From the NCBI GenBank assembly GCA_965208105.1, contig OZ242318.1, positions 4,320,001 through 4,384,000 of the forward strand: a stretch of DNA of 64,000 nucleotides, written 5' to 3'. Source of the DNA: Candidatus Latescibacterota bacterium. GTDB lineage: Bacteria > Latescibacterota > UBA2968 > UBA8231. The notes under the pieces are model-generated. The model did not search any database and was not told the origin of the DNA. It worked only from the letters and a program-made list of their open reading frames with translations. Position 1 is the first letter of the stretch. Each line of letters begins with the position of its first letter. The position numbers and the translations under genes were made by a program. This document shows, in pieces, positions 1 through 64,000 of the stretch.

Positions 1-1
1 A

Positions 2-814
2 GGACCACTGGAATGGCACGGGTTACAAAATCCGATCGGCCTGGACGCGGTCAAAGCCCAAGCCTTGTGCCTTCGCGCCGCGGGCATTTCGGGCGGGCTC
101 GTATTTCCCCCGACACACGTGCACGCTCACACGGTGCCGTGGCCGCTCGGGATGCCGGCGCAACCGGAGTTGGTGGAAGCACAGGCCAACACCATTCTCG
201 GCTACCTGTCACGTAATGGCGCGCGGGCTGTTGTCTGGCTCTCCGGCCATGGCGGCACCGAGGATTACCTCGCGATCCGCAAAGCGGCGCTGACGGCGAT
301 GCGCGAATCAGATTGCGTCATCTGGGCTGGAGTCGACGCTCATCTCATTGCGGATTTGGAGAAACCGATGGATCACGCGGCGGCGATCGAGACCTCGCTG
401 CTTCTTCACCTGGCGCCCGACACTGTCGACCTCGGCGAGTTGGATCCAGATCCGGCCGCCTGGCCGCAAGGGGTTGGCGGTGACGATCCACGCACCAATG
501 CCAGCGAAACGTTCGGCAGGGAGCACGCCAAGCTACTTGTCAACCGCATGGCCGCGTTGGCAACCCGGCTGGTCGCGGTCAGCAAGGAGGATCCCGTCGC
601 CAAGGGCCGGCACCGGGAGTGCCTGGCCCAACAGGTCGAGCTGGATGGTATGATCGCGCACGCGCGGGCGTTTCTGCCGGCGAATGATCAACCGAGCAAG
701 GAGCCGGATGGTTGGTCCGAGCACCTGGAAGCGTTTCGTTGCGGCGATTACGATGCAGCGTACGAGGCGGGCGCAGCGGTCATTGCGCGGGTGCGCGCCC
801 ACGTGCGCCGATGA
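2..814 (+). CDS. Creatininase/creatinine amidohydrolase family protein (5' partial)
   Basis: Frame is open from the window start (GPLEWHG..PIGLD); SGHGG and DHAAAIETS motifs. Confidence 0.85.
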   Translation, partial: GPLEWHGLQNPIGLDAVKAQALCLRAAGISGGLVFPPTHVHAHTVPWPLGMPAQPELVEAQANTILGYLSRNGARAVVWLSGHGGTEDYLAIRKAALTAMRESDCVIWAGVDAHLIADLEKPMDHAAAIETSLLLHLAPDTVDLGELDPDPAAWPQGVGGDDPRTNASETFGREHAKLLVNRMAALATRLVAVSKEDPVAKGRHRECLAQQVELDGMIAHARAFLPANDQPSKEPDGWSEHLEAFRCGDYDAAYEAGAAVIARVRAHVRR

Positions 815-875
815 CTCGACAACCCGGGGCGATTTCCGGCACAATGCCGGCGCCGCAGACTTCGCCATGGATCGG

Positions 876-2387
876 TTACTCCAACCAGAACGAATAGAGC
901 CGCGCCTGCCGCATGATAAACCGGATCTGAACCGGCCGATCGGTGGGCGGCTGCGGGTCCCCGTTCCACGACATCGCCCGCTGCCGGTGGTCGCCGGTCA
1001 TGGGCACGGTCTCGCCCTTGTAGGAGACAAATCCGGGAATCGCATCGAAGGTATCGGGCCCGGCATTGCCCTCGGACTCAGCCGGCAGGGTCTCCGCATC
1101 GAGGATCTCGGCGTGGACCTCGCCCCAGCGGGCGTCGGCATTGATGCGCAGCTTCTGTCCATTCCACATGAACGGCTTGGTGACCACCCATCCGACCTCG
1201 GCCGCGTCCAGAGAGACGAACCGATCCCGGTCGAGCTTGGCCAGGCAGAGACCGCTGGAATCCTGGAAGTACGACGGGTCGATGTTCAACCGGAACAGCT
1301 CTTTGTTGCCGTTGAACTGTCTATAGCGCTCCTGGTCTCCGGACATGCGGTGGCCGTTGTAGTAGACCCAGATCTGGTTGTCGCGCAGGATCGGCCGGTC
1401 GTTCACGCTGATCTGGTTGGTTCCATAATTCACTCCGTTCCACGGTTGGATCCCCAGGAAGACAGCGCGGTCGGCTACCCGCTTCCAGTTGCGCAGGTCG
1501 CGGGATATGGCCAGCTCGTTCTGGTTGATTCGGGTAAAGTTCATGTGGGGTGGGGGAACGGCACCGAACGGATTGAAGATGAGCGGAAAACCGATATACA
1601 TGCCTTCGTAGGGCAATATCGACATCTTATACGCCTCGGCGATGTAATCTTCGTCGTCGATGATGGGAGGGGTGAGAAAAGCCGGGTTCTCGATGATCTC
1701 GCGCACGCGCCGCCGGCGATTCTCCCGGTCGATCTCATCGGTGTGGAAGATCAGCTCCGGTTTGCCGAAGTCTCCAAACTTCTTGGCGGTGCTCAACCAG
1801 ACCGACCGGCCCCACTTGGTTCCGTGTTTGACCGTCAGCACGTACTGCTCGCCGATCGGATCGTAGGTAAAACATGACGTGTCAGCGCTGGGGACGGGCG
1901 GCACGTCGAGCATGGTCCACTCAAAGCCATCCGCTGATACGGCCGGCTTGCGCCCGTTGCTGCCGAAGAGCGCCTTGTAGCGCCGCTGAGGGTCGGGGTC
2001 GGTTTCGTCGCGGATGATGTGGGCGAGGTGCTCGGACCCCGGGGCGAGGGCGATGTTGTTCTTCTTGCTCCCCCGCCACTCGTAGAAGCCAAGCTCCGGA
2101 TTCTCCCAACTGACACCGTCTTCCGACGTACTGTAGAGCATCGGACTGGGGGAACCGTCGATTTGGTGGGCGTAATACCACCACTCCCAAAGGTTCTTCT
2201 CCGAATTCCACTGCGGCACCGACGAGGTCTGCGTGCCGCTCTGCCCCAGCGACTGATCGGGACGGATGATGGCGCCGCAGTCTAGTGGTTGGTGTAGCGT
2301 TCGTTCGATCCCGACGGTTTTCGCCACAGCATGATCGTCGAGGAACAGTTGCCGGTGGCTCTTGGGATCGATGAGTTCTCGGTCCAT
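876..2387 (-). CDS. Hypothetical beta-propeller glycoside-hydrolase-like (GH32/43-like) protein; paralog of 28893-30401
   Basis: RQLFLDD, S.DG..W repeats, DPDPQRRYKA, C-terminal RLYSFW; RBS AAGGAG before ATG 2387. Confidence 0.7.
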   Translation of the reverse strand: MDRELIDPKSHRQLFLDDHAVAKTVGIERTLHQPLDCGAIIRPDQSLGQSGTQTSSVPQWNSEKNLWEWWYYAHQIDGSPSPMLYSTSEDGVSWENPELGFYEWRGSKKNNIALAPGSEHLAHIIRDETDPDPQRRYKALFGSNGRKPAVSADGFEWTMLDVPPVPSADTSCFTYDPIGEQYVLTVKHGTKWGRSVWLSTAKKFGDFGKPELIFHTDEIDRENRRRRVREIIENPAFLTPPIIDDEDYIAEAYKMSILPYEGMYIGFPLIFNPFGAVPPPHMNFTRINQNELAISRDLRNWKRVADRAVFLGIQPWNGVNYGTNQISVNDRPILRDNQIWVYYNGHRMSGDQERYRQFNGNKELFRLNIDPSYFQDSSGLCLAKLDRDRFVSLDAAEVGWVVTKPFMWNGQKLRINADARWGEVHAEILDAETLPAESEGNAGPDTFDAIPGFVSYKGETVPMTGDHRQRAMSWNGDPQPPTDRPVQIRFIMRQARLYSFWLE

Positions 2388-2485
2388 GTCAGTTCTCCTT
2401 TGCAAAATCGGTCACTCCGCGCTTTTCGCTGCATGCGGCGACGCGGGTCGAGGGCCCTGACCGGCGAGGACTCGAACGCTTGTGC

Positions 2486-2520
2486 CGCCCCGAGGCCAGG
2501 CCGTTCCTGGCCTCGGGGCG
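2486..2520. repeat. Perfect 15-bp GC-rich hairpin
   Basis: cgccccgaggccagg-ccgtt-cctggcctcggggcg. Confidence 0.8.
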
Positions 2521-2569
2521 CCTGCGCCTCCTCGCTTCGCAACGTCTTTGTTTCGCGCTCAAAACGCCG

Positions 2570-2750
2570 TTCCCCTGGCTGCAAGCCAGTTAGCATCGCG
2601 TCCCGAGCCGGCGCCGATGTCGCAGGCGAATCCAGGTTCTTCACGCAGGTGCGCCTGTGCCCAGTCTGCGTGGACTTCGGCAGGGTCGACTCCGTCATAC
2701 TGGGCGACGAGGGCGTCGGCGTTGAGGTCGTAGTAGCTGGTGCTACTCAT
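2570..2750 (-). pseudogene. N-terminal fragment of a SAM-dependent methyltransferase
   Basis: YYDLNA...CDIGAGSGRDANWLAARG, then the homology ends abruptly. Confidence 0.75.
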
Positions 2751-2918
2751 GCGGTTAGGCAAGACGGTCGCGGGTAGCCAGGATAGGCGTGGTTGGACTG
2801 ATTGACGTTTCCCGCTTCATGTGAGTGGTATTCATCCTTGCCGGGAATCCTGCGCGTGCGGTACAATCGGGAAAACTGTTGATTGTTCCATGTCGAAGCC
2901 ATAATCTATGATCTTGTC

Positions 2919-2946
2919 ATGATAGTCGGAAGGCGCGAGATGTCAA
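2919..2946 (-). promoter_or_regulatory. Putative sigma70 promoter
   Basis: Minus strand TTGACA-16-TATCAT. Confidence 0.4.
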
Positions 2947-3141
2947 GCAATCCAATACGCCACGGGTAGTTTCGCGACGACTACCGGAGCCATGTTTCGA
3001 GCTCAACGCGCGCGTCTGTGCGATCTTTGCGGTACTTGACGAGGACGGGTGTTGCGAAAGACAGGCCCCAGGAGGGTCGGTCGCCGCGGCATGCACGAGC
3101 CGTTAGATTCCCGCCGGTTGACGTAACCCGAGGAAAATCCA

Positions 3142-4977
3142 ATGACAGAAGCAATCCTGCGCGCCGAAGGCCGCACGGCTCCGCCCCACTGGGCGGTGCG
3201 CCAGCGCCACCTGATCGACCTGATGGACCGGGCCGCGGTCCCCTTCACCAGGCACGCGACCCGTCCCGACGGAACCCTGATCCAGCGCACCGTCTGGACG
3301 AGCATGGACGGCACCGACAACGGATACGAGGCCTTCCTGTCGTTTCCCCTCTTCTACCTCCTTGGGGGCAGCGAGTTCATCCACCGCACCGCCCGCAGGG
3401 AGTGGGACGCCATAACCTGGCAGTACGCCAACTACGGCACCGTCGACCGCGAGTTCGTCACCGGCTTCGACTGGTTCCACCACAGCGAGAGCTACACCTA
3501 CATCTACTATCTCGCCATGGCCGACCCCGGGCATTACATCGACCGCACCCGCGCCCTGCGCTACGCCGCCATGTACACCGGGGAGGATCCCCTGGCTCCG
3601 AACTGGGACGCGGAGAAGCGGATGATACGCAGCCCCCTGAACGGCAGCCGCGGCCCGCGCTTCGTCACCACCCGGACCGACTGGGAGTACCACCGGCCGA
3701 TCCTGGCCGGGTACCTCTCCCCGTTCGAGGACATACCCGGCGCCGACAGCCGGGACCCGATGTTCAAGGTCGACTGGACCGACGACGAAACCTTCGCCAG
3801 GGTCCTCGCCCTCATCAACGAGCGCATGACCCGCTGCGACGTGCCCCTGAACCTCAGCGCCGCCAGCATGATCACCAACGCCTACCTGTACACCGGCGAG
3901 GAGAAGTACAGGAGGTGGGTGCTCGACTACCTGGCGAGGTGGGTCGAGCACCGCGACGCCAACGGCGGCATCATGCCGGACAACATCGGGCCCGGCGGCG
4001 GAATCGGGGAGCTCAACAACGGCAAGTGGTGGGGCGGGTACTACGGCTGGCGCTGGCCCCACGGGGCCCGCAACGTCGTCGAGCCGGCCTTCGTCGCCGG
4101 CAGTTGCGCCGCGCTGATGACGGGGGACATGTCGCATCTCGACCTTTGCCGCTCTCAGCTCGACATGCTGTGGTCCCAGCGCCGCGAGATCGACGGGGTG
4201 CCTATGGTCCCGTCCCGGCACGGCGACCGGGGCTGGTTCGACTACCGGCCGCCGGATCCCTACTACTACATCCACCTCTATTATTTGAGCCAGAGCGAGG
4301 AGGACCTCGCCCGCCTCGACGAGCTGTTCCCGGACCGGGACGGGTTCGCCGGCCTGCCGGAAGACTGGGGCGCCGGCAAGGCGGGGATATGTCCGCCCGG
4401 GGCATGGGCGGCTTTCGTCGAGGGGAAGAACCCGGGGTTTCCGGAGCAGGTCCTCGATACGACCTACGGCAGCGTCTGCCGCGCCCTCGACCGGCTCGAG
4501 GCGGACGACAGCGACCCGGAAACGCGGGAGTGCTACCACTTCCAGCAGCTCTGCCCGGTGCTGCCGGAGGGCCTCGTGCAGATGGCCATGGGGACGCCGG
4601 CGGCGGTGTACAACGGCGGCCTGCTGCAGGCTCACCTGCGCTACTTCGACCCGGAGCAGCGGCGCGCCGGGCTGCCCCCGCACGTGGCCGCCCTCGCCGA
4701 CCGCGCCGGCGCGGACCGGGCCCGGGTGACCCTCGTCAACACCGATCCGGTGCAGTCCCGCCCGGTGCTGATTCAGGCCGGCTCCTTCGGCGAGCACGAG
4801 TTCACCGGGGCTTGCGGAACGGACGGCCGCGGGGTAGAGCAGCGGGTGACCGTGGGGGGCAGGCACCTACTCGTCGAGCTGGGAGCGGCGGCGCGCATCG
4901 AGCTCGACCTCGGGATGAAGCGGTTCGTCCACCGGCCTTCGTACGACTTCCCGCCCATGGAGGGAGCATCCGGCTGA
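3142..4977 (+). CDS. Conserved hypothetical protein, possible (alpha/alpha)-barrel carbohydrate-active enzyme
   Basis: 611-aa ORF with strong GC3 bias and RBS GAGG; Trp/Tyr-rich; function not identified. Confidence 0.7.
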   Translation: MTEAILRAEGRTAPPHWAVRQRHLIDLMDRAAVPFTRHATRPDGTLIQRTVWTSMDGTDNGYEAFLSFPLFYLLGGSEFIHRTARREWDAITWQYANYGTVDREFVTGFDWFHHSESYTYIYYLAMADPGHYIDRTRALRYAAMYTGEDPLAPNWDAEKRMIRSPLNGSRGPRFVTTRTDWEYHRPILAGYLSPFEDIPGADSRDPMFKVDWTDDETFARVLALINERMTRCDVPLNLSAASMITNAYLYTGEEKYRRWVLDYLARWVEHRDANGGIMPDNIGPGGGIGELNNGKWWGGYYGWRWPHGARNVVEPAFVAGSCAALMTGDMSHLDLCRSQLDMLWSQRREIDGVPMVPSRHGDRGWFDYRPPDPYYYIHLYYLSQSEEDLARLDELFPDRDGFAGLPEDWGAGKAGICPPGAWAAFVEGKNPGFPEQVLDTTYGSVCRALDRLEADDSDPETRECYHFQQLCPVLPEGLVQMAMGTPAAVYNGGLLQAHLRYFDPEQRRAGLPPHVAALADRAGADRARVTLVNTDPVQSRPVLIQAGSFGEHEFTGACGTDGRGVEQRVTVGGRHLLVELGAAARIELDLGMKRFVHRPSYDFPPMEGASG

Positions 4978-5119
4978 TCCGGGTCCGGGCCGGCAGGCAA
5001 CCAGAATGGATTCGAAGTGTGTCCACGGTGGTGAGGCCGCCCAGTCCGAAGTGCGCCACCCTGGCGCTGCGCTCAGCGCCTTGACCGAGAATCCAAAAAG
5101 GTCCTCATTTCACCTATAC
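4975..5119 (+). mobile_element. IS91/ISCR-like oriIS end, family A copy 1
   Basis: tgatccgg..ggcaaccagaatgga...gcgccttgaccgagaatccaaaaaggtcctcatttcaCCTATAC; matches copies at 11.0, 21.7 and 23.5 kb. Confidence 0.8.
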
Positions 5120-5165
5120 TTCCGTTTCATGAGTCATTCAGGGTAACACGCAAGAGGATCGCACA

Positions 5166-5978
5166 ATGGAAATCTCATTATGTACAGGAGTGTTTGGGCC
5201 GGAAACCAGAGATGCATCCGGCTTTGAGCGCGCTGCAGGAATGGCAGCCGCTGCCGGCTATCGCCTGATCGAACCTTCAAGCTGGCACCTGAGATTGCCA
5301 AATAGCCATTCGGCACTTGCGGCCGCAGGACTCGGGGTCTGGGCGGTGCATGGCAGCTTCGGTTGCGTCGAACCTGGGGCAATCTCCGAATCTGCAGACG
5401 AGCGCCGACATACGCTCGACCGGGAACTGGAATTGCTGCACATGGCGGCAGCTTACGCACCATGCCCCTACGTAATACATTACCTCAACCGTCACAACGA
5501 CCCTGCCGTGGCTGAACGCTGGCGCGACAGTGTTCAGGATCTACTCGTACATGCGGCGGCGCTGCAGTTGACACTGGCAGTGGAAACCGTGCCGTTCAAG
5601 CCTGAAGAGAACGAGCGGTATGCGGATACTGCGGAGGTCGCCGCATTCGTGCGAGCGTTCGATTCGGAGTACCTGCGCGTGTGTGTGGATGTGAATCACT
5701 CTAATCTGCACGAGGATCTTGGCCAGGCAATCAGCAACTGCAGCGGGCAGATATCGGACATTCACATATCCGACAATCATGGAGTGAGGGAACAACACCT
5801 GCAACCGGGCGAGGGCGTGATCGACATGCCCTTTGCACTCGCAGCATTGCGGGAAGCAGGCTACTCCGGCCCGTGCAACCTTGAGAGCAACATTCCTGGC
5901 GGTCTCACCGTCGAATCGCTGAGCGCCCTACGAGTTGCTGCCGAAGAACTTGTGGCTAAGAGCATGTCGGTCTTGTGA
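5166..5978 (+). CDS. Sugar phosphate isomerase/epimerase (xylose-isomerase-like TIM barrel)
   Basis: LAVET, DVNH, HISDN, H..PGEG.ID, LE motifs. Confidence 0.85.
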   Translation: MEISLCTGVFGPETRDASGFERAAGMAAAAGYRLIEPSSWHLRLPNSHSALAAAGLGVWAVHGSFGCVEPGAISESADERRHTLDRELELLHMAAAYAPCPYVIHYLNRHNDPAVAERWRDSVQDLLVHAAALQLTLAVETVPFKPEENERYADTAEVAAFVRAFDSEYLRVCVDVNHSNLHEDLGQAISNCSGQISDIHISDNHGVREQHLQPGEGVIDMPFALAALREAGYSGPCNLESNIPGGLTVESLSALRVAAEELVAKSMSVL

Positions 5979-6126
5979 AGCAAGCCGCGTAATCGCGGCG
6001 GAGCTGATATTCCCAGCTTTGAAGCCTTGGACCTGGGCACCCAGGCGCGTTCCCCTGGCTGTGCGCGTCGATAACATCCGAAGCGTCCCGCAGGTTGGGC
6101 AATCGACCTTGGAAAGGAGTCTTTCA

Positions 6127-7293
6127 TTGAAGGTTACGAAAATAAAAAGCTACAGCGTCGCGGAAGGCGAGGGACGCCCCTACTTCATTGTAAAGGTGGA
6201 GACGGACGAGGGTATTTACGGGCTAGGCGAGGTCGGCATTAGCTTCTGGGGCGAGGCGATTGCGAAGGCCATTGACCACCTTGCCGAAATAGTCGTTGGG
6301 GAAGACCCTTTCTGCACTGAGAAGCTGTGGCAGCACATGTTTCGCGGCGGATTCTTTCCTGCCGACAAGGTGTACTGCTGTGCGATCAGCGCCATCGACA
6401 TTGCGCTGTGGGACATCAAGGGCAAGGCGCTGAACATGCCGACCTACAAGCTGCTTGGCGGCCCGGTGCGCGACAAGGTCGTCTGCTACCCGCACGCCCA
6501 GGGCAGGACGAACGAGGAGCTTGTCGAGAACAGCGTGAGCTTGGTCGAGGAGGGCTGGAAGTTCGTGCGATGGGGCCAGCCGGAGACGGGCGGCACCTTC
6601 GAGTATCAGGGCAGTGAAGGACGGCTCGAACCCGTCGAATCGATGCGCATCGCCGAGCAGCAGATGGCAATGGTTCGCGAGGCGGTCGGCCCGGACATTC
6701 AGCTTTGCTTCGACGTGCACACCCGTCTGGATACGGCGCATGTCGTGGCCATGTGCAAAACGCTTGAGCCGTACAGACCGTTCTTCATCGAGGACCCGCT
6801 GCGCTCGGAGAATCCGGCAAGCTACAGGACGCTGGCGCGCCATGTATCGCTGCCCATCGCGGCGGGCGAGCAGTGGGCGACCAAATGGCCTTTTCGCGAG
6901 GTGATCGAGGAAGAGCTCATCAACTACGCCCGCATCGATCTGTGTATTGTGGGCGGGCTTACCGAGGCGCTGAAGATTACCCACTGGTGCGAGACGCACT
7001 ACATCGACATCGTGCCGCACAATCCGCTTGGCCCGGTAAGCGCGGCGGCATGTGTGGCGCTGTGTATGGCATCCACGAACGTGGGCGTTCAGGAGATGCC
7101 GCGTCGCCCGGGAAGTTTCGCGACTGATCTGTTCCCGCAGCAGATCGAGTGGGAGGAAGGTTATGCCTTCAATCCCGGTCGTCCCGGGCTTGGCGTCGAT
7201 TTCGATGAGGCCGTCGTTGAAACGAGACAGGTAAGCGCCAGGGGCTGGCCGCCGCAACTTCGCCGCAACGATGGGGCGTTTACGAACTGGTAA
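6127..7293 (+). CDS. Mandelate racemase/muconate lactonizing enzyme family (galactonate dehydratase-like)
   Basis: VKVETDEG, AIDIALWDIKGK, FIEDP, GE, PHNP; TTG start after GAAAGGAG. Confidence 0.9.
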   Translation: MKVTKIKSYSVAEGEGRPYFIVKVETDEGIYGLGEVGISFWGEAIAKAIDHLAEIVVGEDPFCTEKLWQHMFRGGFFPADKVYCCAISAIDIALWDIKGKALNMPTYKLLGGPVRDKVVCYPHAQGRTNEELVENSVSLVEEGWKFVRWGQPETGGTFEYQGSEGRLEPVESMRIAEQQMAMVREAVGPDIQLCFDVHTRLDTAHVVAMCKTLEPYRPFFIEDPLRSENPASYRTLARHVSLPIAAGEQWATKWPFREVIEEELINYARIDLCIVGGLTEALKITHWCETHYIDIVPHNPLGPVSAAACVALCMASTNVGVQEMPRRPGSFATDLFPQQIEWEEGYAFNPGRPGLGVDFDEAVVETRQVSARGWPPQLRRNDGAFTNW

Positions 7294-7404
7294 GGGCTCG
7301 GGGATGAAGCTTGGCATCAGGCCAGGAAGGTGCCAGATCCCGTTTTTCGCGCCGGCGCCGGCGGAGATTGAGCAGGGGCCCGCCTGGTCAACCTCCAAAG
7401 AAGA

Positions 7405-7436
7405 AGCCCCCGGCTAAGGTGAGTTAACCGAGGGCT
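7405..7436. terminator. Hairpin between convergent genes, possible terminator
   Basis: agcccccggctaa-ggtgag-ttaaccgagggct. Confidence 0.4.
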
Positions 7437-7482
7437 GTCTGCCTGAGGACAGATTAGCGGTTTTCGTCTCCCTCACACCACT

Positions 7483-8322
7483 CTACGCATTCTCCATCTC
7501 GGTCAGTATTTCCAGGGTCTCGTTCGCAGAGATCTCTTCGCGTCCCGCTGCGCGCTTCACAAATTCCCGCGTTTTGTCATTGAGAACGCCATAGAAACCC
7601 CGCACTTCCTCGTCCGGATGGTCCCGCCACAGAGACGGTGGTATGTACGAGGCTTCGAAGATTTCCCCACGCCGCCGATGCCCGTAGAGGATCCCTACGG
7701 ATTGTCGCGCCATCTTTGTCGGACGTACGGTGGCCGTATGTAAGCATGATATGTTGAACAATATGGCAGTACCCGCACAACCGTGCAGATCGCAGACTCC
7801 GCCCCGCGCCAGCTGCGCTTCCTTATCCACCATTTCCTCGTCGATCGATTGGGGCGAAATGGACAGGCAATGGCTTGCGGCGCTCACGTCGGACAGGTAG
7901 AGGATCATCCGCATGTAGCCTATGCGCAACGGATGTTCAGGATACATGAGCCGTTCCCCACCATCGCGATGCCAGCGGCGCCCTATGGACCCTTCCCATG
8001 ATGTCATTCCCGGAACCGCCTCACCCGCGTACGGCCACATGTGATTGAGGTGGATTTGCGCGAAACAGACTTCGTCGCCCATCAAACCCTTGAGGGGTTC
8101 CATCACCTTTGGGTGACGAATGATCTCATCGAGCTCGGGCGCCGTCAGCAGCGAGTGGCAGTACTGGATTTGCCAGATACCGTTGTCGGTCCAATAACGG
8201 CTGAAGTCCCGTCGCTCGCGTTCGAAAACATCTGAAAAACGGGCTACTTCCTCATCGTTCAAGATCTTGCCCAGCGACAGGTAGCCGTTCTCCTTGAAGA
8301 ACTCGTAGTCCTTCTGTTTCAT
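7483..8322 (-). CDS. Phytanoyl-CoA dioxygenase (PhyH) family Fe(II)/2OG enzyme
   Basis: FFKENGYL, WHRD, distal LH. Confidence 0.85.
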   Translation of the reverse strand: MKQKDYEFFKENGYLSLGKILNDEEVARFSDVFERERRDFSRYWTDNGIWQIQYCHSLLTAPELDEIIRHPKVMEPLKGLMGDEVCFAQIHLNHMWPYAGEAVPGMTSWEGSIGRRWHRDGGERLMYPEHPLRIGYMRMILYLSDVSAASHCLSISPQSIDEEMVDKEAQLARGGVCDLHGCAGTAILFNISCLHTATVRPTKMARQSVGILYGHRRRGEIFEASYIPPSLWRDHPDEEVRGFYGVLNDKTREFVKRAAGREEISANETLEILTEMENA

Positions 8323-8406
8323 AGCGCCTTCTTCTTTTGGGACAAGCTGCCGTCAGAGCCACATCCAACGTCCGCCGCACCTGCTTCTGCCACCATCTCG
8401 TTGAAA

Positions 8407-10011
8407 TCAACCGGCGCGCACATACAATAGCGCGCAGTCGAGCGCGATCGGTTTCGCTATGGAGTCAGCCCGCGTGTTCAGACTGATTTCGAGCCTGTTT
8501 TCACCGTTTATGACCCGATCCGGCTGCACTTCGCACTCCAGCCAACGGCCAGCCGGCGCCGCGTCCAGTGTCTTCTGCGGCCGCAGGTCGTTCAATGCGA
8601 CATCGTTGAATCTCACTGCTATCTCATCGCTCGCGGTGAGCTCCCACAAGTGCAGGCGAAGGCGAAAGGGGCCCTTCCTCGAGCTCAGATCTTCGCCGAC
8701 CTGAAAGTGCGCTTTGGCGGTCTTTCCGGGCTGCAGCTCCAGTTCGCGAAACCGCTCGAAGGTATCGCTACCGTGGAAATCGTCGATGCCGAAGAGCTTG
8801 TCTTTGCCTGCCATCGTTTCGAGGTCTCCGATCTCCATCCACACCTCATCGTCGACGAAGGCGCCGTTGAAGACGTAGATGCCATCCGCCCCGGCAGCGA
8901 GCAGATTGGTCGCTGCGCCGCGCCAGGCGGGCAGCATGCCTTCCCACTTATTCATCTCGATCGTAAACGACGAGCCGATCTCCTTCAGGGAGCTGGCCCA
9001 GGATTTGTAATCCCTGTACTCCCCGTCCGTGAGATCGAGGAACGTCCATTGATGCCAGAACCCCCAGCCGATGCAGGGATACACCGGCACGTCATGGTCG
9101 TGTCCTAATTTGATCATGGGACCGAACGACTCGGTCATGTGCGACTCGACGCCGCCTCCGGCTATCAGCAGGTCCAACAGATCCTCCGCCAGCCAGGTCT
9201 CCACGTCCAGGCCGATGAAACGCGCATCCGCCAAATTGCACGGCAGGCGCGCCGCCACCAGCAGCGGTCGCCCGCGCTGCCGGCCCACTTCGTCGGCCAG
9301 CTTCCGTACTCGCCGCACCAGAGCCGTCATCATCTCCACGTGCTCCGCCTCCACCGGAACCATCTCACGGGTCTCACGGAAAAAGGGATAGTGCCGGAAG
9401 AAGTCCAACTCTATCCCCTCGATGTCGTAGTTGCGTGCTACCTCATCTATATTGCCGAAGACGTGATCGCGGACCTCGGGAAAGCTGAAATCCATGCCCG
9501 ACCAGAGTTTCTTCGGACCGTCCTCCTTTTCCCAGTCTGCCGGATCGCCCATGAGAAATTCCGGGTGGTCGCGTTTGAAGGGCGCCAGACCATAGGTCCA
9601 GTAGGGCGACGACCCGTCAGGGTGGGAATCGTGCACGTCGTTCATGCGCAACGACCAGAAGGCTTCCAGCCCGTTCTCGTGACAGAAATCTGTCTGAATC
9701 TGCAGACTGTCGCGCCCGTAGGTTTCGACCAGCTCCAGGGGAATCCCCTTACCGTGGAACCCACCCCGCTTGGTATGGTGGGAGAAGCGAACACCCGCCA
9801 TGCAGCTGCAATACCAGCTGCTGTCCACCTGAGTTCCGAGCAGCGTCCGGGCGCGGGCGTCGAGAAAGTCATCGATCAGCTCGCCGCTTTCGCGCTCCGC
9901 CAAACCTTGAGCGGTCTCCTGCGGCGTCCTCGCCTGGATTACGTCGTCGCCGTCGTTGTTGTAAATGATCCGCCGCCGGCGCCACCGCGCGTCTCTTCTG
10001 GTCTGGTTCAT
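8407..10011 (-). CDS. Putative glycoside-hydrolase-like TIM-barrel protein (GHL10-like)
   Basis: IIYNNDG, SLRMNDVH, DFSFPEVR, YDIEGIELDFFR, GADGIYVFN. Confidence 0.7.
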   Translation of the reverse strand: MNQTRRDARWRRRRIIYNNDGDDVIQARTPQETAQGLAERESGELIDDFLDARARTLLGTQVDSSWYCSCMAGVRFSHHTKRGGFHGKGIPLELVETYGRDSLQIQTDFCHENGLEAFWSLRMNDVHDSHPDGSSPYWTYGLAPFKRDHPEFLMGDPADWEKEDGPKKLWSGMDFSFPEVRDHVFGNIDEVARNYDIEGIELDFFRHYPFFRETREMVPVEAEHVEMMTALVRRVRKLADEVGRQRGRPLLVAARLPCNLADARFIGLDVETWLAEDLLDLLIAGGGVESHMTESFGPMIKLGHDHDVPVYPCIGWGFWHQWTFLDLTDGEYRDYKSWASSLKEIGSSFTIEMNKWEGMLPAWRGAATNLLAAGADGIYVFNGAFVDDEVWMEIGDLETMAGKDKLFGIDDFHGSDTFERFRELELQPGKTAKAHFQVGEDLSSRKGPFRLRLHLWELTASDEIAVRFNDVALNDLRPQKTLDAAPAGRWLECEVQPDRVINGENRLEISLNTRADSIAKPIALDCALLYVRAG

Positions 10012-10145
10012 CGATTTCTGCCTTTGCTGGTTGACGTTCCCGCGTTTTCCCTACGCTTCCTCAAAATCTCACTACCTTCGCTGCCTGCGCCGCCGCAAGA
10101 GTGGCTCTATCATGTGCACTTGCAGGCCTTCCTGGTCGATCGTCG

Positions 10146-10529
10146 TTACGTCTGCATTATCTGGATCAGGTTGCCGCAGGTGTCGTCAAAGACCGCAATG
10201 GTGACGTTGGGCAATTCTGTTGGCTCCATCGTAAAAGCTACGCCCAGTGACTTCAGTTTCTCATACTCTGCATGGATGTCCGTAACGCTAAAGGACGCCG
10301 CTGGGATGCCTTGGTCGAATATCCCCTTCTGAAATTCTTGTGCTACCGGGTTTTCATTTGGTTCAAGCAGGAGCTCGGTCCCATCTGGCTCATCGGGCGA
10401 GACGACGGTAAGCCACTTGAATTCCCCCACAGGCAAGTCATGCTTCTTCACAAAGCCGAGGGTCTCCGTGTAGAACCTCAGGGCTTCGTCCTGGTCACTT
10501 ACGAAAACGCCGGTGAGTGTAATGCGCAT
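10146..10529 (-). CDS. VOC/glyoxalase family protein
   Basis: VSDQDEALRFYTETLGF, FDDTCGNLIQI. Confidence 0.9.
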   Translation of the reverse strand: MRITLTGVFVSDQDEALRFYTETLGFVKKHDLPVGEFKWLTVVSPDEPDGTELLLEPNENPVAQEFQKGIFDQGIPAASFSVTDIHAEYEKLKSLGVAFTMEPTELPNVTIAVFDDTCGNLIQIMQT

Positions 10530-10556
10530 ATCTGGCCTCCCTTTCTATTGATAGCG

Positions 10557-10829
10557 TCACTTGAGCCATCGGTTCATTACAGTCCTGAGGGGTTCATCGT
10601 TGAAGACAAGTATCCGATACTTGCCACGCTTCTCTGAGCTTACGAGCCCTGCTTGTTCCAGGAGATCAATGTGCTTGGCCAGAGCCTGTCGGGAGATGGC
10701 GATTTCATGCCGCATGATCAAGCGCGCGGTGAGTTCGTAAAGCGTCTGCTCCTTGCGCTCAGAGAGCTCGTCCAGCATCAACCTCCGTGTTGGGTCAGCG
10801 AGTGCCTTGAAGACCAGGTCTTTGTGCAT
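10557..10829 (-). CDS. ArsR/SmtB family transcriptional regulator
   Basis: VFKALADPTRR, SRQALAKH..LLEQAGLV. Confidence 0.9.
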   Translation of the reverse strand: MHKDLVFKALADPTRRLMLDELSERKEQTLYELTARLIMRHEIAISRQALAKHIDLLEQAGLVSSEKRGKYRILVFNDEPLRTVMNRWLK

Positions 10830-10837
10830 GCGCACAT

Positions 10838-10867
10838 ACAATACGCAACCACAGAGTTGCATGTCAA
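10838..10867 (-). promoter_or_regulatory. ArsR-VOC promoter with overlapping palindromic operator
   Basis: Minus strand TTGACA-18-TATTGT containing ATGCAAC-N6-GTTGCGT. Confidence 0.65.
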
Positions 10868-10989
10868 GGGGCGATCTCCCAGGCTGGAAGGAACCACATG
10901 CCCAGCCATTTGCAGGATTGGGTGAAGAGGAGCCCGTGCTGGCGGCTCTCGCCGCGGCTTGGTGCGAGGGCTCATCGCCACCGGGGCCC

Positions 10990-11188
10990 GCGCCGGGCGG
11001 TACGGCGGGGTGTGCCATCAACGCTCCCTCAGGCCCCGAATTGATCCGGATCCGGGCCGACAGGCAACCAGAATGGACTCCGGGCTCGGTCGAAGGACGG
11101 GCAACCGATCCTCCGGGAGCTGCCTGACCCTGGCGCTACGCCCAGCGCCTTGACCGAGAGTCCAAAAAGGTCCTCATTCTACCTATAC
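10990..11188 (+). mobile_element. IS91/ISCR-like oriIS end, family A copy 2
   Basis: Near-identical to 23570-23770; ends in CCTATAC. Confidence 0.8.
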
Positions 11189-11223
11189 TTCTCACTCAAA
11201 AACCGGAACAGGACGGACCAAAA

Positions 11224-12048
11224 ATGGGAACCTACACAGCTCAGGAAATCCGCGATCGTCTATCCATCTCCACCTTTGTCTTCTGGGGTCATCGGCCCAT
11301 AGACAAGGGAGCGTTTGACGAGCTCAGCCGCCATGGCATCACGCGCATCGAGCTTCTGGAGAGTCCGGAGCAGTTCACCATGAGCGATGTCAGCTCGATG
11401 AAGCTGGTGGGAGAAGCCTGTCGCTCAAGCGGCATCGAGGTCGTGGCTTATCACTGTTTCAGGACAGATTTCAATGATGTCGACACGGAGAGCACGCGGC
11501 TCGAGCGCACCGACAAATGCCGGCGTCAGATCGATACCATGCTGGAGATGGGGGGCACGCTGTGGGGTTCTCACGCCAAGGAAACCAATTCGTTCGTGGT
11601 AAAATCCTATGAAGAGTTGGCCAGGCACATCGAAGGGACGGACGCGGCAATCACCGTAGAGAACACAACCACCGGACCCAACGTCGAAGACCGCATCGAG
11701 TTCCTCGACGCCATGGACCATCCCCAGGTCGGCATGATTCTCGACATCGGCCACGTGCGCAACCAGGAGCGCGTCAATCCGATGACGCTGAAGGGTGGGC
11801 CGACGAAGGTTCTCGAAACCTGCGGCCACCGGCTGCGCCACATCCATCTGCACGGTTTCAAAGAGGGTGCTGACCACCATCCCCCTCTGGTCGAAGGGGA
11901 CGAGATTCAGTGGGCAGAATTGTTCGGAATGCTTCGCAAGGTGGAGTACCCCGGTGCCATCAACTTCGAGCCGCGCCGGCACGATGACGCCATCGAGTAC
12001 ACCGCCCGCGCGCCGGACGGGATTGCGGAGCGGCTGGCAGCTGCTTAA
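11224..12048 (+). CDS. Sugar phosphate isomerase/epimerase TIM barrel
   Basis: ITVEN, LDIGH, HIHLHG, NFEP. Confidence 0.85.
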   Translation: MGTYTAQEIRDRLSISTFVFWGHRPIDKGAFDELSRHGITRIELLESPEQFTMSDVSSMKLVGEACRSSGIEVVAYHCFRTDFNDVDTESTRLERTDKCRRQIDTMLEMGGTLWGSHAKETNSFVVKSYEELARHIEGTDAAITVENTTTGPNVEDRIEFLDAMDHPQVGMILDIGHVRNQERVNPMTLKGGPTKVLETCGHRLRHIHLHGFKEGADHHPPLVEGDEIQWAELFGMLRKVEYPGAINFEPRRHDDAIEYTARAPDGIAERLAAA

Positions 12049-12194
12049 CCGCCTGTCATTGCCCGACGTCGGCCGGGTGCCTGATCTCCGCTAGCCTGTC
12101 GACGTGGATCGGGCCCAGACGAACAGCGTTTTGTCCGGCGATGCGATCTCATCAACGCTGGGTAGTAGTAGTCCTCCCTCTCAGCTTAAAGAAA

Positions 12195-13424
12195 ATGGCA
12201 GAACAAACAGAAGTTGTAATTGTCGGTGGCGGGATATGGGGACTGAGCACCGCCTACCATTTGGCAAAGTTCGGACAAAAAGATATTCTCGTTCTGGAGC
12301 GCAACGATGAAATCGCTGCGGAGACGACGCCCCAAGCTGCAGGGTTCGTCGGTCAAATTCGCCCATCGGTTACTATGTTGCAGGCGATCCGATATGCACT
12401 TGAATTGTTCTCTCAGTTTCCGAAGGAGACCGGACATGACCCCGGTCTGCGTCAGGTCGGGAGCTTGATGGTAGCTCTCACGCCAGAACGGATGGACGCC
12501 TACGCACGTCAAATTGAGCGGTCACACCAGAATGGGATCGAAGCGGATTTTGTTTCCCACGCGGAGATGGCTCGCCTCGCCCCTGAGTTGGATGTGACCA
12601 GGATTGAGGGCGGATATTTCGTCCCCAACGACGGATATGTCGATCCCCAGCAGTGCGCTCGCGCTTATGCCGCCGCAGCGAGGGATTTGGGGGTTCAAAT
12701 CCAACTGAATACACCCGTAACCGGCTTTCGGCAGCACAATGGGGAGATCCTTGGGGTAGAAATAGAAAACGGCTTTATCGGGTCAAACCGCGTCGTGATT
12801 ACCGCGGGACCGTGGGGGGCTGGGCTCGCCAAAGGAGTTGGAACGACTGCGGCGGTGCAACCGATCCGCCATCAACGCGTTCGCACGGTTCCGAGTTCCG
12901 GAATCCCCGACCATCACCCAGCGGTGCGCGTTACCGATGTCAGTTGCTATCTGAGACCTGACAAAGGGGGCTACCTCTACGGGTTCTATGAACCGGAGCC
13001 AGTCAGCATTGATCTGGAAGCGATGCCCCCCAACTTCAGGACGGGGGATATTGAACCACCCGTGGAGGTTATGGCAGAGGCGCAAAGACGGCTTGCCCCA
13101 ACCTTCCCGATTCTGAAAGACTTGGAAATCGCCGAGTATCGACCCGGCATGACCACATTCGCGCCCGACGGTGCTTATCTGATTGGTCCGGTGCCAGGGA
13201 TTGATCGACTCTACTTAGCTACCGGTTGCGCTGCTTTGGGGATTGCCGGCTCCCCTGCCATTGGTCAGTGGCTGGCGAAGTGGATCATTGACGGAGATCC
13301 CGGCGAAGATTTGGCTGTTTTCTCGCACCAGCGGTTCGGGGCTCAAGCTGCCGATCAGGAATGGCTGCGTCGAGAGAGCGAACAATTTTACGCGAACTAT
13401 TACGGTATCCGATCCGATGAATGA
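12195..13424 (+). CDS. FAD-dependent oxidoreductase (DAO/sarcosine oxidase/dimethylglycine dehydrogenase-like)
   Basis: IVGGGIWGLSTAYHLA, TFAPDG..LIG. Confidence 0.9.
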   Translation: MAEQTEVVIVGGGIWGLSTAYHLAKFGQKDILVLERNDEIAAETTPQAAGFVGQIRPSVTMLQAIRYALELFSQFPKETGHDPGLRQVGSLMVALTPERMDAYARQIERSHQNGIEADFVSHAEMARLAPELDVTRIEGGYFVPNDGYVDPQQCARAYAAAARDLGVQIQLNTPVTGFRQHNGEILGVEIENGFIGSNRVVITAGPWGAGLAKGVGTTAAVQPIRHQRVRTVPSSGIPDHHPAVRVTDVSCYLRPDKGGYLYGFYEPEPVSIDLEAMPPNFRTGDIEPPVEVMAEAQRRLAPTFPILKDLEIAEYRPGMTTFAPDGAYLIGPVPGIDRLYLATGCAALGIAGSPAIGQWLAKWIIDGDPGEDLAVFSHQRFGAQAADQEWLRRESEQFYANYYGIRSDE

Positions 13425-13435
13425 GAAGAAGATAA

Positions 13436-14245
13436 ATGCGTTCCAAACTATATGATCTCCCTGAGATCTATGATGTAGCGTTTTCTTGGGATCTTTCTGA
13501 GGAGATTGGCTTTTTCAATCGAGTTTTCAGAACGCACGCGCCATTTCCAGTGCGACAGATTCTTGAACCAGCTTGCGGCACAGGTCGATTTCTAAGGACA
13601 CTGCCTGCTTATGGGTTCCACGTTACTGGCTACGACATCAACCCGACAATGCTCCAATACGCTGAGAACTCAATTGCAGCCGCCGGCTACGAAGGGAGTG
13701 TGCAGACGACACTGGCCGATATGATCTTCGCTGATATACCTGGTCGGTTCGATGCAGCGTTCAATTCGATCAACAGTATTGGACACCTTCACTCGAATGA
13801 TGAAATAATTTCCCATTTGAAAGCTACAGGTTCATCACTCCGCGAAGGCGGAATTTACGTCGTCCATCTGAACTTCGCCCATCAAGGCAAGCTCCCGGAT
13901 GGTAATCGTTGGACGATGGAGCGTAGCGGCATAAGGGTGAAGACTTGGTGGCGAATCCTCAATGAAGACAGAGAATCCAGATTGAGTCACCAAATCGGCT
14001 CGTTTGAAGTCGAAAGGGATGGCAAGATCGATCGTTTTGATGATCGCTATTCTATGAGACTTTGGCTGTTCATTGATTTCGAAGATTTGCTCCGTCGTTC
14101 TGGTCAGTTTGAAATCGCGGCGATCTATGGAGAGGATTTTGGGGAACTGAGACACGACGAGCGCCTGTCAGGGGAACTTGGGAACGTCTATGTGATACTC
14201 CGGAAAACCTGTGCCATCTGGTCTGCCTTTCCCAGCGATCGATAG
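13436..14245 (+). CDS. Class I SAM-dependent methyltransferase
   Basis: ILEPACGTGR, VTGYDINPTML. Confidence 0.85.
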   Translation: MRSKLYDLPEIYDVAFSWDLSEEIGFFNRVFRTHAPFPVRQILEPACGTGRFLRTLPAYGFHVTGYDINPTMLQYAENSIAAAGYEGSVQTTLADMIFADIPGRFDAAFNSINSIGHLHSNDEIISHLKATGSSLREGGIYVVHLNFAHQGKLPDGNRWTMERSGIRVKTWWRILNEDRESRLSHQIGSFEVERDGKIDRFDDRYSMRLWLFIDFEDLLRRSGQFEIAAIYGEDFGELRHDERLSGELGNVYVILRKTCAIWSAFPSDR

Positions 14246-14415
14246 TATCCCCTGACCGGGCGACAGGTGCATCTTCTGAGCGAAGCGGAGCAGGTGGCCG
14301 GAAGAGTGGCCCTGGAATGGGACGGACGCGGCCACGCCGGCGGTCTGGTCGCACCGGGACACTAGTCAGTCAGATCGTTTCTGTAGCCTGCTGGACCCGC
14401 CCTCTCCTGATCCAA

Positions 14416-15291
14416 TCAAATAGCGCTACTTGTCTCCATCACCCCCAACCCTTCCTCCAGTTCCTCGACGCTGGCAAAGGCCACCAAGGTGCAATGCACC
14501 CCTGCGGTCGCCAGCACCCACTGTATAGCCCGCTCGGTGCGCGGCACCAACTCGCCCGGCTCGGCTAGTTCGTGCCACGGGCCTGAGACAATCGGATAGA
14601 CCAGCGGCAGCTCTCCGCGAATGCCTTCCCCCCTGGGCGATAGCTCCTCGACCTTTGACTCGTCCACGGCCGACCAGTCGGTCTGCGTCTTGTCGGCCCA
14701 GCTAAGCCACTGGCCGCCCAAGGCCTTCATGATCAGCACGCCTTTCCCAACCTGCGCTGACGCCGCAATGCCCGGAGCCTGCCAGCGGCAGACGTAGTTG
14801 TAGATGACCAAATCGGCGTCCGCTCCGGGTTCGGGACCGCGCTCGGCATAGGCTTGTTGATCGGCCAGCATGTGCCGAATCAAGCACAGGGCGCGCACTT
14901 TGCCTTTGGCCTTGCACTCGGCGATGCGCTCGGCCAAGCCTTCGTTTTGCAGATAGGCATAGTGTTGTACCCGCAAAATATCGATGGCCTCGCGGCGCAC
15001 ATTGGCGAGGTGCTTGTCGATAGTTCCCTCCACCTCAGCGGCTGCGGGCGCAGCCACCTTGAGCGAGAAGAAGCGGTCGTCCCTCGGACCTTTCAGCTCG
15101 TCCGGAATATGGACCTCGTCGCCGTAGCCCATGTCGAAGAGATTGACGCCCAACTCGGCGGCCTGCAGGTAAATCCGGCGCTTCTCCTCGGGCGGCGGAT
15201 GGCCGTTGACGCCCTCGTAGCGGGCCAACAGCCCACCCAAGCCGATAGTGCTCAGCTCCATGTCCGTTTGTCCAAAGCGACGGTATTCCAC
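14416..15291 (-). CDS. Aldo/keto reductase-like protein
   Basis: EYRRFGQTDMELSTIGLG, GVNLFD, LIMKALGG; GTG start after AAGGAGG. Confidence 0.75.
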   Translation of the reverse strand: MEYRRFGQTDMELSTIGLGGLLARYEGVNGHPPPEEKRRIYLQAAELGVNLFDMGYGDEVHIPDELKGPRDDRFFSLKVAAPAAAEVEGTIDKHLANVRREAIDILRVQHYAYLQNEGLAERIAECKAKGKVRALCLIRHMLADQQAYAERGPEPGADADLVIYNYVCRWQAPGIAASAQVGKGVLIMKALGGQWLSWADKTQTDWSAVDESKVEELSPRGEGIRGELPLVYPIVSGPWHELAEPGELVPRTERAIQWVLATAGVHCTLVAFASVEELEEGLGVMETSSAI

Positions 15292-15409
15292 GATAACCTC
15301 CTTGCGTCCTTGCGATGCGCTCACAGCTTGCTGCGTCCAATATGGCACATTAGTTTCTCCGGCGCGAGAAATTTATCCCATCAGCCTACATCGTCCAAGG
15401 GAGAATGCC

Positions 15410-16006
15410 GTGACCGCCAAAGTCCTCATCATCATCGGCGACGCCACCGAAACCGTCGATACGCTCTATCCCTACCTGCGCGTCCAGGAAGAGGGATTCG
15501 CGCCCGTGGTGGCCGGGCCGGAAGCCCGCCGCTACAACATGGTCCTGCACGAGGTCCCGGCGGAAGGTTGGGACATCACCCGCGAGATTGAGGGCTATAC
15601 AATCCAGGCGGACATCGCCTTCCGCCACGTCGTGCCCGAAGAGTACGTGGGAATCTTTATCTCCGGAGGGCGCGCTCCCGAATACATTCGCGACGACCCT
15701 GACCTGATTCGCATAACCCGCTACTTTTTCGACCGCGACAAGCCCGTAGGCTGCGTCTGCCACGGCGTCGAAATCCCCGCCCGCGCCGGTTGCGTCAAAG
15801 GGCGGCGCATGGCCACCGTGCCCAAGTGCCAATTCGATCTCGAGGTTTGCGGCGGCACCTTTGTCGACGCGCCCTGCGTCGTCGATGGCAACCTCATCAG
15901 CGGCCGCACCTGGCACGACCACGGGCACTACATGAAACACTGGATCAATTTGCTGATCGCCGAGCGCGAGCGCATGGGCGCAAAACAGAAGGCCGTCACC
16001 GGGTGA
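15410..16006 (+). CDS. DJ-1/PfpI family protein
   Basis: SGGRAPEYIR, VCHG, VVDGNLISGRTWHD. Confidence 0.9.
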   Translation: MTAKVLIIIGDATETVDTLYPYLRVQEEGFAPVVAGPEARRYNMVLHEVPAEGWDITREIEGYTIQADIAFRHVVPEEYVGIFISGGRAPEYIRDDPDLIRITRYFFDRDKPVGCVCHGVEIPARAGCVKGRRMATVPKCQFDLEVCGGTFVDAPCVVDGNLISGRTWHDHGHYMKHWINLLIAERERMGAKQKAVTG

Positions 16007-16830
16007 AGCTCTACTACAGCACCTATGGCATGAAGCAACTCGACGTCTTCGAAGCCCTGCCGCGCCTCGCCGACATGGGCTATGAGGGCATGGAAATCGC
16101 CGTTACCCCCGGCTGGCCGACCGAGCCGGCCAAAATGGACGCGGCCGCGCGCAAAAGACTCGCCGACCTCTTCCTCCAGCTCGGCTTCCCCACGCCAGCG
16201 CTAATGGCCCTGCTCTCGCCCTGCGTCGAAGGCGAGGAGCGCGCGGCCGCACTCGCGCAGTTCAGTGCGACCTTTGAACTGAGCCGCTCACTCCGGCTCG
16301 ACGACCGCCCAATGGTCGTCAGCACCACCCTCGGTGACAAACCCGCCTGGGAGACCGGCAAAGACCGCATCGTCGAGCTGGTACTCGAACTGGGCGACAT
16401 GGCCGCCGAATACGACGTCATCGTCGCCATCGAGCCGCATGCCGGCGACGACTTCGAGACGCCGGAAAAGGCCGCCTGGCTCATGCAGCAAACCAATCAT
16501 CCCAACCTCGGCCTCAACTTCGACTACAGCCAATTCTGGGTTGAGGGCATCGACTTGCAGCACTCCATTGACCTGATTCTCCAGTACTCGGTCCACAATC
16601 ACATCAAGGACGGCTATCTCGACGAAGAGGGGCGGGTCCGCTATCTCCTGCCCGGCAGCGGCAAGCTGGACATGAAGGCCTACTACAAGGCCCTGCAAGA
16701 CGCCGGCTGGGACAATTACATCTGCCCGGAGGTCACCGGCCAGATATGGAACGCAGATGGGTACGACGCCTGGAGCACGGCGCAGTTTTGCTACGACGTG
16801 GTGAGCGCGGCGCGGGCGTCTTCAGGCTAA
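16003..16830 (+). CDS. Sugar phosphate isomerase/epimerase TIM barrel
   Basis: AIEPH, NFDYS, HIKD, PGSG; GTGA overlap with the upstream gene. Confidence 0.85.
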   Translation: MKLYYSTYGMKQLDVFEALPRLADMGYEGMEIAVTPGWPTEPAKMDAAARKRLADLFLQLGFPTPALMALLSPCVEGEERAAALAQFSATFELSRSLRLDDRPMVVSTTLGDKPAWETGKDRIVELVLELGDMAAEYDVIVAIEPHAGDDFETPEKAAWLMQQTNHPNLGLNFDYSQFWVEGIDLQHSIDLILQYSVHNHIKDGYLDEEGRVRYLLPGSGKLDMKAYYKALQDAGWDNYICPEVTGQIWNADGYDAWSTAQFCYDVVSAARASSG

Positions 16831-16888
16831 ATGCAGATCAGCCCTCAACCATCGATGATTAACAGCAAGCACACTTCTTAGGCTTCTT

Positions 16889-17731
16889 ATGATTATCGAC
16901 TCTCATACCCACGCTTGGGAATACTGGCCCTACGAGCCGCCCGTGCCCGATCACAACAGCCGCGGCCGGGTTGAGCAACTGCTGTGGGAAATGGACCGCA
17001 ACGGCGTCGATAAGGCCGTGCTGGTCTGCGCTCGCATCGAGCACAATCCCCACAACAACGACTACGTCGCCGACCAAATCCGCGTCTATCCAGATCGCTT
17101 GGTGCAATTCGCCGACGTGGATTGCTCCTGGTCGGCAGAATACCACACCCCGGGAGCGGCCGAGCGGCTCAAAGCGGCCGCGGCAAAGTACCAGCTCAAA
17201 GGCTATACTCACTACCTGAATACCGACACCGAGTGGTTTGCATCAGAGGAAGGGCTCGCGTTTTTCAGCGCCACAGCCGATCTGAACCTGATCGCCAGCC
17301 TGGCTTTGGGGCCGCAGTGGCAGCCGGCGTTGCGCGAGTTGGCTCGGCGCTTTCCGTCGGTGACTTTTCTCTGTCACCACATGGCCGGGGCCAAAGCGCG
17401 CGAGGAAGCGCCGCACCCCAATCTGCAGGAGATTCTGCGCTCGGCCGAGGTGCCCAACATTTACATCAAGCTCTCGGGTTTTCACTATGCTTCGCACGTC
17501 TCGTGGGACTACCCCTACTCGGACACGCACCATGTCGTGCGCCAGCTCTACGAGCACTTCGGCTCCCAAAGGCTGTGCTGGGGCTCGGACTATCCGGTAG
17601 TGCGATCCAATATGACCTACCAGCACGCGCTCGAAGTATTCCGCACGCACTGCACGTTCGTACCAGACGAGCACAAGCGCTTGATCTTGGGGCAGAACCT
17701 GGCCGACCTGCTCGACAAAGCCGGTACCTGA
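16889..17731 (+). CDS. Amidohydrolase_2 family protein
   Basis: IIDSHTH, YIKLSG, WGSDYP. Confidence 0.9.
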   Translation: MIIDSHTHAWEYWPYEPPVPDHNSRGRVEQLLWEMDRNGVDKAVLVCARIEHNPHNNDYVADQIRVYPDRLVQFADVDCSWSAEYHTPGAAERLKAAAAKYQLKGYTHYLNTDTEWFASEEGLAFFSATADLNLIASLALGPQWQPALRELARRFPSVTFLCHHMAGAKAREEAPHPNLQEILRSAEVPNIYIKLSGFHYASHVSWDYPYSDTHHVVRQLYEHFGSQRLCWGSDYPVVRSNMTYQHALEVFRTHCTFVPDEHKRLILGQNLADLLDKAGT

Positions 17732-17808
17732 CCGCAGATGATCATGCTAACGCCCGCATATAGCACGATCCGCCGCTGCTTGCCCAAAGGCTCGTACGCA
17801 TGATGCTA

Positions 17809-17972
17809 AGTGTCCCGTCGCAGAAATATGTCGCCATTATTCCGCCGATCCATCCCGGCTCACGGCGTTGCCTTCACTCGCCGTACACCACAGGTACGAC
17901 TCGCTCAGGCGCCTTGTGAGCCGGGCGCCTCGGCGGCCCAATTTCGTCAACCTATCTCTGCGACGGGACACT
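17809..17972. mobile_element. MITE-like element with 20-bp terminal inverted repeats (IS630-type ends)
   Basis: agtgtcccgtcgcagaaata ... tatctctgcgacgggacact (19/20 match); inner inverted repeat cccggctcac/gtgagccggg. Confidence 0.7.
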
Positions 17973-18003
17973 AGCCCGAGATCTTAAAGTGGATGTCGAG
18001 GTG

Positions 18004-18132
18004 ACGGTGCTCGGAGCATTGGCGAACGATTCGGTGCGACGACCAGCGATTCATCAGGGATTCTACCGGACCATTGACAACGGTTTCGGCGAATTACATA
18101 GTACCGATATCGGTGCCTTATTTTTCCTATAC
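18004..18132 (+). mobile_element. IS91/ISCR-like oriIS end, family B copy 1
   Basis: acggtgctcggagcatt...ttgacaacgg...accgatatcggtgccttatttTTCCTATAC. Confidence 0.8.
18074..18102 (+). promoter_or_regulatory. Outward sigma70-like promoter inside the family B end
   Basis: TTGACA-17-CATAGT, conserved across B copies. Confidence 0.6.
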
Positions 18133-18161
18133 ATCCCCCAACCCACCAGGAGATCGAGGCC

Positions 18162-19634
18162 ATGCTGGAAGTACACAACGCCTTTCCCGTCAACAAAGTC
18201 GACGAAGCGGTCCTGTTTCCATTCGATACCTACAGCATCCCGTTCAGCACCGGGCTGCGGTTGCAGCTGGTGCCGGGAAAGACTCCCTACAACAAGCCCC
18301 CCATCGTACTGCGTACAGGCGAGCCGGGCTCGATCGATGACGAGAAGGTCGTTTTCTACGGCACGGTGATCGATTTCGATGGCGAGCTGCGCATGTGGTA
18401 CCAGGCCAAGAGCAGGCAGGACACGGAAGGGGGCCGCCGCCTGGGTTATGCGGTCAGTCGGGATGGGTACAATTGGGAACGACCGAACCTGGGTTTGATC
18501 GAGTTCAACGGCAACAAAAACAACAACATCGTCGACCTGTTCGACGGCAATCCCTGTCTGACCAGCGCGCCGGTGCTCTACGATCCGGACGACCCCGATC
18601 CCAACCGCCGCTTCAAGATGTGCATCGAGGCCAGCCAGTTCGTCAACAGCCTGGCGGTGGCCTACAGCCCCGACGGCTTGCGCTGGACGGAATCGCCCAA
18701 CAACCCGGTGGGTCCGGCCCAGGAGACTGGTAGCGTGGTCAAACACAACGGCTGTTATTACGTCACCTCCCAGGACGAGCTGGGCTACCACGGATCCCAC
18801 TTCGGCATCACCCGCAAGATGGTCACCTTCGCCTCCTACGACTTCGAGACCTGGACCCAGGCTTCCTGTCTCAGTTTCCGCCGCGACGACGTGCCGCCGC
18901 GGCGCATGGAGCCGCACCACAACATGGCCGAGGAAGCCCATCAGGGCGCGATGTTGCAGAGCCGGGGCAATGTGATCATCGGGTGCTACGACATGTGGCA
19001 CGGCAACCCGATGGGCGAGCAGAACCGCATCGACATGGACCTGGGCCTGGTGGTCTCCAACGATGCCATGCACTATCGCGAGCCGATTCCCGACTTCAAG
19101 TTTATCCCCGCCGCGGTCGAGCTGGAGCAACCCGATGGGATGGGCCGGGCGCTCACCCATGCCCACGGGCCGGCGATGGTCAACCGGGGCGACCGGACCC
19201 TGATGTGGTACGGGATGTTCTTCGGCAGCGACGTGCGCTGCGCCAGCTGGCACCTGGACCGGCTCGGCTGCTTCGAGACCTTCGACGAGATCATCTTCGG
19301 CGAGGGGGAGTTCTTTCCGATCACGCGGCCGAAGCCCCACTTCATAAGCTGCCCCATGCGCGGCGACGGTCCGCAGAAGGTGTTCGCCAATGCCGATCTG
19401 ACCGAGCACTGTCCGGTGACGGTGGAGGTGCTGGGCGAGGGGTTCCATCCGCTGCCGGGGTACTCCGGGGATGCTTGTGTACCGCTGAGCGAGGATGGTT
19501 TCCGGTTGCCGGTGCGCTGGAAGGAAAGGGATGAGCTGCCAGCGGGGGAGACGTTCCGCCTGCAGGTGAACTACGGCAACGGGCTGCGGCCGGAGGATGC
19601 CAAGGTCTACGCGCTGTACGTGGCGAAGGAGTAG
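18162..19634 (+). CDS. Hypothetical beta-propeller glycoside-hydrolase-like protein; paralog of 60044-61558
   Basis: AVLFPFD, YAVSRDG..W, DPDPNRRFKM, DLGLVVS.DAMH. Confidence 0.7.
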   Translation: MLEVHNAFPVNKVDEAVLFPFDTYSIPFSTGLRLQLVPGKTPYNKPPIVLRTGEPGSIDDEKVVFYGTVIDFDGELRMWYQAKSRQDTEGGRRLGYAVSRDGYNWERPNLGLIEFNGNKNNNIVDLFDGNPCLTSAPVLYDPDDPDPNRRFKMCIEASQFVNSLAVAYSPDGLRWTESPNNPVGPAQETGSVVKHNGCYYVTSQDELGYHGSHFGITRKMVTFASYDFETWTQASCLSFRRDDVPPRRMEPHHNMAEEAHQGAMLQSRGNVIIGCYDMWHGNPMGEQNRIDMDLGLVVSNDAMHYREPIPDFKFIPAAVELEQPDGMGRALTHAHGPAMVNRGDRTLMWYGMFFGSDVRCASWHLDRLGCFETFDEIIFGEGEFFPITRPKPHFISCPMRGDGPQKVFANADLTEHCPVTVEVLGEGFHPLPGYSGDACVPLSEDGFRLPVRWKERDELPAGETFRLQVNYGNGLRPEDAKVYALYVAKE

Positions 19635-19706
19635 CGGGCTTTTTCCGGAATAGGACAGGATTGATCGCCCCGGTGCCTGGAGCAATCCGTCGAAAGGAGG
19701 ATCGCC

Positions 19707-21623
19707 ATGCGTCGCGACCTGCCCCTAGTACCCAACCTCCAGCAGCAGAAGACCCTCTCCAAAACCCTGCGCAAGCAGTGGACGGAGGCCGATCCGGATG
19801 CCTGCCAGCGCATCCGGGAGAGCCATCCGAAACTGCTCGAAGCGACCGACGCCGAGGTGGCGGCGTTCCCGTTCAAGCTCAGCGATGCGCAGCTGGTGAT
19901 CGCGCGTGAATACGGCATTACCAGCTGGCAAAAGCTCATCGACCGGATCGCCGAACGCCGGCCGGCAGTCGGGCTGAGCAGCCAGGAGAAGGCGCGGCTC
20001 CTGGTGGAGGACCCCTTCCTGGTGACGCACGGGACGACCCTGGGTGCGGATGCCGCAAAGGTCTGGCCGTTGATTGTGGCGGCGATGCGCGGGGACACAG
20101 AAACCCTCGAGTCCCACCTGGACGCCGACCCGAATCTGGTCAACGAGGAGTTTTTCTACTGTCCGCCGATTGTTTTCGCGGCGCAGGAAGGGCACACCCG
20201 GGCGGTGCAGGCGTTGATCGAGCGCGGCGCCAGTCCGACCGCCCACTCCTGGTACGGCGAGGATACGATCCTCAAGCTGGCGGAAGATCGCGGCCACCAG
20301 GAGACCGCCCGCATCATCCGCCATGCGGTTGCGGAACGGCACCGGTACGACGGGGGGGCGGAACGATTTCACGATGCCGTGGCCCAGGCGGATCGCGCAG
20401 GGGTTGCCGAGTTGTTGGCGGACAATCCGGAACTGGTCGACCAATCGGACCGCGAGGGGATCTCACCGCTTCACAAGGCGATCATCAACCGGGACCATGA
20501 ACTGGTCGAGCTGCTGATCGAGGGTGGTGCCGACCTCAATCAACCGGATGGCAGGGCGCGGATGCGGCCGATCGACCATGCCATCTGGAACGACTATTAC
20601 GGGCACGGATCAGAGGACCTGGATCTGGCGGAGCGGCTGTTGTCGAAGGGGGCAGATTACACCATCGATGTGGCGGTGGCCCGGAACGACCTCGATGGGG
20701 TCGAAGCGATGCTGAGGGCCGATCCGGAATCGGTGAATTTCGAATCCCCCATGGGCATGACGCCGAAGGCAGCCGCTGCCCAGCGCGGCAACCTGGAGAT
20801 GCTGCGTTTCTTGATCGATCACGGCGCTGACGCCACCCGGTGCGAAGGGCGCTGGGGGTTCGCGCTGCATGCGGCGGTCGCCAACGACCATTACCAGGTC
20901 GCCGAGCTCCTGCTCCAGCACGGCGCCGATCCCAACGCCTACGGTCAGGACTCCTCCGGGACCGCCACGTGGATGGCGACGTGGCATAGAAACAAAGCGC
21001 AAGGCAAGAATCGAAAGATGCTCGAGCTGCTGTACAGCTATGGTGGAGAGAACCAGGACCTGAGCGATACCGAACGGTTGCAGCAGATGTACGACCGCAA
21101 TCCGAACGATCCGCGCATGAGCGAGATGTACGTGTGGGTCGACAAGGATCCCGAACTGCTGGAGCGGATGCTGAAGCTTGGCATCCCGATGCCGTCGGCC
21201 CTCACCGCGTGCCAGGGGTATCTGTGGCGAGGCGGGATTGGCGCCTTTCGAACCCTTCTCGAGCATGGACTGGACCCGAACCTGCCGAATTACCTGCGGA
21301 TCACTCCATTGCACAAGCTGGCGGCGAGCCAGCATAACTATACTCCCACCGCCCGGCGTGAGGATGAAGACGAGAACGCAGAAAAAGCGGAGCTGGCACT
21401 GGAGTTCGGGGCCGATATCGACGCCATCGAGCTCCACCACGACGCAACGCCACTGGGGTGGGCAGCGCGTTTCGGAAGTTACAAGATGGCGGAGTTTCTG
21501 CTGAAGAAGGGAGCGGATCCGAATCTGGCCGGCGCATCCTGGGCACGGCCGATTGCGGTAGCAGCCAGGGAAGGGCACGAAAAGGTGGCCGAGCTATTGA
21601 AGCGTCATGGAGCAACGAACTAG
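19707..21623 (+). CDS. Ankyrin repeat protein
   Basis: Multiple TPLH/ALH..A...GADPN repeats; N-terminal LSDAQLVIAREYG..SW. Confidence 0.9.
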   Translation: MRRDLPLVPNLQQQKTLSKTLRKQWTEADPDACQRIRESHPKLLEATDAEVAAFPFKLSDAQLVIAREYGITSWQKLIDRIAERRPAVGLSSQEKARLLVEDPFLVTHGTTLGADAAKVWPLIVAAMRGDTETLESHLDADPNLVNEEFFYCPPIVFAAQEGHTRAVQALIERGASPTAHSWYGEDTILKLAEDRGHQETARIIRHAVAERHRYDGGAERFHDAVAQADRAGVAELLADNPELVDQSDREGISPLHKAIINRDHELVELLIEGGADLNQPDGRARMRPIDHAIWNDYYGHGSEDLDLAERLLSKGADYTIDVAVARNDLDGVEAMLRADPESVNFESPMGMTPKAAAAQRGNLEMLRFLIDHGADATRCEGRWGFALHAAVANDHYQVAELLLQHGADPNAYGQDSSGTATWMATWHRNKAQGKNRKMLELLYSYGGENQDLSDTERLQQMYDRNPNDPRMSEMYVWVDKDPELLERMLKLGIPMPSALTACQGYLWRGGIGAFRTLLEHGLDPNLPNYLRITPLHKLAASQHNYTPTARREDEDENAEKAELALEFGADIDAIELHHDATPLGWAARFGSYKMAEFLLKKGADPNLAGASWARPIAVAAREGHEKVAELLKRHGATN

Positions 21624-21631
21624 AGAATCCG

Positions 21632-21690
21632 ATGACTGACTGTGTCTTCTGCGACATCTTGTCAGATAGGACGCCATCGAGCACGGTCGA
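21632..21690 (+). pseudogene. HIT-family N-terminal fragment cut by the element end
   Basis: MTDCVFCDIL...PS reads directly into repeat A3. Confidence 0.65.
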
Positions 21691-21785
21691 AGGACGGGCA
21701 AACGATGCTTCGGGAGCTGCCTGACCCAGGCGGTACGCTCAGCGCCTTGACCGAGAGTCCAAAAAGGTCCCCATTTTACCTATAT
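21678..21785 (+). mobile_element. IS91/ISCR-like oriIS end, family A copy 3
   Basis: cggtcgaaggacgggcaaacgatgc...ttgaccgagagtccaaaaaggtccccattttaCCTATA. Confidence 0.8.
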
Positions 21786-21864
21786 GTAGGATGTGACTAG
21801 GGTCGTAGAGCGGATAATAGCCGAGCCGTTCGAGTGACGCGCATCCGACTCATGGAGCAGTTGC

Positions 21865-23064
21865 GTGTTCGTATTAGAGAGTTCGATACCAAAGCGTCTG
21901 ATGAAGGCGCTGGAAATGAACTACCGAGCCTATAGGCATCGCGAGTGCCGCCGAGCAGGTGGAGAGGTGTGTTCCCGAGGAGGGCTCTCGTGGACTCGGC
22001 AAGAGAATGCAACTGAGCTTTTGTTTCCACGACTCCCAGCAGAGAAAGCAGATGCTGAATTATGCCGATTCCTGAGGGACCAGATACGCGGCAGGTCGTC
22101 GGAGGTGGAAGCAACTCTTGGCACGGAATGCACGCCAAGAGGCATCGTCGCTCACTTGATTTCGGTGGGATTCGAGATTCCGCCAGGTGGAGGAATTCCC
22201 GGGATGGCTGCGAGGATACGGCAGATTCCGAACCGTCCTCCTACGGATGGTATAGTTCTGCAACCGACGCTCGATTCCGAGAGTACTTTTCGCCTTGAGG
22301 CGCGGTCGCGTCAGTCGTTCGTGGGAACGGTGTTGGTCGAGTGCGCCTCCGGAGTTGCGGGTATCTACGACTTGAGGGTGGAAAGTCGCTTCCGCTTGCG
22401 CGGCATCGGATCGCGGTTGATGGAAGGTGCAATGCGCTGGGCTCGAAGGCGTGGCTTCAAGATCGCTGTGCTCGCAGCCAATCCTCTGGCGGCCTCGCTG
22501 TATGCGAGGCTTGGGTTCGGTGAAGTCGGTCGCATCTGGTATTGCAGCCTTTCAAAGGGAGCCCTGTCTAACAAACCAATGAATTCGAGGCAGCGGCGAA
22601 TGGTTGTTGCCTCCTACATGGGTAGACTATCCGAATTGATGAAGATTGCAAAGAGAGAGTCGTTCCGATTCACTACTCCAGTTGGCCTGAACCTCATGCA
22701 AGTTGCGGCCTCTAAACGCCAGATTCGAGTGGGAAGGTGGCTTCTTGAAAGAGGCGTAGCTCTGGATCCCCTCTCAGCCTGGGACCTGGGATGGGGTGAC
22801 CGGTTGCCGGATGTGTGCGCAAATGATCGTGGAGCGATCGATCGAAAAATCTCCGGTATGACGCCGCTACATCAGGCCGTGCTTCGGAGGGACACGAACG
22901 TGGATAGCGATCTGAGCTTGCTCAAGGTGCTTCTGAAAGCCGGGGCGGATACGACCATCACCGATGATGAGTTCAACGCAACAGCACTGGGGTGGGCTAA
23001 AGTGTTTGGCGACGCCGAGGCAGAGGAGCTCCTGTCTGGGGCAGGGGTAAGCAATAACGCTTAG
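21865..23064 (+). CDS. GNAT acetyltransferase fused to ankyrin repeats
   Basis: FRLRGIGSRLM, SLYARLGF; C-terminal TPLHQAV, TALGWA; start uncertain (may be 21901). Confidence 0.75.
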   Translation: MFVLESSIPKRLMKALEMNYRAYRHRECRRAGGEVCSRGGLSWTRQENATELLFPRLPAEKADAELCRFLRDQIRGRSSEVEATLGTECTPRGIVAHLISVGFEIPPGGGIPGMAARIRQIPNRPPTDGIVLQPTLDSESTFRLEARSRQSFVGTVLVECASGVAGIYDLRVESRFRLRGIGSRLMEGAMRWARRRGFKIAVLAANPLAASLYARLGFGEVGRIWYCSLSKGALSNKPMNSRQRRMVVASYMGRLSELMKIAKRESFRFTTPVGLNLMQVAASKRQIRVGRWLLERGVALDPLSAWDLGWGDRLPDVCANDRGAIDRKISGMTPLHQAVLRRDTNVDSDLSLLKVLLKAGADTTITDDEFNATALGWAKVFGDAEAEELLSGAGVSNNA

Positions 23065-23087
23065 TCTGCGGTGAGAAGCCGCCCCGA

Positions 23088-23500
23088 TGACCGCAGCCAT
23101 ATGGATCGATTTGATCCTCGGCGTATCATTCTATGCCGCCCCGATCAAATTCACCGCCAATGGGGTTAGCTTCGAACACCTTCTCCTGGTTGGCCAGGTC
23201 ACGTTTCAAACCTTTACGGGATAGAATTTGCTGCCTTCGTGCTGCTCGTCATTGCATCGATAGGTCGACGGACACACCGGATCACGATGGGTACCGGACA
23301 TATCGACCGGGGCGACTCGGCCTTTCCCACCCTGGTTCCGTTGGACAACGGAGAGATCGTCTGTGGTTTTAGTCGCGGCGGCGGAGCTCATGTCAGTGGG
23401 GGCACCCACTGCGCGCGTTCTGCCGATGGTGGCTCAACCTGGACCTATACGGGAGTGATTCTCGATCGGGCCGAGGATCCGGTAAAGACGAACCATCTGC
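23088..23500 (+). pseudogene. Degraded fragments: small membrane protein, then a sialidase/BNR-repeat N-terminus
   Basis: GVSFYAAPIKF..; AFPTLVPLDNGEIVCGF..RSADGGSTW truncated at the transposase remnant. Confidence 0.55.
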
Positions 23501-23770
23501 GCCTCCGCCGAGGGGCCCGCCGCATCCGCAGTTCGAGTTCGTAGCCTGATCTGCCTTCTCGACCCGGCGCCGGGCGTATGGCGAGGTGTGCCCTCAACGC
23601 TCCCTCAGGCCCCGAATTGATCCGGATCCGGGCCGACAGGCAACCAGAATGGACTCCGAGCTCGGTCGAAGGATGGGCAAACGATGCTCCGGGAGCTGCC
23701 TGACCCTGGCGGTACGCTCAGCGCCTTGACCGAGAGTCCAAAAAGGTCCCCATTTTAATTTTACCTATAC
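23501..23770 (+). mobile_element. IS91/ISCR-like end, family A copy 4 (longest; includes the last transposase codons)
   Basis: ccgcagttcgagttcgtagcctga (PQFEFVA*) shared with family B, then the A tail ending in CCTATAC. Confidence 0.85.
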
Positions 23771-23910
23771 TAATGATAACCTTTCACGCCCCCTGAAAAG
23801 AACCGAAGAAACTTGAATGTGGTGCCACGAAGGAGGCAATAAAGATCAGCGTAGGTGAACTGGCCATGTGGTCAATCGTTGAGATCGATATTTAGATTGC
23901 GAAGGAGGCC

Positions 23911-24465
23911 ATGATGATCGAACAGAATCACCTGGACCTTTTACTCGACCTGAACACTGACGAAAACCCTCACAGCGGTGGGGATCTAATAGACCATCTT
24001 CGGGGAACACACGACTTTCTCCAGGCCTGGGGCAACGACCAGGCCGTGTGTCTTGGAGGTTTGTTTCATAGCATCTACGGCACGCAATCCTACAAGACAG
24101 AGTCAGCGTCCCTTGAAGACCGGCAACGCATCCGCGAAGTGATTGGCGAGAGGGCCGAGCGATTGGCTTTTCTCTTCAGCGTTTCGATCCGCAGTGGGTT
24201 TTTCGAAGGGATAGGAAAGGAGGGGGCAACTGTGTGGAACCGTGTTCACGAGGAGGACACACCCATCGCGCAAGCGGATCTTCGCGACCTCATCGAAATG
24301 GAGGTTGCCAACTATCTGGAATTCATGCCGAGATCCCATTTCACGGTTGAGGAACTTGACACGTTCGAGGCCAAAGTTGAGCGAGGAAAGCCCTTTCTCT
24401 CACCCCTGGCCTACGAAGCGATCAAGGCAGGAATCAGATCGAAACGCCTTGCCATAGCCTCGTAG
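23911..24465 (+). CDS. DUF6817-like hypothetical protein
   Basis: HSG..LIDHL.GT...L..WG, GLFHSIYGT, IGERAERLAFLF; RBS AAGGAGG. Confidence 0.75.
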   Translation: MMIEQNHLDLLLDLNTDENPHSGGDLIDHLRGTHDFLQAWGNDQAVCLGGLFHSIYGTQSYKTESASLEDRQRIREVIGERAERLAFLFSVSIRSGFFEGIGKEGATVWNRVHEEDTPIAQADLRDLIEMEVANYLEFMPRSHFTVEELDTFEAKVERGKPFLSPLAYEAIKAGIRSKRLAIAS

Positions 24466-24715
24466 GGAGAGAAGTGACTTCACATAACACGACTGTACCT
24501 GGCTTCGGGCCGCCATGCGCCTTCGCCGAATTCCTTTACAACGGTGCACGGGGCCGGCGGCAACTGTCCGACGGGGAACGGGGCCGCATAAGAGAGCAGT
24601 ATCGGTCTCCCCATATCGGTCCGGGACTCGGAGAGGTTATCGACAACAGTCGTCAGAGCCCGGAGGAGACACTGGCGCTGATCCGTACTTCCTTGGGCGT
24701 GAAGGAGGTGTAAGG

Positions 24716-25654
24716 ATGCTGTCGCAGGCTCAACTGGACGAGTTCAAGGCCGAAGGGGCGGTCCCTGTACCGGGCCTGGTGCCTCCCGATGTGCTGGAGG
24801 GATGGCAGGCTGAGTTCCGCCGCGCCTGCTCCGACGACGGCGTCGACCTCGGCGACCCGGCCACCTGGCCTGCCGGGCGGTATGCGCCCGAGGGCGGGTG
24901 GCCCGAGCTGAGCCCGTGCCTGTACGACCTGCCCGACCTCCAGTCGATCGTGGAGCAGCTTGGCGGCGGCGCTTTCGCTCCCTCCCACCCGGCGGGGCAG
25001 CCGTGGTCGCCGCAGGTGCCGATGACGCGGGTGATCCTGCCGAGCGAGCCGGGCACGGAGTGGACGCCGCCTGTTGACGGCCACCTCGATGGGTACGCGA
25101 CGGGCTGGGGCGGTGGGTTCATGGCGTTCTTCGTGGTGCTGCTGTGGGACGTGAGCAGCCCAAGGGGCGGGGGCACGGCCTGGTGGCCGCGGTCGCACCT
25201 GGCGAACCACCGCTACTTCCTCGAATACCCGGAGCGCTTCGACGGCTCCTATCTTTTCACGGAGCCGGTGCGCAGCGGCGGACACCGGGCGATTCTGGAA
25301 GGGGACCCGCGTGTGGGCGAGGTGGAATGCATGACCGGCCGGGCAGGGGACGCGCTGCTGCTGCACGGCCTCACCACCCACGTCAACTCGGCGAACGAGG
25401 CGGGGTCACGGCAACCGCGGGTGGCGCAGTTCGCGCGCTATTCCCACAGGAAGATGCGCGAGCAGGCGCCGATGGTCATGTTCCCCGACAAGGACGGGAA
25501 GCCATGGTCGCCCCCGCCTCGGGGCAAGGACACGCCCGAAGAGGAAGTGACTGGGACGGGCTTTCTGCCGCCAGATCACCCGGGGCGGAAGTTCGAGCGC
25601 TACGACGTGCCGCGGAACCTCTGGAAGTACTGGGGTCCCGCTCTCAACACCTGA
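24716..25654 (+). CDS. PhyH-like dioxygenase
   Basis: LSQAQLDEFKAEG, GHLDG, GGT..WPRSH, AGDALLLHGLTTH. Confidence 0.8.
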   Translation: MLSQAQLDEFKAEGAVPVPGLVPPDVLEGWQAEFRRACSDDGVDLGDPATWPAGRYAPEGGWPELSPCLYDLPDLQSIVEQLGGGAFAPSHPAGQPWSPQVPMTRVILPSEPGTEWTPPVDGHLDGYATGWGGGFMAFFVVLLWDVSSPRGGGTAWWPRSHLANHRYFLEYPERFDGSYLFTEPVRSGGHRAILEGDPRVGEVECMTGRAGDALLLHGLTTHVNSANEAGSRQPRVAQFARYSHRKMREQAPMVMFPDKDGKPWSPPPRGKDTPEEEVTGTGFLPPDHPGRKFERYDVPRNLWKYWGPALNT

Positions 25655-26672
25655 CTCCTCGCAGCGCAGGCATATCGACCGCGTCGTCGCGGCGCTCGTG
25701 CATGTTCGCTTCCATGGCTTCAGGGTAGCGATGCGGGAGGTGGGAAACCTGGTCGAGCCGGGCGCGGGCATCGTCCGGAAGACAAAAGCTGCCGGCGAGC
25801 ATGTTGTCTCGCGCCTGCTCGACCGTGCGCGCGCCAATGATGACCGAAGTGATGGCCGGTTGTTCCAGCACCCAGCGCAGGGCAACTTGCGCCGGTGAAC
25901 GGCCCATCTCGTCGGCTACCGCCAAGAGCGTCTCCAAGGTCTCGTCGGCATTGGCGGCAAAATAGCTTTGCGGGTAGGCCCAGGCATCCGCGGAACGCGT
26001 GCCCGCTACGGTGCGCTCGCCGGGCTTGTACTTGCCGGAGAGAAAGCCGCCGCCGAGCGGACTCCACACCACCACGCCCAATCCCTTGAGCTGACAGACG
26101 GGAATCAGCTCCTGCTCAATGTCGCGCACGACCAGGCTGTATTGCGGTTGATAGCACTCGAAGCGCGCCAGGCCATTCGCGTCCGATATCCACAACGCCT
26201 CCATCAAACGCCAGGCCTGATAGTTGGAACAGGCGGTATAGCGCACCTTGCCTTGGCGAACCAAATCGTCGAGCGCGCGCAGCATCTCCTCCAACGGGGT
26301 CTGAGTATCCACGTGGTGAATGTAATAGAGGTCGATGTAATCTGTCTGGAGCCGATGGAGACTGTCTTCGACGGCGTTCATAATGCGCACCCGCGACATC
26401 CCCGAGTCGTTGGGACCAGGCCCCATAGGGTTGAAGAACTTGGTGGCAATGACCGCATCGCGGCGGCGGCCCTTGAGCGCCTTGCCGGTGAAGACCTCGG
26501 ACTCGCCGCCGCCATAAGAATCGGCCGTGTCGAAGAAATTGATGCCTGCGTCAAACGCCAGATCGACGATCCGCCGGGACTCCTTCTCGTCGGTGCTGTG
26601 GCCAAAAGTCATAGTGCCCAGGCAAACTTCCGATGCTTTGAGGCCCGTGCGACCCATTCTGCGGTATTCCAT
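25644..26672 (-). CDS. Aldo/keto reductase
   Basis: LGTMTFG, GINFFDTADSY, SLHRLQTDYIDLY, WSPLGGG. Confidence 0.92.
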   Translation of the reverse strand: MEYRRMGRTGLKASEVCLGTMTFGHSTDEKESRRIVDLAFDAGINFFDTADSYGGGESEVFTGKALKGRRRDAVIATKFFNPMGPGPNDSGMSRVRIMNAVEDSLHRLQTDYIDLYYIHHVDTQTPLEEMLRALDDLVRQGKVRYTACSNYQAWRLMEALWISDANGLARFECYQPQYSLVVRDIEQELIPVCQLKGLGVVVWSPLGGGFLSGKYKPGERTVAGTRSADAWAYPQSYFAANADETLETLLAVADEMGRSPAQVALRWVLEQPAITSVIIGARTVEQARDNMLAGSFCLPDDARARLDQVSHLPHRYPEAMEANMHERRDDAVDMPALRGVRC

Positions 26673-26888
26673 TATCTGAATCCCTTATCTATTGGATGTG
26701 AACGCGGATGAAGGATGAGGAGGAATGCTCCTTGTCCATGTGGCAGCGGTAAAGAATACAAGAAATGCCACGGTAGTACTTCGTGGTGTGTTTCCCCCGT
26801 TTTGTCAAGGGCTTGGTAAGAAATTGCAACTGCTGAGCCGTCATTAACCTGGAGGGGTGTGTCGTAGCGCAAGTTCCTTTTTTACCTT

Positions 26889-27161
26889 GCCCCGCCGAGG
26901 GCCCCGCCGCAGCCTCAGTTCGAGTTCATAGCCTGACCTCCTCCGTGATTCGCTCCCTGCGCCGAGAGCCGTACGGCGGAGTGCGCCCTCAAAAACCAGG
27001 TTGACTCCTGAACCGCGCCGAAATCCTTTACAACCGTGCTCGGAGCATTCCGGAACGATTCGGTGCGACGACCAGCGATTCATCAGGGACCCTACCGGAC
27101 CCTTGACAACGGTTTCAGCGAATGGCATGGTACCGATATCGGCGCCTTATTTTTTCTTTAC
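26889..27161 (+). mobile_element. IS91/ISCR-like end, family B copy 2 (transposase last codons plus tail)
   Basis: PPRAPPQPQFEFIA* then the B tail; degenerate terminus ttctttac. Confidence 0.8.
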
Positions 27162-27178
27162 ATTGGAGCCAGTGAAGA

Positions 27179-27570
27179 ATGATTGCACTGGACACCAACG
27201 TCCTCGTTCGGTTTCTCGTGCGGGACAACGAGGCGCAGGCCGCGGCCGCCGGGACTCTACTGTCTTCGCTGACGGCTGACCAACCCAGGTTTGTCTGCCG
27301 GGAAGTCATTGTCGAGCTCGTCTGGGTCCTGGAACGGGCTTACGGCTTTTCCACGGAACATGTTGCCGGCGTACTGGAGCACCTGGTCTCAACGGACGTA
27401 CTGGTGGTGGAGGCCGCCACCGATGTCGCGCGTGTTGCGTTCGGATACGGGACGGGCAGCGCGGGATTCTCCGACCTGATGATACTGGCTGCCGCCGAAC
27501 GATCGAACGCCCTGCATCAGTAAACTTTCGACCAGAAGGCCGCAAGGCCGGAAGGAGCTACTTTATTACA
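27179..27570 (+). pseudogene. PIN-domain (VapC-like) toxin with a premature stop and no antitoxin
   Basis: MIALDTNVLVRFL, GFSDLMI; TAA at 27521 followed in frame by TFDQKAAR. Confidence 0.75.
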
Positions 27571-28428
27571 ATGTTCAAAAGCGTAATGCAGGATGTATGG
27601 GCCTTCGACGCGGAATGGGTCCCCGACCCCGATGCGGGACGATTGCTCTATGACCTGCCGGCCGACCTGCCCGATCGCGAAGTCGTCCAGGAAATGTGGC
27701 GCCTGAACGGGGCCACCGAAGAAGCGCCCCGGCCCTTCCTCAAGTACGCCATGTCCCGCCTGGTATCCATTGCCATGGTGACCCGAAGCCAGGATTCCAA
27801 CGGAGATGTTACGCTCGACCTGCGGGTACAGCCCCGGGACCCCGACAACCCCGATGACTGCGACGAAGCCACGATCCTTTCCCGGTTCCTGGAAAGCGTG
27901 GGCCGCCGCCTGCCCCAGCTCGTCGGCTTCAATTCCGCCGGATCCGACTTGCCGGTCATGATTCAGCGGGGGATCATCAAGGGTATCACCGCGGCCGGGT
28001 TCTGCAAGCGGCCGGACAAACCCTGGGAGGGCTACGATTACTTCTCGCGGGCCAGCGAGTGGAACGTGGACCTGATGTCGGCCCTCGGGGAGTGGGGCAA
28101 GGCGCGCCCGTCTCTGAAGGAGATGGCGGTGCTGTCGGGCATACCAGGCAAAATGGGCGGATTCGACGGCGACAGCGTCGCCGAGGCCTGGCTCGACGGC
28201 GGTATCCGGCGCATTGCCCAGTACAACCAGCACGACGCTGTGACGACCTACCTCGTCTGGCTGCGCATGGCCCATTTCGCCGGATTCTTCAACGACGACC
28301 AGTACCGCGAAGAACAGGACCTTGTGCGGTCTACGCTCGAAGAAAAGGCGAAATCACCGGAGAACGGGCACCTGGCCGAATATGTCCGGGAATGGGACCG
28401 GTTGAAGGGGATGGTGGGGGAAGGGTAA
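27571..28428 (+). CDS. PolB-related 3'-5' exonuclease
   Basis: FDAEWVPD, LVGFNS...DLP, GIPGK, YNQHDA. Confidence 0.85.
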   Translation: MFKSVMQDVWAFDAEWVPDPDAGRLLYDLPADLPDREVVQEMWRLNGATEEAPRPFLKYAMSRLVSIAMVTRSQDSNGDVTLDLRVQPRDPDNPDDCDEATILSRFLESVGRRLPQLVGFNSAGSDLPVMIQRGIIKGITAAGFCKRPDKPWEGYDYFSRASEWNVDLMSALGEWGKARPSLKEMAVLSGIPGKMGGFDGDSVAEAWLDGGIRRIAQYNQHDAVTTYLVWLRMAHFAGFFNDDQYREEQDLVRSTLEEKAKSPENGHLAEYVREWDRLKGMVGEG

Positions 28429-28449
28429 GTGGGGGTAACGGTGAAAGGT

Positions 28450-28606
28450 AGCGGGTCAATTCGTTGTCGTTGAGAGCAAGCACCTGCAAACTCGTCAGGT
28501 TGCCCAGCGAAGAAGGGATGGAACCCGTCAATTCGTTGTGGTCAAGGTTGAGATTTTCAAGGTTGGATAGATCGCCTAATGTCGTAGGGATCGAACCTGA
28601 CAGTGT
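28450..28606 (-). pseudogene. Internal fragment of a plant-type leucine-rich-repeat protein
   Basis: LSGSIPTTLGDLSNLENLNLDHNELTGSIPSSLGNL; only about two repeats. Confidence 0.8.
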
Positions 28607-28611
28607 CATGT

Positions 28612-28703
28612 GAGTCGGTGCGACGACCAGCGATCCATCAGGGATTCTACCGAGCCCTTGACAACGGTTTCAGCGAATGGCATAGTACCGATATCGGTGC
28701 CTT
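28612..28703 (+). mobile_element. Family B end copy 3, terminal motif lost
   Basis: tcggtgcgacgaccagcg...ttgacaacggtttcagcgaatggcatagtaccgatatcggtgcctt. Confidence 0.8.
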
Positions 28704-28762
28704 CGGGGGAGGAGCCCGGGTGACTCGGCTCCTCTACCCACTCTTTGGGTCGAGGCGTTCAA

Positions 28763-28892
28763 ACACTGGTCTCTTCGCAGTCTGCTGGTTAAAGCTGATC
28801 AAGATCGGCGCGAGGGTGGTCAGGCACAATAGATTTACCACGTTTCAGATGGCCGCGGTGGCGATAGGCCAGCCGTTATTTGCCGAGATAGC
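28763..28892 (+). mobile_element. IS1380-family transposase C-terminal relic
   Basis: LKLIKIGARVVRH.R.TTFQMA.VA....LFAEI. Confidence 0.7.
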
Positions 28893-30401
28893 TTGAAGAA
28901 GACCATGGACATTCCGCTAATCGAACCTCACAAACACCGTCAGCTGTTCGTGGACGACGCCGCGTTGGAAACGGGGGGAGGAGCACAAAACCACGGTTGG
29001 ACGCGGACTATGCATCCACCCAAGAAGTGCGGCCCCGTCATCCGTCCTGATCTATCCCGCGGGCAACGGTCGCTGCAAAGCCGTAGCGCGCCGCAATGGA
29101 ATTCCGAAAAGGGTGTCTGGGAATGGTGGTATTTCGGCGAGCACGTCTACTATGCGACCTCGACCGACGGTGAGAACTGGGATCGTCCATCCCTGGGGCG
29201 TTACGAGTGGGAGGGTTCGAAAGAGAACAACATCGCGGACGATCCCGGCACCGGCGAAAACCAGCGATTGACCCACGTCATTCGCGACGAAGCCGAAAAC
29301 GATCCGGGGCGACGGTACAAAGCGCTCTTCACCCGAAGGGCGGTCATCAATGCGAGCAACCGCTTCCTGGCAACGTCCCCCGACGGGTTCGACTGGGCCA
29401 TTCTGGATCGCCCTCCAATACCCAGCAGCGACGAATGCCACTTCACTTACGACGAGTTCGGCCAGCAGTACCTGGCGCTCGTTAAGCACGGCACTGAATG
29501 GGGGCGCTCGGTTTTTCTTTCCACCAGCAAGGACTTCGAGCAGTTCACCGAACCACAGCTCATCTTTCACTCCGACGAGATCGACCGAGCGAACTGCCGG
29601 CGACGTGTGCGCGAAGTGATCGAAAACCCGGACTATATTACACCGCCCATCGTGGACGATGTGGACTACATAGCCGAAGTCTACCAAATGGCGGTCATGC
29701 CGTACGAGGGATGTTATTTCGGGTTCCCCGGCCTGTTCAATCCGTTCGGAGCCATCGCCCCACCCCTCGGGAACTTCACCCGCATCAACCAGGTGGAGCT
29801 GGCGTTTTCCCGCGACCTCCACAACTGGGATCGGCTCGGGGATCGACAGGTGTTTGTCGGCATCGACCGGTGGGACGGCGAAAGCTACGGCACGAGCCAG
29901 ATCCTGTTGACCGGCCGTCCGGTTGTGCGCCCCGATCTTGGTGAGATCTGGGTTTATTACAACGCCCTGCGCATGCCGGGAGACCGGGAACAATACCAGC
30001 AGCTGGACCGCAACCGGGAACTCTTCAGACTCAATGTGGATCCGGAGCTCTTCGAGGACGGGGGCGCGCTGTCGTTGGCAAAGCTGCGCCTGGACGGTTT
30101 TATCTCGCTCGACGGAGGTGAAGCGGCGACCATTACCACCAAACCGTTCATGCTGAGAGGTGAAGAGGTATACATCAACGTCGACGCCAAATGGGGGGCG
30201 ATCTTTGCCGAAATCGTCGATGGGGAATCCATGGGACGTTTCCCTGGCTTCACCGTCATTGGCGAACCGATCAGCGGCGATCACCTGCGCGCGAAGATAA
30301 TTTGGCAGGGAGAGCACGATCGGGTCTTCGAGCGGCCGGTTCGCATCATCTTCGACCTGCACCAGACGCGCCTCTACTCCTTCTGGCTGCAAAAGGAATG
30401 A
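28893..30401 (+). CDS. Hypothetical beta-propeller glycoside-hydrolase-like protein; paralog of 876-2387
   Basis: Shares long blocks with 876-2387: PQWNSEK, VKHGT.WGRSV.LST, FNPFGA, NFTRINQ, RLYSFWL. Confidence 0.7.
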   Translation: MKKTMDIPLIEPHKHRQLFVDDAALETGGGAQNHGWTRTMHPPKKCGPVIRPDLSRGQRSLQSRSAPQWNSEKGVWEWWYFGEHVYYATSTDGENWDRPSLGRYEWEGSKENNIADDPGTGENQRLTHVIRDEAENDPGRRYKALFTRRAVINASNRFLATSPDGFDWAILDRPPIPSSDECHFTYDEFGQQYLALVKHGTEWGRSVFLSTSKDFEQFTEPQLIFHSDEIDRANCRRRVREVIENPDYITPPIVDDVDYIAEVYQMAVMPYEGCYFGFPGLFNPFGAIAPPLGNFTRINQVELAFSRDLHNWDRLGDRQVFVGIDRWDGESYGTSQILLTGRPVVRPDLGEIWVYYNALRMPGDREQYQQLDRNRELFRLNVDPELFEDGGALSLAKLRLDGFISLDGGEAATITTKPFMLRGEEVYINVDAKWGAIFAEIVDGESMGRFPGFTVIGEPISGDHLRAKIIWQGEHDRVFERPVRIIFDLHQTRLYSFWLQKE

Positions 30402-30540
30402 GGCCACGCGGGGGGGTCGAGGAGGCCACGGCTCAACGCCCTGCTTGCACCGACGAGCGATAACACGGTTGATGCCGGCGGCGTTTCGACCGTCGCGGTG
30501 CGCTTGACCTGCGGAACCGGTTCTGAACAAAGGAGCTATC

Positions 30541-31830
30541 ATGACCGTCTTGAGTACTCGCGATCGGGACTTCTGGGAAGAAAACGGCTACGTCGTCATA
30601 CCGAATGCCGTCCCTCAGGAAAACCTGGATGCCGTCATTGAAGCCATGCAGGTGTTCTGCGGTCGCGACTTCTCGAAGCCGGAGGAATGGTACGGCATTC
30701 CCCGCAACCCGGGCAGCAGCCTCATCAACATGATGCGCCACCAAACCCTTTGGGAGAATCGCCAGTGTCCGCGCATCCACCAGGCCTTTGCCGAGATTCT
30801 GGGCACCGAGGCCTTGATCGTCTCGCAGGACCGGGTCGCCATGAATCCGCCCAACCACGGCGACTGGCAGTATGACGGGTTCATACACTGGGACATGGAT
30901 TCGACTCAGAGCCCCATCCCACTGCAAGTGCAGGGTGTCCTCTACCTGGCCGATACCGACGCTAATCAGGGAGGATTTCAATGCGTGCCCGGTTTCCATC
31001 GGAAGCTGGAGGAATGGTCGAAAACCCAACCACCCGACCGCCATCCCAAGTGGCCCGAGGATATGGCAGCCTTCGACGTTCAGCCCATTCCCGGGGAAGC
31101 CGGCGACCTGCTCATATGGCACAGCGCCTTACTCCACGGCAATGGCGCCAACTGCTCCAGCCGCCCCCGCCTGTCCCAGTTTATGCTGATGATGCCGGCC
31201 CGGGATCGAACTGGCAGCGGCGTGTTGCCCCTGGCTCGGACCCACGAGGAGGTCGTCGGTGAAGCCCTCGGTACCCCGCAGGTTCTGGTGGAGCGCTGGT
31301 TGGCTGAACATCGCGGCAGTGACCTGGTGCATGCTCGGATCGAGGAGATACTCGGGGAACACCCCAGCTACCCGGCCTGGAAGATTCGCTCCAACGGCGA
31401 CCTGTTCTTCGCCAAGAAATCGTTGGTAAAGCCGGTAGACGAGACCACCGTGGAGCTTACTCGCTCCGATGCTGAGAGTTTTGGCCTGCCAATCTTGCGC
31501 CACCTGGAAGAAGGCCTGATCGAATCGATCCTGCGCATTCCGCAGCCGCAGCACGAGCCGAAACTCAGTTCCGACCAGCTGGCTCGCTTGCCCGATCTAC
31601 TGCGACAGACTCCGGCCGCTTTCGACCTTGGCGACAGCACCATCTGGAATGAACACCATTGGCAGCACACGATTTCCGGAGGAGCGGCCTTTGGATGCGG
31701 CGACGACCGCATCTGGAACGAGCGGGATGTCGCCTACCTGATGCACGTCGAGTTCGGTCTGGAGCTCGATGTCCGGGACGCCGTGCTCACACCCTTGGGC
31801 CGCAAGCTCGCTGGCGTCGATTCCTGGTAA
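30541..31830 (+). CDS. PhyH-family dioxygenase with a C-terminal extension
   Basis: FWEENGYVV, HWD, GGFQCVPGFH, GDLLIWHSALLHGN. Confidence 0.85.
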   Translation: MTVLSTRDRDFWEENGYVVIPNAVPQENLDAVIEAMQVFCGRDFSKPEEWYGIPRNPGSSLINMMRHQTLWENRQCPRIHQAFAEILGTEALIVSQDRVAMNPPNHGDWQYDGFIHWDMDSTQSPIPLQVQGVLYLADTDANQGGFQCVPGFHRKLEEWSKTQPPDRHPKWPEDMAAFDVQPIPGEAGDLLIWHSALLHGNGANCSSRPRLSQFMLMMPARDRTGSGVLPLARTHEEVVGEALGTPQVLVERWLAEHRGSDLVHARIEEILGEHPSYPAWKIRSNGDLFFAKKSLVKPVDETTVELTRSDAESFGLPILRHLEEGLIESILRIPQPQHEPKLSSDQLARLPDLLRQTPAAFDLGDSTIWNEHHWQHTISGGAAFGCGDDRIWNERDVAYLMHVEFGLELDVRDAVLTPLGRKLAGVDSW

Positions 31831-31932
31831 TCGCAACTTCCCGCTTCACGCCGCGAGCCGGGATGGGTCGGCGGCAGCATGTCAGCATGGGGAATGCCCA
31901 GTAACATTTTCGCCGAAAACTGGAGGAAGCTC

Positions 31933-32724
31933 ATGTCCGAATTCGTTTTTCCCGACCTGCAGGGCATAAGCGACGCCTACGATCGAGACGGTTACGCCAT
32001 CGTACGTCAGGTCCTGGATTCCGAGCTGTTGGAGGAGCTGAACCGGCATATCGACTGGCTCATCGAGCGGCACCCTGAGCTCGAGCCGGAGGGCCTCGGA
32101 TGCCACCTGATAGCCGACGACCCCTTCTGGGTCCGTTTCCTGAGCGATCCGCATTTGCTGGATGTGGCCGAGGCACTGATAGGTCCCGACATCGCCCTTT
32201 TTGCGGCTGACTATATCTGCAAACCTCCCAGAACCGGAAAAGGCGTACAGTGGCATCAGGACGGCCATTACTGGCCCCTTGAACCGCTGGAGGTCACTAC
32301 CGCCTGGTTTGCCGTCACCGAATCTGTTCCACAAAACGGCGGCGTTCGTGTTATTCCCGGCAGCCACCTCATCGGCCTGCAGAAACATGCGGCAAAGCGG
32401 GAAGATCACCTCCTGCTCAAAAAGGTCGATCCAGCTGTTGTGGACGAAAGCAAGGCGATCGATATCGAGCTCGATCCGGGAGACATATCGGTGCACCACC
32501 CGCTGATTCTTCACGGCTCGGAGCCCAACACCAGTGACCGTTGGCGGCGGGGAGGATCTATTCAGTACATGCCGGCCACGACGTTGGTCACCAAGCAGGA
32601 TTGGCCCTGCCTCTTTCTATTCCGTGGCGAGGCGGTGGACGGCATCAACGAATATCGCTCATGCCCGCCTTTCAACGCCGATCGGCACATGGAATTTCGC
32701 GGCTGCGAAACCTGGTTGCAGTGA
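31933..32724 (+). CDS. PhyH-family dioxygenase
   Basis: WHQDGHYW, NGG.RVIPGSH, HGSEPN. Confidence 0.9.
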   Translation: MSEFVFPDLQGISDAYDRDGYAIVRQVLDSELLEELNRHIDWLIERHPELEPEGLGCHLIADDPFWVRFLSDPHLLDVAEALIGPDIALFAADYICKPPRTGKGVQWHQDGHYWPLEPLEVTTAWFAVTESVPQNGGVRVIPGSHLIGLQKHAAKREDHLLLKKVDPAVVDESKAIDIELDPGDISVHHPLILHGSEPNTSDRWRRGGSIQYMPATTLVTKQDWPCLFLFRGEAVDGINEYRSCPPFNADRHMEFRGCETWLQ

Positions 32725-32807
32725 TCCTTTCCTATCGTTTCTTGTGCGCCCAGCTCCTACGGCTGCTCCGTCCCTGCGCTATCCCGTGCCAGGAGCGCCC
32801 TGCGCTC

Positions 32808-32893
32808 ATGCGTGCCCCCACCTCTTTAAAGGTCCCGTCCCCGTTGTTCCGGTAGAGAAAATTCTGATGGATGTCATTAGCGACGTAAATGTC
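32808..32893 (-). pseudogene. FG-GAP/CRTAC1-like repeat fragment
   Basis: Minus strand translates DIYVANDIHQNFLYRNNGDGTFKEVG. Confidence 0.7.
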
Positions 32894-33025
32894 TCCTCCC
32901 TGCGCCCATCGGCTGCGGTGGGCGGTGGGTGACCCTGCTGGCGCGGGTGTTTTCCTCCGACCTCAGCGCATGCCCGACCTGTGGCGGGCGCCTGCGGCTT
33001 GTCGCCGCCCTGACCGATCCGGACC
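32893..33025 (+). mobile_element. IS91-like transposase internal remnant (no ori tail)
   Basis: TLLARVFSSDLSACPTCGGRLRLVAALTDP. Confidence 0.8.
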
Positions 33026-33264
33026 TCCACATTCTCTGGGTCGTGCGAGACCGGGAGTTCAAATACATCTATTTCGCCGACCCGGAGTTTCCGCCCATCC
33101 TCTTCGATCTGAGATCCGATCCCGACGAGTTGAACAACGTTGCAGGACTGGCAGAGTACGCCGCCATCGAGCTGAGCTGCTGCCACAAGCTGTTGCGCTG
33201 GCGCATGTACAACGAAGATCAGCGCATGGAACACTGGGCACAGCCGCTCCGCGAAGCGGATTAG
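33026..33264 (+). pseudogene. Sulfatase/phosphonate-monoester-hydrolase C-terminal fragment
   Basis: VRDREFKYIYF...PILFDLRSDPDELNNVA; in frame with the transposase remnant. Confidence 0.75.
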
Positions 33265-33373
33265 CTGTTAGTGCAAAGAAGCGCGGATGGTCGCACCACT
33301 TGCGCAGCCGACAACACCGCCGCCGATTATGCAGACATCGAACTCCAACATTCGGTGCCCACTCTCGGGTTCG

Positions 33374-34237
33374 TTACTTGGTAAAGACCTTGTCTTCGAG
33401 GAGCCTCTGGAGTTCAAAGATGCCGCGGCCGGATCGGGGGTCGCCGGGGTGACGCAGACGAACGGTCATCGATTCGAGACGGACATCCTGCGTGGGTTCC
33501 CCACGGAGAGTGTTGGCGTTGAGGGCGTCCCAGTCTTTGCCACCGGGGATGGACCATGCGTCCGCAGCGGCGTACTCGTAGATCAGGAGCCGGCGGGAGC
33601 TGCTCGAGTTGTTGGCGGCCGAACCGTGCAGGGTTCGGGTGTGATGGATCGAGATGTCGCCGGCCCTAAGTTCGAGGGGAACCGCAGTGGAAAGGTCAAT
33701 GCCGTCGCGCTGAGGACTGATGCCGCCGATGAAAAATCCGTTCTGGTGATGATCGAGAACCGGGCCGTTATGGGAACCCGGAACGACCATCATACAGCCG
33801 GTTTCCTGAGTCATGTCTTCGAGGGCAATGCCGATGGCGCAGAGATCGCTGTTGGTCTGAGGATGATGGGCAAAGTCCTGGTGCCATTCCACAGGGGTGC
33901 CGCCGTTGCCGGGCTTGATGTTAATCTTGTTGCCCTGGGCGCGAATGTTGGGGCCGATGAGTGGGACAAGGCGGTCCAGGATGCGGTCGGAACGCATCAG
34001 GCCATCGAAGAGGGGATGGTAGGCGCTTGGGTTACCGAGGCGGCGGACCCGTGGACGTTCAGGGGTGTGGTCGGGTTCGAGGTCGTAATGTCCTGAGCTC
34101 TCCGTGACTGTGCGGCTTTTTTCAATGAAATCGTCAACGATGTCATTGGCTTCAGCCATTTCGTCAGCAGTGAAGATATTCGAGAGGGTGAGGTAGCCGT
34201 TTTCTCGGTAGAAGTCGATTTGATCCCGGGTGAGCAT
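33374..34237 (-). CDS. PhyH-family dioxygenase
   Basis: FYRENGYL, WHQDF, GCMMVVPGSH, LHGS..N. Confidence 0.9.
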   Translation of the reverse strand: MLTRDQIDFYRENGYLTLSNIFTADEMAEANDIVDDFIEKSRTVTESSGHYDLEPDHTPERPRVRRLGNPSAYHPLFDGLMRSDRILDRLVPLIGPNIRAQGNKINIKPGNGGTPVEWHQDFAHHPQTNSDLCAIGIALEDMTQETGCMMVVPGSHNGPVLDHHQNGFFIGGISPQRDGIDLSTAVPLELRAGDISIHHTRTLHGSAANNSSSSRRLLIYEYAAADAWSIPGGKDWDALNANTLRGEPTQDVRLESMTVRLRHPGDPRSGRGIFELQRLLEDKVFTK

Positions 34238-34440
34238 AATGGCTCCTGGGTGATGGGGTGTGACCGACAGGGATTTACTTGCAATGTGGTACTATAATTA
34301 GGGCCTTTTTGTGTGATGAGCAAGTCGTGACGTCGCTGTTTTCGTCCCTTTGAGCTCCTTCCAAATCTTCGTACTATACCGGCACGCGATTGGGATTCAC
34401 CGAATTCGGCCTCTAAATCGCCGGAATAAAATGCCAGTGA

Positions 34441-34860
34441 GTGAGACAGGAAGAAGGCTCGTGCTCGTCGGGGGGCAGGGTAGAGCTTGAGTCCTTCGAG
34501 GTACCCGAGCCGGGCTCGGGTCAGGTGCTGGTTCGTGTGCATCGAAGTCAGATTAGCGCCGGCAGCGAGAAGAACGTGATGGTAGAGGGACCGGGCGCCG
34601 ACGGGGGGCGTCCGATGGGATATACGACGGCGGGGCGTGTTCTGGCTGTCGGGTCCGGGGTGGACGATTTCAAGCCGGGCGACAGAGTGCTTGCCTTTGG
34701 AAACCACGGGTCCCACTGGCTGACCGGCCAGGCGACGAGTTCTGAGCTCCACGCGTCGATACAACCCATTGAATTCGACATCACCGATGAACAGGCCGCT
34801 TTTGCCGTGCTGGGGCGATGTCTCCCTCCACGGCGTGCGACGCGCGCAGCTCCAGATTGA
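34441..34860 (+). pseudogene. Truncated zinc-binding dehydrogenase (GroES-like N-terminus)
   Basis: QVLVRV..SQISAGSE, MGY..AG.V.AVG.GV..FKPGDRV; NAD-binding domain missing. Confidence 0.7.
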
Positions 34861-35019
34861 CATTGCTGGGATTGCTGTTCGGCGAAGGCACTCTCGTTGA
34901 TACAACCATCACCTAGGCTCCCCTCCGACCAAGAATCGTGCCCGGCAACTAGATTTGGAATTGGCCTGAAAGCGCAAGCGGGAAGAGATCTCCAAGGAAG
35001 AGTGCATAGTGATGGGTTG

Positions 35020-35381
35020 GGTAGACAGGTACAAGGGAAGTCCCACTACGGCTGGCGACTGAGTAGTATGGAACACTATTTAACCTCAAGAACAACAGGG
35101 CTCGTGCTCGGGTCGAACATATTCCTCAATTCAGTAACCACAAGGCCGTGAGTGATGAAATTTAACTACCTGATCGTCGCTTGGCGGAATATTTCGCGCT
35201 AAAAGTTATATTCATTTATTGCCGTATTTGGACTTGCGGTGGGCATGTCAACCTGGTTTGGTCACAGTTTACCATGGGTGCCATTCTCTTGGGAATAGCT
35301 GTCGCTTTCTTGCCGGTAGCATTCCATGCGGTAAGAGCGGCGGTCAGCAACCCAATAAATGACATCCGACTGGAGGAGTAG
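35020..35381 (+). pseudogene. Degraded ABC permease (FtsX-like) C-terminus
   Basis: Hydrophobic stretch ending RAAVSNPINDIRLEE; interrupted frames. Confidence 0.5.
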
Positions 35382-35531
35382 ATGGCTATAAACCCCGACT
35401 GCCTAAAATTTGTTTCGGTCGAATGTGCGAATCTGTTCGCCAGATCCTTTTCAAGATCGTATAACTCAGTTGGTGTAGTTGAGATCGGGATTGTTGTTTG
35501 ATAAAGGCTCCTCCGAGGTTTGTTGATCTTT

Positions 35532-35662
35532 GCGGCGGACCGCGCTTCGAGCGCTCCTACCTGCGCCCATCGGCTTCGGTAGGCGACCTTGCTGGCGCAG
35601 GTGTTTTCCTTCGACCTCAGCGCATGCGCGACCTGTGGCGGGCGCCTGCGGCTTGTCGCCGC
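35532..35662 (+). mobile_element. IS91-like transposase remnant
   Basis: ggaccgcgcttcgagcgctcc...LAQVFSFDLSACATCGGRLRLVAA. Confidence 0.8.
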
Positions 35663-35771
35663 GGTGCAGTGGTGCTTTATTGTGAAAACGCGCCCGGGTC
35701 TGCTGCCCTCGCCGGGCCCGGGCTGTCCATCAGGTTATCGATCAACCGATTCACTTAGGAGGACCGGACCG

Positions 35772-36614
35772 ATGCAGATCAGCTACGCCACCGCAGGATT
35801 CAAGGGCCCGCTCGATGAGGCCCTCGACGGGATCGCCGCCGCCGGGTATTCCCACATCGAGCTTTCCTCGCAGGAGGGGCACCTCGAACGGATCTTCACG
35901 AGCGGGGAGCTCGAGCAGCTGCGGTCGCGGATCGAGGGGTCCGGTCTGCGCACCGGCACCGTGCACGCGCCGATGATGCGCAACGTGCTCGGCGCCCCGG
36001 AGGAGGACTGGCGGCGGGAGAAGGCCGCCCTGCTCGGGAAGTACCTGCGCATGTCGGGCGCCCTCGGCGCCGGCGGCATGGTCATCCACCCGGTGCCGAA
36101 CCCGCGGTTCGTCGAGGATCCGGAACGCCCGGAGCTGACCGGAATCATGTCCGGGGCGGCGCGGCGCTCCCTCGACGACCTAATGCCGGTGGCGCTCGAG
36201 TCGGGGGTGCGGATTCTGCTGGAGAACCTGCCCTACCGCTCCCACTACCCGTTCCTGACCATGACGGAGCTGCGCGGCCTCGTCGACGACTACCCGGAGG
36301 AGGCGGTGGGGCTGGTGGTCGACACCGGCCACGCCTGGACCGCGGGGAACGACCCGGGCGGGGAAATCAGGGCCGCGGGCGAGCGCCTGTGGGGAACCCA
36401 TCTGCAGGACGTCGACGGCGAGGACCCGCAGGACAACCACTGGGCCCCGCTGCAGGGGGACCTCGACTGGGAGGCGATCCGCGAGGCCCTGCGCGAGGTC
36501 GGCTACCGCGGTTTCTGGACCTTCGAAGTGGCCACTCCCCGCCGGGGTGAATCGCCGGCCGAGCTGGCGCGGCTGACATACGCAGCGGCCCGGGAGCTGT
36601 CCCTTCACCCATAG
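35772..36614 (+). CDS. Sugar phosphate isomerase/epimerase TIM barrel
   Basis: RBS AGGAGG; LLENL, DTGH, HLQD, TFEV. Confidence 0.85.
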   Translation: MQISYATAGFKGPLDEALDGIAAAGYSHIELSSQEGHLERIFTSGELEQLRSRIEGSGLRTGTVHAPMMRNVLGAPEEDWRREKAALLGKYLRMSGALGAGGMVIHPVPNPRFVEDPERPELTGIMSGAARRSLDDLMPVALESGVRILLENLPYRSHYPFLTMTELRGLVDDYPEEAVGLVVDTGHAWTAGNDPGGEIRAAGERLWGTHLQDVDGEDPQDNHWAPLQGDLDWEAIREALREVGYRGFWTFEVATPRRGESPAELARLTYAAARELSLHP

Positions 36615-36660
36615 GACCGGCTGCAGCGTCGGCCGGACATGCTCCATCCGGAACAGCACC

Positions 36661-36686
36661 TACAACGGTGCTTGGAGCATTCCGGA
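36661..36686 (+). repeat. 26-bp sliver of the family B tail
   Basis: tacaacggtgcttggagcattccgga, also present in B4 near 40177. Confidence 0.65.
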
Positions 36687-36708
36687 CTGATATCGAAAGG
36701 AAAATCCT

Positions 36709-37791
36709 ATGGCTGAACCCAAAGGCGAAGCATTTCGCGTAGTTCACAAAACCAAATCCAAACATATCTATCGTGGCGCGGTCGTCGGCTGTGGCAGAAT
36801 GGGCAGCACGATCGATGATGAGCATATCGGAATGCCGCACTACCCCTGGCCCTGGGCGCACGCGCCTGCTATGATTGAAGCGCGAGGGGTGGACCTCATC
36901 GCCGCCGCCGATGTTGATCAAGCTAAATTAGATGACTTCAAACGGCGTTGGGGCGTCGAGGCTCTTTACACCGACTACCGGGAGATGGTCCAACAGGAAC
37001 AACCGGACATCATCTGCCTGACAACCCGTCCTGAACCCCGTGCGGAGGTTACTATCGGTTTGGCGGAAGCAGGTGTCAAAGCGATCTACGCCACCAAACC
37101 GATGTGCCGCACCCTTGCCGAGGCGGACGCAATGATCGACGCCTGCCACAAGCACGGGGTCATCCTCGCTATTGCATGCCACCTCAACTGGTACAGTTGG
37201 TATACAAACGCCCGTCAAGCAATCGCTGAAGGCACCATCGGCTCATTGAGATCGATGATCTGCCACAGTCCGTCCACCCTCTCAAATCTCCACAGCCATA
37301 CGCTCGCACTTTTTCGCCTATTTGCTGATGCACCGGCAAAGTGGGTTTTCGGGGTAATGGACAGTGACGAGAGAGCAGCAGGGGATAGCGATCTCTCGGG
37401 ATCGGGGTATGTCGTCTACGAGAACGGCGTCCGTGCTGTCATGAATACCCAAGTCGAAACTGCAGGGCACAACTGGACGCTCGAATTTATCGGCGATAAA
37501 GGGCGAATAATTACACGCAACGCCCATGCCCAGTTTGAGCTATGGAGTACCCATCCAGAAACAGGTAACCCTATTCAGTGTCAGTTTCCCAACCCTTGGT
37601 ATCCACGCAGCTCGATGGTGGATGCAATCGAAGGCGTTTGCCTATCCCTTGAGGCAGGAGAAGAGCGAATCTGTCCGGGTGAATTTGGCAGAGAGGTGCT
37701 GGAGATTGCCATTGGATTGCGCGAATCCCATCGCCGTGGAAATATTCGGGTCGACCTGCCACTGGAAGACCGCAGCCTCCGGATGGGCTAG
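36709..37791 (+). CDS. Gfo/Idh/MocA oxidoreductase
   Basis: VVGCGRMG, YTDYREM, KPM...LAEADAMI. Confidence 0.85.
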   Translation: MAEPKGEAFRVVHKTKSKHIYRGAVVGCGRMGSTIDDEHIGMPHYPWPWAHAPAMIEARGVDLIAAADVDQAKLDDFKRRWGVEALYTDYREMVQQEQPDIICLTTRPEPRAEVTIGLAEAGVKAIYATKPMCRTLAEADAMIDACHKHGVILAIACHLNWYSWYTNARQAIAEGTIGSLRSMICHSPSTLSNLHSHTLALFRLFADAPAKWVFGVMDSDERAAGDSDLSGSGYVVYENGVRAVMNTQVETAGHNWTLEFIGDKGRIITRNAHAQFELWSTHPETGNPIQCQFPNPWYPRSSMVDAIEGVCLSLEAGEERICPGEFGREVLEIAIGLRESHRRGNIRVDLPLEDRSLRMG

Positions 37792-37936
37792 CGCAGATCC
37801 CAATCATGGGAAGGCGCCATGATCAGGCACTGGACTGTCGCTGCCTTGATGACCGCACCAGAAACCGCAAGATGGTGCTGATGCGGTAGGCGGGGTAGAG
37901 CTCCCCGGCATTGGCTCAGAGCGATCCGGCAATCAA

Positions 37937-38473
37937 ATGCGAAAGGTCTCGATAATCGGCTGTGGCGGTACGGGGAAGTCTACCCTGGCCGTCGAACTGG
38001 GATCCCTGCTGAATCTGCCGGTCATTCACCTCGATTCCGTTTACTGGGGACCCGACTGGAAAAGGCCCCCGCCGGAGGAATGGCAACGCCGGCATCGGGA
38101 GCTTCTCGCACGCGAATCCTGGATAATGGACGGCAACTACGGCGGCACGATGAAGGAACGGATAGCCGCCAGCGACACGGTAATCCTGCTGGCCCTGTCT
38201 CGTTTCACCTGTCTTTTCCGGGTAATCAAACGGGGGTTAAAGGGCAGGGGACGCAGTCGTCCGGACCTGCATCCTGGCTGCATTGAGAAGCTGCCGGATC
38301 GCGAATTCCTCGAGTGGATCTGGGATTATCCGAAGACGCGTTTGCCAGGCGTATTGCAGCTGCTGGAAGGGGTCATGCACGAAAAGAGGGTCGTGATCAT
38401 GCGGTCCAATGCCGATGTGGCCAGGTTCCTTGACACTCTGGAGATGGGCAGAACGCAGGGTTCAACCCGATAG
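37937..38473 (+). CDS. P-loop kinase, DNA topology modulation protein (FlaR-like)
   Basis: IIGCGGTGKST, HLD..YW, WIMDGNY. Confidence 0.85.
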   Translation: MRKVSIIGCGGTGKSTLAVELGSLLNLPVIHLDSVYWGPDWKRPPPEEWQRRHRELLARESWIMDGNYGGTMKERIAASDTVILLALSRFTCLFRVIKRGLKGRGRSRPDLHPGCIEKLPDREFLEWIWDYPKTRLPGVLQLLEGVMHEKRVVIMRSNADVARFLDTLEMGRTQGSTR

Positions 38474-38529
38474 AACAGTCACGGCACCACAGTTCTCTGC
38501 CCGTTGCCGCGTCGGTCAGTACTGGCTGG

Positions 38530-38586
38530 GCGCAGGATATTTTGCGCATACAGTTGATAATGGCGCATATACGAGCTATATTGCGT
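38530..38586 (+). promoter_or_regulatory. Fic promoter with GCGCA..TGCG inverted repeats
   Basis: TTGATA(38554)-17-TATATT; gcgca-N8-tgcgc and gcgca-N14-tgcgt. Confidence 0.55.
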
Positions 38587-38618
38587 ATATCCTTAGTTTG
38601 GGCAAAATCGAGGACACG

Positions 38619-40022
38619 ATGGCAAGGCGCATCAGGGAAGAGGACCTGCAGGCGATCGAGGAAGTCGTGCGGCCGTACCCGGAGGGCCGGACCGCACGGC
38701 AGATCGGTGATGCCCTGGCCTCGGCGCCGGCCCGCCGAACCCTGCAGTACCGCCTGAAGTCCCTCGTCGACGGCGGTCGCCTGATCATGGAGGGCAAGGG
38801 CCGCTGGGCGAGCTACCGCACCCCCCGGCGGATCTCGGAGGCGGCTCAGCCGGTCGCTTTCAGCTTTGCTACAGGCGTTGCCCGGGGGGAAGTCATACCT
38901 CCGCTGTCCGAAGCCGCGGCCGAGATCCGTGAGCATGTCCGCCAGCCGCTGGAAGCACGTCAGCCGGTCGGCTATGACCGCGCGTTCCTGGATTCGTACC
39001 GGCCCGGAGAAACCTTCTATCTATCGGAGGCGGAACGAGAACACCTTCGAGAAGTGGGCACGCCGAAGGTCCCCGGGCAGCCCGCGGGCACCTACGCCAG
39101 GCGGATCCTGAACAGACTGCTGATCGATCTTTCCTGGAATTCAAGCCGGCTGGAGGGGAACACCTATTCCCTGCTCGACACAACGCGTCTGCTCGAAATA
39201 GGGGAAGAAGCGGAAGGCAAGGAGCGACTCGAAGCGCTGATGATCCTCAACCACAAGGACGCCATCGAGTTCCTGGTCGATGGGGCAGAGGAAATCGGCT
39301 TCAATCGCTATACCCTTCTTAACCTTCACGCGCTGTTGGCGGACAACCTGCTGGCCGACCCGGAGGCGACGGGGCGTCTCAGGCATATCGGCGTGGGTAT
39401 CGCGGGCTCGGTCTTTCATCCGCTGGAGATGCCGCCACTCATCCAGGAATGCTTCGACCAGGTTCTTGCGGCGGCCTCGGCGATCCGCGACCACTTTGAG
39501 CAAGCCTTCTTCGCAATGGTGCAGATTCCCTACTTGCAGCCCTTCGATGATGTCAACAAGCGCGTGTCTCGACTCGCTGCCAACATTCCACTGTTCAAGG
39601 GGAATCTGTCGCCGCTGTCCTTCGAGGACGTGCCTCGCGACCTGTATACCGAAGCCATACTCGGAGTGTACGAGCTGAAACGCATCGAACTGCTGCGCGA
39701 CGTGTTCCTCTGGGCATATGGCCGCTCGGCCGCCCGTTACGCCGCAGTCAGGCAGTCCCTTGGCGAGCCCGATCCATTCCGGATGAGGCACCGCACGGAG
39801 CTGCGCGAGATCGTTGGCGCCGTCGTTCGCGGGCGCATGGACATGAAGCAGGCCGCCGCCCACATCAGCTCCTGGACACAGGAGCACATCGATGCGCGGG
39901 ATGGGGAACGGTTTCGCGAGATTGCCGAGCGCGAACTTCTGAGCCTGCACAAGAGGAACTGCGCTCGCTATCGGGTCACCCCGTCCGAATTCGAGGCATG
40001 GCAGGAAGTCTGGAGGGAGTAG
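38619..40022 (+). CDS. Fic family protein with N-terminal winged HTH
   Basis: RRTLQYRL; SSRLEGNT; Fic motif variant QPFDDVNKRVSR. Confidence 0.9.
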   Translation: MARRIREEDLQAIEEVVRPYPEGRTARQIGDALASAPARRTLQYRLKSLVDGGRLIMEGKGRWASYRTPRRISEAAQPVAFSFATGVARGEVIPPLSEAAAEIREHVRQPLEARQPVGYDRAFLDSYRPGETFYLSEAEREHLREVGTPKVPGQPAGTYARRILNRLLIDLSWNSSRLEGNTYSLLDTTRLLEIGEEAEGKERLEALMILNHKDAIEFLVDGAEEIGFNRYTLLNLHALLADNLLADPEATGRLRHIGVGIAGSVFHPLEMPPLIQECFDQVLAAASAIRDHFEQAFFAMVQIPYLQPFDDVNKRVSRLAANIPLFKGNLSPLSFEDVPRDLYTEAILGVYELKRIELLRDVFLWAYGRSAARYAAVRQSLGEPDPFRMRHRTELREIVGAVVRGRMDMKQAAAHISSWTQEHIDARDGERFREIAERELLSLHKRNCARYRVTPSEFEAWQEVWRE

Positions 40023-40309
40023 GGCTGCCGGCGGTGCCCGCGCCGAGGGCCCCGCCGCAGCCGCAGTTCGAGTTCGTAGCCTGACCTCCTCCGCTATTCG
40101 CTCCCTGCGCCGAGAGCCGTACGGGGGAGTGCGCCCTCGAGTACAAGATTGACCCCTGAAACGCGCCGAAATCCTTTACAACGGTGCTTGGAGCATTCCG
40201 GAACGATTCGGTGCGACGACCAGCGAGCCATCAGGGACCCTACCGGACCCTTGACAACGGTTTCAGCGAATGGCATAGTACCGATATCGGTGCCTTATTT
40301 TTCCTATAC
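40011..40309 (+). mobile_element. IS91/ISCR-like end, family B copy 4
   Basis: EGVGLPAVPAPRAPPQPQFEFVA* plus tail; TTGACA(40251)-17-CATAGT; ends in TTCCTATAC. Confidence 0.85.
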
Positions 40310-40310
40310 A

Positions 40311-40875
40311 TCTCAGAGGCCTTTGCATGCACGAATACTCCGAAGTCTCATTCCATCCGTGGGTTGGGAGGGACTGTCTGCAAAGCCGATTCGGGTCCGT
40401 GTGCTAGTATTGGGTGAGTCTCACTACGGCGGGGATGATGTACCTCCGGACTTTACGTCGAAGGTCGTGGAAACTGGGACAAGAAACCCGTTACCCTTTC
40501 TTTACGGTCATTACCAAGATTCTTCTTGGAAACACAGGCTGGATCACCAATGAGGATCGCGCAGGTGTATGGGAAGACGTGGCGTTCTACAACTTCGTGC
40601 AGGACTTCGTAGGGAATCAGCCGAGAAACCGGCCGACCTTTCGCCAGTGGGTTGATGCTCAGGAGCCCTTCGAGACGGTGCTAGCAGCGCTTCGACCCCA
40701 TGCGGTGCTCATCCTTGGATCTGATTTGGCGGACCATATGCTGTTCCTCAATAGCGAACGGCAGTCCATTCGATATGGGCGACAGGAGGCCGAGGCTGTA
40801 GCCGGCATCATTCAACACCCCTCAGGGCCCATGAGATACAGCGAGGGTATACCGGCCTTCGAGAACCGGCTGTGA
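40311..40875 (+). pseudogene. Frameshifted hypothetical (UDG-like fold) gene
   Basis: VLVLGESHY in one frame, WEDVAFYNFVQ..RPT..HPS in another. Confidence 0.6.
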
Positions 40876-40944
40876 AGGGCTCGGGAACTAGGCGGGCCGT
40901 GACAGGCGCAGCCCTATGGCGACGCAACAGGAGTTAATTGGGAC

Positions 40945-41748
40945 GTGGAATTTGTCCGGTATGTGATTGCTTTCTTCCTCATTGGATGGGGCGGGTCGAT
41001 CATTGGGACCATCCTCTTTGTGGCCGTCTCTCCTTTTGTAGGAGCGCTTCGAAATACGAATCCGGGGCGAGCACTAACAGCTGTCACGAACGGAGCTGGC
41101 GTTCTTGGGGCGATCTATGCCTTTACCGTGATCTGCAGTTGGACAGGGGGCGAGGCTAAGCTCAGCATGTTGGCGCTTCCTCTGTTGCTGACGCTGAAGA
41201 ACATCATCTGGCGGATCAGGAGGGCCCAAGTGGCGGATTCGGTCCCGGGACTGGTACTGTCCGGTGACCGGGACTTGCGGTCCGGGGTGGTAAGAACGGA
41301 ACGGATGAACTTGATGGCAGATGTGATGGCCTTCGCCTTAGGCGTCTTCATAGTTGGCATTCCGAACGGTGGCCCAGATCTCTCGGTGAAGAGACTTGTC
41401 GCGCGGTGTGTCCAGGAGCCAATGGTGGTTGTCCAGGATTACTACAGTCGGCCGCACGTCGGCCCGGGGGTGTTGTCGCGGGTTCCAGTCAGTCAAGTCC
41501 TAGAAACGGCCCGTCGGAACAGAATGGTGGAATTGAGTGAGCTGTCCGGTGAGCACCGAGTGCTTGTCGAGGCACGTATGGAGGAGCTTGCTCGGTGGAT
41601 AGACATGAACACCACCGTTACGGCCAAAGGGCCCGCTGGACCGTTAGCCGAAGTCGGTGGGGGAGTGACAACCGTGGAGCTGCCTGACTCCGAGGCAGTG
41701 AACTCAAAGGCAAGGGCCCTCTGTGTCGAGCTATTTGAGACTTGGTAG
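40945..41748 (+). CDS. Hypothetical membrane protein
   Basis: 267-aa ORF with about four hydrophobic segments. Confidence 0.5.
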   Translation: MEFVRYVIAFFLIGWGGSIIGTILFVAVSPFVGALRNTNPGRALTAVTNGAGVLGAIYAFTVICSWTGGEAKLSMLALPLLLTLKNIIWRIRRAQVADSVPGLVLSGDRDLRSGVVRTERMNLMADVMAFALGVFIVGIPNGGPDLSVKRLVARCVQEPMVVVQDYYSRPHVGPGVLSRVPVSQVLETARRNRMVELSELSGEHRVLVEARMEELARWIDMNTTVTAKGPAGPLAEVGGGVTTVELPDSEAVNSKARALCVELFETW

Positions 41749-41959
41749 TGGGGACGGCGAGTGGTCGTACTAGCGGTGGGTCCGAGGCCGGAGTTGCACG
41801 GAAACCGGCGAGCGGGTGGCGCTGACCGAGCGGCAGATGGTGCAGCTGGGCTTCGGCGGCCACTCCTCCTGCGAGCCGCTGGACCTGCCGGAGAAAGCGG
41901 CCGACCTTCTGGCCCAGGTGTTCCCCCTTCTACTTCCCCATCTGGGAGCTGGACCGCTC

Positions 41960-42310
41960 ATGAATCGCACCTTCCCAGTTGACCTGCAGACCCACACGAC
42001 CTTCTCGGACGGCAGGGACACGCCGGAAGAGCTGGTCTCCAAGGCGGCGGCCTCCGGCATCCGCGTGCTCGCCGTGACGGACCACGACAGCGTTCAGGGC
42101 GTGGCTGCGGCCAGGGCCGCCGGCGCGAAGGCGGGTGTGCACGTACTCCCGGCCATCGAGCTGAGCACGGCCAAAGAGGAGGATCGTGAATGACCGAGAC
42201 CATCGAGAAGCCGGACCTCGGGTACAGGTAGGGGTTCGCCACAAGCGAGCTGGATGCGATGTCAAAGTGCCTGGAGGTGCACGGCTTCGCCATCATCAAG
42301 GAGGTGTGCT
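41960..42310 (+). pseudogene. Truncated PHP-domain gene joined to a PhyH-like N-terminal fragment
   Basis: DLQTHTTFSDG, AVTDHD, ELST then a break; LEVHGFAIIKEV with an internal stop upstream. Confidence 0.65.
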
Positions 42311-42764
42311 GTCGAGGATAGGACGGATAGGGGTTATCCGTCGTTAGTCGATGTCCTACAGTGAAGGCGTTTCGGGGCTTTCGCGGGGGCGGACGGGGTG
42401 GAAGTGCTAGAGTTTGAGGGGGTTAAGCGGAGGGCGGGAGGACCTGCGGAGCCGCACGTGGAGTGGTCTGGCCTGGAACGGCGGCGTCGCCCACCGATCG
42501 CAGCGGTAGAGCGCCGCGCCGGGCTGGCCGCCGGCGAGCGAGGACGGGGTCTGGCTAGGACGTCTCGGTGGCCGACGGCTGGCTAGGCCGCCTCGTCGAG
42601 TGGAGCTGTCGGTCGAGGCGGGCTGGAGAGAAGCGCTCACGCGCCGGCAGACCGACGCCGGGAATACCTCTTGAATGGTTAGCGTCTCAATCTGGGCCTT
42701 CCCCCTCACCTTTCCGAACGATTCGTCTCCTGCCCTCGATCGCGAAATCCCAGCAAGGTGAAAC

Positions 42765-44435
42765 ATGACGACGAAATTCCTTAAGCATTTTCCAAAGCCG
42801 TTGCTTGATGATCTTGTCGCCTGTCGCTGGCTTCCAATTGTTGGAGCCGGATTGTCGAAAAATGCTGATCTCCCCTCAGCGACCATGCCGCTTTGGGCTG
42901 AGCTTGGTAGGAATCTCGCCATGGACATGCAAGATTATGAATATGTCTATCCCATTGATGCTATTTCGGCTTACGCGCATGAGTTCGGTCGTCCAAAACT
43001 CATCGAAAAGTTGTCCGATCTGCTACTCATAGGTGAGGCTCGCCCAGGCAAAACACACCGTGCATTCTGCTCCATCCAATTCGATATCGTTTGCACCACC
43101 AATCTGGACTTCCTCCTTGAGAGGCAGTACGAGCGCGCCCTCAAGTCTTGCACGCCCCTCATTGGTGAAGATCAGCTGTCCATCAAGCTGCAGGAATCAA
43201 GCGTGGCGCTATTGAAGCTGCATGGAGACCTCAACCACCCAGACCGCTTAGTTGCCACTGAAGAAGATTACGACACCTTTCTTGAGCGCTATCCTAGCGT
43301 CGCGACATATCTCGCCAACCTCCTCATCACCCGAACAGCTGTCTTGATCGGATACAGTTTGGATGATCCAGACTTCCGTCAAGTGTGGCAAGTCGTCGGA
43401 GAACGACTTGGTAAGGCACGACGGATGGCCTACGCACTATGTGTTGGCGCGCGGCCTGCGGACGTGACACGGTTCGAACGTCGGGGGGTAAAGGTCATAA
43501 ATTTGCCTGGAAAGAAGAGCAAGTATGGAGAGATTCTCTCTGAAGCCTTTGGCGAGCTAAAGAACTATTGGCAGGAACAGATCGTACCCGAGAGTCGGGT
43601 TATAGAAGAAGAGCCATTGCAAGAGCTTTCGCTTCCAAGAGGCTCTGCTACTAGGCTTTGCTTCTTTGCGCTCCCCCTATCGGCGCACCCATTCTATCGT
43701 ATGCGGGTGTTCCCACTAGTGCGAGAGGTAGGGCTCGTCCCTGTGACCGCAGATGAAGTCATCTCTCCGGGCGAAAGTGTCGTCGCGAAAGTAGAAGCTC
43801 TAATCTCTCGAGCGTCTTTCGTCGTTGTCGATGCGTCTAGCGAGTTCACATTGGCTGAAGCTCGCATGGCGCTTGGGCAAAATGAGCCAGGTAGGCTTTG
43901 CGTAATCATTGAAGAAGGTGCCCCCATTCCCGTTGAGATCCAGCGCCCCGAAATCCTTCGCGAGTCAGATTTGGCATCAGAGGAAGACGCACTTGTTCCC
44001 ATTGAGCGCCAGCGTATTAAGGTCCTCAGCAGGCCTGATCTTGTGTCCGTGGAAGTTGGACAATTCCTTCGCGATTTGGAAGAGTGGCTTCGAGAAGCGG
44101 TGGGCGGACTGAAGCCGAGGCTATCTGGAGAAACGCGGCGTCTCTTTCACGCCCGAGAGTACAGGGCAGCGGTCATTTCAGCGATTACGAATCTCGAGAC
44201 GGTATTGAGGGAGCGGCTTGATGTGCCAATCAGCAGAGGCAGAAAGTTCATATCTCTGCGAGAAATGCTCGATACCGCTGATAAAAAAGGTTTGCTTGGA
44301 AAGTATAGAGCCGCCCAAGTCTCGCAATGGCTGAAGATTCGTAATTATGTGGTGCACGGCCATGGATCTGTATCCGAAAAAGCTGCGCGGGAGATTGTAC
44401 GCGGAGTCGAGGAGATTCTGGGCCCTACTGCGTAG
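42765..44435 (+). CDS. SIR2-like domain protein with TIR/NDT-like middle and HEPN-like C-terminus (defence candidate)
   Basis: IVGAGLS, TTNLD, KLHGD, IGYSLDDPD; CFFALP..ADE..ISRASFVVVDAS; RNYVVH. Confidence 0.8.
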   Translation: MTTKFLKHFPKPLLDDLVACRWLPIVGAGLSKNADLPSATMPLWAELGRNLAMDMQDYEYVYPIDAISAYAHEFGRPKLIEKLSDLLLIGEARPGKTHRAFCSIQFDIVCTTNLDFLLERQYERALKSCTPLIGEDQLSIKLQESSVALLKLHGDLNHPDRLVATEEDYDTFLERYPSVATYLANLLITRTAVLIGYSLDDPDFRQVWQVVGERLGKARRMAYALCVGARPADVTRFERRGVKVINLPGKKSKYGEILSEAFGELKNYWQEQIVPESRVIEEEPLQELSLPRGSATRLCFFALPLSAHPFYRMRVFPLVREVGLVPVTADEVISPGESVVAKVEALISRASFVVVDASSEFTLAEARMALGQNEPGRLCVIIEEGAPIPVEIQRPEILRESDLASEEDALVPIERQRIKVLSRPDLVSVEVGQFLRDLEEWLREAVGGLKPRLSGETRRLFHAREYRAAVISAITNLETVLRERLDVPISRGRKFISLREMLDTADKKGLLGKYRAAQVSQWLKIRNYVVHGHGSVSEKAAREIVRGVEEILGPTA

Positions 44436-44547
44436 ATAAGCGAGCCCATACTTTTGTAGGACATGTGGATCGATACATTCCACCGCCGGCACTGACCATA
44501 GCGCGACATCCACCGCTTGTTCTTTCTTCCCGTATCGTTGCGGCCGG

Positions 44548-44715
44548 CGGGGCGCGGAAATCGAGCCGGACCGTCGCACCTTCGAGGTCAAGCGCGCCTC
44601 GGAGTTGATTCTCCAAGTATCGTTCGTAGTGGGCCGGGACGCCATCCGGCCAGCTGGTGTACACGGCAATTTTTAGCGGCTTGGTTTCAACCTGGGTAGC
44701 GTAATAGAAGCGCAC
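44548..44715 (-). pseudogene. der: C-terminal KH-like fragment of ribosome GTPase Der/EngA
   Basis: RFYYATQVETKP......YERYLENQLR..LDLEG..VRLDFR. Confidence 0.75.
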
Positions 44716-45411
44716 CGGCCCCTGGTGACTGCGCCTCCATGGTGGCGCGCTGAGCCTCCAAGGGCCTTGACCACGCCGGGTCGAGCTACGGTCGTGGTGA
44801 GCCAGCCCTTATCGACTCCGCCCGCCTTCGCGGTGCCAACGCTCGCCAGCCAAGAATCGGGGGCTTCCGTCCTCACGCCAACGTTTCCGGGTATTTCTGC
44901 GCTCTGATCCCCCGTACTCGTCCTCGAATCGCCCAAGCCCGCAGGCCATTGTGATGGCTCCTTACCTCCACGCGCTACAACGATCAGGCCGCCTCAGGTG
45001 ACTCACCAAGTCATGGAAGCCGGTCGCTTTCCCGCAGATACGTCGCCATCCCTTCTTGCAGAGACGCATGGAGCTGGAGGAGAATACCCAAGCGACCGTA
45101 GAGTTGCCGAAGCTGGACTATCGGTTCGTCCGTGTCTTCGTCGTCTTCCAGGGCCAATCCGAGCAAACCAACGGCCGTCAATAACTGGCCTGGAAGTCCA
45201 GATATCGTTCGAGCGCATCGTATTGTCTGGCACGCTCGACCAACCAATCGTAGTCCAGTTACGGCCCTGCCTGACTGGCTTGCGCTACGCACCACGCAGC
45301 CCTGGAAACCTCCGGGGGACTCAACCCGAAATCCAGACTAAAGCTGGTACAGGGGGCGTCCCGCGTTGCATTTCGATCAGCACCTGCAAATGCGTTCCCG
45401 ATCTTATCTCG

Positions 45412-45868
45412 CGCTTCGAGCGCTCCTCCCTGCGCCCATCGCCTGGGGTGGGTGGCCCTGCTCGCCCCCATGTTTGCCACCGACCTCAGCGCCTGCCCGG
45501 CCGGCCTGTGGCGGTCGCCTGAGGATCATCGCTGCTCTGACCGATCCAGCCTCGGTTCGGACCTATTTGGAGGGCGTAGGGCTGCCGGCGGTGCCCCCGC
45601 CGAGGGCCCCGCCTCAACCCCAGTTCGAGTTCGCCGCCTGACCTCCTCCGCGATTCGCTCCCTGCTCCGAGCGCCGTACGGCGGAGTGCGCCCTCAAGTA
45701 CCAGATTGACCCCTGAAACGCGCCGAAATCCTTTACAACGGTGCTCGGAGCATTGGCGAACGATTGGGTGCGACGACCAGCGATTCATCAGGGACATCCT
45801 ACCGGACCCTTGACAACGGTTTCAGCGAATGGCACAGTACCGATATCGGTGCCTTATTTTTCCTATAC
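45412..45868 (+). mobile_element. IS91/ISCR-like end, family B copy 5 (about 75 transposase codons plus tail)
   Basis: CGGRLRIIAALTDPASVRTYLEGVGLPAVPPPRAPPQPQFEFAA*; ends in TTCCTATAC. Confidence 0.88.
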
Positions 45869-46104
45869 ATCGTGCCGGTGGCGAACCAATTCGTATGCGA
45901 CGAACTTATCATACGCTGGCTAAGAGAGACCAACGTCCTGCGAGTTGTGGAGTCAATCGACAAGGGTCTGGTGCAAGCGACATTCGACCCACAGATCATC
46001 GAAGGATGAACCTGATGGTTCGCCTGCGAGCCTTGATCTTTGACATTGAATGTGTTAATCGCCGGTATGGTGCCGGCGTGTTAACCTCAAACAAGGAGGT
46101 GCAA

Positions 46105-46422
46105 ATGCACCGAGTTGTCCTCCTGCTTGGGACGTTCCTTATTGGGGCCACCGTAGGGACTGATATTCCTTGGGCCGATAAGGACACCACCAAGCAGGAG
46201 CTATCTAGACCCAAGTGGCCGAAGGGTAAGACAGTCGAAGAGCGACTGACGATCCTTGAGGCCAGGGTCAACGCAGTGGAAGAGGGGATATGGGAGGCAA
46301 CCGGGTTGATAGATAAACAGGATCGCAAGATCGTGGATGCTATCAACAAGGCCTCTCTCAGAATTGAGATTAATACTGAGGCTATACAGCGGCTAGTGCA
46401 AATCGTGGACAGGTATCACTAA
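46105..46422 (+). CDS. Small putatively secreted coiled-coil protein
   Basis: RBS AAGGAGGT, hydrophobic N-terminus, heptad-like C-terminus. Confidence 0.55.
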   Translation: MHRVVLLLGTFLIGATVGTDIPWADKDTTKQELSRPKWPKGKTVEERLTILEARVNAVEEGIWEATGLIDKQDRKIVDAINKASLRIEINTEAIQRLVQIVDRYH

Positions 46423-46450
46423 AACCTGAGGGGTAGGGCTGAGGAGTCGA

Positions 46451-46912
46451 CGGCGTCGGACCGTCCTTCGAGCGCTCCTCCCTGCGCCCATCGGCTGCGG
46501 TGAGCGACCCTGCTGGAGCGGGTGTTTTCCTCCGACCTCAGCGCATGCGCGACCTGTGGCGGGCGCCTGCGGATCGTCGCCGCCCTGATCGATCCGGCCT
46601 CGATCCGGACCTATCTAGAGGGGGTAGGGCTGCCGGAGGTAACCCCGCCGAGGGCCTAGCCCGCAACCGCAGTTCGAGTTCGCCGCCTGACCTCCTCCGC
46701 GATTCGCTCCCGGCGCCGAGAGCCGTACGGTGGAGTGCGCCCTCAAATACCAGGTTGACTCCTGAACCGCGCCGAAATCCTTTTCAACGGTGCTCGGAGC
46801 ATTGGCGAACGATTCGGTGCGACGACCAGCGATTTATCAGGGACCCTACCGGACCCTTGACAACGGTTTAAGCGAATGGCATAGTACCGATATCGCCTTA
46901 TTTTTCTTATAC
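46451..46912 (+). mobile_element. IS91/ISCR-like end, family B copy 6
   Basis: Direct repeat of 45412-45868 with indels; ends in ttcttatac. Confidence 0.88.
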
Positions 46913-47976
46913 ATCCGCCAACCGCGCCTGCCCCGGACCGGCGCCGCTCCGGCTCCCGACGGTGTGGGGCGGATTCGAGAAGCCGAGACTGGATTTGATG
47001 GAAAGCTGCTCGCGGCGATGGCCGATGAGTGACTGCGAGATCAGGTGCGGGGAGTGTTTCCGAGGTGCACGTGCCGGCCCGTTCGTGCTAGCTTTTGTTC
47101 ATGACCGGATCGACCGACAACATCGAGGCCGTCGCGCGTGCCGTGAGGGCGAAGAGCCTCGCGCACATGGAAAGAGGGAGGAGCAACTCGCTACCGACGC
47201 GGAAATGTACTGGCATGTCGGGGCCACGTACCTGGAAGCCGGAGTGATGGACGAATCCGGGCGAGAGATCGGGGGCCTGAGCTGGGTCGAGAAACTGGAC
47301 ATCACCGGCGATTGGCTTCGGCGGCACCCGGAGTCCTCGGCGACGTGGCGGAAGGCGCGGTACGGATCGCCTCTACCTCGGACGAGAAGGGCAGGATCGG
47401 CAGTAGATCGAGGGACGGCGACAGGCGAGGACAGGACGGGTCGGGATGTGGAATCCAGGCGGTTTCGGTGCGATGACGATTTTCACTCCCGTCGGGCGGG
47501 CACGCGGGAAAATGTCGAGCGGAGACAACGGATTGATGCGGGCCCGGCGACGCGGCTACCGCCAAAACGACGAAACTGGCAGAAACATGGTTGAGGGCAT
47601 GTGGCAGCGCATTGCAGAGTAACCCCGAACACCTCCAAGTCTTAACTGGCCGTATGGCACGAGGATGGACTCCAGGGATGCTTCAGACTTGGAATCCACT
47701 AGGTTTCTATATGATGACCGGCGTTCCAGCCGGTGCGGTATTGTTGTGCCGAAATACCAGCTCAACCCCGTGCTTGCAGCCATGACCGGGGTCCGATTAG
47801 ACGGTCGATGGCATATGAGGCAAAAAGATCGTGAATGAACAAAATGCTACCCAACTGTAGTCGCGAATGCCCCGGATTTGAGCTTCCAGTCCACCGGGCA
47901 AGTACTCGCAAGGTTGTCTGCAAGCCAACAAGAGAAAAGCAACTAAATTTGCTTCATGGCTTAGAGAGTCCACCCA

Positions 47977-48849
47977 ATGCTGAATAACTTCTTTTCGCTA
48001 AATGGACAGATTGAAACAATGAGTGATTCGGTAGTCCTGGATACTCACTTTAGAACCAGCAGTTCTTTGGAAAACACGTTGTATCAACCATCCAGTATTG
48101 CCGTTGCTCAAAGAACACTATTCAAAGCCAGGACATTTAAGAACGTAAGCTTCTCTAAGACATTATTTCGAAGAATGACGTTTACAGATTGCGAATTTGA
48201 AGACTGCCTCTTTATCGGAGCAAGGTTTGCAGAAGTTCAATTTCATAGATGCAAGTTTGTCAATTGCAATTTCTACAAATGCTCCCTAAGCAAGTGCTAC
48301 TTGGATCCGAACTGCTTTAGTTTCAGCCCTTCTCTCAATAAAACCCATGCAAATGTTATGACAGAGTTATTTCACAGTTTGCTTGTGAATGCGAAGTCAG
48401 AAAGTCAACATCGGCACGCAGAAGATGCCGATATCATGTTTCGAAGATGGCTGCTGTGGCAGCGATCATACGAACGGAGAACAAAGAAGATAAGCTATTT
48501 TCGATTCGCGAAGGAGTGGATAATAAATAAGGCGGGAGATTGTGTCTTTGGATTTGGCTATCGGCCCTTCAAATTTGCTATGTCCAGCATACTATTTTTG
48601 CTAATTTGCAGCGTCCTGACTCATGTCTGGTGGTCTAAACTTGGAATGCACAATAGTAATGGAGCGATTGAAGATTATTCATTTATCAGTGCTATATACT
48701 ATACGGTAGTGGTCACTACGACGTTAGGATTTGGGGACATAATACCAACGACAGTGCCTGGTCAATTATTCGCTTCGTTTCTATCCGTTGTAGGATTGAT
48801 CTGGTTTAGTCTTTTGGCGGCGCTGGTCATCCGAAAAGTGGTGCGCTGA
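47977..48849 (+). CDS. Pentapeptide-repeat plus two-TM K+-channel-like protein (Hailong HalA-like)
   Basis: FKNVSF..FTDCEFEDCLF..FHRCKFVNCNF; GFGYRP; filter TTTLGFGD; AT-rich. Confidence 0.8.
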   Translation: MLNNFFSLNGQIETMSDSVVLDTHFRTSSSLENTLYQPSSIAVAQRTLFKARTFKNVSFSKTLFRRMTFTDCEFEDCLFIGARFAEVQFHRCKFVNCNFYKCSLSKCYLDPNCFSFSPSLNKTHANVMTELFHSLLVNAKSESQHRHAEDADIMFRRWLLWQRSYERRTKKISYFRFAKEWIINKAGDCVFGFGYRPFKFAMSSILFLLICSVLTHVWWSKLGMHNSNGAIEDYSFISAIYYTVVVTTTLGFGDIIPTTVPGQLFASFLSVVGLIWFSLLAALVIRKVVR

Positions 48850-49835
48850 TGGAGTATTGGGGAAAATGTCAGTCTGAGGCAATCTTCGGCTCGTCGTCTA
48901 GGCGTGATTCTGACCGACTTAGCGATAAAGACTATTTGATCATAGACAGTCGACCGGAAGTAAGAAGAAGACGTCGGTTTGAGCTGGAACAAATGGGCTG
49001 GTCGGTGGCTTCTTACTCGTGGGCCAGACTTGGTAGCCTTGCGAGGCAAAAGGCACTGTTTGTCCAACACTTAAAGTTGGAGGCTCTGGTAGTGAAGGAT
49101 GGCGCAAACCGACTAAGGCATTCGCTAAATTGCTATTCGCCCAAGGCAGATTACGATGTAGAAATCAACCAAGCGGGCAAAATTATGGTATCCATGATAA
49201 ATGAAGACATGGAGTTAGGACCGACGAATTGGATATTTGATGTGATTGCTGTCAATGTCCGGAATTTGGCGATATTGGCGCTTGCGAACCGCGGCGAATA
49301 TGTATTCTCGTATAATGATGCAATGGAGCGACTTGTAGTAGTTTATGGTTTGCCGGTGGACGATGCACGTCGGCTCTTAAAGCTCAGAGAAATCAAGGCA
49401 AGATATAGGAATGGATGCTACTATTCTGTGTTGACGCAAAGGGAAGTCGATGAGTTGCTAGGGTCGGTACAGAGGTGTGTCGAGTACGTGGGATGCTCCT
49501 TTGTCGATATCGTAGGAACGAGTGATTTTCTATTGCACTCGGAGGTAAAGGATCTTTACTTTAGGTCGAGATTGATTGAAAGAGACGTACTAGGCAGTGT
49601 CCCGGTCAAGGAATCATACCGAGAGGATTGTGAATATTTATCTAGACGGATTCTTCGCAGAATTAGAAAACCACGAGACTACTTGTGGCAATTCGAACAT
49701 GACCTCGAAACGATTCAAGAAGTCTCGAGTCTTCGAAGAATTTCTGAACCGTTGGATCTGGTGCGTGGGTTAGTACAATCAAGGGATTGCAGTGTTTTCC
49801 CTCACGGACTGGAGCGGCCTTGCCTATTGAGGTAA
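48849..49835 (+). CDS. Pol-beta-superfamily nucleotidyltransferase (Hailong HalB-like)
   Basis: IFGSSSRRDSDRLSDKDYLII (GS..DxD); TGATG coupling to the channel gene. Confidence 0.7.
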   Translation: MEYWGKCQSEAIFGSSSRRDSDRLSDKDYLIIDSRPEVRRRRRFELEQMGWSVASYSWARLGSLARQKALFVQHLKLEALVVKDGANRLRHSLNCYSPKADYDVEINQAGKIMVSMINEDMELGPTNWIFDVIAVNVRNLAILALANRGEYVFSYNDAMERLVVVYGLPVDDARRLLKLREIKARYRNGCYYSVLTQREVDELLGSVQRCVEYVGCSFVDIVGTSDFLLHSEVKDLYFRSRLIERDVLGSVPVKESYREDCEYLSRRILRRIRKPRDYLWQFEHDLETIQEVSSLRRISEPLDLVRGLVQSRDCSVFPHGLERPCLLR

Positions 49836-49873
49836 TCTGGCGGCGGGGTTTGAGGTGTATTTCGGTTGAAGTT

Positions 49874-50150
49874 CACAGCGTTGAAACGGGTTCCGGTCAG
49901 GTTGATTGATATCCGGCGTGGCGAGATTAGGTGACGCATTCGTCGGACTCGAAGCTCTGCAGGAGGCCGCGGAACGCCACCCGCAAGGTGGAGACGGTGC
50001 GGGCAGCCCTCTTGCGCATCAACGCGCTTGGCTCAGCGAGCACGGCGGCAGATACGCAAGCGCAGGGCCGAGATCACCTCGTGGACCCCAACGGAATTGT
50101 GCGCCACGAGGTTGTCAGTGATCACAATGTCGCCGAGCTGGAGGGTTGGC
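49874..50150 (-). mobile_element. IS630-family transposase C-terminal relic
   Basis: Minus strand TLQLGDIVITDNLVAH..YLPP..RAARTV..F..DEC..HAGY, with disruptions. Confidence 0.75.
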
Positions 50151-50212
50151 TCATGGCCCCCGGGCCCGTGACCCCGGCCGCACCGTGCCCGCCAAACCGA
50201 TTGATTAGTCCA

Positions 50213-50306
50213 CGGCGGTGGACCGAGCTTCGAGTGCTCCGCCCTGGGCCCATCGGCTGCCGTGGGCGACTCTGCTGGCGGGGGTGTTTTCCTCCGATCT
50301 CAGCGC
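50213..50306 (+). mobile_element. IS91-like transposase remnant
   Basis: DRASSAPPWAHRLPWATLLAGVFSSDLSA. Confidence 0.75.
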
Positions 50307-50325
50307 TGCAAAGGAAAGACAATCG

Positions 50326-51120
50326 ATGGCCAACCCCAAGCTCGTGCTAGTGGTTATTGATGGTTTGCGGCCTGAAGCTTTGTCGCAATCCGACTGTCCC
50401 ACCTTGCAAGACCTTCAGCGGCGGGGGGCCTGGACCCTGAATGCCCGGGCCGATATGCCTTCGGTGACCATGCCCTGCCACATGTCGATGTTCCACAGCG
50501 TCCCCGTCACCCGGCATGGCATCAGCTCCAATACATGGACGCCCATGGCCCGTCCCCTCCCGGGTCTCGTGGAGCAAATCCGGGCGGCCGATCGCACCAG
50601 CGCTTTCTTTTACGGCTGGGATGGTTTGCGCAATCTCTGCACGCCCGGGATGCTGACCCATGCCTTTTTCCGCGAAAAGCGCGACCTCGACAACGACGAC
50701 GCGATCGCCACGGCGGCTGTTCGGTGTCTCACAGACGAACAACCCGATTTTTCCTTCATCCATTTTGATACTGTCGATGGCGCGGGACACCGGTCGGGTT
50801 GGCTCTCTGAGGGGTATCTGCACCAGGTCACCCGGATCGACGCAGATTTGGAACGGGTCCTCGATGCGGTGCCTGACCAGAGCACCATCATGGTGCTGAG
50901 CGACCATGGGGGCCATGACCGCACACACGGTACCGATGCAAGCGAAGATATGACAATTCCCTGGTTGATTGCCGGCCCCGCCATTCGACCCAATTACGCC
51001 ATTCAAACGCCCGTAGATCTCCTGAGCATTGCTCCTACCATTGCCCGTATTCTACAGATTACACCTGCAGCAGATTGGGAGGGTACCGCCGTCGAAGAGA
51101 TTTTCATTGAGCCGGCGTGA
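50326..51120 (+). CDS. Alkaline phosphatase superfamily (nucleotide pyrophosphatase/phosphodiesterase-like)
   Basis: VIDGLRPE, PSVTMPCH, VDGAGH, SDHGG. Confidence 0.88.
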   Translation: MANPKLVLVVIDGLRPEALSQSDCPTLQDLQRRGAWTLNARADMPSVTMPCHMSMFHSVPVTRHGISSNTWTPMARPLPGLVEQIRAADRTSAFFYGWDGLRNLCTPGMLTHAFFREKRDLDNDDAIATAAVRCLTDEQPDFSFIHFDTVDGAGHRSGWLSEGYLHQVTRIDADLERVLDAVPDQSTIMVLSDHGGHDRTHGTDASEDMTIPWLIAGPAIRPNYAIQTPVDLLSIAPTIARILQITPAADWEGTAVEEIFIEPA

Positions 51121-51230
51121 CCTGCGCCGCCACGCCGGTAGGTGCGGAGTTTAATCGGGTTTCCCGGGTGCGGGCAGCCGATGTGAAGCTTCAGCCAGGA
51201 GCCGAGTTATCGATCTGCTAGCTCTGTCTG

Positions 51231-52298
51231 CTAGCTCTGTCTGCCGTCCCTCAGCGAATGCTCCACGGACTGTCTGGCTGCACTGTCACGCTCCCAGAGA
51301 TCGGCGTCCTCACCGGCATCGACCCGGCGATCGAAGATGTGGACAAGATCTCCATCATCGCCGAAGAACAACGCGTACTTCTCGGACCGCACCGTGACGG
51401 TTTCGCCATCTTTGTGCACCGCCTGTCCCTCGTGCACGAGCCGCATCCCGGAGTCGCGGCCTTCGATCAAACCGCGCAGAGACATGCCCTGGACATTGTA
51501 CGGCATGGGGAGCTCGCAGTAGTCGAGTATGGTGGGCAGCACGTCGATCTGGCGCGTGAGCTCCTGGGCGACGGAACCCGGTTGGATGTGTCCGGGACAG
51601 CGCACCAGGAGAGGGATTCGCAGGTTGGTGATCCACAGCGTGCCGTGACCGCGCTCGACCCCGTGATCGTTCAAGTGCTCGCCGTGATCGGCGGTGATTG
51701 CAGCGAAGGTGTTGTCGGCACCCAGCCGCTCATCCCAGCCGGCTATGAACCGACCGATGAGGGTATCGACAAACTCCACCTCGCCCACGTAGGTCTTCGG
51801 GAACGGGTCGGGGCAGTTGTCCGGCGTGTGGGGGTCGATGAAGTGTACCCATAGGAATTGCGGCCGACTCGCATCGACTCTGTCCAACCAGGCCTCCACC
51901 CTCTGAATGGTTTGGTCCCCCCGGTTCTCCTCGGCTCCGGCGCCTCCTTCGCTGTGGGCTTCCTCGAAGCCGAGCACATCCTGGAGCTGGAAACCTCCCC
52001 AGCTGGTGATCGCGGTGGTGGCGTATCCCTGCGCCGTCGCGATCTCGGCCAGGGTGGTCCGGCGGCGCGGGGTCTGCACCCCATTCCAGTTGACGCCGTG
52101 CACCGACGGCACGCAGCCGCTGAGCAGACTGGTGTGCGAGGGCAGGGTCGTAGCCAAGGAGGACAGGTGCTGCTGAAAACGAGCTCCCGAAGCAGCGAAC
52201 GCATCCAGGTTCGGGGTGCGGATCTCCATCTCCTGGTAGCAGGCGAGATGATCGGCGCGCAGCGAATCGATGGTGATAAGCAGAATATGCATCTTCAT
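51231..52298 (-). CDS. Sulfatase-like hydrolase
   Basis: ITIDSLRADHL, TPNLD, TLPSHTSLLSG, TADHGE. Confidence 0.88.
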   Translation of the reverse strand: MKMHILLITIDSLRADHLACYQEMEIRTPNLDAFAASGARFQQHLSSLATTLPSHTSLLSGCVPSVHGVNWNGVQTPRRRTTLAEIATAQGYATTAITSWGGFQLQDVLGFEEAHSEGGAGAEENRGDQTIQRVEAWLDRVDASRPQFLWVHFIDPHTPDNCPDPFPKTYVGEVEFVDTLIGRFIAGWDERLGADNTFAAITADHGEHLNDHGVERGHGTLWITNLRIPLLVRCPGHIQPGSVAQELTRQIDVLPTILDYCELPMPYNVQGMSLRGLIEGRDSGMRLVHEGQAVHKDGETVTVRSEKYALFFGDDGDLVHIFDRRVDAGEDADLWERDSAARQSVEHSLRDGRQS

Positions 52299-53488
52299 GG
52301 CGGTAGTCCCTCCGGAATTTCCTGGGTTTCGTTGAGGATCCACAGCGGCTGGCAGAACGCCCACTGACTCAGCTCCGGCTGCTCGTCCGGCCAGCGCGAC
52401 CGGCCGTTTTCGCACTCGATGCGGACGTAGCCCTCATTGCCGACAATCCGGTACCGGGCGGACAGATCTTCGACTTCGAGAAGGGTGCTGCCCCCGTGCC
52501 CGATGAAGCGAATGCGCTCGGCGTTTTCGGTACTGACGCAGATATGGTCGCCTTCCAGCGTGAGCGACGATACCGAAACTCCGGTACTGACGCAGAAACT
52601 CCCGCTTCGCAAGGCGCGGCGCACCTCCGCCACACTGAGCGAATCAGCCCAGACATCGGTCCATGCTATAAATGGTTCGGCGCCGCCGTCGACACCGTGG
52701 GTGTGCATGTCGTCGTTGCCATATCCCCAACAGCTGACCCGAGCGCTGAGGATACCGTCCCACAGACGGCGAGCAAATCCCCGCGTGCCGGCGGGATCCT
52801 GCTGCTTCCCGTGTCGCATGGTGTACCCGTTGACGACCTCGATGCCGTCGAATCGGCGCAGTTCGGGGTGATCGAGGAAGAAGGCCGGATCGTCGTCCCA
52901 GGCGTGGGGATGGGGCAGGTAGACCACGCCGCCCGCCTGCTGCGTCACTTCCCGGTATCCGTGTGTGCCGCGGAAACGAGCGATATCGCTCCCCTCGGTG
53001 TAGATGGGATACCCGTTAACCACGATGTGAGGGCCGGTGAAATGGTCCTCGAAACCGGGCAGCAGGAGCAGCTCGCCCGGTCGCTCGATCTTCCAGTTCT
53101 CCGCGACCCACGGTCGTCCCTGTTCGGCGGCCGTCCGGCTGTAATCGCGTACGTAGGCCTCCCGGCCGGCGTCTTCGGGGATGGCCTTGTGCGGCTTGTG
53201 TCCGGTGCCTATCGCGCGGGCGCGCGACATGACGACGCCGTCGAGGTTCCAGTCGTGGACGCCGTCGCCGTCCTGGTCGCCGTTGGCGTTGTGGTCGGCG
53301 ATGCAGAGGATCTGGTAGCCCGCGCGGGCGTAGAGATCGGCTACTTCTTGCGGCGACAGCTTGCCGTCGCTGTGCGTACTGTGGCAATGGAGGTTAGCTT
53401 TGAATGCGGGCGCACCTGGATTATGGAAGGATCCGACGACGAACAGCTTCGATCTGTTCGTCCTGATTTCGCGGCGTTCCAGCATCAT
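52295..53488 (-). CDS. PHP-domain metallohydrolase (CehA/McbA-like)
   Basis: KANLHCHSTHSDG, ADH, PHP, GNDDMH. Confidence 0.8.
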   Translation of the reverse strand: MMLERREIRTNRSKLFVVGSFHNPGAPAFKANLHCHSTHSDGKLSPQEVADLYARAGYQILCIADHNANGDQDGDGVHDWNLDGVVMSRARAIGTGHKPHKAIPEDAGREAYVRDYSRTAAEQGRPWVAENWKIERPGELLLLPGFEDHFTGPHIVVNGYPIYTEGSDIARFRGTHGYREVTQQAGGVVYLPHPHAWDDDPAFFLDHPELRRFDGIEVVNGYTMRHGKQQDPAGTRGFARRLWDGILSARVSCWGYGNDDMHTHGVDGGAEPFIAWTDVWADSLSVAEVRRALRSGSFCVSTGVSVSSLTLEGDHICVSTENAERIRFIGHGGSTLLEVEDLSARYRIVGNEGYVRIECENGRSRWPDEQPELSQWAFCQPLWILNETQEIPEGLPP

Positions 53489-53578
53489 CCACTCTTTCCG
53501 CTCATTACCTCTTCATGGTCAGGTGGTGGAACGAAATAGTCTCAGGGCCGAAACTCGTGACCCAGATCTCCCAGGAGC

Positions 53579-53733
53579 CGCCTTTGCCTCGGCCTGCAGC
53601 GAATTGCGTCGCTTTTGGACACTATTCACTGGCGATCGGCGAGTTCTCCGGATTGCGATTTGACGAAATCTTTCCTAAACATACACAATCCGGCGCGCCG
53701 GTCGATAGATAGTCAATAAGAAAGGACGAACCC
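53579..53733 (+). repeat. Repeat C copy 1 (promoter/RBS-like leader)
   Basis: About 90-bp core shared with 56892-57025; TTGACG-18-CACAAT inside ccggattg..caatccgg; GAAAGGA. Confidence 0.75.
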
Positions 53734-53843
53734 ATGCCGGATACGAAGCGGTAGCCCAACCCGTGCTGGACCTTCGCCGTCAGGTCGGTACTTTCAGTAC
53801 GCCGTCGGTCCGCCAAGCATGACTATAAAGGAAGGTAGGTGTC

Positions 53844-54866
53844 ATGAAAGGTGTCGTCTTTCTGGGTGAGTGCAAATGCGAGGTGCGAGAATTCCCCGAT
53901 CCAGTTCCCGGTCCTGGACAGGTTCGAGTGAAAATGATGGCCACCGGAATCTGCGGCAGCGATATGCGCGCCTATCCCGTGACCAGGGAGCAGGCAAACG
54001 AGAGGGGCGACAGAATACCGGGCCACGAACCGTGTGGCATCGTCGACTTCCTGGGCGATGGGGTGAAAAGGATCAAGGAAGGCGATAGAGTGACGGTATA
54101 TCATTACAAGGGGTGCGGCCATTGTGCAGATTGCGCCGCCGGGGACCTGATGTGGTGCAATCGGACCAAGGCTTACGGAGCCCATATGCATGGTTCGCAC
54201 GCCGATTTTGTGGTTGCCGATGAGCGCAACTGCGTTCCGCTTCCCGATGGCCTCAGTTTCATCGACGGCGCGTTCACCTCCTGTCCGGCGGGGACAGCTT
54301 ATTGCTCAATGCAGAAGCTTCAGGTCAAGGCGGGCGATTCGGTAGCGGTCTTCGGCTTGGGTCCAGTTGGACTGAGCGGGGTTTTGCTGGCGAAGGCCAA
54401 AGGGTGCAGAGTAATTGGCGTCGACATTGTCCAGGATCGCGTCGCGCTGGCGAAGCAGGTGGGAGCGGATGCCGCGGTCAATGCCCGTCGCGAGGATGCG
54501 GTCGAAGCTATAGGCGATTTCACCGGTGGATACGGAGCGACAGCGGCGTTCGAAGCGTCGGGAAGTCTGGAGGGTCGCGAGAATTTGGGTGCCTGCCTTG
54601 GACGCCGAGGTCGAGGCGTTCTCGTCGGTACGGGCAGTTCAGAGAAATTCCTGGATCCGAACCAAATCAAGAGCAAACAGTTGACTTTGATCGGCTCGTT
54701 TGTGCTTCCCCTGTGGATGACCTGGGAGATGGTGGATTTTCTGGATGCACAGAGTCTCTCTTTTGAAAGCGCCGTGACCCACCGATTCCCACTGGAAAAA
54801 GCGGACGAAGCTTACGCGACTTTTGCGGCAGGAAAGAGCGGCAAAGTCATTTTCGAATCGCAGTGA
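53844..54866 (+). CDS. Zinc-binding alcohol dehydrogenase
   Basis: GICGSD, GHE, CGHCADC..G....C, GLGPVG. Confidence 0.92.
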   Translation: MKGVVFLGECKCEVREFPDPVPGPGQVRVKMMATGICGSDMRAYPVTREQANERGDRIPGHEPCGIVDFLGDGVKRIKEGDRVTVYHYKGCGHCADCAAGDLMWCNRTKAYGAHMHGSHADFVVADERNCVPLPDGLSFIDGAFTSCPAGTAYCSMQKLQVKAGDSVAVFGLGPVGLSGVLLAKAKGCRVIGVDIVQDRVALAKQVGADAAVNARREDAVEAIGDFTGGYGATAAFEASGSLEGRENLGACLGRRGRGVLVGTGSSEKFLDPNQIKSKQLTLIGSFVLPLWMTWEMVDFLDAQSLSFESAVTHRFPLEKADEAYATFAAGKSGKVIFESQ

Positions 54867-54893
54867 GGTGTGTTGCTGCCAGGGTCGCAGTTG

Positions 54894-55943
54894 CTACCGT
54901 GCGAAAGCGCGGGCGATGCGCCACACACCGCGGGCGTTGGGCGTGGTGCCGTCGCACCCCTCGTAGACCATTCCGAACGCTCCTTCTTCGGAACCGGCCG
55001 GCATCTCGAACACGCACATCTCCGACGCCTTGACCGCGTCGGGGCCGTTCCCGTCTGGAACGATCGCGGAACCGTCCGCGCGCCAGTCCAGACCATCGGG
55101 CGAGGTGGCTGAAAGAATCTGCTGGCTTCCGCCCTGGGTAGGCACCGTTTCGGAAACCTGGGAGGTGTAATACATCCGGTAACCGCCTTCCGGCAGTCGA
55201 ACGATCTCGGGCGCGAATGCAGTGGGATCTTCTGGCAACCGTGGTCCCTCTACATCGAAGTCCGTCCCGCCATTGGTCGAGACAGCACTGACGATGCCAA
55301 CGTCCCGTTGGGTCACGTACAGCCGGACACGGCCATCGTCGGTATAGATGATGCGCGACGCCATCACGTTGCCGCCGCTGATCCGCAAGCGGTGCCCCTC
55401 TTCGAGGGTCCAGGTCAGACCGCCATCCGCGGACAGGGCGCTGCGAATCGAGTTCTCCGTCGACTGCGTGCCCGGGCAGCTTTCGAAATACATGCGCAGG
55501 CGGCCCGACCCATCCGTCATCGGCACTACCTCCGACGACACCACGCGAAACTCACCGGCGTTGCCCTGCTCCGGCGTGAGCCGCACACCTGGTTCCGGTC
55601 TCCAGCTGAGGCCGTCTGTCGACACCGCACTGAGGATGCGGGTGGTGGCGTTTTCGTAGTCGTTGGCTCCGGCCGGGTGACCGGACCGCGGCAGGATCTG
55701 GGTGTAGTACATCCGGTAACTGCGGTCGGGCAGCCGTATCACGCGGGGACTCACCGAGCCGCAGATACCGCTGCGCATCGCATCGCGGGGCCAACGGGTC
55801 CCGGGATCGGGAGGCGGTGCCGCGTGCTCGTCCGGGACCGCGTCGATGGCGGCGACTTCGGTCCTCGTCCAGGCGTTTCCCGGATCTCGCGTCACCGTAT
55901 GCACTTCTGGGGTACCGGTCGTCGACTGCGTCAGGTCTATCAT
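54894..55943 (-). CDS. Hypothetical beta-propeller protein
   Basis: Repeated YRMYY / SA.S.DGL.W motifs. Confidence 0.7.
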   Translation of the reverse strand: MIDLTQSTTGTPEVHTVTRDPGNAWTRTEVAAIDAVPDEHAAPPPDPGTRWPRDAMRSGICGSVSPRVIRLPDRSYRMYYTQILPRSGHPAGANDYENATTRILSAVSTDGLSWRPEPGVRLTPEQGNAGEFRVVSSEVVPMTDGSGRLRMYFESCPGTQSTENSIRSALSADGGLTWTLEEGHRLRISGGNVMASRIIYTDDGRVRLYVTQRDVGIVSAVSTNGGTDFDVEGPRLPEDPTAFAPEIVRLPEGGYRMYYTSQVSETVPTQGGSQQILSATSPDGLDWRADGSAIVPDGNGPDAVKASEMCVFEMPAGSEEGAFGMVYEGCDGTTPNARGVWRIARAFAR

Positions 55944-56689
55944 CTGTCTACCTCCGCTTTGCTAGCGATGGTGATTATCTCCGGGCTCGTATCTGTCAGT
56001 GGACTGTAGTGCCAGTCCCCGAACTGCTGCTCGATCCTCATTCCGCCATCGGCAATGAACCCAGACAACGAATCGCCCCCAAGGAACCGCAATTTGCTGT
56101 GGCTTATCTTGGGGCCGGGCCAATCCGAGCTCGTGTAGGTGTGGCTGAAATCGACAATCTCCCCTTCCACCTTCTCCACCACGCACTTCGATCGCACCAC
56201 TCTTCCGGTACTGCCGGTAACCTGACCCGAGTATAGTTTATCCCACTGTTCCCACTCACGAGCAAGAGGATTGCGGGTTTCGAACGCGAACCGTCCATCG
56301 TCCGTGAGCGCAGCGCCGATCGCAGCGAGCGCCGTCCGCAACTCATCATCCCCGACAAACACCTGGAAGGCGTGCCCGCTCATCAAGATCAGGTCGAACT
56401 CGCTTTTCCAGGAGACGGACGACAGGTCGCCGAGCACCCACTCGATACCGGGTTGTTTGCGTGCCTGTTCGAGCATCCCCTGAGCAGGGTCAAGTCCGCA
56501 CAATCGGCCCCGGTGACCTCGATCCCGTGCTCGGTGAAGCAATGCCCCGGTCCCGCAGCCGACGTCGAGCACCGCTGTAGCCTCCGTGATCAACGGAAGA
56601 TAGAAGGCGAAGTCCCCTCTTCCGTCCGGCGGCGCGAAGAGATCGTACAGGGCAGCTAGATCGGGGTCAGCGAAAAGGAGATCCGGCAT
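55940..56689 (-). CDS. Class I SAM-dependent methyltransferase
   Basis: VLDVGCGTG, GLDPAQGML, FETRNP. Confidence 0.88.
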   Translation of the reverse strand: MPDLLFADPDLAALYDLFAPPDGRGDFAFYLPLITEATAVLDVGCGTGALLHRARDRGHRGRLCGLDPAQGMLEQARKQPGIEWVLGDLSSVSWKSEFDLILMSGHAFQVFVGDDELRTALAAIGAALTDDGRFAFETRNPLAREWEQWDKLYSGQVTGSTGRVVRSKCVVEKVEGEIVDFSHTYTSSDWPGPKISHSKLRFLGGDSLSGFIADGGMRIEQQFGDWHYSPLTDTSPEIITIASKAEVDR

Positions 56690-56763
56690 GGTACCTCTCG
56701 AGAAGACGCCCTCTGGTAGGGTGGCTGGACGTCCTGTGCGCTCTCCACCACTTCGACTCCGTC

Positions 56764-56898
56764 TCAGAATGCTACGTGGTCCATTGTCTCAGCGGCAGCA
56801 TCTTTGGGGTCCGGATAATGCCACGCCGCGTCCGGATTCTGCTCCTCTCCAACCACGACATTATAATAGTGGGCGACATAATAGTGGGCGACGCCTTT
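56764..56898 (-). pseudogene. DUF427 C-terminal fragment
   Basis: KGVAHYY..V...NPDAAWHYPDPK.AA...DHVAF; 15-bp tandem duplication. Confidence 0.75.
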
Positions 56899-57025
56899 GC
56901 CTCGGCGTGCAGCGCTCGAGCAGCTCCGGTGTGGGTTCTCCGGATTGCGATTTGACGAAATCTTCCCAAAACATACACAATCCGGCGCGCCGGTCGATAG
57001 ATAGTCAATACGAAAGGACGAACCC
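56892..57025 (+). repeat. Repeat C copy 2
   Basis: Direct repeat of 53579-53733. Confidence 0.75.
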
Positions 57026-57082
57026 TTACCGGCGCGGATGTCCCCCTGGTGTCGGACACGGCCGCCAAAACGCCGCCCGACC

Positions 57083-57155
57083 GGCAAACGATGCCCCTTG
57101 GGTGTGTTCGGCGCCTTGACAAGAGGGCCGAAAAGGGGCCTAATTTTTCCTGTAC
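57083..57155 (+). mobile_element. Divergent family A oriIS-like end, copy 5
   Basis: ggcaaacgatgc..ggcgccttgacaagagggccgaaaaggggcctaatttTTCCTGTAC. Confidence 0.65.
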
Positions 57156-57257
57156 TTAGCAGTTCATTGATGATGCGGAGAGCATGACAGCCGGATTCGA
57201 GAATGTGGATGCCAGGGACAGACGGGCGTTTGCGGATTAGGACGGAGGAGAGATCGA

Positions 57258-58448
57258 ATGAAGATTACTGACCTCAAGTGCGCCGTCATCGGCGGCAACC
57301 CTGTCGTTCGTATCAAGACCGACAGTGAAATTGACGGTCTTGGGCAGGCCGAGTGGACGAAGCGGTACCTGAAGCCTCACGTGCTTTTTTATCGCGACAT
57401 GATACTGGGGCAGGACCCCACGGACGTTGAGCGGGTCATGGACAGGATCCGCAGGATGGGGAGCTTCAAGCCCTGGGGCGCCGCGGTGAGCGCAATCGAG
57501 GTGGCGCTGTGGGACATCGCCGGGAAGGCGGCGGGACTCCCGGTGTACAAGCTGTTGGGCGGCAAGGTGAGGGACAAGGTCAGGGTCTATAACGGGGGCG
57601 TGAGGGTGCCGCTGGAAGGGCATTCGCCCGAGCACTACGCTGAGGACATGGCCAGGATGAAGGAGTTCAAAGAGGGGTTCACTATCATCAAGCAGGGGAT
57701 CGCTTTCCACTCGCGTACGCCGGAGGAGGTCCCGGACTTCTTCTACGGTGAGCGTCCCCAGGGGGTAAGGTCGGCGTTCGGCGGGCCTCTCACGGAGCGC
57801 GGCCTGAAGCACACGGTAGCCTGTATTGAGGCGATGAAGGACGTGCTGGGAGACGAGATCGGCCTCGCTCTGGACTGCGGCCCGGGGATGACGGTGCCTG
57901 ACGCTCTCCGACTCGCGAAGGCGGTGGAGCCGCTGAATGTGATGTGGCTGGAGGACATGATTACGGGGGACTATACGCCCTATGTTCTGCCGGAACTGTA
58001 CCGTGATGTGACAACTGCCACGTCCACGCCGATTCACACGGGTGAGCAGATATACCTCAGGCAGAACTTCAAGGACCTGATCGAAAAGAAGGCGGTAAAC
58101 ATAATTGGACCGGACCCGCTGGATGTCGGAGGAATTGCCGAGTTGAAGTGGATCGCCGAGTTCGCGGACCTCCACGGAATCCTCATGGCGCCGCACGGCG
58201 TTGCGGACGGGCTCATCGGACTGGCGGCGCACGTCCACCTGGCCGCGACACTTCCGCGGAACTACATCGCGTTGGAGTATCCCGTGGGAAAGCCGGAGTG
58301 GTGGTACGACCTTATTGACGGACTTCCGTCCCCGATAGTGGAGGATGGATTCATTCGGGTCTGGGACACACCCGGTTTAGGCGTCACATTCAACGTGCCG
58401 GAGGCGAAGAAGCGTTTGTCCGAGGAGGACAGGGGCTTCTTCGATTAG
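57258..58448 (+). CDS. Mandelate racemase/muconate lactonizing enzyme family
   Basis: AIEVALWDIAGK, WLED, TGEQ, APH, PGLG. Confidence 0.9.
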   Translation: MKITDLKCAVIGGNPVVRIKTDSEIDGLGQAEWTKRYLKPHVLFYRDMILGQDPTDVERVMDRIRRMGSFKPWGAAVSAIEVALWDIAGKAAGLPVYKLLGGKVRDKVRVYNGGVRVPLEGHSPEHYAEDMARMKEFKEGFTIIKQGIAFHSRTPEEVPDFFYGERPQGVRSAFGGPLTERGLKHTVACIEAMKDVLGDEIGLALDCGPGMTVPDALRLAKAVEPLNVMWLEDMITGDYTPYVLPELYRDVTTATSTPIHTGEQIYLRQNFKDLIEKKAVNIIGPDPLDVGGIAELKWIAEFADLHGILMAPHGVADGLIGLAAHVHLAATLPRNYIALEYPVGKPEWWYDLIDGLPSPIVEDGFIRVWDTPGLGVTFNVPEAKKRLSEEDRGFFD

Positions 58449-58565
58449 TACAGCGCCAAGCAAGTTTTCCATTTGTAAGCCTGCCCTGCCCTTGGACTGT
58501 TGCTTTCGGGGGCTTTTTCGAAACCCTATTCCACCTCTTTAAGGTTGCGATAGAGGGGAAACAGA

Positions 58566-59921
58566 TTGGCAAACCAAGACCTGGACCTATACGAACGCGT
58601 TTACGAACTGTTCCACCACCTGGGCCTGACGAAAGCGCACGTGGCCGCCCACCAGTGGCCGGGTGACTGGCAAGGTTTGGCCGGCGAGCGCCCCGAGCTG
58701 CTCTCATCCTTGACCCTCGCCGGCGGATTGCCGCCAGACACCTCTGCGTTGGAAGACATGTCCGTGCCCCTGTTCGTTTTCTACGGAGAAGGTGGTTCTG
58801 CCCATCGCGATATCGGGCCGACCTTGGATTCCTGGACCAACGCAAGCTCATTGAAACTCAGCGGCTATTCCCGAGAGCTGTGGGACGATATCGTAGCCGA
58901 CCATTTACAAGAGGTCGCGCCGGCCTGGGAAGAATTCCTTGGAAACGCGGATGCAGCGGCTGCGATTCACGAGGCCACGTGTAAAGAAGGCGCCATCCAT
59001 AACGCTGCTTGCAAGGAAGGCAGCGGCGAGCGTGCGGGGTTGAGGTATGAGCTGCGCGGCTCGGGACCGGCGCTGGTGTTGTTCCCCCTGGGACTGGCGA
59101 AATCTCAGTGGGAACCGCTCGTGGAACGACTGGCTGAGCGCTATTGCACGATCACCGTTCGGGGGCCGCACTTGGGGCCGGCGGCGGTTCTGGAAGGACG
59201 CGCCAGATCGAGTGGATACCTGGATGTTGTAGGAAGGGTTGTGGATGCGGCGCGGCTGCAGCCGGGAGAACGGGTGCTCGAGGTGGGGTGTGGTACCGGC
59301 GCCATTGTGAGAAGGCTGGCCGCGCACAACCCTGAATGTTCCTTCACCGGTGTCGACGTGAATACCTATCTACTGGAGGAAGCCAGGTCACTGGCGGAGG
59401 CAAACGCAGCGGAGGCGGTCAAATTTGAGGAGGGAAACGCCGAGACGCTGCCTTTTTTCGACGGAAGCTTCGATGCCGCCCTGTCGTTCACGGTGCTCGA
59501 GGAGCTGGATGTGGACAAGGCGCTGGCGGAAATGGTGCGGGTGGTGAAACCGGGAGGTCGGGTGGGCGTTCTCGTCCGTTCGGTGGATACAAATGTGGTC
59601 GTGAATCTACCGGTAGGCGCCGAAGTACGACAAAAGTTGGAAGCGCCGCCCCGATGGTGGGGAGGGGTAGGGCAGAAAGGCTGCGCTGACCGGAGTTTGT
59701 ACCGCAGATTTATCGACGCCGGGCTCAAGGATGTACAGATGTTGCCGCAGCTTGCCACCTACACTGACCGGGAACGATTGGAGGGAGTGTATCCTCAGTT
59801 TGCTGCGCTGCTCGATTCAAAAGAGCGGGATGAATGGTGGACCGCGGTGCAGGCCGCCACGGCGGAGGGAACCGCATTCATCTCGCAGCCGATGCACAGT
59901 GCTGTAGGTACGAAGCCATAG
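58566..59921 (+). CDS. Methyltransferase with degenerate alpha/beta-hydrolase-like N-terminus
   Basis: G.GPALVLF..W..L..RLA; VLEVGCGTG, LPF.D.SFD, RVVKPGG. Confidence 0.8.
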   Translation: MANQDLDLYERVYELFHHLGLTKAHVAAHQWPGDWQGLAGERPELLSSLTLAGGLPPDTSALEDMSVPLFVFYGEGGSAHRDIGPTLDSWTNASSLKLSGYSRELWDDIVADHLQEVAPAWEEFLGNADAAAAIHEATCKEGAIHNAACKEGSGERAGLRYELRGSGPALVLFPLGLAKSQWEPLVERLAERYCTITVRGPHLGPAAVLEGRARSSGYLDVVGRVVDAARLQPGERVLEVGCGTGAIVRRLAAHNPECSFTGVDVNTYLLEEARSLAEANAAEAVKFEEGNAETLPFFDGSFDAALSFTVLEELDVDKALAEMVRVVKPGGRVGVLVRSVDTNVVVNLPVGAEVRQKLEAPPRWWGGVGQKGCADRSLYRRFIDAGLKDVQMLPQLATYTDRERLEGVYPQFAALLDSKERDEWWTAVQAATAEGTAFISQPMHSAVGTKP

Positions 59922-60043
59922 CGCGGTCCGAATCCACCTGGTGCCGACGCAGTGCCCGTGCCGTCTGTCGGCCGGTGACCGGTGCTCGCCCAAGTCCCGG
60001 ATCGATCCGGCCTCACCTGCAGAGCAACTTTATCAACGGGCTG

Positions 60044-61558
60044 TCAGCCCACATACGCCGCATGCAGGCAAGCGTCTTCGGGCCGGATGCCTCCCCAGAT
60101 CACCTTTACCCGAACGGGACCGTCGAGCGCAGCCAGCGAATCGCGTTCCGCCCATCCCACGCGCTGGCGAAAACCAGACTCGGTCACGGCGATGCAATCG
60201 TCGCAGGAAAAACCGGGAATCGGCTCGAACTCCCGGGTGAGGATCTCGACCTTCAGTTGGCTGTGCTCGGATAGTCCTGAGGCGTTCAAATAAACGCGGG
60301 CACCCTTGCCCTCCGTCTCCATCGGGCATGAGATAAAGTGGGAGGGCTCGACAACGGAACCGAAGTCCTCGCTCGAATCGAAGTGAGCCAGTTGGACCGC
60401 AGCTGGATCGGGTGAGAAATGGGCAAATCGGTCCTTGGGCCAGGTGGCGACCCGCACCGCGTTCTCGGTAGCGGCGGATTCCCGCCAGCCGCCATACCAG
60501 AAGATGCTGCGGTCGCCAATGTTTTCGAACCCCTGGCCTTGCAGCAGACGTGGAGACGCGCCGTCGGGTTCTTCGTAGGCAGGAACCATCTTGAAATCCG
60601 GCACCGGTTCCTTGAAGTGCATGGCATCGTGGCTGACTACCAGCCCCAGGTCGCAGGTGCTGAAGCGGCGGTCGTTGCTCTCGTTGTGGTACTGGCCGTA
60701 GATCCCGATGAGCACGTTGCCCCGATTCCACAGGGTGGCCCCGATATGTACCTGTTCGCCTCGATGCACCTCGAAATCGGTAGGGGGACGAGGCGGAATA
60801 TTGTCGCGGCGAAAGCTGAGGAGCGCGGCTTGAGGCCAATGCTCGAAGTCGTATGACGTGAAGGTGATCATGGTCCGTTTGCGAGCGCCCTTGATGGGGT
60901 GGGGTATGGCGGAACCCTGGCCGTTCAGGTAATAGCAGTCGCCGTAATGGACGAGGCCGCCGTGTTCGAGTCGAGAGCCGCGAATGATCGGGTTGTGCGG
61001 CGAGTCGACCCAACGCAAGCCGTCCTCCGAAAAGGCGGCCGACACGGCTGCTGAACTGCCTGCATAGACCATCTTGAAACGCCGCTTCGGGTCCGGATCG
61101 TCAGGTTCGTAGAGCACGGCCAGATGTTCGGCCGGGATCATTCGAGCTTCCCCGTTCCCAACAAGGCCTACCAGATTGTTGTTCTTGTTGCCGGCGTATT
61201 CGAGGATGCCCAGCTTCGGTTTGTCCCAGTCGATTCCGTCCCTGGAGACCGCGTAGCAGACGCGCCGAACATCATCGGTGCCGGCACCGCCGTACCACAT
61301 GCGATACTCCCCATCAACGCAGAGAACGCTGCCGTAATAGACCACTTCGGTGTGATCGGGATCTTCGGGGCCACCCTGAACGACAACCGGTTTTCCGGGG
61401 TGATCGGGGTCGAACCCATGGCCTGTCTCGTATGGGGTTTTTCGCGCGGGCGAAAGCTCCATAAGCAGGTTTTTGTTGAGCGCAATCGAATAGTCGTCGA
61501 AAGGGAAAAGCACCGCTTCGGCGATGGATTGAATCGGCCCACCGTTGTGTACGATCAT
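60044..61558 (-). CDS. Hypothetical beta-propeller glycoside-hydrolase-like protein; paralog of 18162-19634
   Basis: AVLFPFD, YAVSRDG, LSFRRD..PP, HFISCPM; RBS GAAAGGA. Confidence 0.7.
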   Translation of the reverse strand: MIVHNGGPIQSIAEAVLFPFDDYSIALNKNLLMELSPARKTPYETGHGFDPDHPGKPVVVQGGPEDPDHTEVVYYGSVLCVDGEYRMWYGGAGTDDVRRVCYAVSRDGIDWDKPKLGILEYAGNKNNNLVGLVGNGEARMIPAEHLAVLYEPDDPDPKRRFKMVYAGSSAAVSAAFSEDGLRWVDSPHNPIIRGSRLEHGGLVHYGDCYYLNGQGSAIPHPIKGARKRTMITFTSYDFEHWPQAALLSFRRDNIPPRPPTDFEVHRGEQVHIGATLWNRGNVLIGIYGQYHNESNDRRFSTCDLGLVVSHDAMHFKEPVPDFKMVPAYEEPDGASPRLLQGQGFENIGDRSIFWYGGWRESAATENAVRVATWPKDRFAHFSPDPAAVQLAHFDSSEDFGSVVEPSHFISCPMETEGKGARVYLNASGLSEHSQLKVEILTREFEPIPGFSCDDCIAVTESGFRQRVGWAERDSLAALDGPVRVKVIWGGIRPEDACLHAAYVG

Positions 61559-61761
61559 ATCTGAGTCCTTTCCACAGCGAAGTTGAAGCCGAAATCTGCT
61601 CAAAAGGAAGGGCTGCGTCAACCGATTCAGGGTTTGGGGAGGACGGGAAGGACCAGAGATGTTAGATTTGGCGCAGGTTTTTCGTGCCAACCTGATTGCA
61701 CCCAACAATTGGCGTTTCGCGTCTTGAGATACCAGACAGCGAGCATTCCCGGAGGAGAACA

Positions 61762-62811
61762 ATGGCTGCAGAGCAACTGTTCATCGTGAGCACACTGACG
61801 GATTCCGATGGAATCTTCATCTATCGCATAGCCGACGCAGACGGGCATCTCGAGTTGGTTCGACAATACAAGGAGATCAGCAATCCGTTCTTTATCGACC
61901 TCCATCCGAACGGCAACGTCGTCTACAGCATTTCAGATCCGGACAACGAACAGATGGTGGAGGCTCTTGCCCTGGATCGTGCCACCGGTGAACTGACGCC
62001 GATAAACAGACAACCGACCCAGGGGGGCTACCCCTGTTACGTCGCGGTCGATCCAAGCGGGCGAATGGTGGTTGCGGCCAACTACCAGGGAGGCAGCGTC
62101 ATATCCTACCCGCTCGAGAATGACGGGGCGCTGGGTCCGGCGGGATCTTTCGTGCAGCACGTTGGCCACAGCGTCGATCCGCGCCGCCAGAAAGAACCCC
62201 ACGCCCACTGTTTCAAGGTGGCGGCCGACGGCCGGTTTGCCTTTGCCGCCGACCTCGGCATGGACAAGGTCATGATCTACGCCCTCGATCCCGAGGCTGG
62301 CAGCTTGAGTCCCGGCCAGCAACACTTCGCTCGCGTCCAACCAGGAGGCGGCCCCCGGCATTTCATCTTTTCACCGGATAGTCGGCACGGCTATGTCATC
62401 AACGAGATGGGGAACACCATTACCACGTTCGTTTACGACCGGCAGCAAGGGCTGTTGTTGGAGCGGGACTCGGTGCCAACCCTGCCGGCGGATTTCGACG
62501 GCAACAGTGCTACAGCCGATCTGGCGTTCACCCCCGACGGACGTTTCCTCTACGGCACCAACCGGGGTCACGAAAGTCTCGCCATGTTCACGGTGGATAT
62601 CCAAAGCGGTGCCCTGACTCCCAACGGAATCGAGCCGAGCCGGGGGGAGATGCCACAGAATATCACCATCACCCCCGACGGGAAGCTGCTCTTTATAGCC
62701 AATACCAATGGCAACAACCTGGTCGCCTTCCACATAGATCAGTCTTCGGGTAAGCTGAATTTCAGCTGTGAACTCGAGATGCCGGCGCCGGTATGTGGTG
62801 TGCTTGGGTGA
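61762..62811 (+). CDS. Lactonase family (6-phosphogluconolactonase-like)
   Basis: ANYQGG, PHAH, ADLG.D, GPRH, NRGH. Confidence 0.9.
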   Translation: MAAEQLFIVSTLTDSDGIFIYRIADADGHLELVRQYKEISNPFFIDLHPNGNVVYSISDPDNEQMVEALALDRATGELTPINRQPTQGGYPCYVAVDPSGRMVVAANYQGGSVISYPLENDGALGPAGSFVQHVGHSVDPRRQKEPHAHCFKVAADGRFAFAADLGMDKVMIYALDPEAGSLSPGQQHFARVQPGGGPRHFIFSPDSRHGYVINEMGNTITTFVYDRQQGLLLERDSVPTLPADFDGNSATADLAFTPDGRFLYGTNRGHESLAMFTVDIQSGALTPNGIEPSRGEMPQNITITPDGKLLFIANTNGNNLVAFHIDQSSGKLNFSCELEMPAPVCGVLG

Positions 62812-62863
62812 AGGAGATTACACGTCGGTATTGAGGTTGTGGCGATCGGATGCCAAAAGCCAT

Positions 62864-63964
62864 CTAATCGAGCTCGAGCCTGACCCAGCGCGTGTGGGTC
62901 ACCCCCTCTGACGTACACCAGAAATAAGTGAGCAGATCGCCGTCCGGAAGTTGCAGCCCTCCCGGTTTGCCGAAGGCGATCTGTATGTGTTCGGCGTGAA
63001 AGCTATCGGCGCCCGGCGGCCCCATGGTCGCCTCCGCCCCGGCATCGAACAGGACCACTTCGCGCTCGACGTCCAAACGGCCAAGGTCTTCGCTGAGTGC
63101 GATATGCACTCCTTGTGGTTCGTGACGAAAATTGTAGACCGCCGCCACCCGCCCGTCCGCCAGGGCGATAGGGGCGCAGACCTGGCCGCGCAGGTTGGTG
63201 GGTTCGGGAGCCGACCAGGTGCGCCCCTGATCAGAGGAAACAATCCAGTGGTTGTTCAGGTCTTCGGAGGTCCCATCCACGTGGGTCCACAGCAAGATGC
63301 AAACCCTGCCGTCGGGCAGGACGGCTCCCATCTGGTCGTAATACATCAGCTTGTTGTCCGGATCGTCGGCCGTCGCTGTCAGCTCGCCCCAGGTCTGGCC
63401 CCCGTCGGCGGAAAACACGGCGGCCGATTTCTGATCGAGTGGAGCGGTTGAGCCCTCTGGTTTCCAGGTTTCGAGGGTGTAGATCCAACGGTTCGGACTC
63501 ACTTGCAACACCGGGCCGGTCCCGTTCCAGCTGTATCTCTCCGGCGGCAAGTCGACGGGCACGACCTGCGGTTCGGACCAGGTCTTTCCCCGGTCCTCCG
63601 ACCAGATCAACAGCATCTCCGATCGCGACAGGGTCTCTGACTCCAGGTTGAAGAGTGGAGCTGTATTCCGCGGGTAACGGTCGGCGGAGATGAGAAGGCG
63701 GCCGTCCGGTATTGCAACGATCTTCGGCGCGCGATAGGTGTATCGCTCATCCGGACCTTCGCCACCGTGAATGCTGCCGCGGTTATCCCAGGTTGCCCCC
63801 TCGTCACGAGAAATAAGGAACTCGATGTGGTTGTCCGACGAACCGAGGCTCTGTCCCACGTGCTGGGCGGCAACCCAGGTGCCGTCGGCCAGCGGGGCGA
63901 TGGTCGGCATATAGGCTCCAATCCCGGGCCGGCGGGATATAGTTCCGCTGTCGACGATTTTCAA
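62864..63964 (-). CDS. Sialidase/BNR (Asp-box) repeat protein
   Basis: SRDEGATW, SEDRGKTW, SADGGQTW, SSDQGRTW. Confidence 0.85.
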   Translation of the reverse strand: MKIVDSGTISRRPGIGAYMPTIAPLADGTWVAAQHVGQSLGSSDNHIEFLISRDEGATWDNRGSIHGGEGPDERYTYRAPKIVAIPDGRLLISADRYPRNTAPLFNLESETLSRSEMLLIWSEDRGKTWSEPQVVPVDLPPERYSWNGTGPVLQVSPNRWIYTLETWKPEGSTAPLDQKSAAVFSADGGQTWGELTATADDPDNKLMYYDQMGAVLPDGRVCILLWTHVDGTSEDLNNHWIVSSDQGRTWSAPEPTNLRGQVCAPIALADGRVAAVYNFRHEPQGVHIALSEDLGRLDVEREVVLFDAGAEATMGPPGADSFHAEHIQIAFGKPGGLQLPDGDLLTYFWCTSEGVTHTRWVRLELD

Positions 63965-64000
63965 TCGGCTATTGCTCCCTGGTTGGTTATCGGTGGCCGC

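Follow-up and report, generated by a model that had tools for sequence, protein, structure and literature searches.

The window, by which we mean the whole stretch of 64,000 nucleotides that was analysed, lies on the chromosome of a sponge-associated bacterium and is part of a fast-changing island of accessory genes that extends over at least 83 kb (about 4.302-4.385 Mb of the genome carrying the window, G000). It contains 11 tails of one transposable element, ten of them sharp-ended and one truncated at its end, together with four to five transposase-only pieces and a 26-nt sliver, and all of these, including 11/11 tails, are on the + strand. Tails were located with nhmmer profiles built from the window's own tails, with which the direct-repeat families agree, and transposase pieces by tblastn with P0001, the product of a gene in a genome of the same genus (G001). 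The features are as follows, with A, B and C denoting tail subfamilies.

2423..2680, +, transposase-only remnant, aa 293-373 of the 476-aa reference (tblastn with P0001, 60% identity, E 1e-16)
4975..5119, +, B-type tail, 145 bp, CCTATA followed by CTTC; the same-site G001 copy has 1525 bp; the TGA stop of ORF 3142-4977 falls within the tail
10928..11188, +, B-type tail, CCTATA followed by CTTC, combining a 66-bp piece from inside the transposase with the final 202 bp; a + strand gene begins 35 bp after it
18004..18132, +, A-type tail, 129 bp, CCTATA followed by CATC (profile search); sigma-70-like TTGACA-17-CATAGT at 18074-18102, hairpin and T-run at 18101-18116
21678..21785, +, B-type tail, 107 bp, CCTATA followed by TGTA, which is not CWTN (profile search)
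23501..23770, +, B-type tail, about 262 bp, with transposase C-terminus ...PQFEFVA and stop, and a 6-nt duplication before the end
23812..27161, +, module M, beginning CTTG and with its own A-type tail at 26888-27161; its cargo is a DUF6817 gene, a 379-aa ORF without Pfam match and an aldo-keto reductase gene on the - strand
28612..28703, +, A-type tail without its last bases (profile search); from 28704 there is a match to the 3' end of an IS701-family/group-II-intron-like element, which in the G001 copy at this site stands directly after CCTATA
32892..33021, +, transposase-only remnant, aa 406-446, which in G001 runs on into a complete tail
35532..35666, +, transposase-only remnant, aa 399-443 (tblastn with P0001)
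36661..36686, +, 26-nt sliver identical to part of an A-type tail, a weak match (E 9e-6)
37821..50293, +, 12.5-kb stretch with three A tails, missing at this place in G001 (238 bp instead); among its cargo are genes of the Fic-domain and SIR2 (ThsA-like) kinds, a PHP fragment and, in a segment of 45% G+C, an ion-channel/pentapeptide gene
40009..40309, +, A-type tail, 301 bp, CCTATA followed by CATC
45410..45868, +, A-type tail, 458 bp, CCTATA followed by CATC; transposase aa about 404-476, then non-coding end
46444..46912, +, A-type tail, about 465 bp, CTTATA followed by CATC
50155..50307, +, transposase-only remnant, aa 379-429 (tblastn with P0001)
57092..57155, +, C-type tail, 63 bp, CCTGTA followed by CTTA; the same-site G001 copy has 373 bp

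These features largely reproduce an earlier, sequence-only reading of this DNA, which had described ten sharp-ended copies and one without terminus (28703), all on +, three transposase-only pieces (32893, 35532 and 50213) and a spacing of 1-12 kb; the measured spacing between window tails is 1.0-11.6 kb. The sliver that it placed at 36661 is present as an exact 26-nt match, but the match is weak. Its range for the array, 4975-57155, was too short, as the array continues with tails at window positions -15709, -6259 and -370 on one side and, on the other, with a transposase piece at 64336-64712. The remnant at 2423..2680 also lies outside that range and was absent from its list.

Repeats of this kind could cause chimeric joins, so that the array would be an artefact of assembly. 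Short-read contigs do break at the tails, and the genome has a contamination score of 8%. However, the G000 assembly is a single 4.85-Mb contig, the same architecture is found at the homologous place in the independent sister genome G001 with the common blocks in largely the same order, and short-read contigs of run X1, possibly the source sample of G000, span three tail-to-cargo joints (11188, 18132 and 27161) with 0 differences. We therefore regard an artefact as extremely improbable.

Right ends of an ISCR-like element

The right end of the element is conserved and sharp in 66 readable copies, and homology among tails breaks off 2-9 nt, mostly 2-4 nt, past CCTATA. In the window, the sharp ends placed by nhmmer are 5119, 11188, 18132, 21784, 23764, 27161, 40309, 45868, 46912 and 57154, with the 3'-truncated copy ending at 28703; the CCTATAC of the tail placed at 23764 ends at 23770, after the 6-nt duplication. 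With at most one mismatch, TTCCTATAC occurs 13 times in the window, compared with a shuffle mean of 4.3, and 0/100 shuffles reach 13. We take TTCCTATAC-like ends to mark oriIS in the IS91/ISCR family. Directly after CCTATA, 56/66 readable ends have CWTN (CTTN or CATN; background 2.6%), with CTTC (20), CTTT (10), CATC (8) and CTTG (7) among the tetranucleotides, besides others. This tetranucleotide is specific to each of the three tail subfamilies, being CATN in A (18132, 27161, 28703, 40309, 45868 and 46912) and CTTN in B (5119, 11188, 21785 and 23770) and C (57155). The sharp terminus first read as CCTATAC-like is better described as CCTATA followed by CTTN (B and C) or CATN (A). The A tail has a 6-bp stem, GTACCGATATCGGTGC; the last 73 nt of the tails do not fold clearly better than shuffled sequence (z -0.25 for A, -1.74 for B and -2.74 for C). 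A-type tails also carry an outward-reading sequence match to a sigma-70 promoter, TTGACA-17-CATAGT, and no such match was found in B and C tails.

The coding part of the repeats terminates PQFEFAA or PQFEFVA. Transposase fragments of G000 match PF04986 (Y2_Tnp) with up to 31.7 bits (cut-off 20.9), as partial matches only, and tblastn with P0001 finds 32 pieces in this genome and no full copy, so that the lack of an intact transposase noted in the window holds for the whole genome. An intact cognate transposase, absent here, is present in the congener: beside 138 transposase pieces, G001 has a single intact ISCR-like gene of 476 aa, whose product P0001 is 92% identical to the best G000 fragment. 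In precomputed Pfam annotation P0001 has an N-terminal zinc-binding domain (PF14319) and the Y2_Tnp catalytic domain (PF04986), and no helicase domain. It matches NCBIfam ISCR clade Ia over residues 9-454 (E 1e-105) with 354 bits against a curated cut-off of 925, and the IS91 equivalog with 104 bits, under the cut-off of 125. The Y2_Tnp and ISCR clade Ia matches agree with the initial assignment: the repeats are 3' (oriIS-side) ends of the IS91/ISCR family, within which ISCR elements are nearest. As the score is far under the clade Ia cut-off, the element is a distant relative and no named ISCR. The complete element is approximately 1.8 kb long. Its left end, seen in L023 and two G001 copies (3623451 and 3638751) and matched partly by three other aligned sequences, starts approximately 135 bp 5' of the ATG (...CTTCACACTCC) and is unlike the right end.

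Erosion in place and single orientation

The 5' ends of the tails are ragged, which could be read as a mark of Helitron-like non-autonomous units. This is not borne out by copies at the same site, recognised by the same downstream flank: in 8/8 such pairs the G000 tail is shorter, 45-211 bp versus 192-1790 bp in G001. The one intact element of G001 is represented in G000 by a 93-bp remnant, and it corresponds to two separate G000 remnants lying 19 kb apart. Judged from these alignments, the ragged ends are the outcome of deletion in place. Fragments arising by one-ended transposition have been described as combining an intact right end with a left end whose first bases are a target-like tetranucleotide (PMC3189936). 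Here the 5' joint begins with CWTN in 1/72 fragments (at 4313741 of G000 itself, CATC), a count that leaves out two copies used as references. Copies that retain left ends (G001 3638694 and its duplicate, and L023) lie approximately 100-170 bp after a co-directional gene, that of L023 also approximately 70 bp inside an old tail, and none of those examined lies exactly at a resident CCTATA junction.

Genome-wide, G000 has 41 tails, 36 of which fall into four clusters (14, 12, 7 and 3), each with a single orientation. In G001, 33/33 tails of the homologous array are on + and 17/17 tails of a second array are co-oriented. Clustering with one orientation, which had been proposed as a check, is strict. 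Local clusters of single orientation are also present in other genera (G010, G016, G038, G060, G063, G065 and G071), and at least 8 of 18 genera in one bacterial family have such arrays. The density of the array is 14 tails per 83 kb in G000 and 33 per 140 kb in the congener. Among the loci of other genera examined for cargo homologues, 0/8 had a tail within 1.5 kb. By GC skew, the origin of G000 is near 2.2-3.0 Mb and its terminus near 0.4 Mb; we rejected replication direction as the cause of the single orientation, as the 14 tails of the window cluster oppose the pattern of the others.

Turnover of modules and its possible causes

In a comparison of the two genomes, the blocks common to both arrays are approximately 91-99% identical and are broken by many insertions or deletions, and the arrays differ further by a single change of order, by a single inversion (of window 54755-56659, in G001) and by large unshared stretches of cargo. 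The order of modules is M-P-N in G000 and N-M in G001, and module M has the same cargo-to-tail joint in both genomes with different neighbours on both sides. The second array has 20 kb of unshared cargo in G000 versus 45 kb in G001, between flanking blocks of 85-89% identity upstream and 99% downstream. Duplicates in G001, 99.5-99.9% identical, terminate at tails. The island genes are those most variable between close relatives, and include metabolic paralogues, ankyrin-repeat genes and Fic- and SIR2-type defence-like genes. Module content and order thus differ between two congeners, as had been asked of the array.

Joints at the sequence level add to this. Five G001-only segments in indels that were read closely consist of short DNA, a tail and more DNA, and lie 0-139 bp after a stop codon and, where a start follows, 7-40 bp before it. 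A 311-bp tail-only indel segment is bounded by a 12-nt imperfect direct repeat, which suggests slippage or illegitimate recombination rather than transposition. Cargo paralogues start 3, 6 and 47 nt past an oriIS end, and for one tail-joined gene-fragment paralogue, the uninterrupted copy reads CATT at the corresponding position. The next gene 3' of a tail is co-directional in 58/74 cases and starts within about 100 bp in 27 of these 58, by crude gene calls. In 3/3 copies in G001, an IS701-family gene behind a group-II-intron-like 5' part stands exactly after CCTATA.

We consider it probable that the island is a hot spot for one family of rolling-circle (HUH) insertion sequences and carries a fossil ISCR-like array of single orientation, in which elements were eroded in place down to their right ends and modules turned over by way of the tails. 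Complete elements of approximately 1.8 kb would have inserted into the island with a single orientation throughout it; their left end starts CTTC, their transposase has 476 aa, and their right (oriIS) end, ...CCTATA, stands beside CTTN or CATN. Ordinary deletions would then have stripped their 5' parts in place and left sharp right ends between small groups of accessory genes. The tails, along with the transposase while it was present, would have made the island plastic by two routes, recombination between direct tails and one-ended rolling-circle events that begin from a tail and end at the next tetranucleotide or at the next upstream tail; together these could add, remove, duplicate and re-order gene modules. 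Experimental one-ended events of IS801 are a precedent for the second route. As G000 is without transposase, the array would be a fossil that continues to shrink; it has the look of a worn record of gene shuffling and not of a working gene-capture machine. Points against this account are the form of the five G001-only segments, which simple insertion of cargo plus tail does not predict, the 12-nt repeat around the tail-only segment, the near lack of CWTN at 5' joints, a single orientation that replication direction does not explain, and the tail-free surroundings of the cargo homologues examined in other genera.

A simpler account has elements landing independently and decaying while cargo never moved, with the differences between genomes due to deletions, tail-to-tail recombination and unrelated horizontal transfer. 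Erosion in place and the 12-nt repeat around the tail-only indel agree with it, the intact G001 element matched by two distant G000 remnants fits recombination between two copies, and most natural IS801 fragments have been judged to reflect reorganisation, not one-ended transposition (PMC3189936). We nevertheless find it quite improbable that cargo never moved, as this gives no reason for the co-orientation of 33/33, 17/17, 14/14 and 12/12 tails or for paralogous cargo starting within a few bases of oriIS ends, leaves the order change of module M unaccounted for and, by deletion alone, needs an ancestor with all of the unshared cargo of both arrays.

At the other extreme, the sequence-only reading proposed that units of cargo plus ori end are non-autonomous modules, mobilised in trans and stacked head-to-tail as an integron-like library without attC or IntI. 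Spelled out, the model has a rolling circle run from the oriIS of a truncated tail to the upstream tail junction and the copy inserted beside resident ends, which makes the library self-extending. Such copying would agree with the strict co-orientation of each cluster, which several genera show, with the CTTG and oriIS boundaries of module M and its changed neighbours, with the starts of cargo paralogues and the direction and closeness of genes after tails, and with the intact transposase of the congener; IS801 one-ended events may end exactly at the next copy's end (PMC6354349), and outward promoters are known in the ISCR1 oriIS end (PMC13393415), while the A-type tails here carry an outward-reading promoter match. 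We find it possible but doubtful, since truncation took place in situ in all eight pairs, the tetranucleotide start was found in a single fragment, the five indels differ from the simple insertion of cargo and tail that it predicts, left-end copies examined never lie exactly at a resident junction, and B and C tails lack the promoter match. G000 having no transposase, no mobilisation is possible in it now. What stands of the proposal is the family of the ends, their clustering in one orientation, the turnover, the cognate transposase in the congener and module M; the data do not amount to a dedicated, integron-like system of capture or expression.

Shown here are the family identity, the sharp ends with their tetranucleotide, the clustering in one orientation, the transposase lacking in G000 and present in the congener, the turnover of modules between congeners and the erosion in place. 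The movement of cargo by rolling-circle events and the cause of the single orientation are matters of inference. A candidate for that cause, unlikely in our estimation, is the oriIS end itself, or its hairpin and tetranucleotide context, acting as a preferred, orientation-fixing entry site, at which ISCR-like elements and their one-ended products would build up the array as a self-extending HUH analogue of an integron. Tails may then be recombination sites and in some cases outward promoters, and the array may be parasitised by a site-specific IS701-family/group-II-intron-like element. Certain group II introns target integron attC sites, to which the position of this element after CCTATA can be likened.

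Comparison with known systems

The array is integron-like in that co-oriented compact gene units are split by a repeated structured site and in that content varies between close relatives. Unlike an integron, it has no attC or attI, its repeats, very unequal in length, are the ends of decayed transposons, and 16/54 called genes are on the opposite strand. No recombinase family, the IntI-type tyrosine recombinases included, was found among 60 window ORFs scanned against Pfam, and no Rfam matches were obtained in the window at gathering thresholds. Helitrons are likewise HUH rolling-circle transposons in which neighbouring DNA is captured when the end signal is missed (PMC4778049). However, P0001 has no Rep-helicase fusion by its Pfam annotation and the truncations here are deletions in place. 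The orientation of Helitron genes relative to the initiating end is opposite to that of the IS91/ISCR family.

IS91 itself shares the transposase superfamily, the same two Pfam domains and two unlike ends with the present element, and is described as having CTTG or GTTC beside oriIS, no target duplication and one-ended transposition (PMC13181058); the tetranucleotide here is different and P0001 falls below the IS91 equivalog cut-off. ISCR elements, such as ISCR1, ISCR2 and ISCR8, are the best protein-family match for P0001 (by NCBIfam ISCR clade Ia). As here, variable genes lie directly beside their oriIS end, and multiple or tandem copies of ISCR plus cargo have been reported (PMC13393415, PMC6218425, PMC10819877). 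In contrast, the present array has neither class 1 integron context nor resistance genes, and its cargo varies from unit to unit where ISCR amplifies one gene.

IS801 and CRR1 of Pseudomonas syringae virulence plasmids, also of the IS91 family, are alike in having many truncated copies with a right (ori) end beside accessory genes, up to 8 ori801 per plasmid, a target-like tetranucleotide beside the ori end, a transposase that works in trans, and a region remodelled by one-ended events and inter-copy recombination (PMC6354349, PMC3189936). Any ori801-bearing fragment can be mobilised in trans, and one-ended events of IS801 stop at GAAC, at CAAG or precisely at the next IS801 end, and also produce deletions (PMC6354349). 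Unlike those of IS801, the arrays here are chromosomal, far larger, strictly co-oriented and at homologous places in two species, with CTTN or CATN as tetranucleotide, and they carry metabolic paralogues together with ankyrin and defence-like genes in place of virulence genes.

Most of what is known of ISCR/IS91-family elements comes from plasmids of resistance and virulence, on which a few copies flank captured genes. Here, such elements have left dozens of co-oriented ends in chromosomal islands, and have done so in several genera of a bacterial family that occurs in metagenomes of sponges and of marine samples. Should the single orientation stem from target choice, it bears on the old question of why ISCR cargo lies beside oriIS, and the congener with an intact transposase would make this idea testable. 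In its overall make-up, the array resembles the IS801 and ISCR regions, on a larger scale.

Tails of a distant ISCR-like element and their common end

A direct-repeat search of the window revealed families of 100-270 bp recurring along the + strand, and BLAST against the whole 4.85-Mb single-contig genome that holds it (G000, window at 4,320,001-4,384,000) found two repeat families confined to few genome regions. With profiles made from their terminal 100 nt, 41 ends were detected in G000, 11 of them within the window and all 11 on +. By alignment the eleven window ends, the termini of 3' (oriIS-side) remnants that we call tails, fall into three subfamilies, A, B and C, which have in common a block ...CTTGAC... 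and the end ...ATTTTNCCTATAC; a protein C-terminus ...PQFEFAA* or ...PQFEFVA* is encoded upstream of their non-coding part. Together with the transposase-only pieces found by tblastn, these searches confirm the sequence-only reading's list of remnants in all but details.

Transposase-only pieces (tblastn with a full-length relative)
2423, +, transposase-only piece
32892, +, transposase-only piece
35532, +, transposase-only piece
50155, +, transposase-only piece
64336, +, transposase-only piece just beyond the window

End statistics were drawn from 74 tails of G000 and of the first array in the same-genus genome G001, of which 66 had a readable end. CCTATA is directly followed by CWTN (CTTN or CATN) in 56 of these 66 (CTTC 20, CTTT 10, CATC 8, CTTG 7, CTTA 4, CATT 3, CATA 3, CATG 1), the genome-wide share of CWTN among tetranucleotides being 2.6%; CTTN follows B and C tails, and CATN follows A tails. 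Homology between tails ends 2-9 nt past CCTATA, mostly 2-4. This sharp end with its tetranucleotide is in agreement with IS91, IS801 and IS1294, for which the accessible part of PMC13181058 describes a specific tetranucleotide adjoining oriIS and no target duplication.

A complete transposase copy was not found in G000, where tblastn with P0001, a full-length 476-aa relative, returned 32 pieces, and Pfam Y2_Tnp gave only partial matches, in 5 places. The best G000 fragment (235 aa, 2,549,989-2,550,693) retrieves 476-aa proteins with PF14319 and PF04986, P0001 being its top relative at 92% identity over the aligned part. P0001 matches the NCBIfam model "ISCR element clade Ia" over residues 9-454 (E 1e-105) and the IS91 equivalog with 104 bits; because both scores fall under the curated cut-offs, the element belongs to the IS91 family as a distant ISCR-like relative and is not a named element. 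Among 138 transposase pieces in G001 there is one intact gene (1,760,250-1,761,677), and a nearly complete copy (3,636,114-3,637,427) lies inside the homologous array. The cognate transposase on which mobilisation in trans had been premised is therefore lost from G000 and present in G001. In the intact G001 element copy L023 the full element measures about 1.79 kb: its left end starts ~135 bp ahead of the ATG with ...CTTCACACTCC, the transposase gene is 1431 bp long, and the right end lies 224 bp past the stop.

We also observed a second element of about 2.0 kb, which in three of three G001 copies lies directly after the CCTATA of an oriIS end, one copy behind a B tail and two behind A tails. 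It starts GTGCG and codes for a transposase of the IS701 family (NCBIfam 180 bits, cut-off 150); a full Rfam group-II-D1D4-6 match (135 bits, gathering score 49) lies within its first ~270 nt, and domain V/VI was not detected in it. In the window, the 3' end of this element (remnant 28704 to about 28745) comes after the end-truncated tail at 28703.

Copies of the ~2.0-kb element in G001
3,657,906, locus L047
3,690,275, locus L048
5,471,786, locus L045

Clustering, orientation and intervening genes

Tails cluster in one orientation, as the sequence-only reading had anticipated: each G000 cluster occupies a single strand, with 5 tails outside the four clusters. In G001 (5.9 Mb, one contig), 33 of 33 tails lie on + across the homologous 140 kb, and 17 of 17 are co-oriented in the array homologous to the 2.5-Mb cluster of G000.

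Tail clusters in G000 (profile search)
0.789-0.803 Mb, 3 tails, all +
1.004-1.080 Mb, 7 tails, all +
2.488-2.547 Mb, 12 tails, all -
4.304-4.377 Mb, 14 tails, all +

The element is present in at least 19 of 61 sampled genomes of the family and at least 8 of 18 genera, and among the matches listed, those within some tens of kb of each other share a strand in G010, G016, G038, G060, G063, G065 and G071, further genomes of the family. Replication direction was considered as a general cause of this orientation. Cumulative GC skew in G000 is lowest near 2.2-3.0 Mb and highest near 0.38 Mb, and the + tails at 0.79-2.0 Mb together with the - tails at 2.49-3.93 Mb would be consistent with an origin near 2.2-2.5 Mb; the rule was rejected, however, because the 14 tails at 4.30-4.38 Mb (+) contradict it.

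Crude gene picks gave 54 ORFs in the window, 38 on +. Pfam named xylose-isomerase-like TIM barrels (5), PhyH dioxygenases (4), mandelate racemase-like enzymes (2), aldo-keto reductases (2), ankyrin-repeat proteins (2), methyltransferases, a Gfo/Idh/MocA oxidoreductase, an amidohydrolase, an FAD oxidase, and PIN, PolB-like exonuclease, Fic, SIR2 and BNR proteins. Between tails, the stretch 19707-23064 carries two genes with ankyrin repeats, one of them as a fusion with a GNAT acetyltransferase domain. On crude calls, 58 of 74 tails have a co-directional gene next downstream, which for 27 of these 58 starts within ~100 bp of the tail. In A-type tails a promoter scan found TTGACA-17-CATAGT some 30 nt short of the end, and in B or C tails it gave no match; as a consensus match, the A-tail motif resembles the outward promoters of ISCR1 described in the accessible part of PMC13393415. 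At gathering thresholds, Rfam gave zero matches in the window.

Module turnover and erosion in two congeneric genomes

Blocks common to the window and G001 are 91.5-98.9% identical and mostly in the same order, interrupted by at least seven segments found only in G001 and by one 12.5-kb stretch found only in the window.

Segments present in one genome only (window coordinates)
12187/8, G001-only segment
13424/6, G001-only segment
16849, G001-only segment
19687, G001-only segment
58540, G001-only segment
59931, G001-only segment
62821, G001-only segment
37821-50293, window-only stretch of 12.5 kb with three tails, genes for Fic and ThsA-like SIR2 proteins, and a segment of 45% G+C

Left joints of the G001-only segments lie 0-139 bp past a stop codon and right joints 7-40 bp ahead of a gene start, where one follows; the spacers concerned measure 11-146 bp, and at 13424/6 the entire intergenic spacer is 11 bp in the window, where G001 has 3.9 kb. 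For spacers this tight, insertion in G001 would be an easier explanation than many deletions ending at gene borders. Five of the segments (cases 1, 2, 4, 5 and 6) have a tail in their interior, with 75-760 bp of other DNA before it and between 24 bp and 5 kb after it, and one indel is a 311-bp tail-only segment between 12-nt imperfect direct repeats; the form of the inserts is not that predicted by simple insertion of cargo followed by its tail. For the non-tail parts of two G001 inserts, five genomes gave no donor match.

In the searches run, the cargo of the window-only stretch had no match in G001, the tails alone being matched. Its Fic part matches DNA from another genus of the family at 89-93% identity, which suggests recent transfer; in G018, another genome of the family, a 30-aa transposase remnant (E 1e-5) 47 bp before the Fic gene is the sole remnant beside it. 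The stretch carries defence-like genes, its Fic protein being PADLOC PDC-S04/SoFic-like (E 3e-13) and its SIR2-domain protein ThsA-like (E 3e-26), and the 45% G+C segment encodes an ion-channel/pentapeptide protein.

Order and content of modules differ between the two genomes, as had been proposed for strains. Module M (23812-27161, cargo with its own A-type tail) precedes a segment P and module N (28704-33027) in the window, whereas G001 has N followed by M. The module's own cargo-to-tail joint is identical in both, and it starts with CTTG; directly upstream G001 has CCTATA-CAT, and the window a B tail plus 41 nt. The segment 54755-56659 is inverted in G001, and a 98-bp direct repeat (95% identical, 53643-53740 and 56935-57032), which contains a TTCCTAAAC-like motif and may represent the terminus of a different element in a more advanced state of decay, flanks the segment whose genes are inverted. 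A second array comprises 20 kb with four tails in G000 against 45 kb with nine tails in G001, with zero common cargo between flanks of 85-89% identity upstream and 99% downstream. Within G001, duplicates at 99.1-99.9% identity end at tails. A 583-bp unit (223 bp plus a 360-bp tail, ending in CCTATA followed by TTTN) recurs there at 1,736,100-1,741,000 on the reverse strand in near-identical copies (99.5-99.9%) spaced 778 bp and 3.6 kb, which looks like recent local duplication in a genome that still has the transposase. In other genera, homologues of neighbouring window genes are found megabases apart or on separate contigs, and eight cargo-homologue loci there, each taken with 1.5 kb on either side, contain neither a tail nor a piece of transposase.

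The stretch or parts of it occur in 20 listed runs of 10 studies, sponge and marine metagenomes among them. Contigs of four runs cover it at 90-100% identity and break at tails, and contigs of run X1 read through joints 11188, 18132 and 27161 with zero differences; contig joints with short sides (20-29 nt) in repeats were not counted as evidence of circles or variants. The short stretch 17809-17975, between cargo and tail and at a difference between the window and G001, shows many loose contig ends and a very high summed depth of contigs in all four metagenome runs, and is probably a small, highly repeated element.

The sequence-only reading had noted ragged 5' ends and inferred Helitron-like modules. 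The 5' joints are nearly all distinct, with a CWTN start in 1 of 72 and no other motif, and truncation made by the transposase was rejected on these grounds. When tails of the two genomes were paired where their downstream flanks matched at 80% identity or more across 50 nt, the G000 tail was shorter in 8 of 8 pairs (211/412, 45/215, 154/496, 152/1015, 93/1790, 145/1525, 129/192 and 63/373 bp, G000/G001), so that truncation is erosion in place after insertion, further advanced in G000. The tails at 27161 and G001 3,699,445 have an identical joint (272 and 279 bp) and stand outside these pairs, their downstream DNA being different. At 4975 a deletion joined a tail to ORF 3142-4977, whose stop codon lies inside the tail. 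The accessible part of PMC3189936 reaches the same conclusion for natural IS801 fragments, and adds that short right-end fragments can arise by transposition and then start with the tetranucleotide.

One-ended copying and known systems

Among relatives, according to the accessible part of PMC6354349, any ori-end fragment is mobilisable in trans, one-ended events halt at a tetranucleotide or exactly at the next copy's end and also generate deletions, and copies recombine together. In a co-oriented array, a one-ended event would copy the unit lying between two ends. Module M, and paralogues that start 3-47 nt past an oriIS end, agree with such one-ended copying, and the correspondence of one intact G001 element to two separate remnants 19 kb apart in G000 fits tail-to-tail recombination. 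Exact head-to-tail stacking at resident ends was not borne out: of the copies read that retain a left end (G001 3638694, its duplicate 3623451, and L023), none sits at the CCTATA boundary, all lying ~100-170 bp after a co-directional gene, and L023 also ~70 bp within an old tail.

The integron-like reading of the region accordingly stands in part, with co-orientation and module turnover in its favour and the lack of exact stacking and of transposase-made ends against it; we regard it as a minority possibility, which the intact transposase of G001 makes testable. The literature covered on IS91/ISCR, oriIS, truncated copies and sponge symbionts describes no such arrays. The co-oriented array is real and unusually large, its ISCR-like elements are decayed, and the accessory island in which it lies changes rapidly; extinct in G000, the array is a scaled-up chromosomal variant of the known IS801 and ISCR regions.

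Follow-up and report, generated by a model that had tools for sequence, protein, structure and literature searches.

ISCR1 carries a 232-bp oriIS region in which reporter fusions located two outward promoters, PCR1-1 and PCR1-2 (POUT), and the genes downstream are co-oriented, according to the available text of PMC6218425; the background of the original prediction, that the ISCR1 oriIS supplies outward promoters, is borne out by that account. The same text describes complete outward promoters for ISEcp1, IS1999 and ISKpn23. In the IS91 family, subterminal palindromes are a stated feature of oriIS (PMC13181058). ISCR28, in the description given by a citing paper (PMC12772301), has a gene flanked on its upstream side by a remnant ISCR with its oriIS and on its downstream side by another oriIS, an arrangement said to allow capture of the gene between. 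The locus reported here is of a known kind, that of the ISCR1 POUT promoters as far as the available text of PMC6218425 portrays them, in an uncultured Latescibacterota-like genome. A literature search returned no paper naming both Latescibacter and IS91. The window, meaning the whole 64-kb stretch of DNA that was analysed, contains repeated tails of families A and B together with transposase remnants (Table 1). On balance we consider it probable that a B tail is the ori-side end of a 5′-truncated IS91/ISCR element with one outward σ70-type promoter reading into its neighbour.

Table 1. Tails and transposase remnants in the window; −35 and −10 elements are predicted.
Feature	Position	Strand	Anatomy	Neighbouring or related sequence
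Transposase remnant, aa 293-373 of P0007, no tail	2423..2680	+	tblastn E 2.5e-18	
A1, family A tail	4975..5119	+	TTGACC, imperfect palindrome, end TTTCACCTATAC	then gene 5166-5978 (+)
A2, family A tail	10987..11188	+		then gene 11224-12048 (+)
B1, 5′-truncated B tail (last ~129 nt)	18004..18132	+	−35 18074-18079, −10 18097-18102, no TG	then ORF 18162-19634 (+), coding GC1/2/3 0.61/0.42/0.86, overlapping − ORF without coding pattern; B1 ortholog in related genome, L003 2972-3103
A3, family A tail	21678..21785	+		then gene 21865-23064 (+)
A4, last transposase codons and family A tail	23501..23770	+		then DUF6817 gene 23911-24465 (+)
B2, last transposase codons and full tail	26890..27161	+	−35 27103, −10 CATGGT 27126-27131	PIN-domain gene from 27179
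B3, tail cut on both sides	28612..28703	+	promoter 28658-28686 and hairpin kept; without terminal ~30 nt bearing CCTATAC	DDE-transposase C-terminal fragment, then ORF 28893-30401 (+)
Transposase remnant, aa 406-446, no tail	32892..33021	+		orthologous L007 copy continues into B tail
Transposase remnant, aa 399-443, fused to start of gene 35589-36614	35532..35666	+	tblastn	related genome at this site: tail and ~480 nt more
B-tail fragment, 31 nt	36661..36691	+	without promoter or end	between genes 35589-36614 and 36709-37791; related genome at this place: two full tail-plus-module units
B4, last ~25 transposase codons and 225-nt tail	40009..40309	+	stop 40082-40084 (read in frame from repeat copy 40036-40087); −35 40251-40256, TG, −10 40274-40279; hairpin 40278-40293 then T-run; end CCTATAC 40303-40309	
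B5, transposase remnant aa ~404-476 (frame broken) and full tail	45410..45868	+	−35 45810, −10 CACAGT 45833-45838	
B6, transposase remnant aa ~396-476 and tail	46437..46912	+	−35 46857, −10 46880-46885; 3-nt deletion breaks hairpin	
Transposase remnant, aa 379-429, no tail	50155..50307	+		right edge of 12.5-kb segment missing from related genome
A5, divergent A-like end	57105..57155 (left limit approximate)	+	TTGACA, GGCC hairpin, TTTTTCCTGTAC	then gene 57258-58448 (+)

A B tail consists of ~225 nt of non-coding DNA that follows the transposase stop codon, contains a subterminal palindrome (GTACCGATATCGGTGC, 16 nt before the last base) and terminates in TTTTTCCTATAC, the corresponding terminus of family A being TTTTACCTATAC. 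The remnants just upstream of the tails are the last 30–195 residues of a 476-aa transposase (PF14319 and PF04986). We searched by tblastn with the transposase P0007 both the window and loci fetched from a related Candidatus Latescibacterota genome, which is 97% identical in shared genes and contributed 13 more B-type tails. Only C-terminal pieces (aa 281–476; E 1e-11 to 1e-26 in the window) were found and no full-length copy in either, in agreement with the original prediction that ori tails are kept while the transposase decays. In the related genome, a remnant ORF immediately 5′ of a tail matches the Pfam family Y2_Tnp (PF04986) with E = 2.2e-17, and full-length relatives (476–480 aa, 81–93% identical) contain both PF14319 and PF04986. 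P0007 is 87% identical to the related-genome remnant and, along 91% of its length, shares ~40% identity with plasmid proteins annotated 'IS91 family transposase'. Neither of the two transposase Pfam families is matched by any of the 76 window ORFs. For four short remnant ORFs, Pfam at E up to 10 gave no match, two hits being to unrelated domains of longer downstream genes; it took the longer related-genome remnant to reveal the family. The plasmid ISCR element L012 terminates in ...CTTCCTATAC ~230 nt past its transposase stop, and has the terminal motif TTCCTATAC and the tail length in common with the B tails; a blastn comparison of B tail DNA with plasmids gave no match. Together these data support the assignment of the B tails as ori-side 3′ ends of 5′-truncated IS91/ISCR-family elements that have lost their transposase genes.

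In each of the 18 tails that keep the end, the right boundary is exact, with unrelated DNA directly beyond it, and the left cuts differ among 14 aligned remnants, apart from one orthologous pair with a common cut. Since the cuts differ, the remnants are not copies of one mini-element having a fixed left end. A constant ori end with varied 5′ cuts fits rolling-circle or one-ended transposition, but also fits plain deletions. The end motif TTTTNCCTRTAC has nine matches on the + strand and none on the − strand, as for ori-side ends free of terminal inverted repeats, with its last C at 5119, 11188, 18132, 21785, 23770 and 57155; the B2 end at 27161 differs from it by two mismatches. In the IS91/ISCR family a target tetranucleotide, CTTG, GTTC or GTCC, adjoins the ori end and the target site is not duplicated. 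The bases that follow CCTATA in the 18 intact B ends are CATC (9), CATT (3), CATA (2), CATG (1), CGTC (1) and GTGC (2), so that CATN is found in 15/18, and one junction reads CAT|CTTG. The A ends are followed by CTTC, CTTC, TGTA, CTAA and CTTA. The bases after the ends could be conserved parts of the element or could reflect a different target preference.

A pattern search of the window for TTGACA-N17-CAYRGT returned six matches, all on the + strand (18074, 27103, 28658, 40251, 45810 and 46857), where shuffled windows gave a mean of 0.01 and 0/100 shuffles reached at least six. The original prediction had all six B tails keeping TTGACA-17-CATAGT or variants, five of them with an extended −10 TG, about 30 bp before the terminus, and each of these points held: the −10 reads CATAGT in four tails, CATGGT in one and CACAGT in one; TG stands one base 5′ of it in 5/6, with B1 (18074) reading TT; and the −10 stops 30 nt short of the last C of the terminal CCTATAC (e.g. 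40279 vs 40309). Because the six B tails are copies of one repeat, with ~90% identity across 130–300 nt, the recurrence of the motif counts as one event, not six.

Scored against the σ70 consensus, which may not be that of the host (we know of no promoter consensus for Latescibacterota), three of the six window B tails reach 10/12 with a 17-nt spacer and TG, B1 reaches 10/12 without TG, and the remaining two reach 9/12 with TG. Sites of at least 10/12 number 10 in the window on both strands, four of them B tails, compared with 2.9 ± 1.7 in block shuffles; the six outside the B tails are barely enriched over the 2.9 expected for the whole window. From the block shuffles, the chance of such a site is ~0.007 per strand per 300 nt, so a single one within a 300-nt stretch is unlikely to be there by chance, though it would not be extraordinary. 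In B2, B4 and B5, the three tails scanned at a threshold of at least 8/12, the TTGACA promoter is the sole candidate. Latescibacterota are usually placed near Bacteroidota, whose promoters differ from the σ70 consensus. A scan for the Bacteroidota-type TAnnTTTG gave 10 sites (8 on + and 2 on −) with no pattern and no tie to gene starts.

The B tails carry, near their end, the complete outward-facing −35 and −10 (9–10/12) that characterise POUT promoters, and promoter function is plausible on the sequence evidence. The predicted promoter, TTGACA-17-(TGn)CATAGT ~30 nt inside the end, is aimed out of the element. Most likely its transcripts would begin within the palindrome, at a point ~7 nt downstream of the −10 that leaves ~22 nt to the end, and would read into the adjoining DNA, like those of the POUT promoters of ISCR1. 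We infer activity of the promoter in this organism and a possible dependence of the neighbouring genes on it.

We examined conservation in an alignment of 19 tails, six from the window and 13 from the related genome, some of the copies having been fished with a 28-nt pattern. The −35 hexamer and positions A2 and T6 of the −10 show no change in 19/19 tails, and changes in the −10 are confined to positions 1, 3, 4 and 5. Of 43 placements of the mask of promoter-critical positions over the 19 tails, only the promoter's own is free of changes; likewise, of the 66 6-mers that lie outside the block used for fishing, TTGACA alone is invariant. For the eight copies obtained independently of the 28-nt pattern, five of 71 placements are invariant, the promoter mask among them, and an upstream 13–17-nt block starting GGTGCGACGACCA is equally invariant. 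Taking all 12 hexamer columns, 4 are variable vs 31/59 of the other columns, a difference that is not significant. Within the tail, the positions critical for the promoter rank with the best conserved, though not uniquely so in the unbiased copies, and their invariance has limited weight because the tails share one common ancestor and are ~93% alike.

The upstream block, as invariant as the promoter, is in keeping with a second explanation, which we regard as possible but rather unlikely. According to this explanation, TTGACA...CATAGT belongs to the ori-end transposition machinery, for example as transposase-binding repeats by the palindrome, and is promoter-like only, while co-orientation comes from array building or strand-specific insertion. 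TTGACA might be a transposase-binding site, since in the alignment it lies within a short direct repeat, CCTT(T/G)ACAACGGT, that occurs twice per tail, and CCTTGAC is also present in family A, just 5′ of the palindrome. However, CCTTGAC is not a general ori requirement, because the plasmid ISCR tail L012 is without it. The remnants contain no transposase gene and the hairpins are decaying, with the stem altered in 5/19 tails, yet the σ70 contact positions are unchanged while −10 positions 1, 3, 4 and 5 drift; the spacing is also the optimal 17 nt, and the TG extension is present.

Conservation bears as well on a third explanation, that the promoter is real and its native job was expression of the element's own transposase across an ori–ter circle junction, the effect on neighbours being a by-product. 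Junction promoters exist in other IS families. IS91 forms circles with an oriIS–terIS junction (PMC13181058). Because the circle brings the ori end up against the ter end, 5′ of the transposase gene, a promoter facing out of ori would there express the transposase, which would account for a strong promoter in the ancestral element. However, ISCR1, ISCR2 and ISCR8 each have a promoter of their own within terIS (PMC13393415), and the explanation leaves the intact promoter-critical bases in dead remnants unaccounted for. We therefore judge it quite improbable.

If B tails are indeed truncated ori ends with an outward promoter, the hairpin and T-run over the start site would stop transcripts arriving from upstream but not those begun inside the hairpin, and each tail would be a possible stop-and-restart mark between co-oriented modules. 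A scan scored GTACCGATATCGGTGC followed by CTTATTTTTC as terminator-like at 40278–40293 and 45837–45852, as expected if the hairpin and T-run were themselves the functional part, a terminator of the transposase gene that now serves the upstream module, and the hexamers were incidental. But the stem has just six pairs including one G–T and is broken in 5/19 tails, the last 88 nt fold no better than shuffles (z = −1.6 on + and −0.5 on −), and the 9-kb stretch scanned has about as many terminator-like sites as chance would give (9 observed vs 7.6 expected), all of which makes a terminator with incidental hexamers highly improbable. Across DNA folds of the last 86–88 nt of three tails (four strands), the z-scores are only −0.5 to −2.0, so there is no strong structure beyond the short hairpin.

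The genes that follow the tails are mostly co-oriented with them. In the window, each of the 11 A and B ends has a + strand gene as its first downstream neighbour, against a baseline of 27/40 (p = 0.013; p = 0.005 with those genes left out of the baseline). That baseline, 27 Pfam-supported window genes on + and 13 on −, agrees with the earlier remark that genes elsewhere lie on both strands. A tally over the window and the fetched related-genome loci comprises 21 distinct contexts, with 19 on +, one on − and one unclear (p = 0.016 with the 27/40 baseline and 0.004 with the reduced baseline). The exceptions are in the related genome, where the L011 tail is followed by − strand ORFs and the L004 tail by an unclear low-GC stretch. 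Considered alone, the six B tails have a + gene next in five clear cases and one doubtful case, the ORF at 46962–47594 after B6. Pfam matches or GC1/2/3 patterns identify the ORFs downstream of the ends as the coding ones. Start codons lie 18–140 nt past the end in eight window cases, and in the related genome the histidyl-tRNA synthetase gene starts 63 nt past a tail end. The start codons quoted in the original prediction exist and closely follow the ends on the + strand (5119 to 5166, 11188 to 11224, 18132 to 18162, 21785 to 21865, 23770 to 23911, 27161 to 27179 and 57155 to 57258).

The B promoter cannot by itself account for the co-orientation, because the promoter-poor family A tails, whose best candidate scores 8/12 and occurs in only 2/5, nevertheless have a + gene next in 5/5. 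This is a point in favour of co-orientation having arisen through array building or strand-specific insertion. The genes at 35589 and 36709 have a full tail upstream in the related genome, and the promoter-bearing part has been lost in the window; the tail is dispensable for these two genes, since they are still in place. The earlier idea of a portable promoter for each module thus stands as regards the tails being retained ori-side ends, and is weakened by the like co-orientation past A tails.

All 10 intact window ends and 13/13 related-genome tails, including two tails 1.8 Mb from the cluster, are on one strand, as strand-specific insertion would have it. The circle that IS91 uses is single-stranded and derives from one specific strand (PMC13181058). 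A strand bias might result from this. The GC skew of the 6-kb loci (−0.04 to +0.02) gives no usable replication-strand signal and is uninformative either way.

The modules in the window are 1–11 kb long, often multi-gene, and bracketed by directly repeated ori ends. In the related genome the gene modules have another order and another content. The DUF6817 gene adjoins a B end directly in one genome, and in the other it follows an A end at a distance of 45 nt. Several other breakpoints are inside remnants or away from any end and therefore point to ordinary recombination and deletion, and an indel at window position 16849 (1465 nt in L003) has neither an ori end nor a direct repeat at its borders. 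One could also imagine the run of ori ends as a working cassette system, in which a transposase supplied in trans from an intact gene elsewhere in the genome (e.g. P0007) would cut at successive ends and modules would be excised, reinserted and reordered, each behind a terminator-plus-promoter tail, in the manner of an integron-like shuffling device; we think this unlikely. An integron cassette array as such was rejected: 0/76 window ORFs match an integrase family, and the repeat, at 300–480 nt, comprises the 3′ end of a transposase gene and its tail, whereas integron cassettes are separated by attC sites of 60–140 nt and served by a tyrosine-recombinase integrase. Nor is the repeat a known RNA, because Rfam covariance models gave no match at the gathering score over the whole window and a tRNA scan likewise found nothing.

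If the outward promoter of the B tails fires, dead IS91/ISCR ends would wire ordinary chromosomal genes in an uncultured phylum, and not just plasmid resistance genes, with the histidyl-tRNA synthetase gene of the related genome among the genes so wired. The tails would then also offer a candidate strong promoter for a lineage that, to our knowledge, is without any defined promoter. Dense, one-way and unlike in two nearly identical genomes, the array marks a hotspot of recombination, and may be of use for the study of rolling-circle gene-cluster assembly outside the clinic.

Compared with ISCR1, as far as the available text of PMC6218425 describes it, the B tails have a similar non-coding region of ~230 nt that separates the stop codon of the transposase gene from the ori end, an outward σ70-type promoter inside that region, here predicted, and variable co-oriented genes downstream. 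Unlike ISCR1, there is one promoter, much nearer to the consensus (TTGACA-17-CATAGT with TG, vs TAAACG-N17-TAAGAT and TTCGGA-N18-TTTATA); activity is established by reporters for ISCR1 and proposed here from sequence. The transposase has only ~40% identity to plasmid IS91-family proteins, the setting is a Latescibacterota-like chromosome rather than a class 1 integron, and the downstream genes are ordinary metabolic, unknown or defence-like ones, not resistance genes. With IS91, IS801 and IS1294 the locus has in common an HUH transposase that combines a zinc-binding N-terminal domain with Y2_Tnp, one or more subterminal palindromes at oriIS, presumably also distinct ori and ter ends, and an ori end that stays constant while the DNA it borders varies (PMC13181058). 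It differs from them in that the canonical target tetranucleotide, CTTG or GTTC, does not appear to adjoin the 18 intact B ends, and in that the elements are 5′-truncated, not extended past the ter end. The window modules between directly repeated ori ends resemble the ISCR28 'sandwich' units, a likeness drawn from the citing paper's description (PMC12772301), whereas the window has no intact transposase gene and up to 11 successive ori ends. Finally, a full −35/−10 near one end that reads into the neighbour, predicted for the B tails, is also found in ISEcp1, IS1999 and ISKpn23 in the available text of PMC6218425; those elements have inverted repeats and belong to other transposase families, whereas the B tails are one-ended rolling-circle remnants.

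The pattern TTGACA-N17-CAYRGT matches the window six times, always on the forward strand, against an average of 0.01 in dinucleotide shuffles. The original prediction that all six family B tails keep TTGACA-17-CATAGT or its variants, about 30 bp before the terminus and in five cases with an extended -10 TG, held in each particular: TG lies one base 5' of the -10 in five copies (B1 is the exception), and the last C of the terminal TTTTTCCTATAC lies 30 nt beyond the -10 end. Aligned, the six copies form one repeat of 130-300 nt, and a motif-free repeat search recovers the same six (families D1 and D2); the motif therefore recurs by inheritance from one ancestor and not through six independent events. 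The five predicted family A ends were confirmed, terminating in TTTTACCTATAC or a near variant. The shared end motif (9/9 window matches) and the family A core (4/4) also lie only on the forward strand. The B tail has a palindrome, GTACCGATATCGGTGC, 16 nt ahead of its last base; that of family A is imperfect and its loop is A-rich. End A5, which is divergent, has a different GGCC stem at that position. The non-coding tail measures 225 nt in B4. We also found a CCTT(T/G)ACAACGGT motif twice per B tail and a 17-nt block, GGTGCGACGACCAGCGA, which lies 25-41 nt 5' of the -35 in B4 and at the equivalent place in all B tails, and which is intact in 7/8 tails found without that block as bait.

Coordinates of the tails, ends and other features of the window
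Feature	Position	Strand	Detail
Tail B1	18004-18132	+	motif at 18074
Tail B2	26890-27161	+	includes last transposase codons; motif at 27103
Tail B3	28612-28703	+	motif at 28658
Tail B4	40009-40309	+	includes last ~25 transposase codons; motif at 40251
B4 stop codon	40082-40084	+	
B4 17-nt block	40210-40226	+	
Tail B5	45410-45868	+	includes transposase remnant; motif at 45810
Tail B6	46437-46912	+	includes transposase remnant; motif at 46857
End A1	5119	+	last base
End A2	11188	+	last base
End A3	21785	+	last base
End A4	23770	+	last base
End A5	57155	+	last base
Overlapping ORFs	3018-5084		three
DUF6817 module	23812-25666		
PIN-domain (VapC-like) gene	27179-27523	+	complete
DDE transposase fragment	28603-28896		C-terminal, DDE_Tnp_1_4
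Segment missing from OZ244619.1	37820-50294		12.5 kb, three B tails
Fic protein	38409-40022		SoFic/PDC-S04-like
SIR2 protein	42765-44435		ThsA-like, PADLOC E = 3e-26
45% GC segment	47977-49835		pentapeptide and ion-channel gene
98-nt direct repeat, copy 1	53643-53740		5' of + gene 53844
98-nt direct repeat, copy 2	56935-57032		5' of A5 end with + gene 57258

A 28-letter tail pattern, searched in one genome per species, returned 11 loci, all in OZ244619.1, the 5.9-Mb chromosome of a Candidatus Latescibacterota MAG. BLAST of these loci gave 13 distinct tails, 11 of them inside 39 kb and two 1.8 Mb distant, all on the forward strand of that record. In B5 and B6 a second repeat precedes the tail, and its translation resembles a transposase C-terminus, with CxxC and then RLRI(V/I)AALTDP...YLEGVGLP. 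The ORF just 5' of one OZ244619.1 tail matches Pfam Y2_Tnp (E = 2.2e-17), and a search with it for longer relatives gave 1250 proteins, the best having 476-480 aa with PF14319 and PF04986. P0007, a full-length relative among these best, is 87% identical to that ORF. As a tblastn query it found only pieces within aa 281-476 in the window (six pieces) and in the fetched loci alike, and none of the 76 window ORFs is an intact transposase gene, in agreement with the expectation that ori tails are retained while the transposase decays. The transposase ORF ends in ...QFEFVA-stop. Over 91% of its length P0007 also aligns, at ~40% identity, with genes annotated 'IS91 family transposase' in at least 5000 plasmid records; in one such element ~230 nt separate the stop from the terminal ...CTTCCTATAC. 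An oriIS region of 232 bp is given for ISCR1 in PMC6218425, and subterminal palindromes in the oriIS ends of the IS91 family are mentioned in PMC13181058.

The right ends are exact, with 18 intact B ends each adjoining different DNA, and the left ends show a separate codon cut per remnant (14 aligned), save one orthologous pair. Taken with the transposase remnants, the tail length and the end motif, this makes the tails almost certainly the ori-side ends of 5'-truncated IS91/ISCR-type elements. These remnants comprise two subfamilies, A and B. Tail B3 is without the terminal ~30 nt that bears the CCTATAC end, and a DDE transposase fragment adjoins it (also at L006 3548-3796 and L011 3703-3740, two OZ244619.1 loci). 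The OZ244619.1 tails G3690 and G5471 have in common an atypical end, CCTATAGTGC, and a flank, as at B3.

The B promoter candidate scores 10/12 in four copies and 9/12 in two, with a 17-nt spacer, the optimum, measured against a consensus from which that of the host phylum may differ. A scan of B2, B4 and B5 for candidates of at least 8/12 found no other. Sites of at least 10/12 number 10 in the window versus 2.9 +/- 1.7 in shuffles, and four of the 10 are B tails. All 19 tails keep the six bases of the -35 and the A2 and T6 of the -10, and the four -10 changes are confined to less critical positions. Slid over the tail portion unused for fishing copies, a mask of these eight positions was unchanged at one of 43 placements, the register of the candidate itself; outside the fishing pattern, TTGACA is the only invariant 6-mer among 66. 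The hairpin stem, no longer needed for transposition in a dead remnant, is altered in 5/19 tails. Weighing against activity, the copies are related (~93% alike), and variable columns make up 4/12 across both hexamers versus 31/59 elsewhere, which is not significantly lower. When only the eight copies recovered independently of the search pattern are compared, 5/71 placements of the mask show no change, and an upstream block starting GGTGCGACGACCA is as fixed as the mask. TTGACA sits within a short direct repeat of the B tail and CCTTGAC is also present in family A, so the conserved region may possibly be a protein-binding site in transposition. On balance, the promoter is slightly more likely than not to be active and used.

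We assessed the first ORFs past the ends by Pfam match or GC1/2/3 pattern. As predicted, the first credible gene is on the forward strand at 11/11 window ends (the ORF after B6 is doubtful), and genes elsewhere lie on both strands. Over the whole window 27 Pfam-supported genes are on + and 13 on -; p = 0.013, or 0.005 with the six Pfam-supported first genes dropped from this baseline. A tally over the window and ten unshared OZ244619.1 contexts gave 19 of 21 on +, one on - (locus L011) and one unclear (L004), with p = 0.016 for the 27/40 baseline and 0.004 for the reduced one. The bias in downstream orientation is real but modest. The forward bias cannot be credited to the B promoter alone, as A tails show it equally (5/5), with a best promoter candidate of 8/12 in just two of the five. 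All ends, moreover, lie on one strand throughout (10/10 in the window, 13/13 in the OZ244619.1 record); co-orientation may therefore owe something to how the array was built up or to strand-biased insertion. The PIN-domain gene starts 18 nt past the B2 end and has no antitoxin ORF upstream, because the B2 tail fills that place. The 98-nt repeat copies are 95% identical and not related to A or B tails. The three long ORFs at the left of the window have no Pfam match; the GC pattern of the longest (688 aa), 0.89/0.66/0.51, is non-coding, which makes a shadow frame probable.

Genes common to the window and OZ244619.1 are 96-99% identical; their order and content differ. The DUF6817 module lies 45 nt past an A tail in the window and directly abuts a B end in OZ244619.1. 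Genes 35589 and 36709 are neighbours in the window with just a 31-nt tail fragment between them, and their OZ244619.1 counterparts enclose two full tail-plus-module units, one with a histidyl-tRNA synthetase gene. That gene, not in the window, begins 63 nt past a B tail end (L008 1515-1578), inside the variable array. The 12.5-kb segment is missing between the same flanking genes, which are ~240 nt apart in OZ244619.1 (L008 4406 and 4644). Several breakpoints lie inside remnants or remote from any end; ordinary recombination and deletion therefore clearly shape the array. OZ244619.1 also has 1465 nt extra at window 16849 (a gene fragment, transposase remnant, A tail and small module) and ~415 nt extra near ~19685; the borders read, those at 16849, have no ori end at either side and no direct repeat. 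A two-oriIS 'sandwich' around a gene is described in PMC12772301 as a proposed capture unit for ISCR28. That the array is a transposase-serviced cassette system seems improbable.

We propose that, as in ISCR1, the ori-side tail of the ancestral element had a strong promoter facing outward, and that the transposase gene was lost and the tails kept. The tails would probably drive, or boost, a co-oriented gene within about 20-140 nt. Transcription is predicted to start inside the hairpin; upstream-derived transcripts would meet a weak hairpin and T-run, and tail-derived ones would not. IS91 and Latescibacteria were not linked in any paper of the literature searched. The arrangement is that of the outward promoter POUT of ISCR1, here in a distant family member and a candidate phylum. 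Unlike in ISCR1, the candidate promoter is single and more consensus-like, and the dead ends that carry it have multiplied into an array facing one way.
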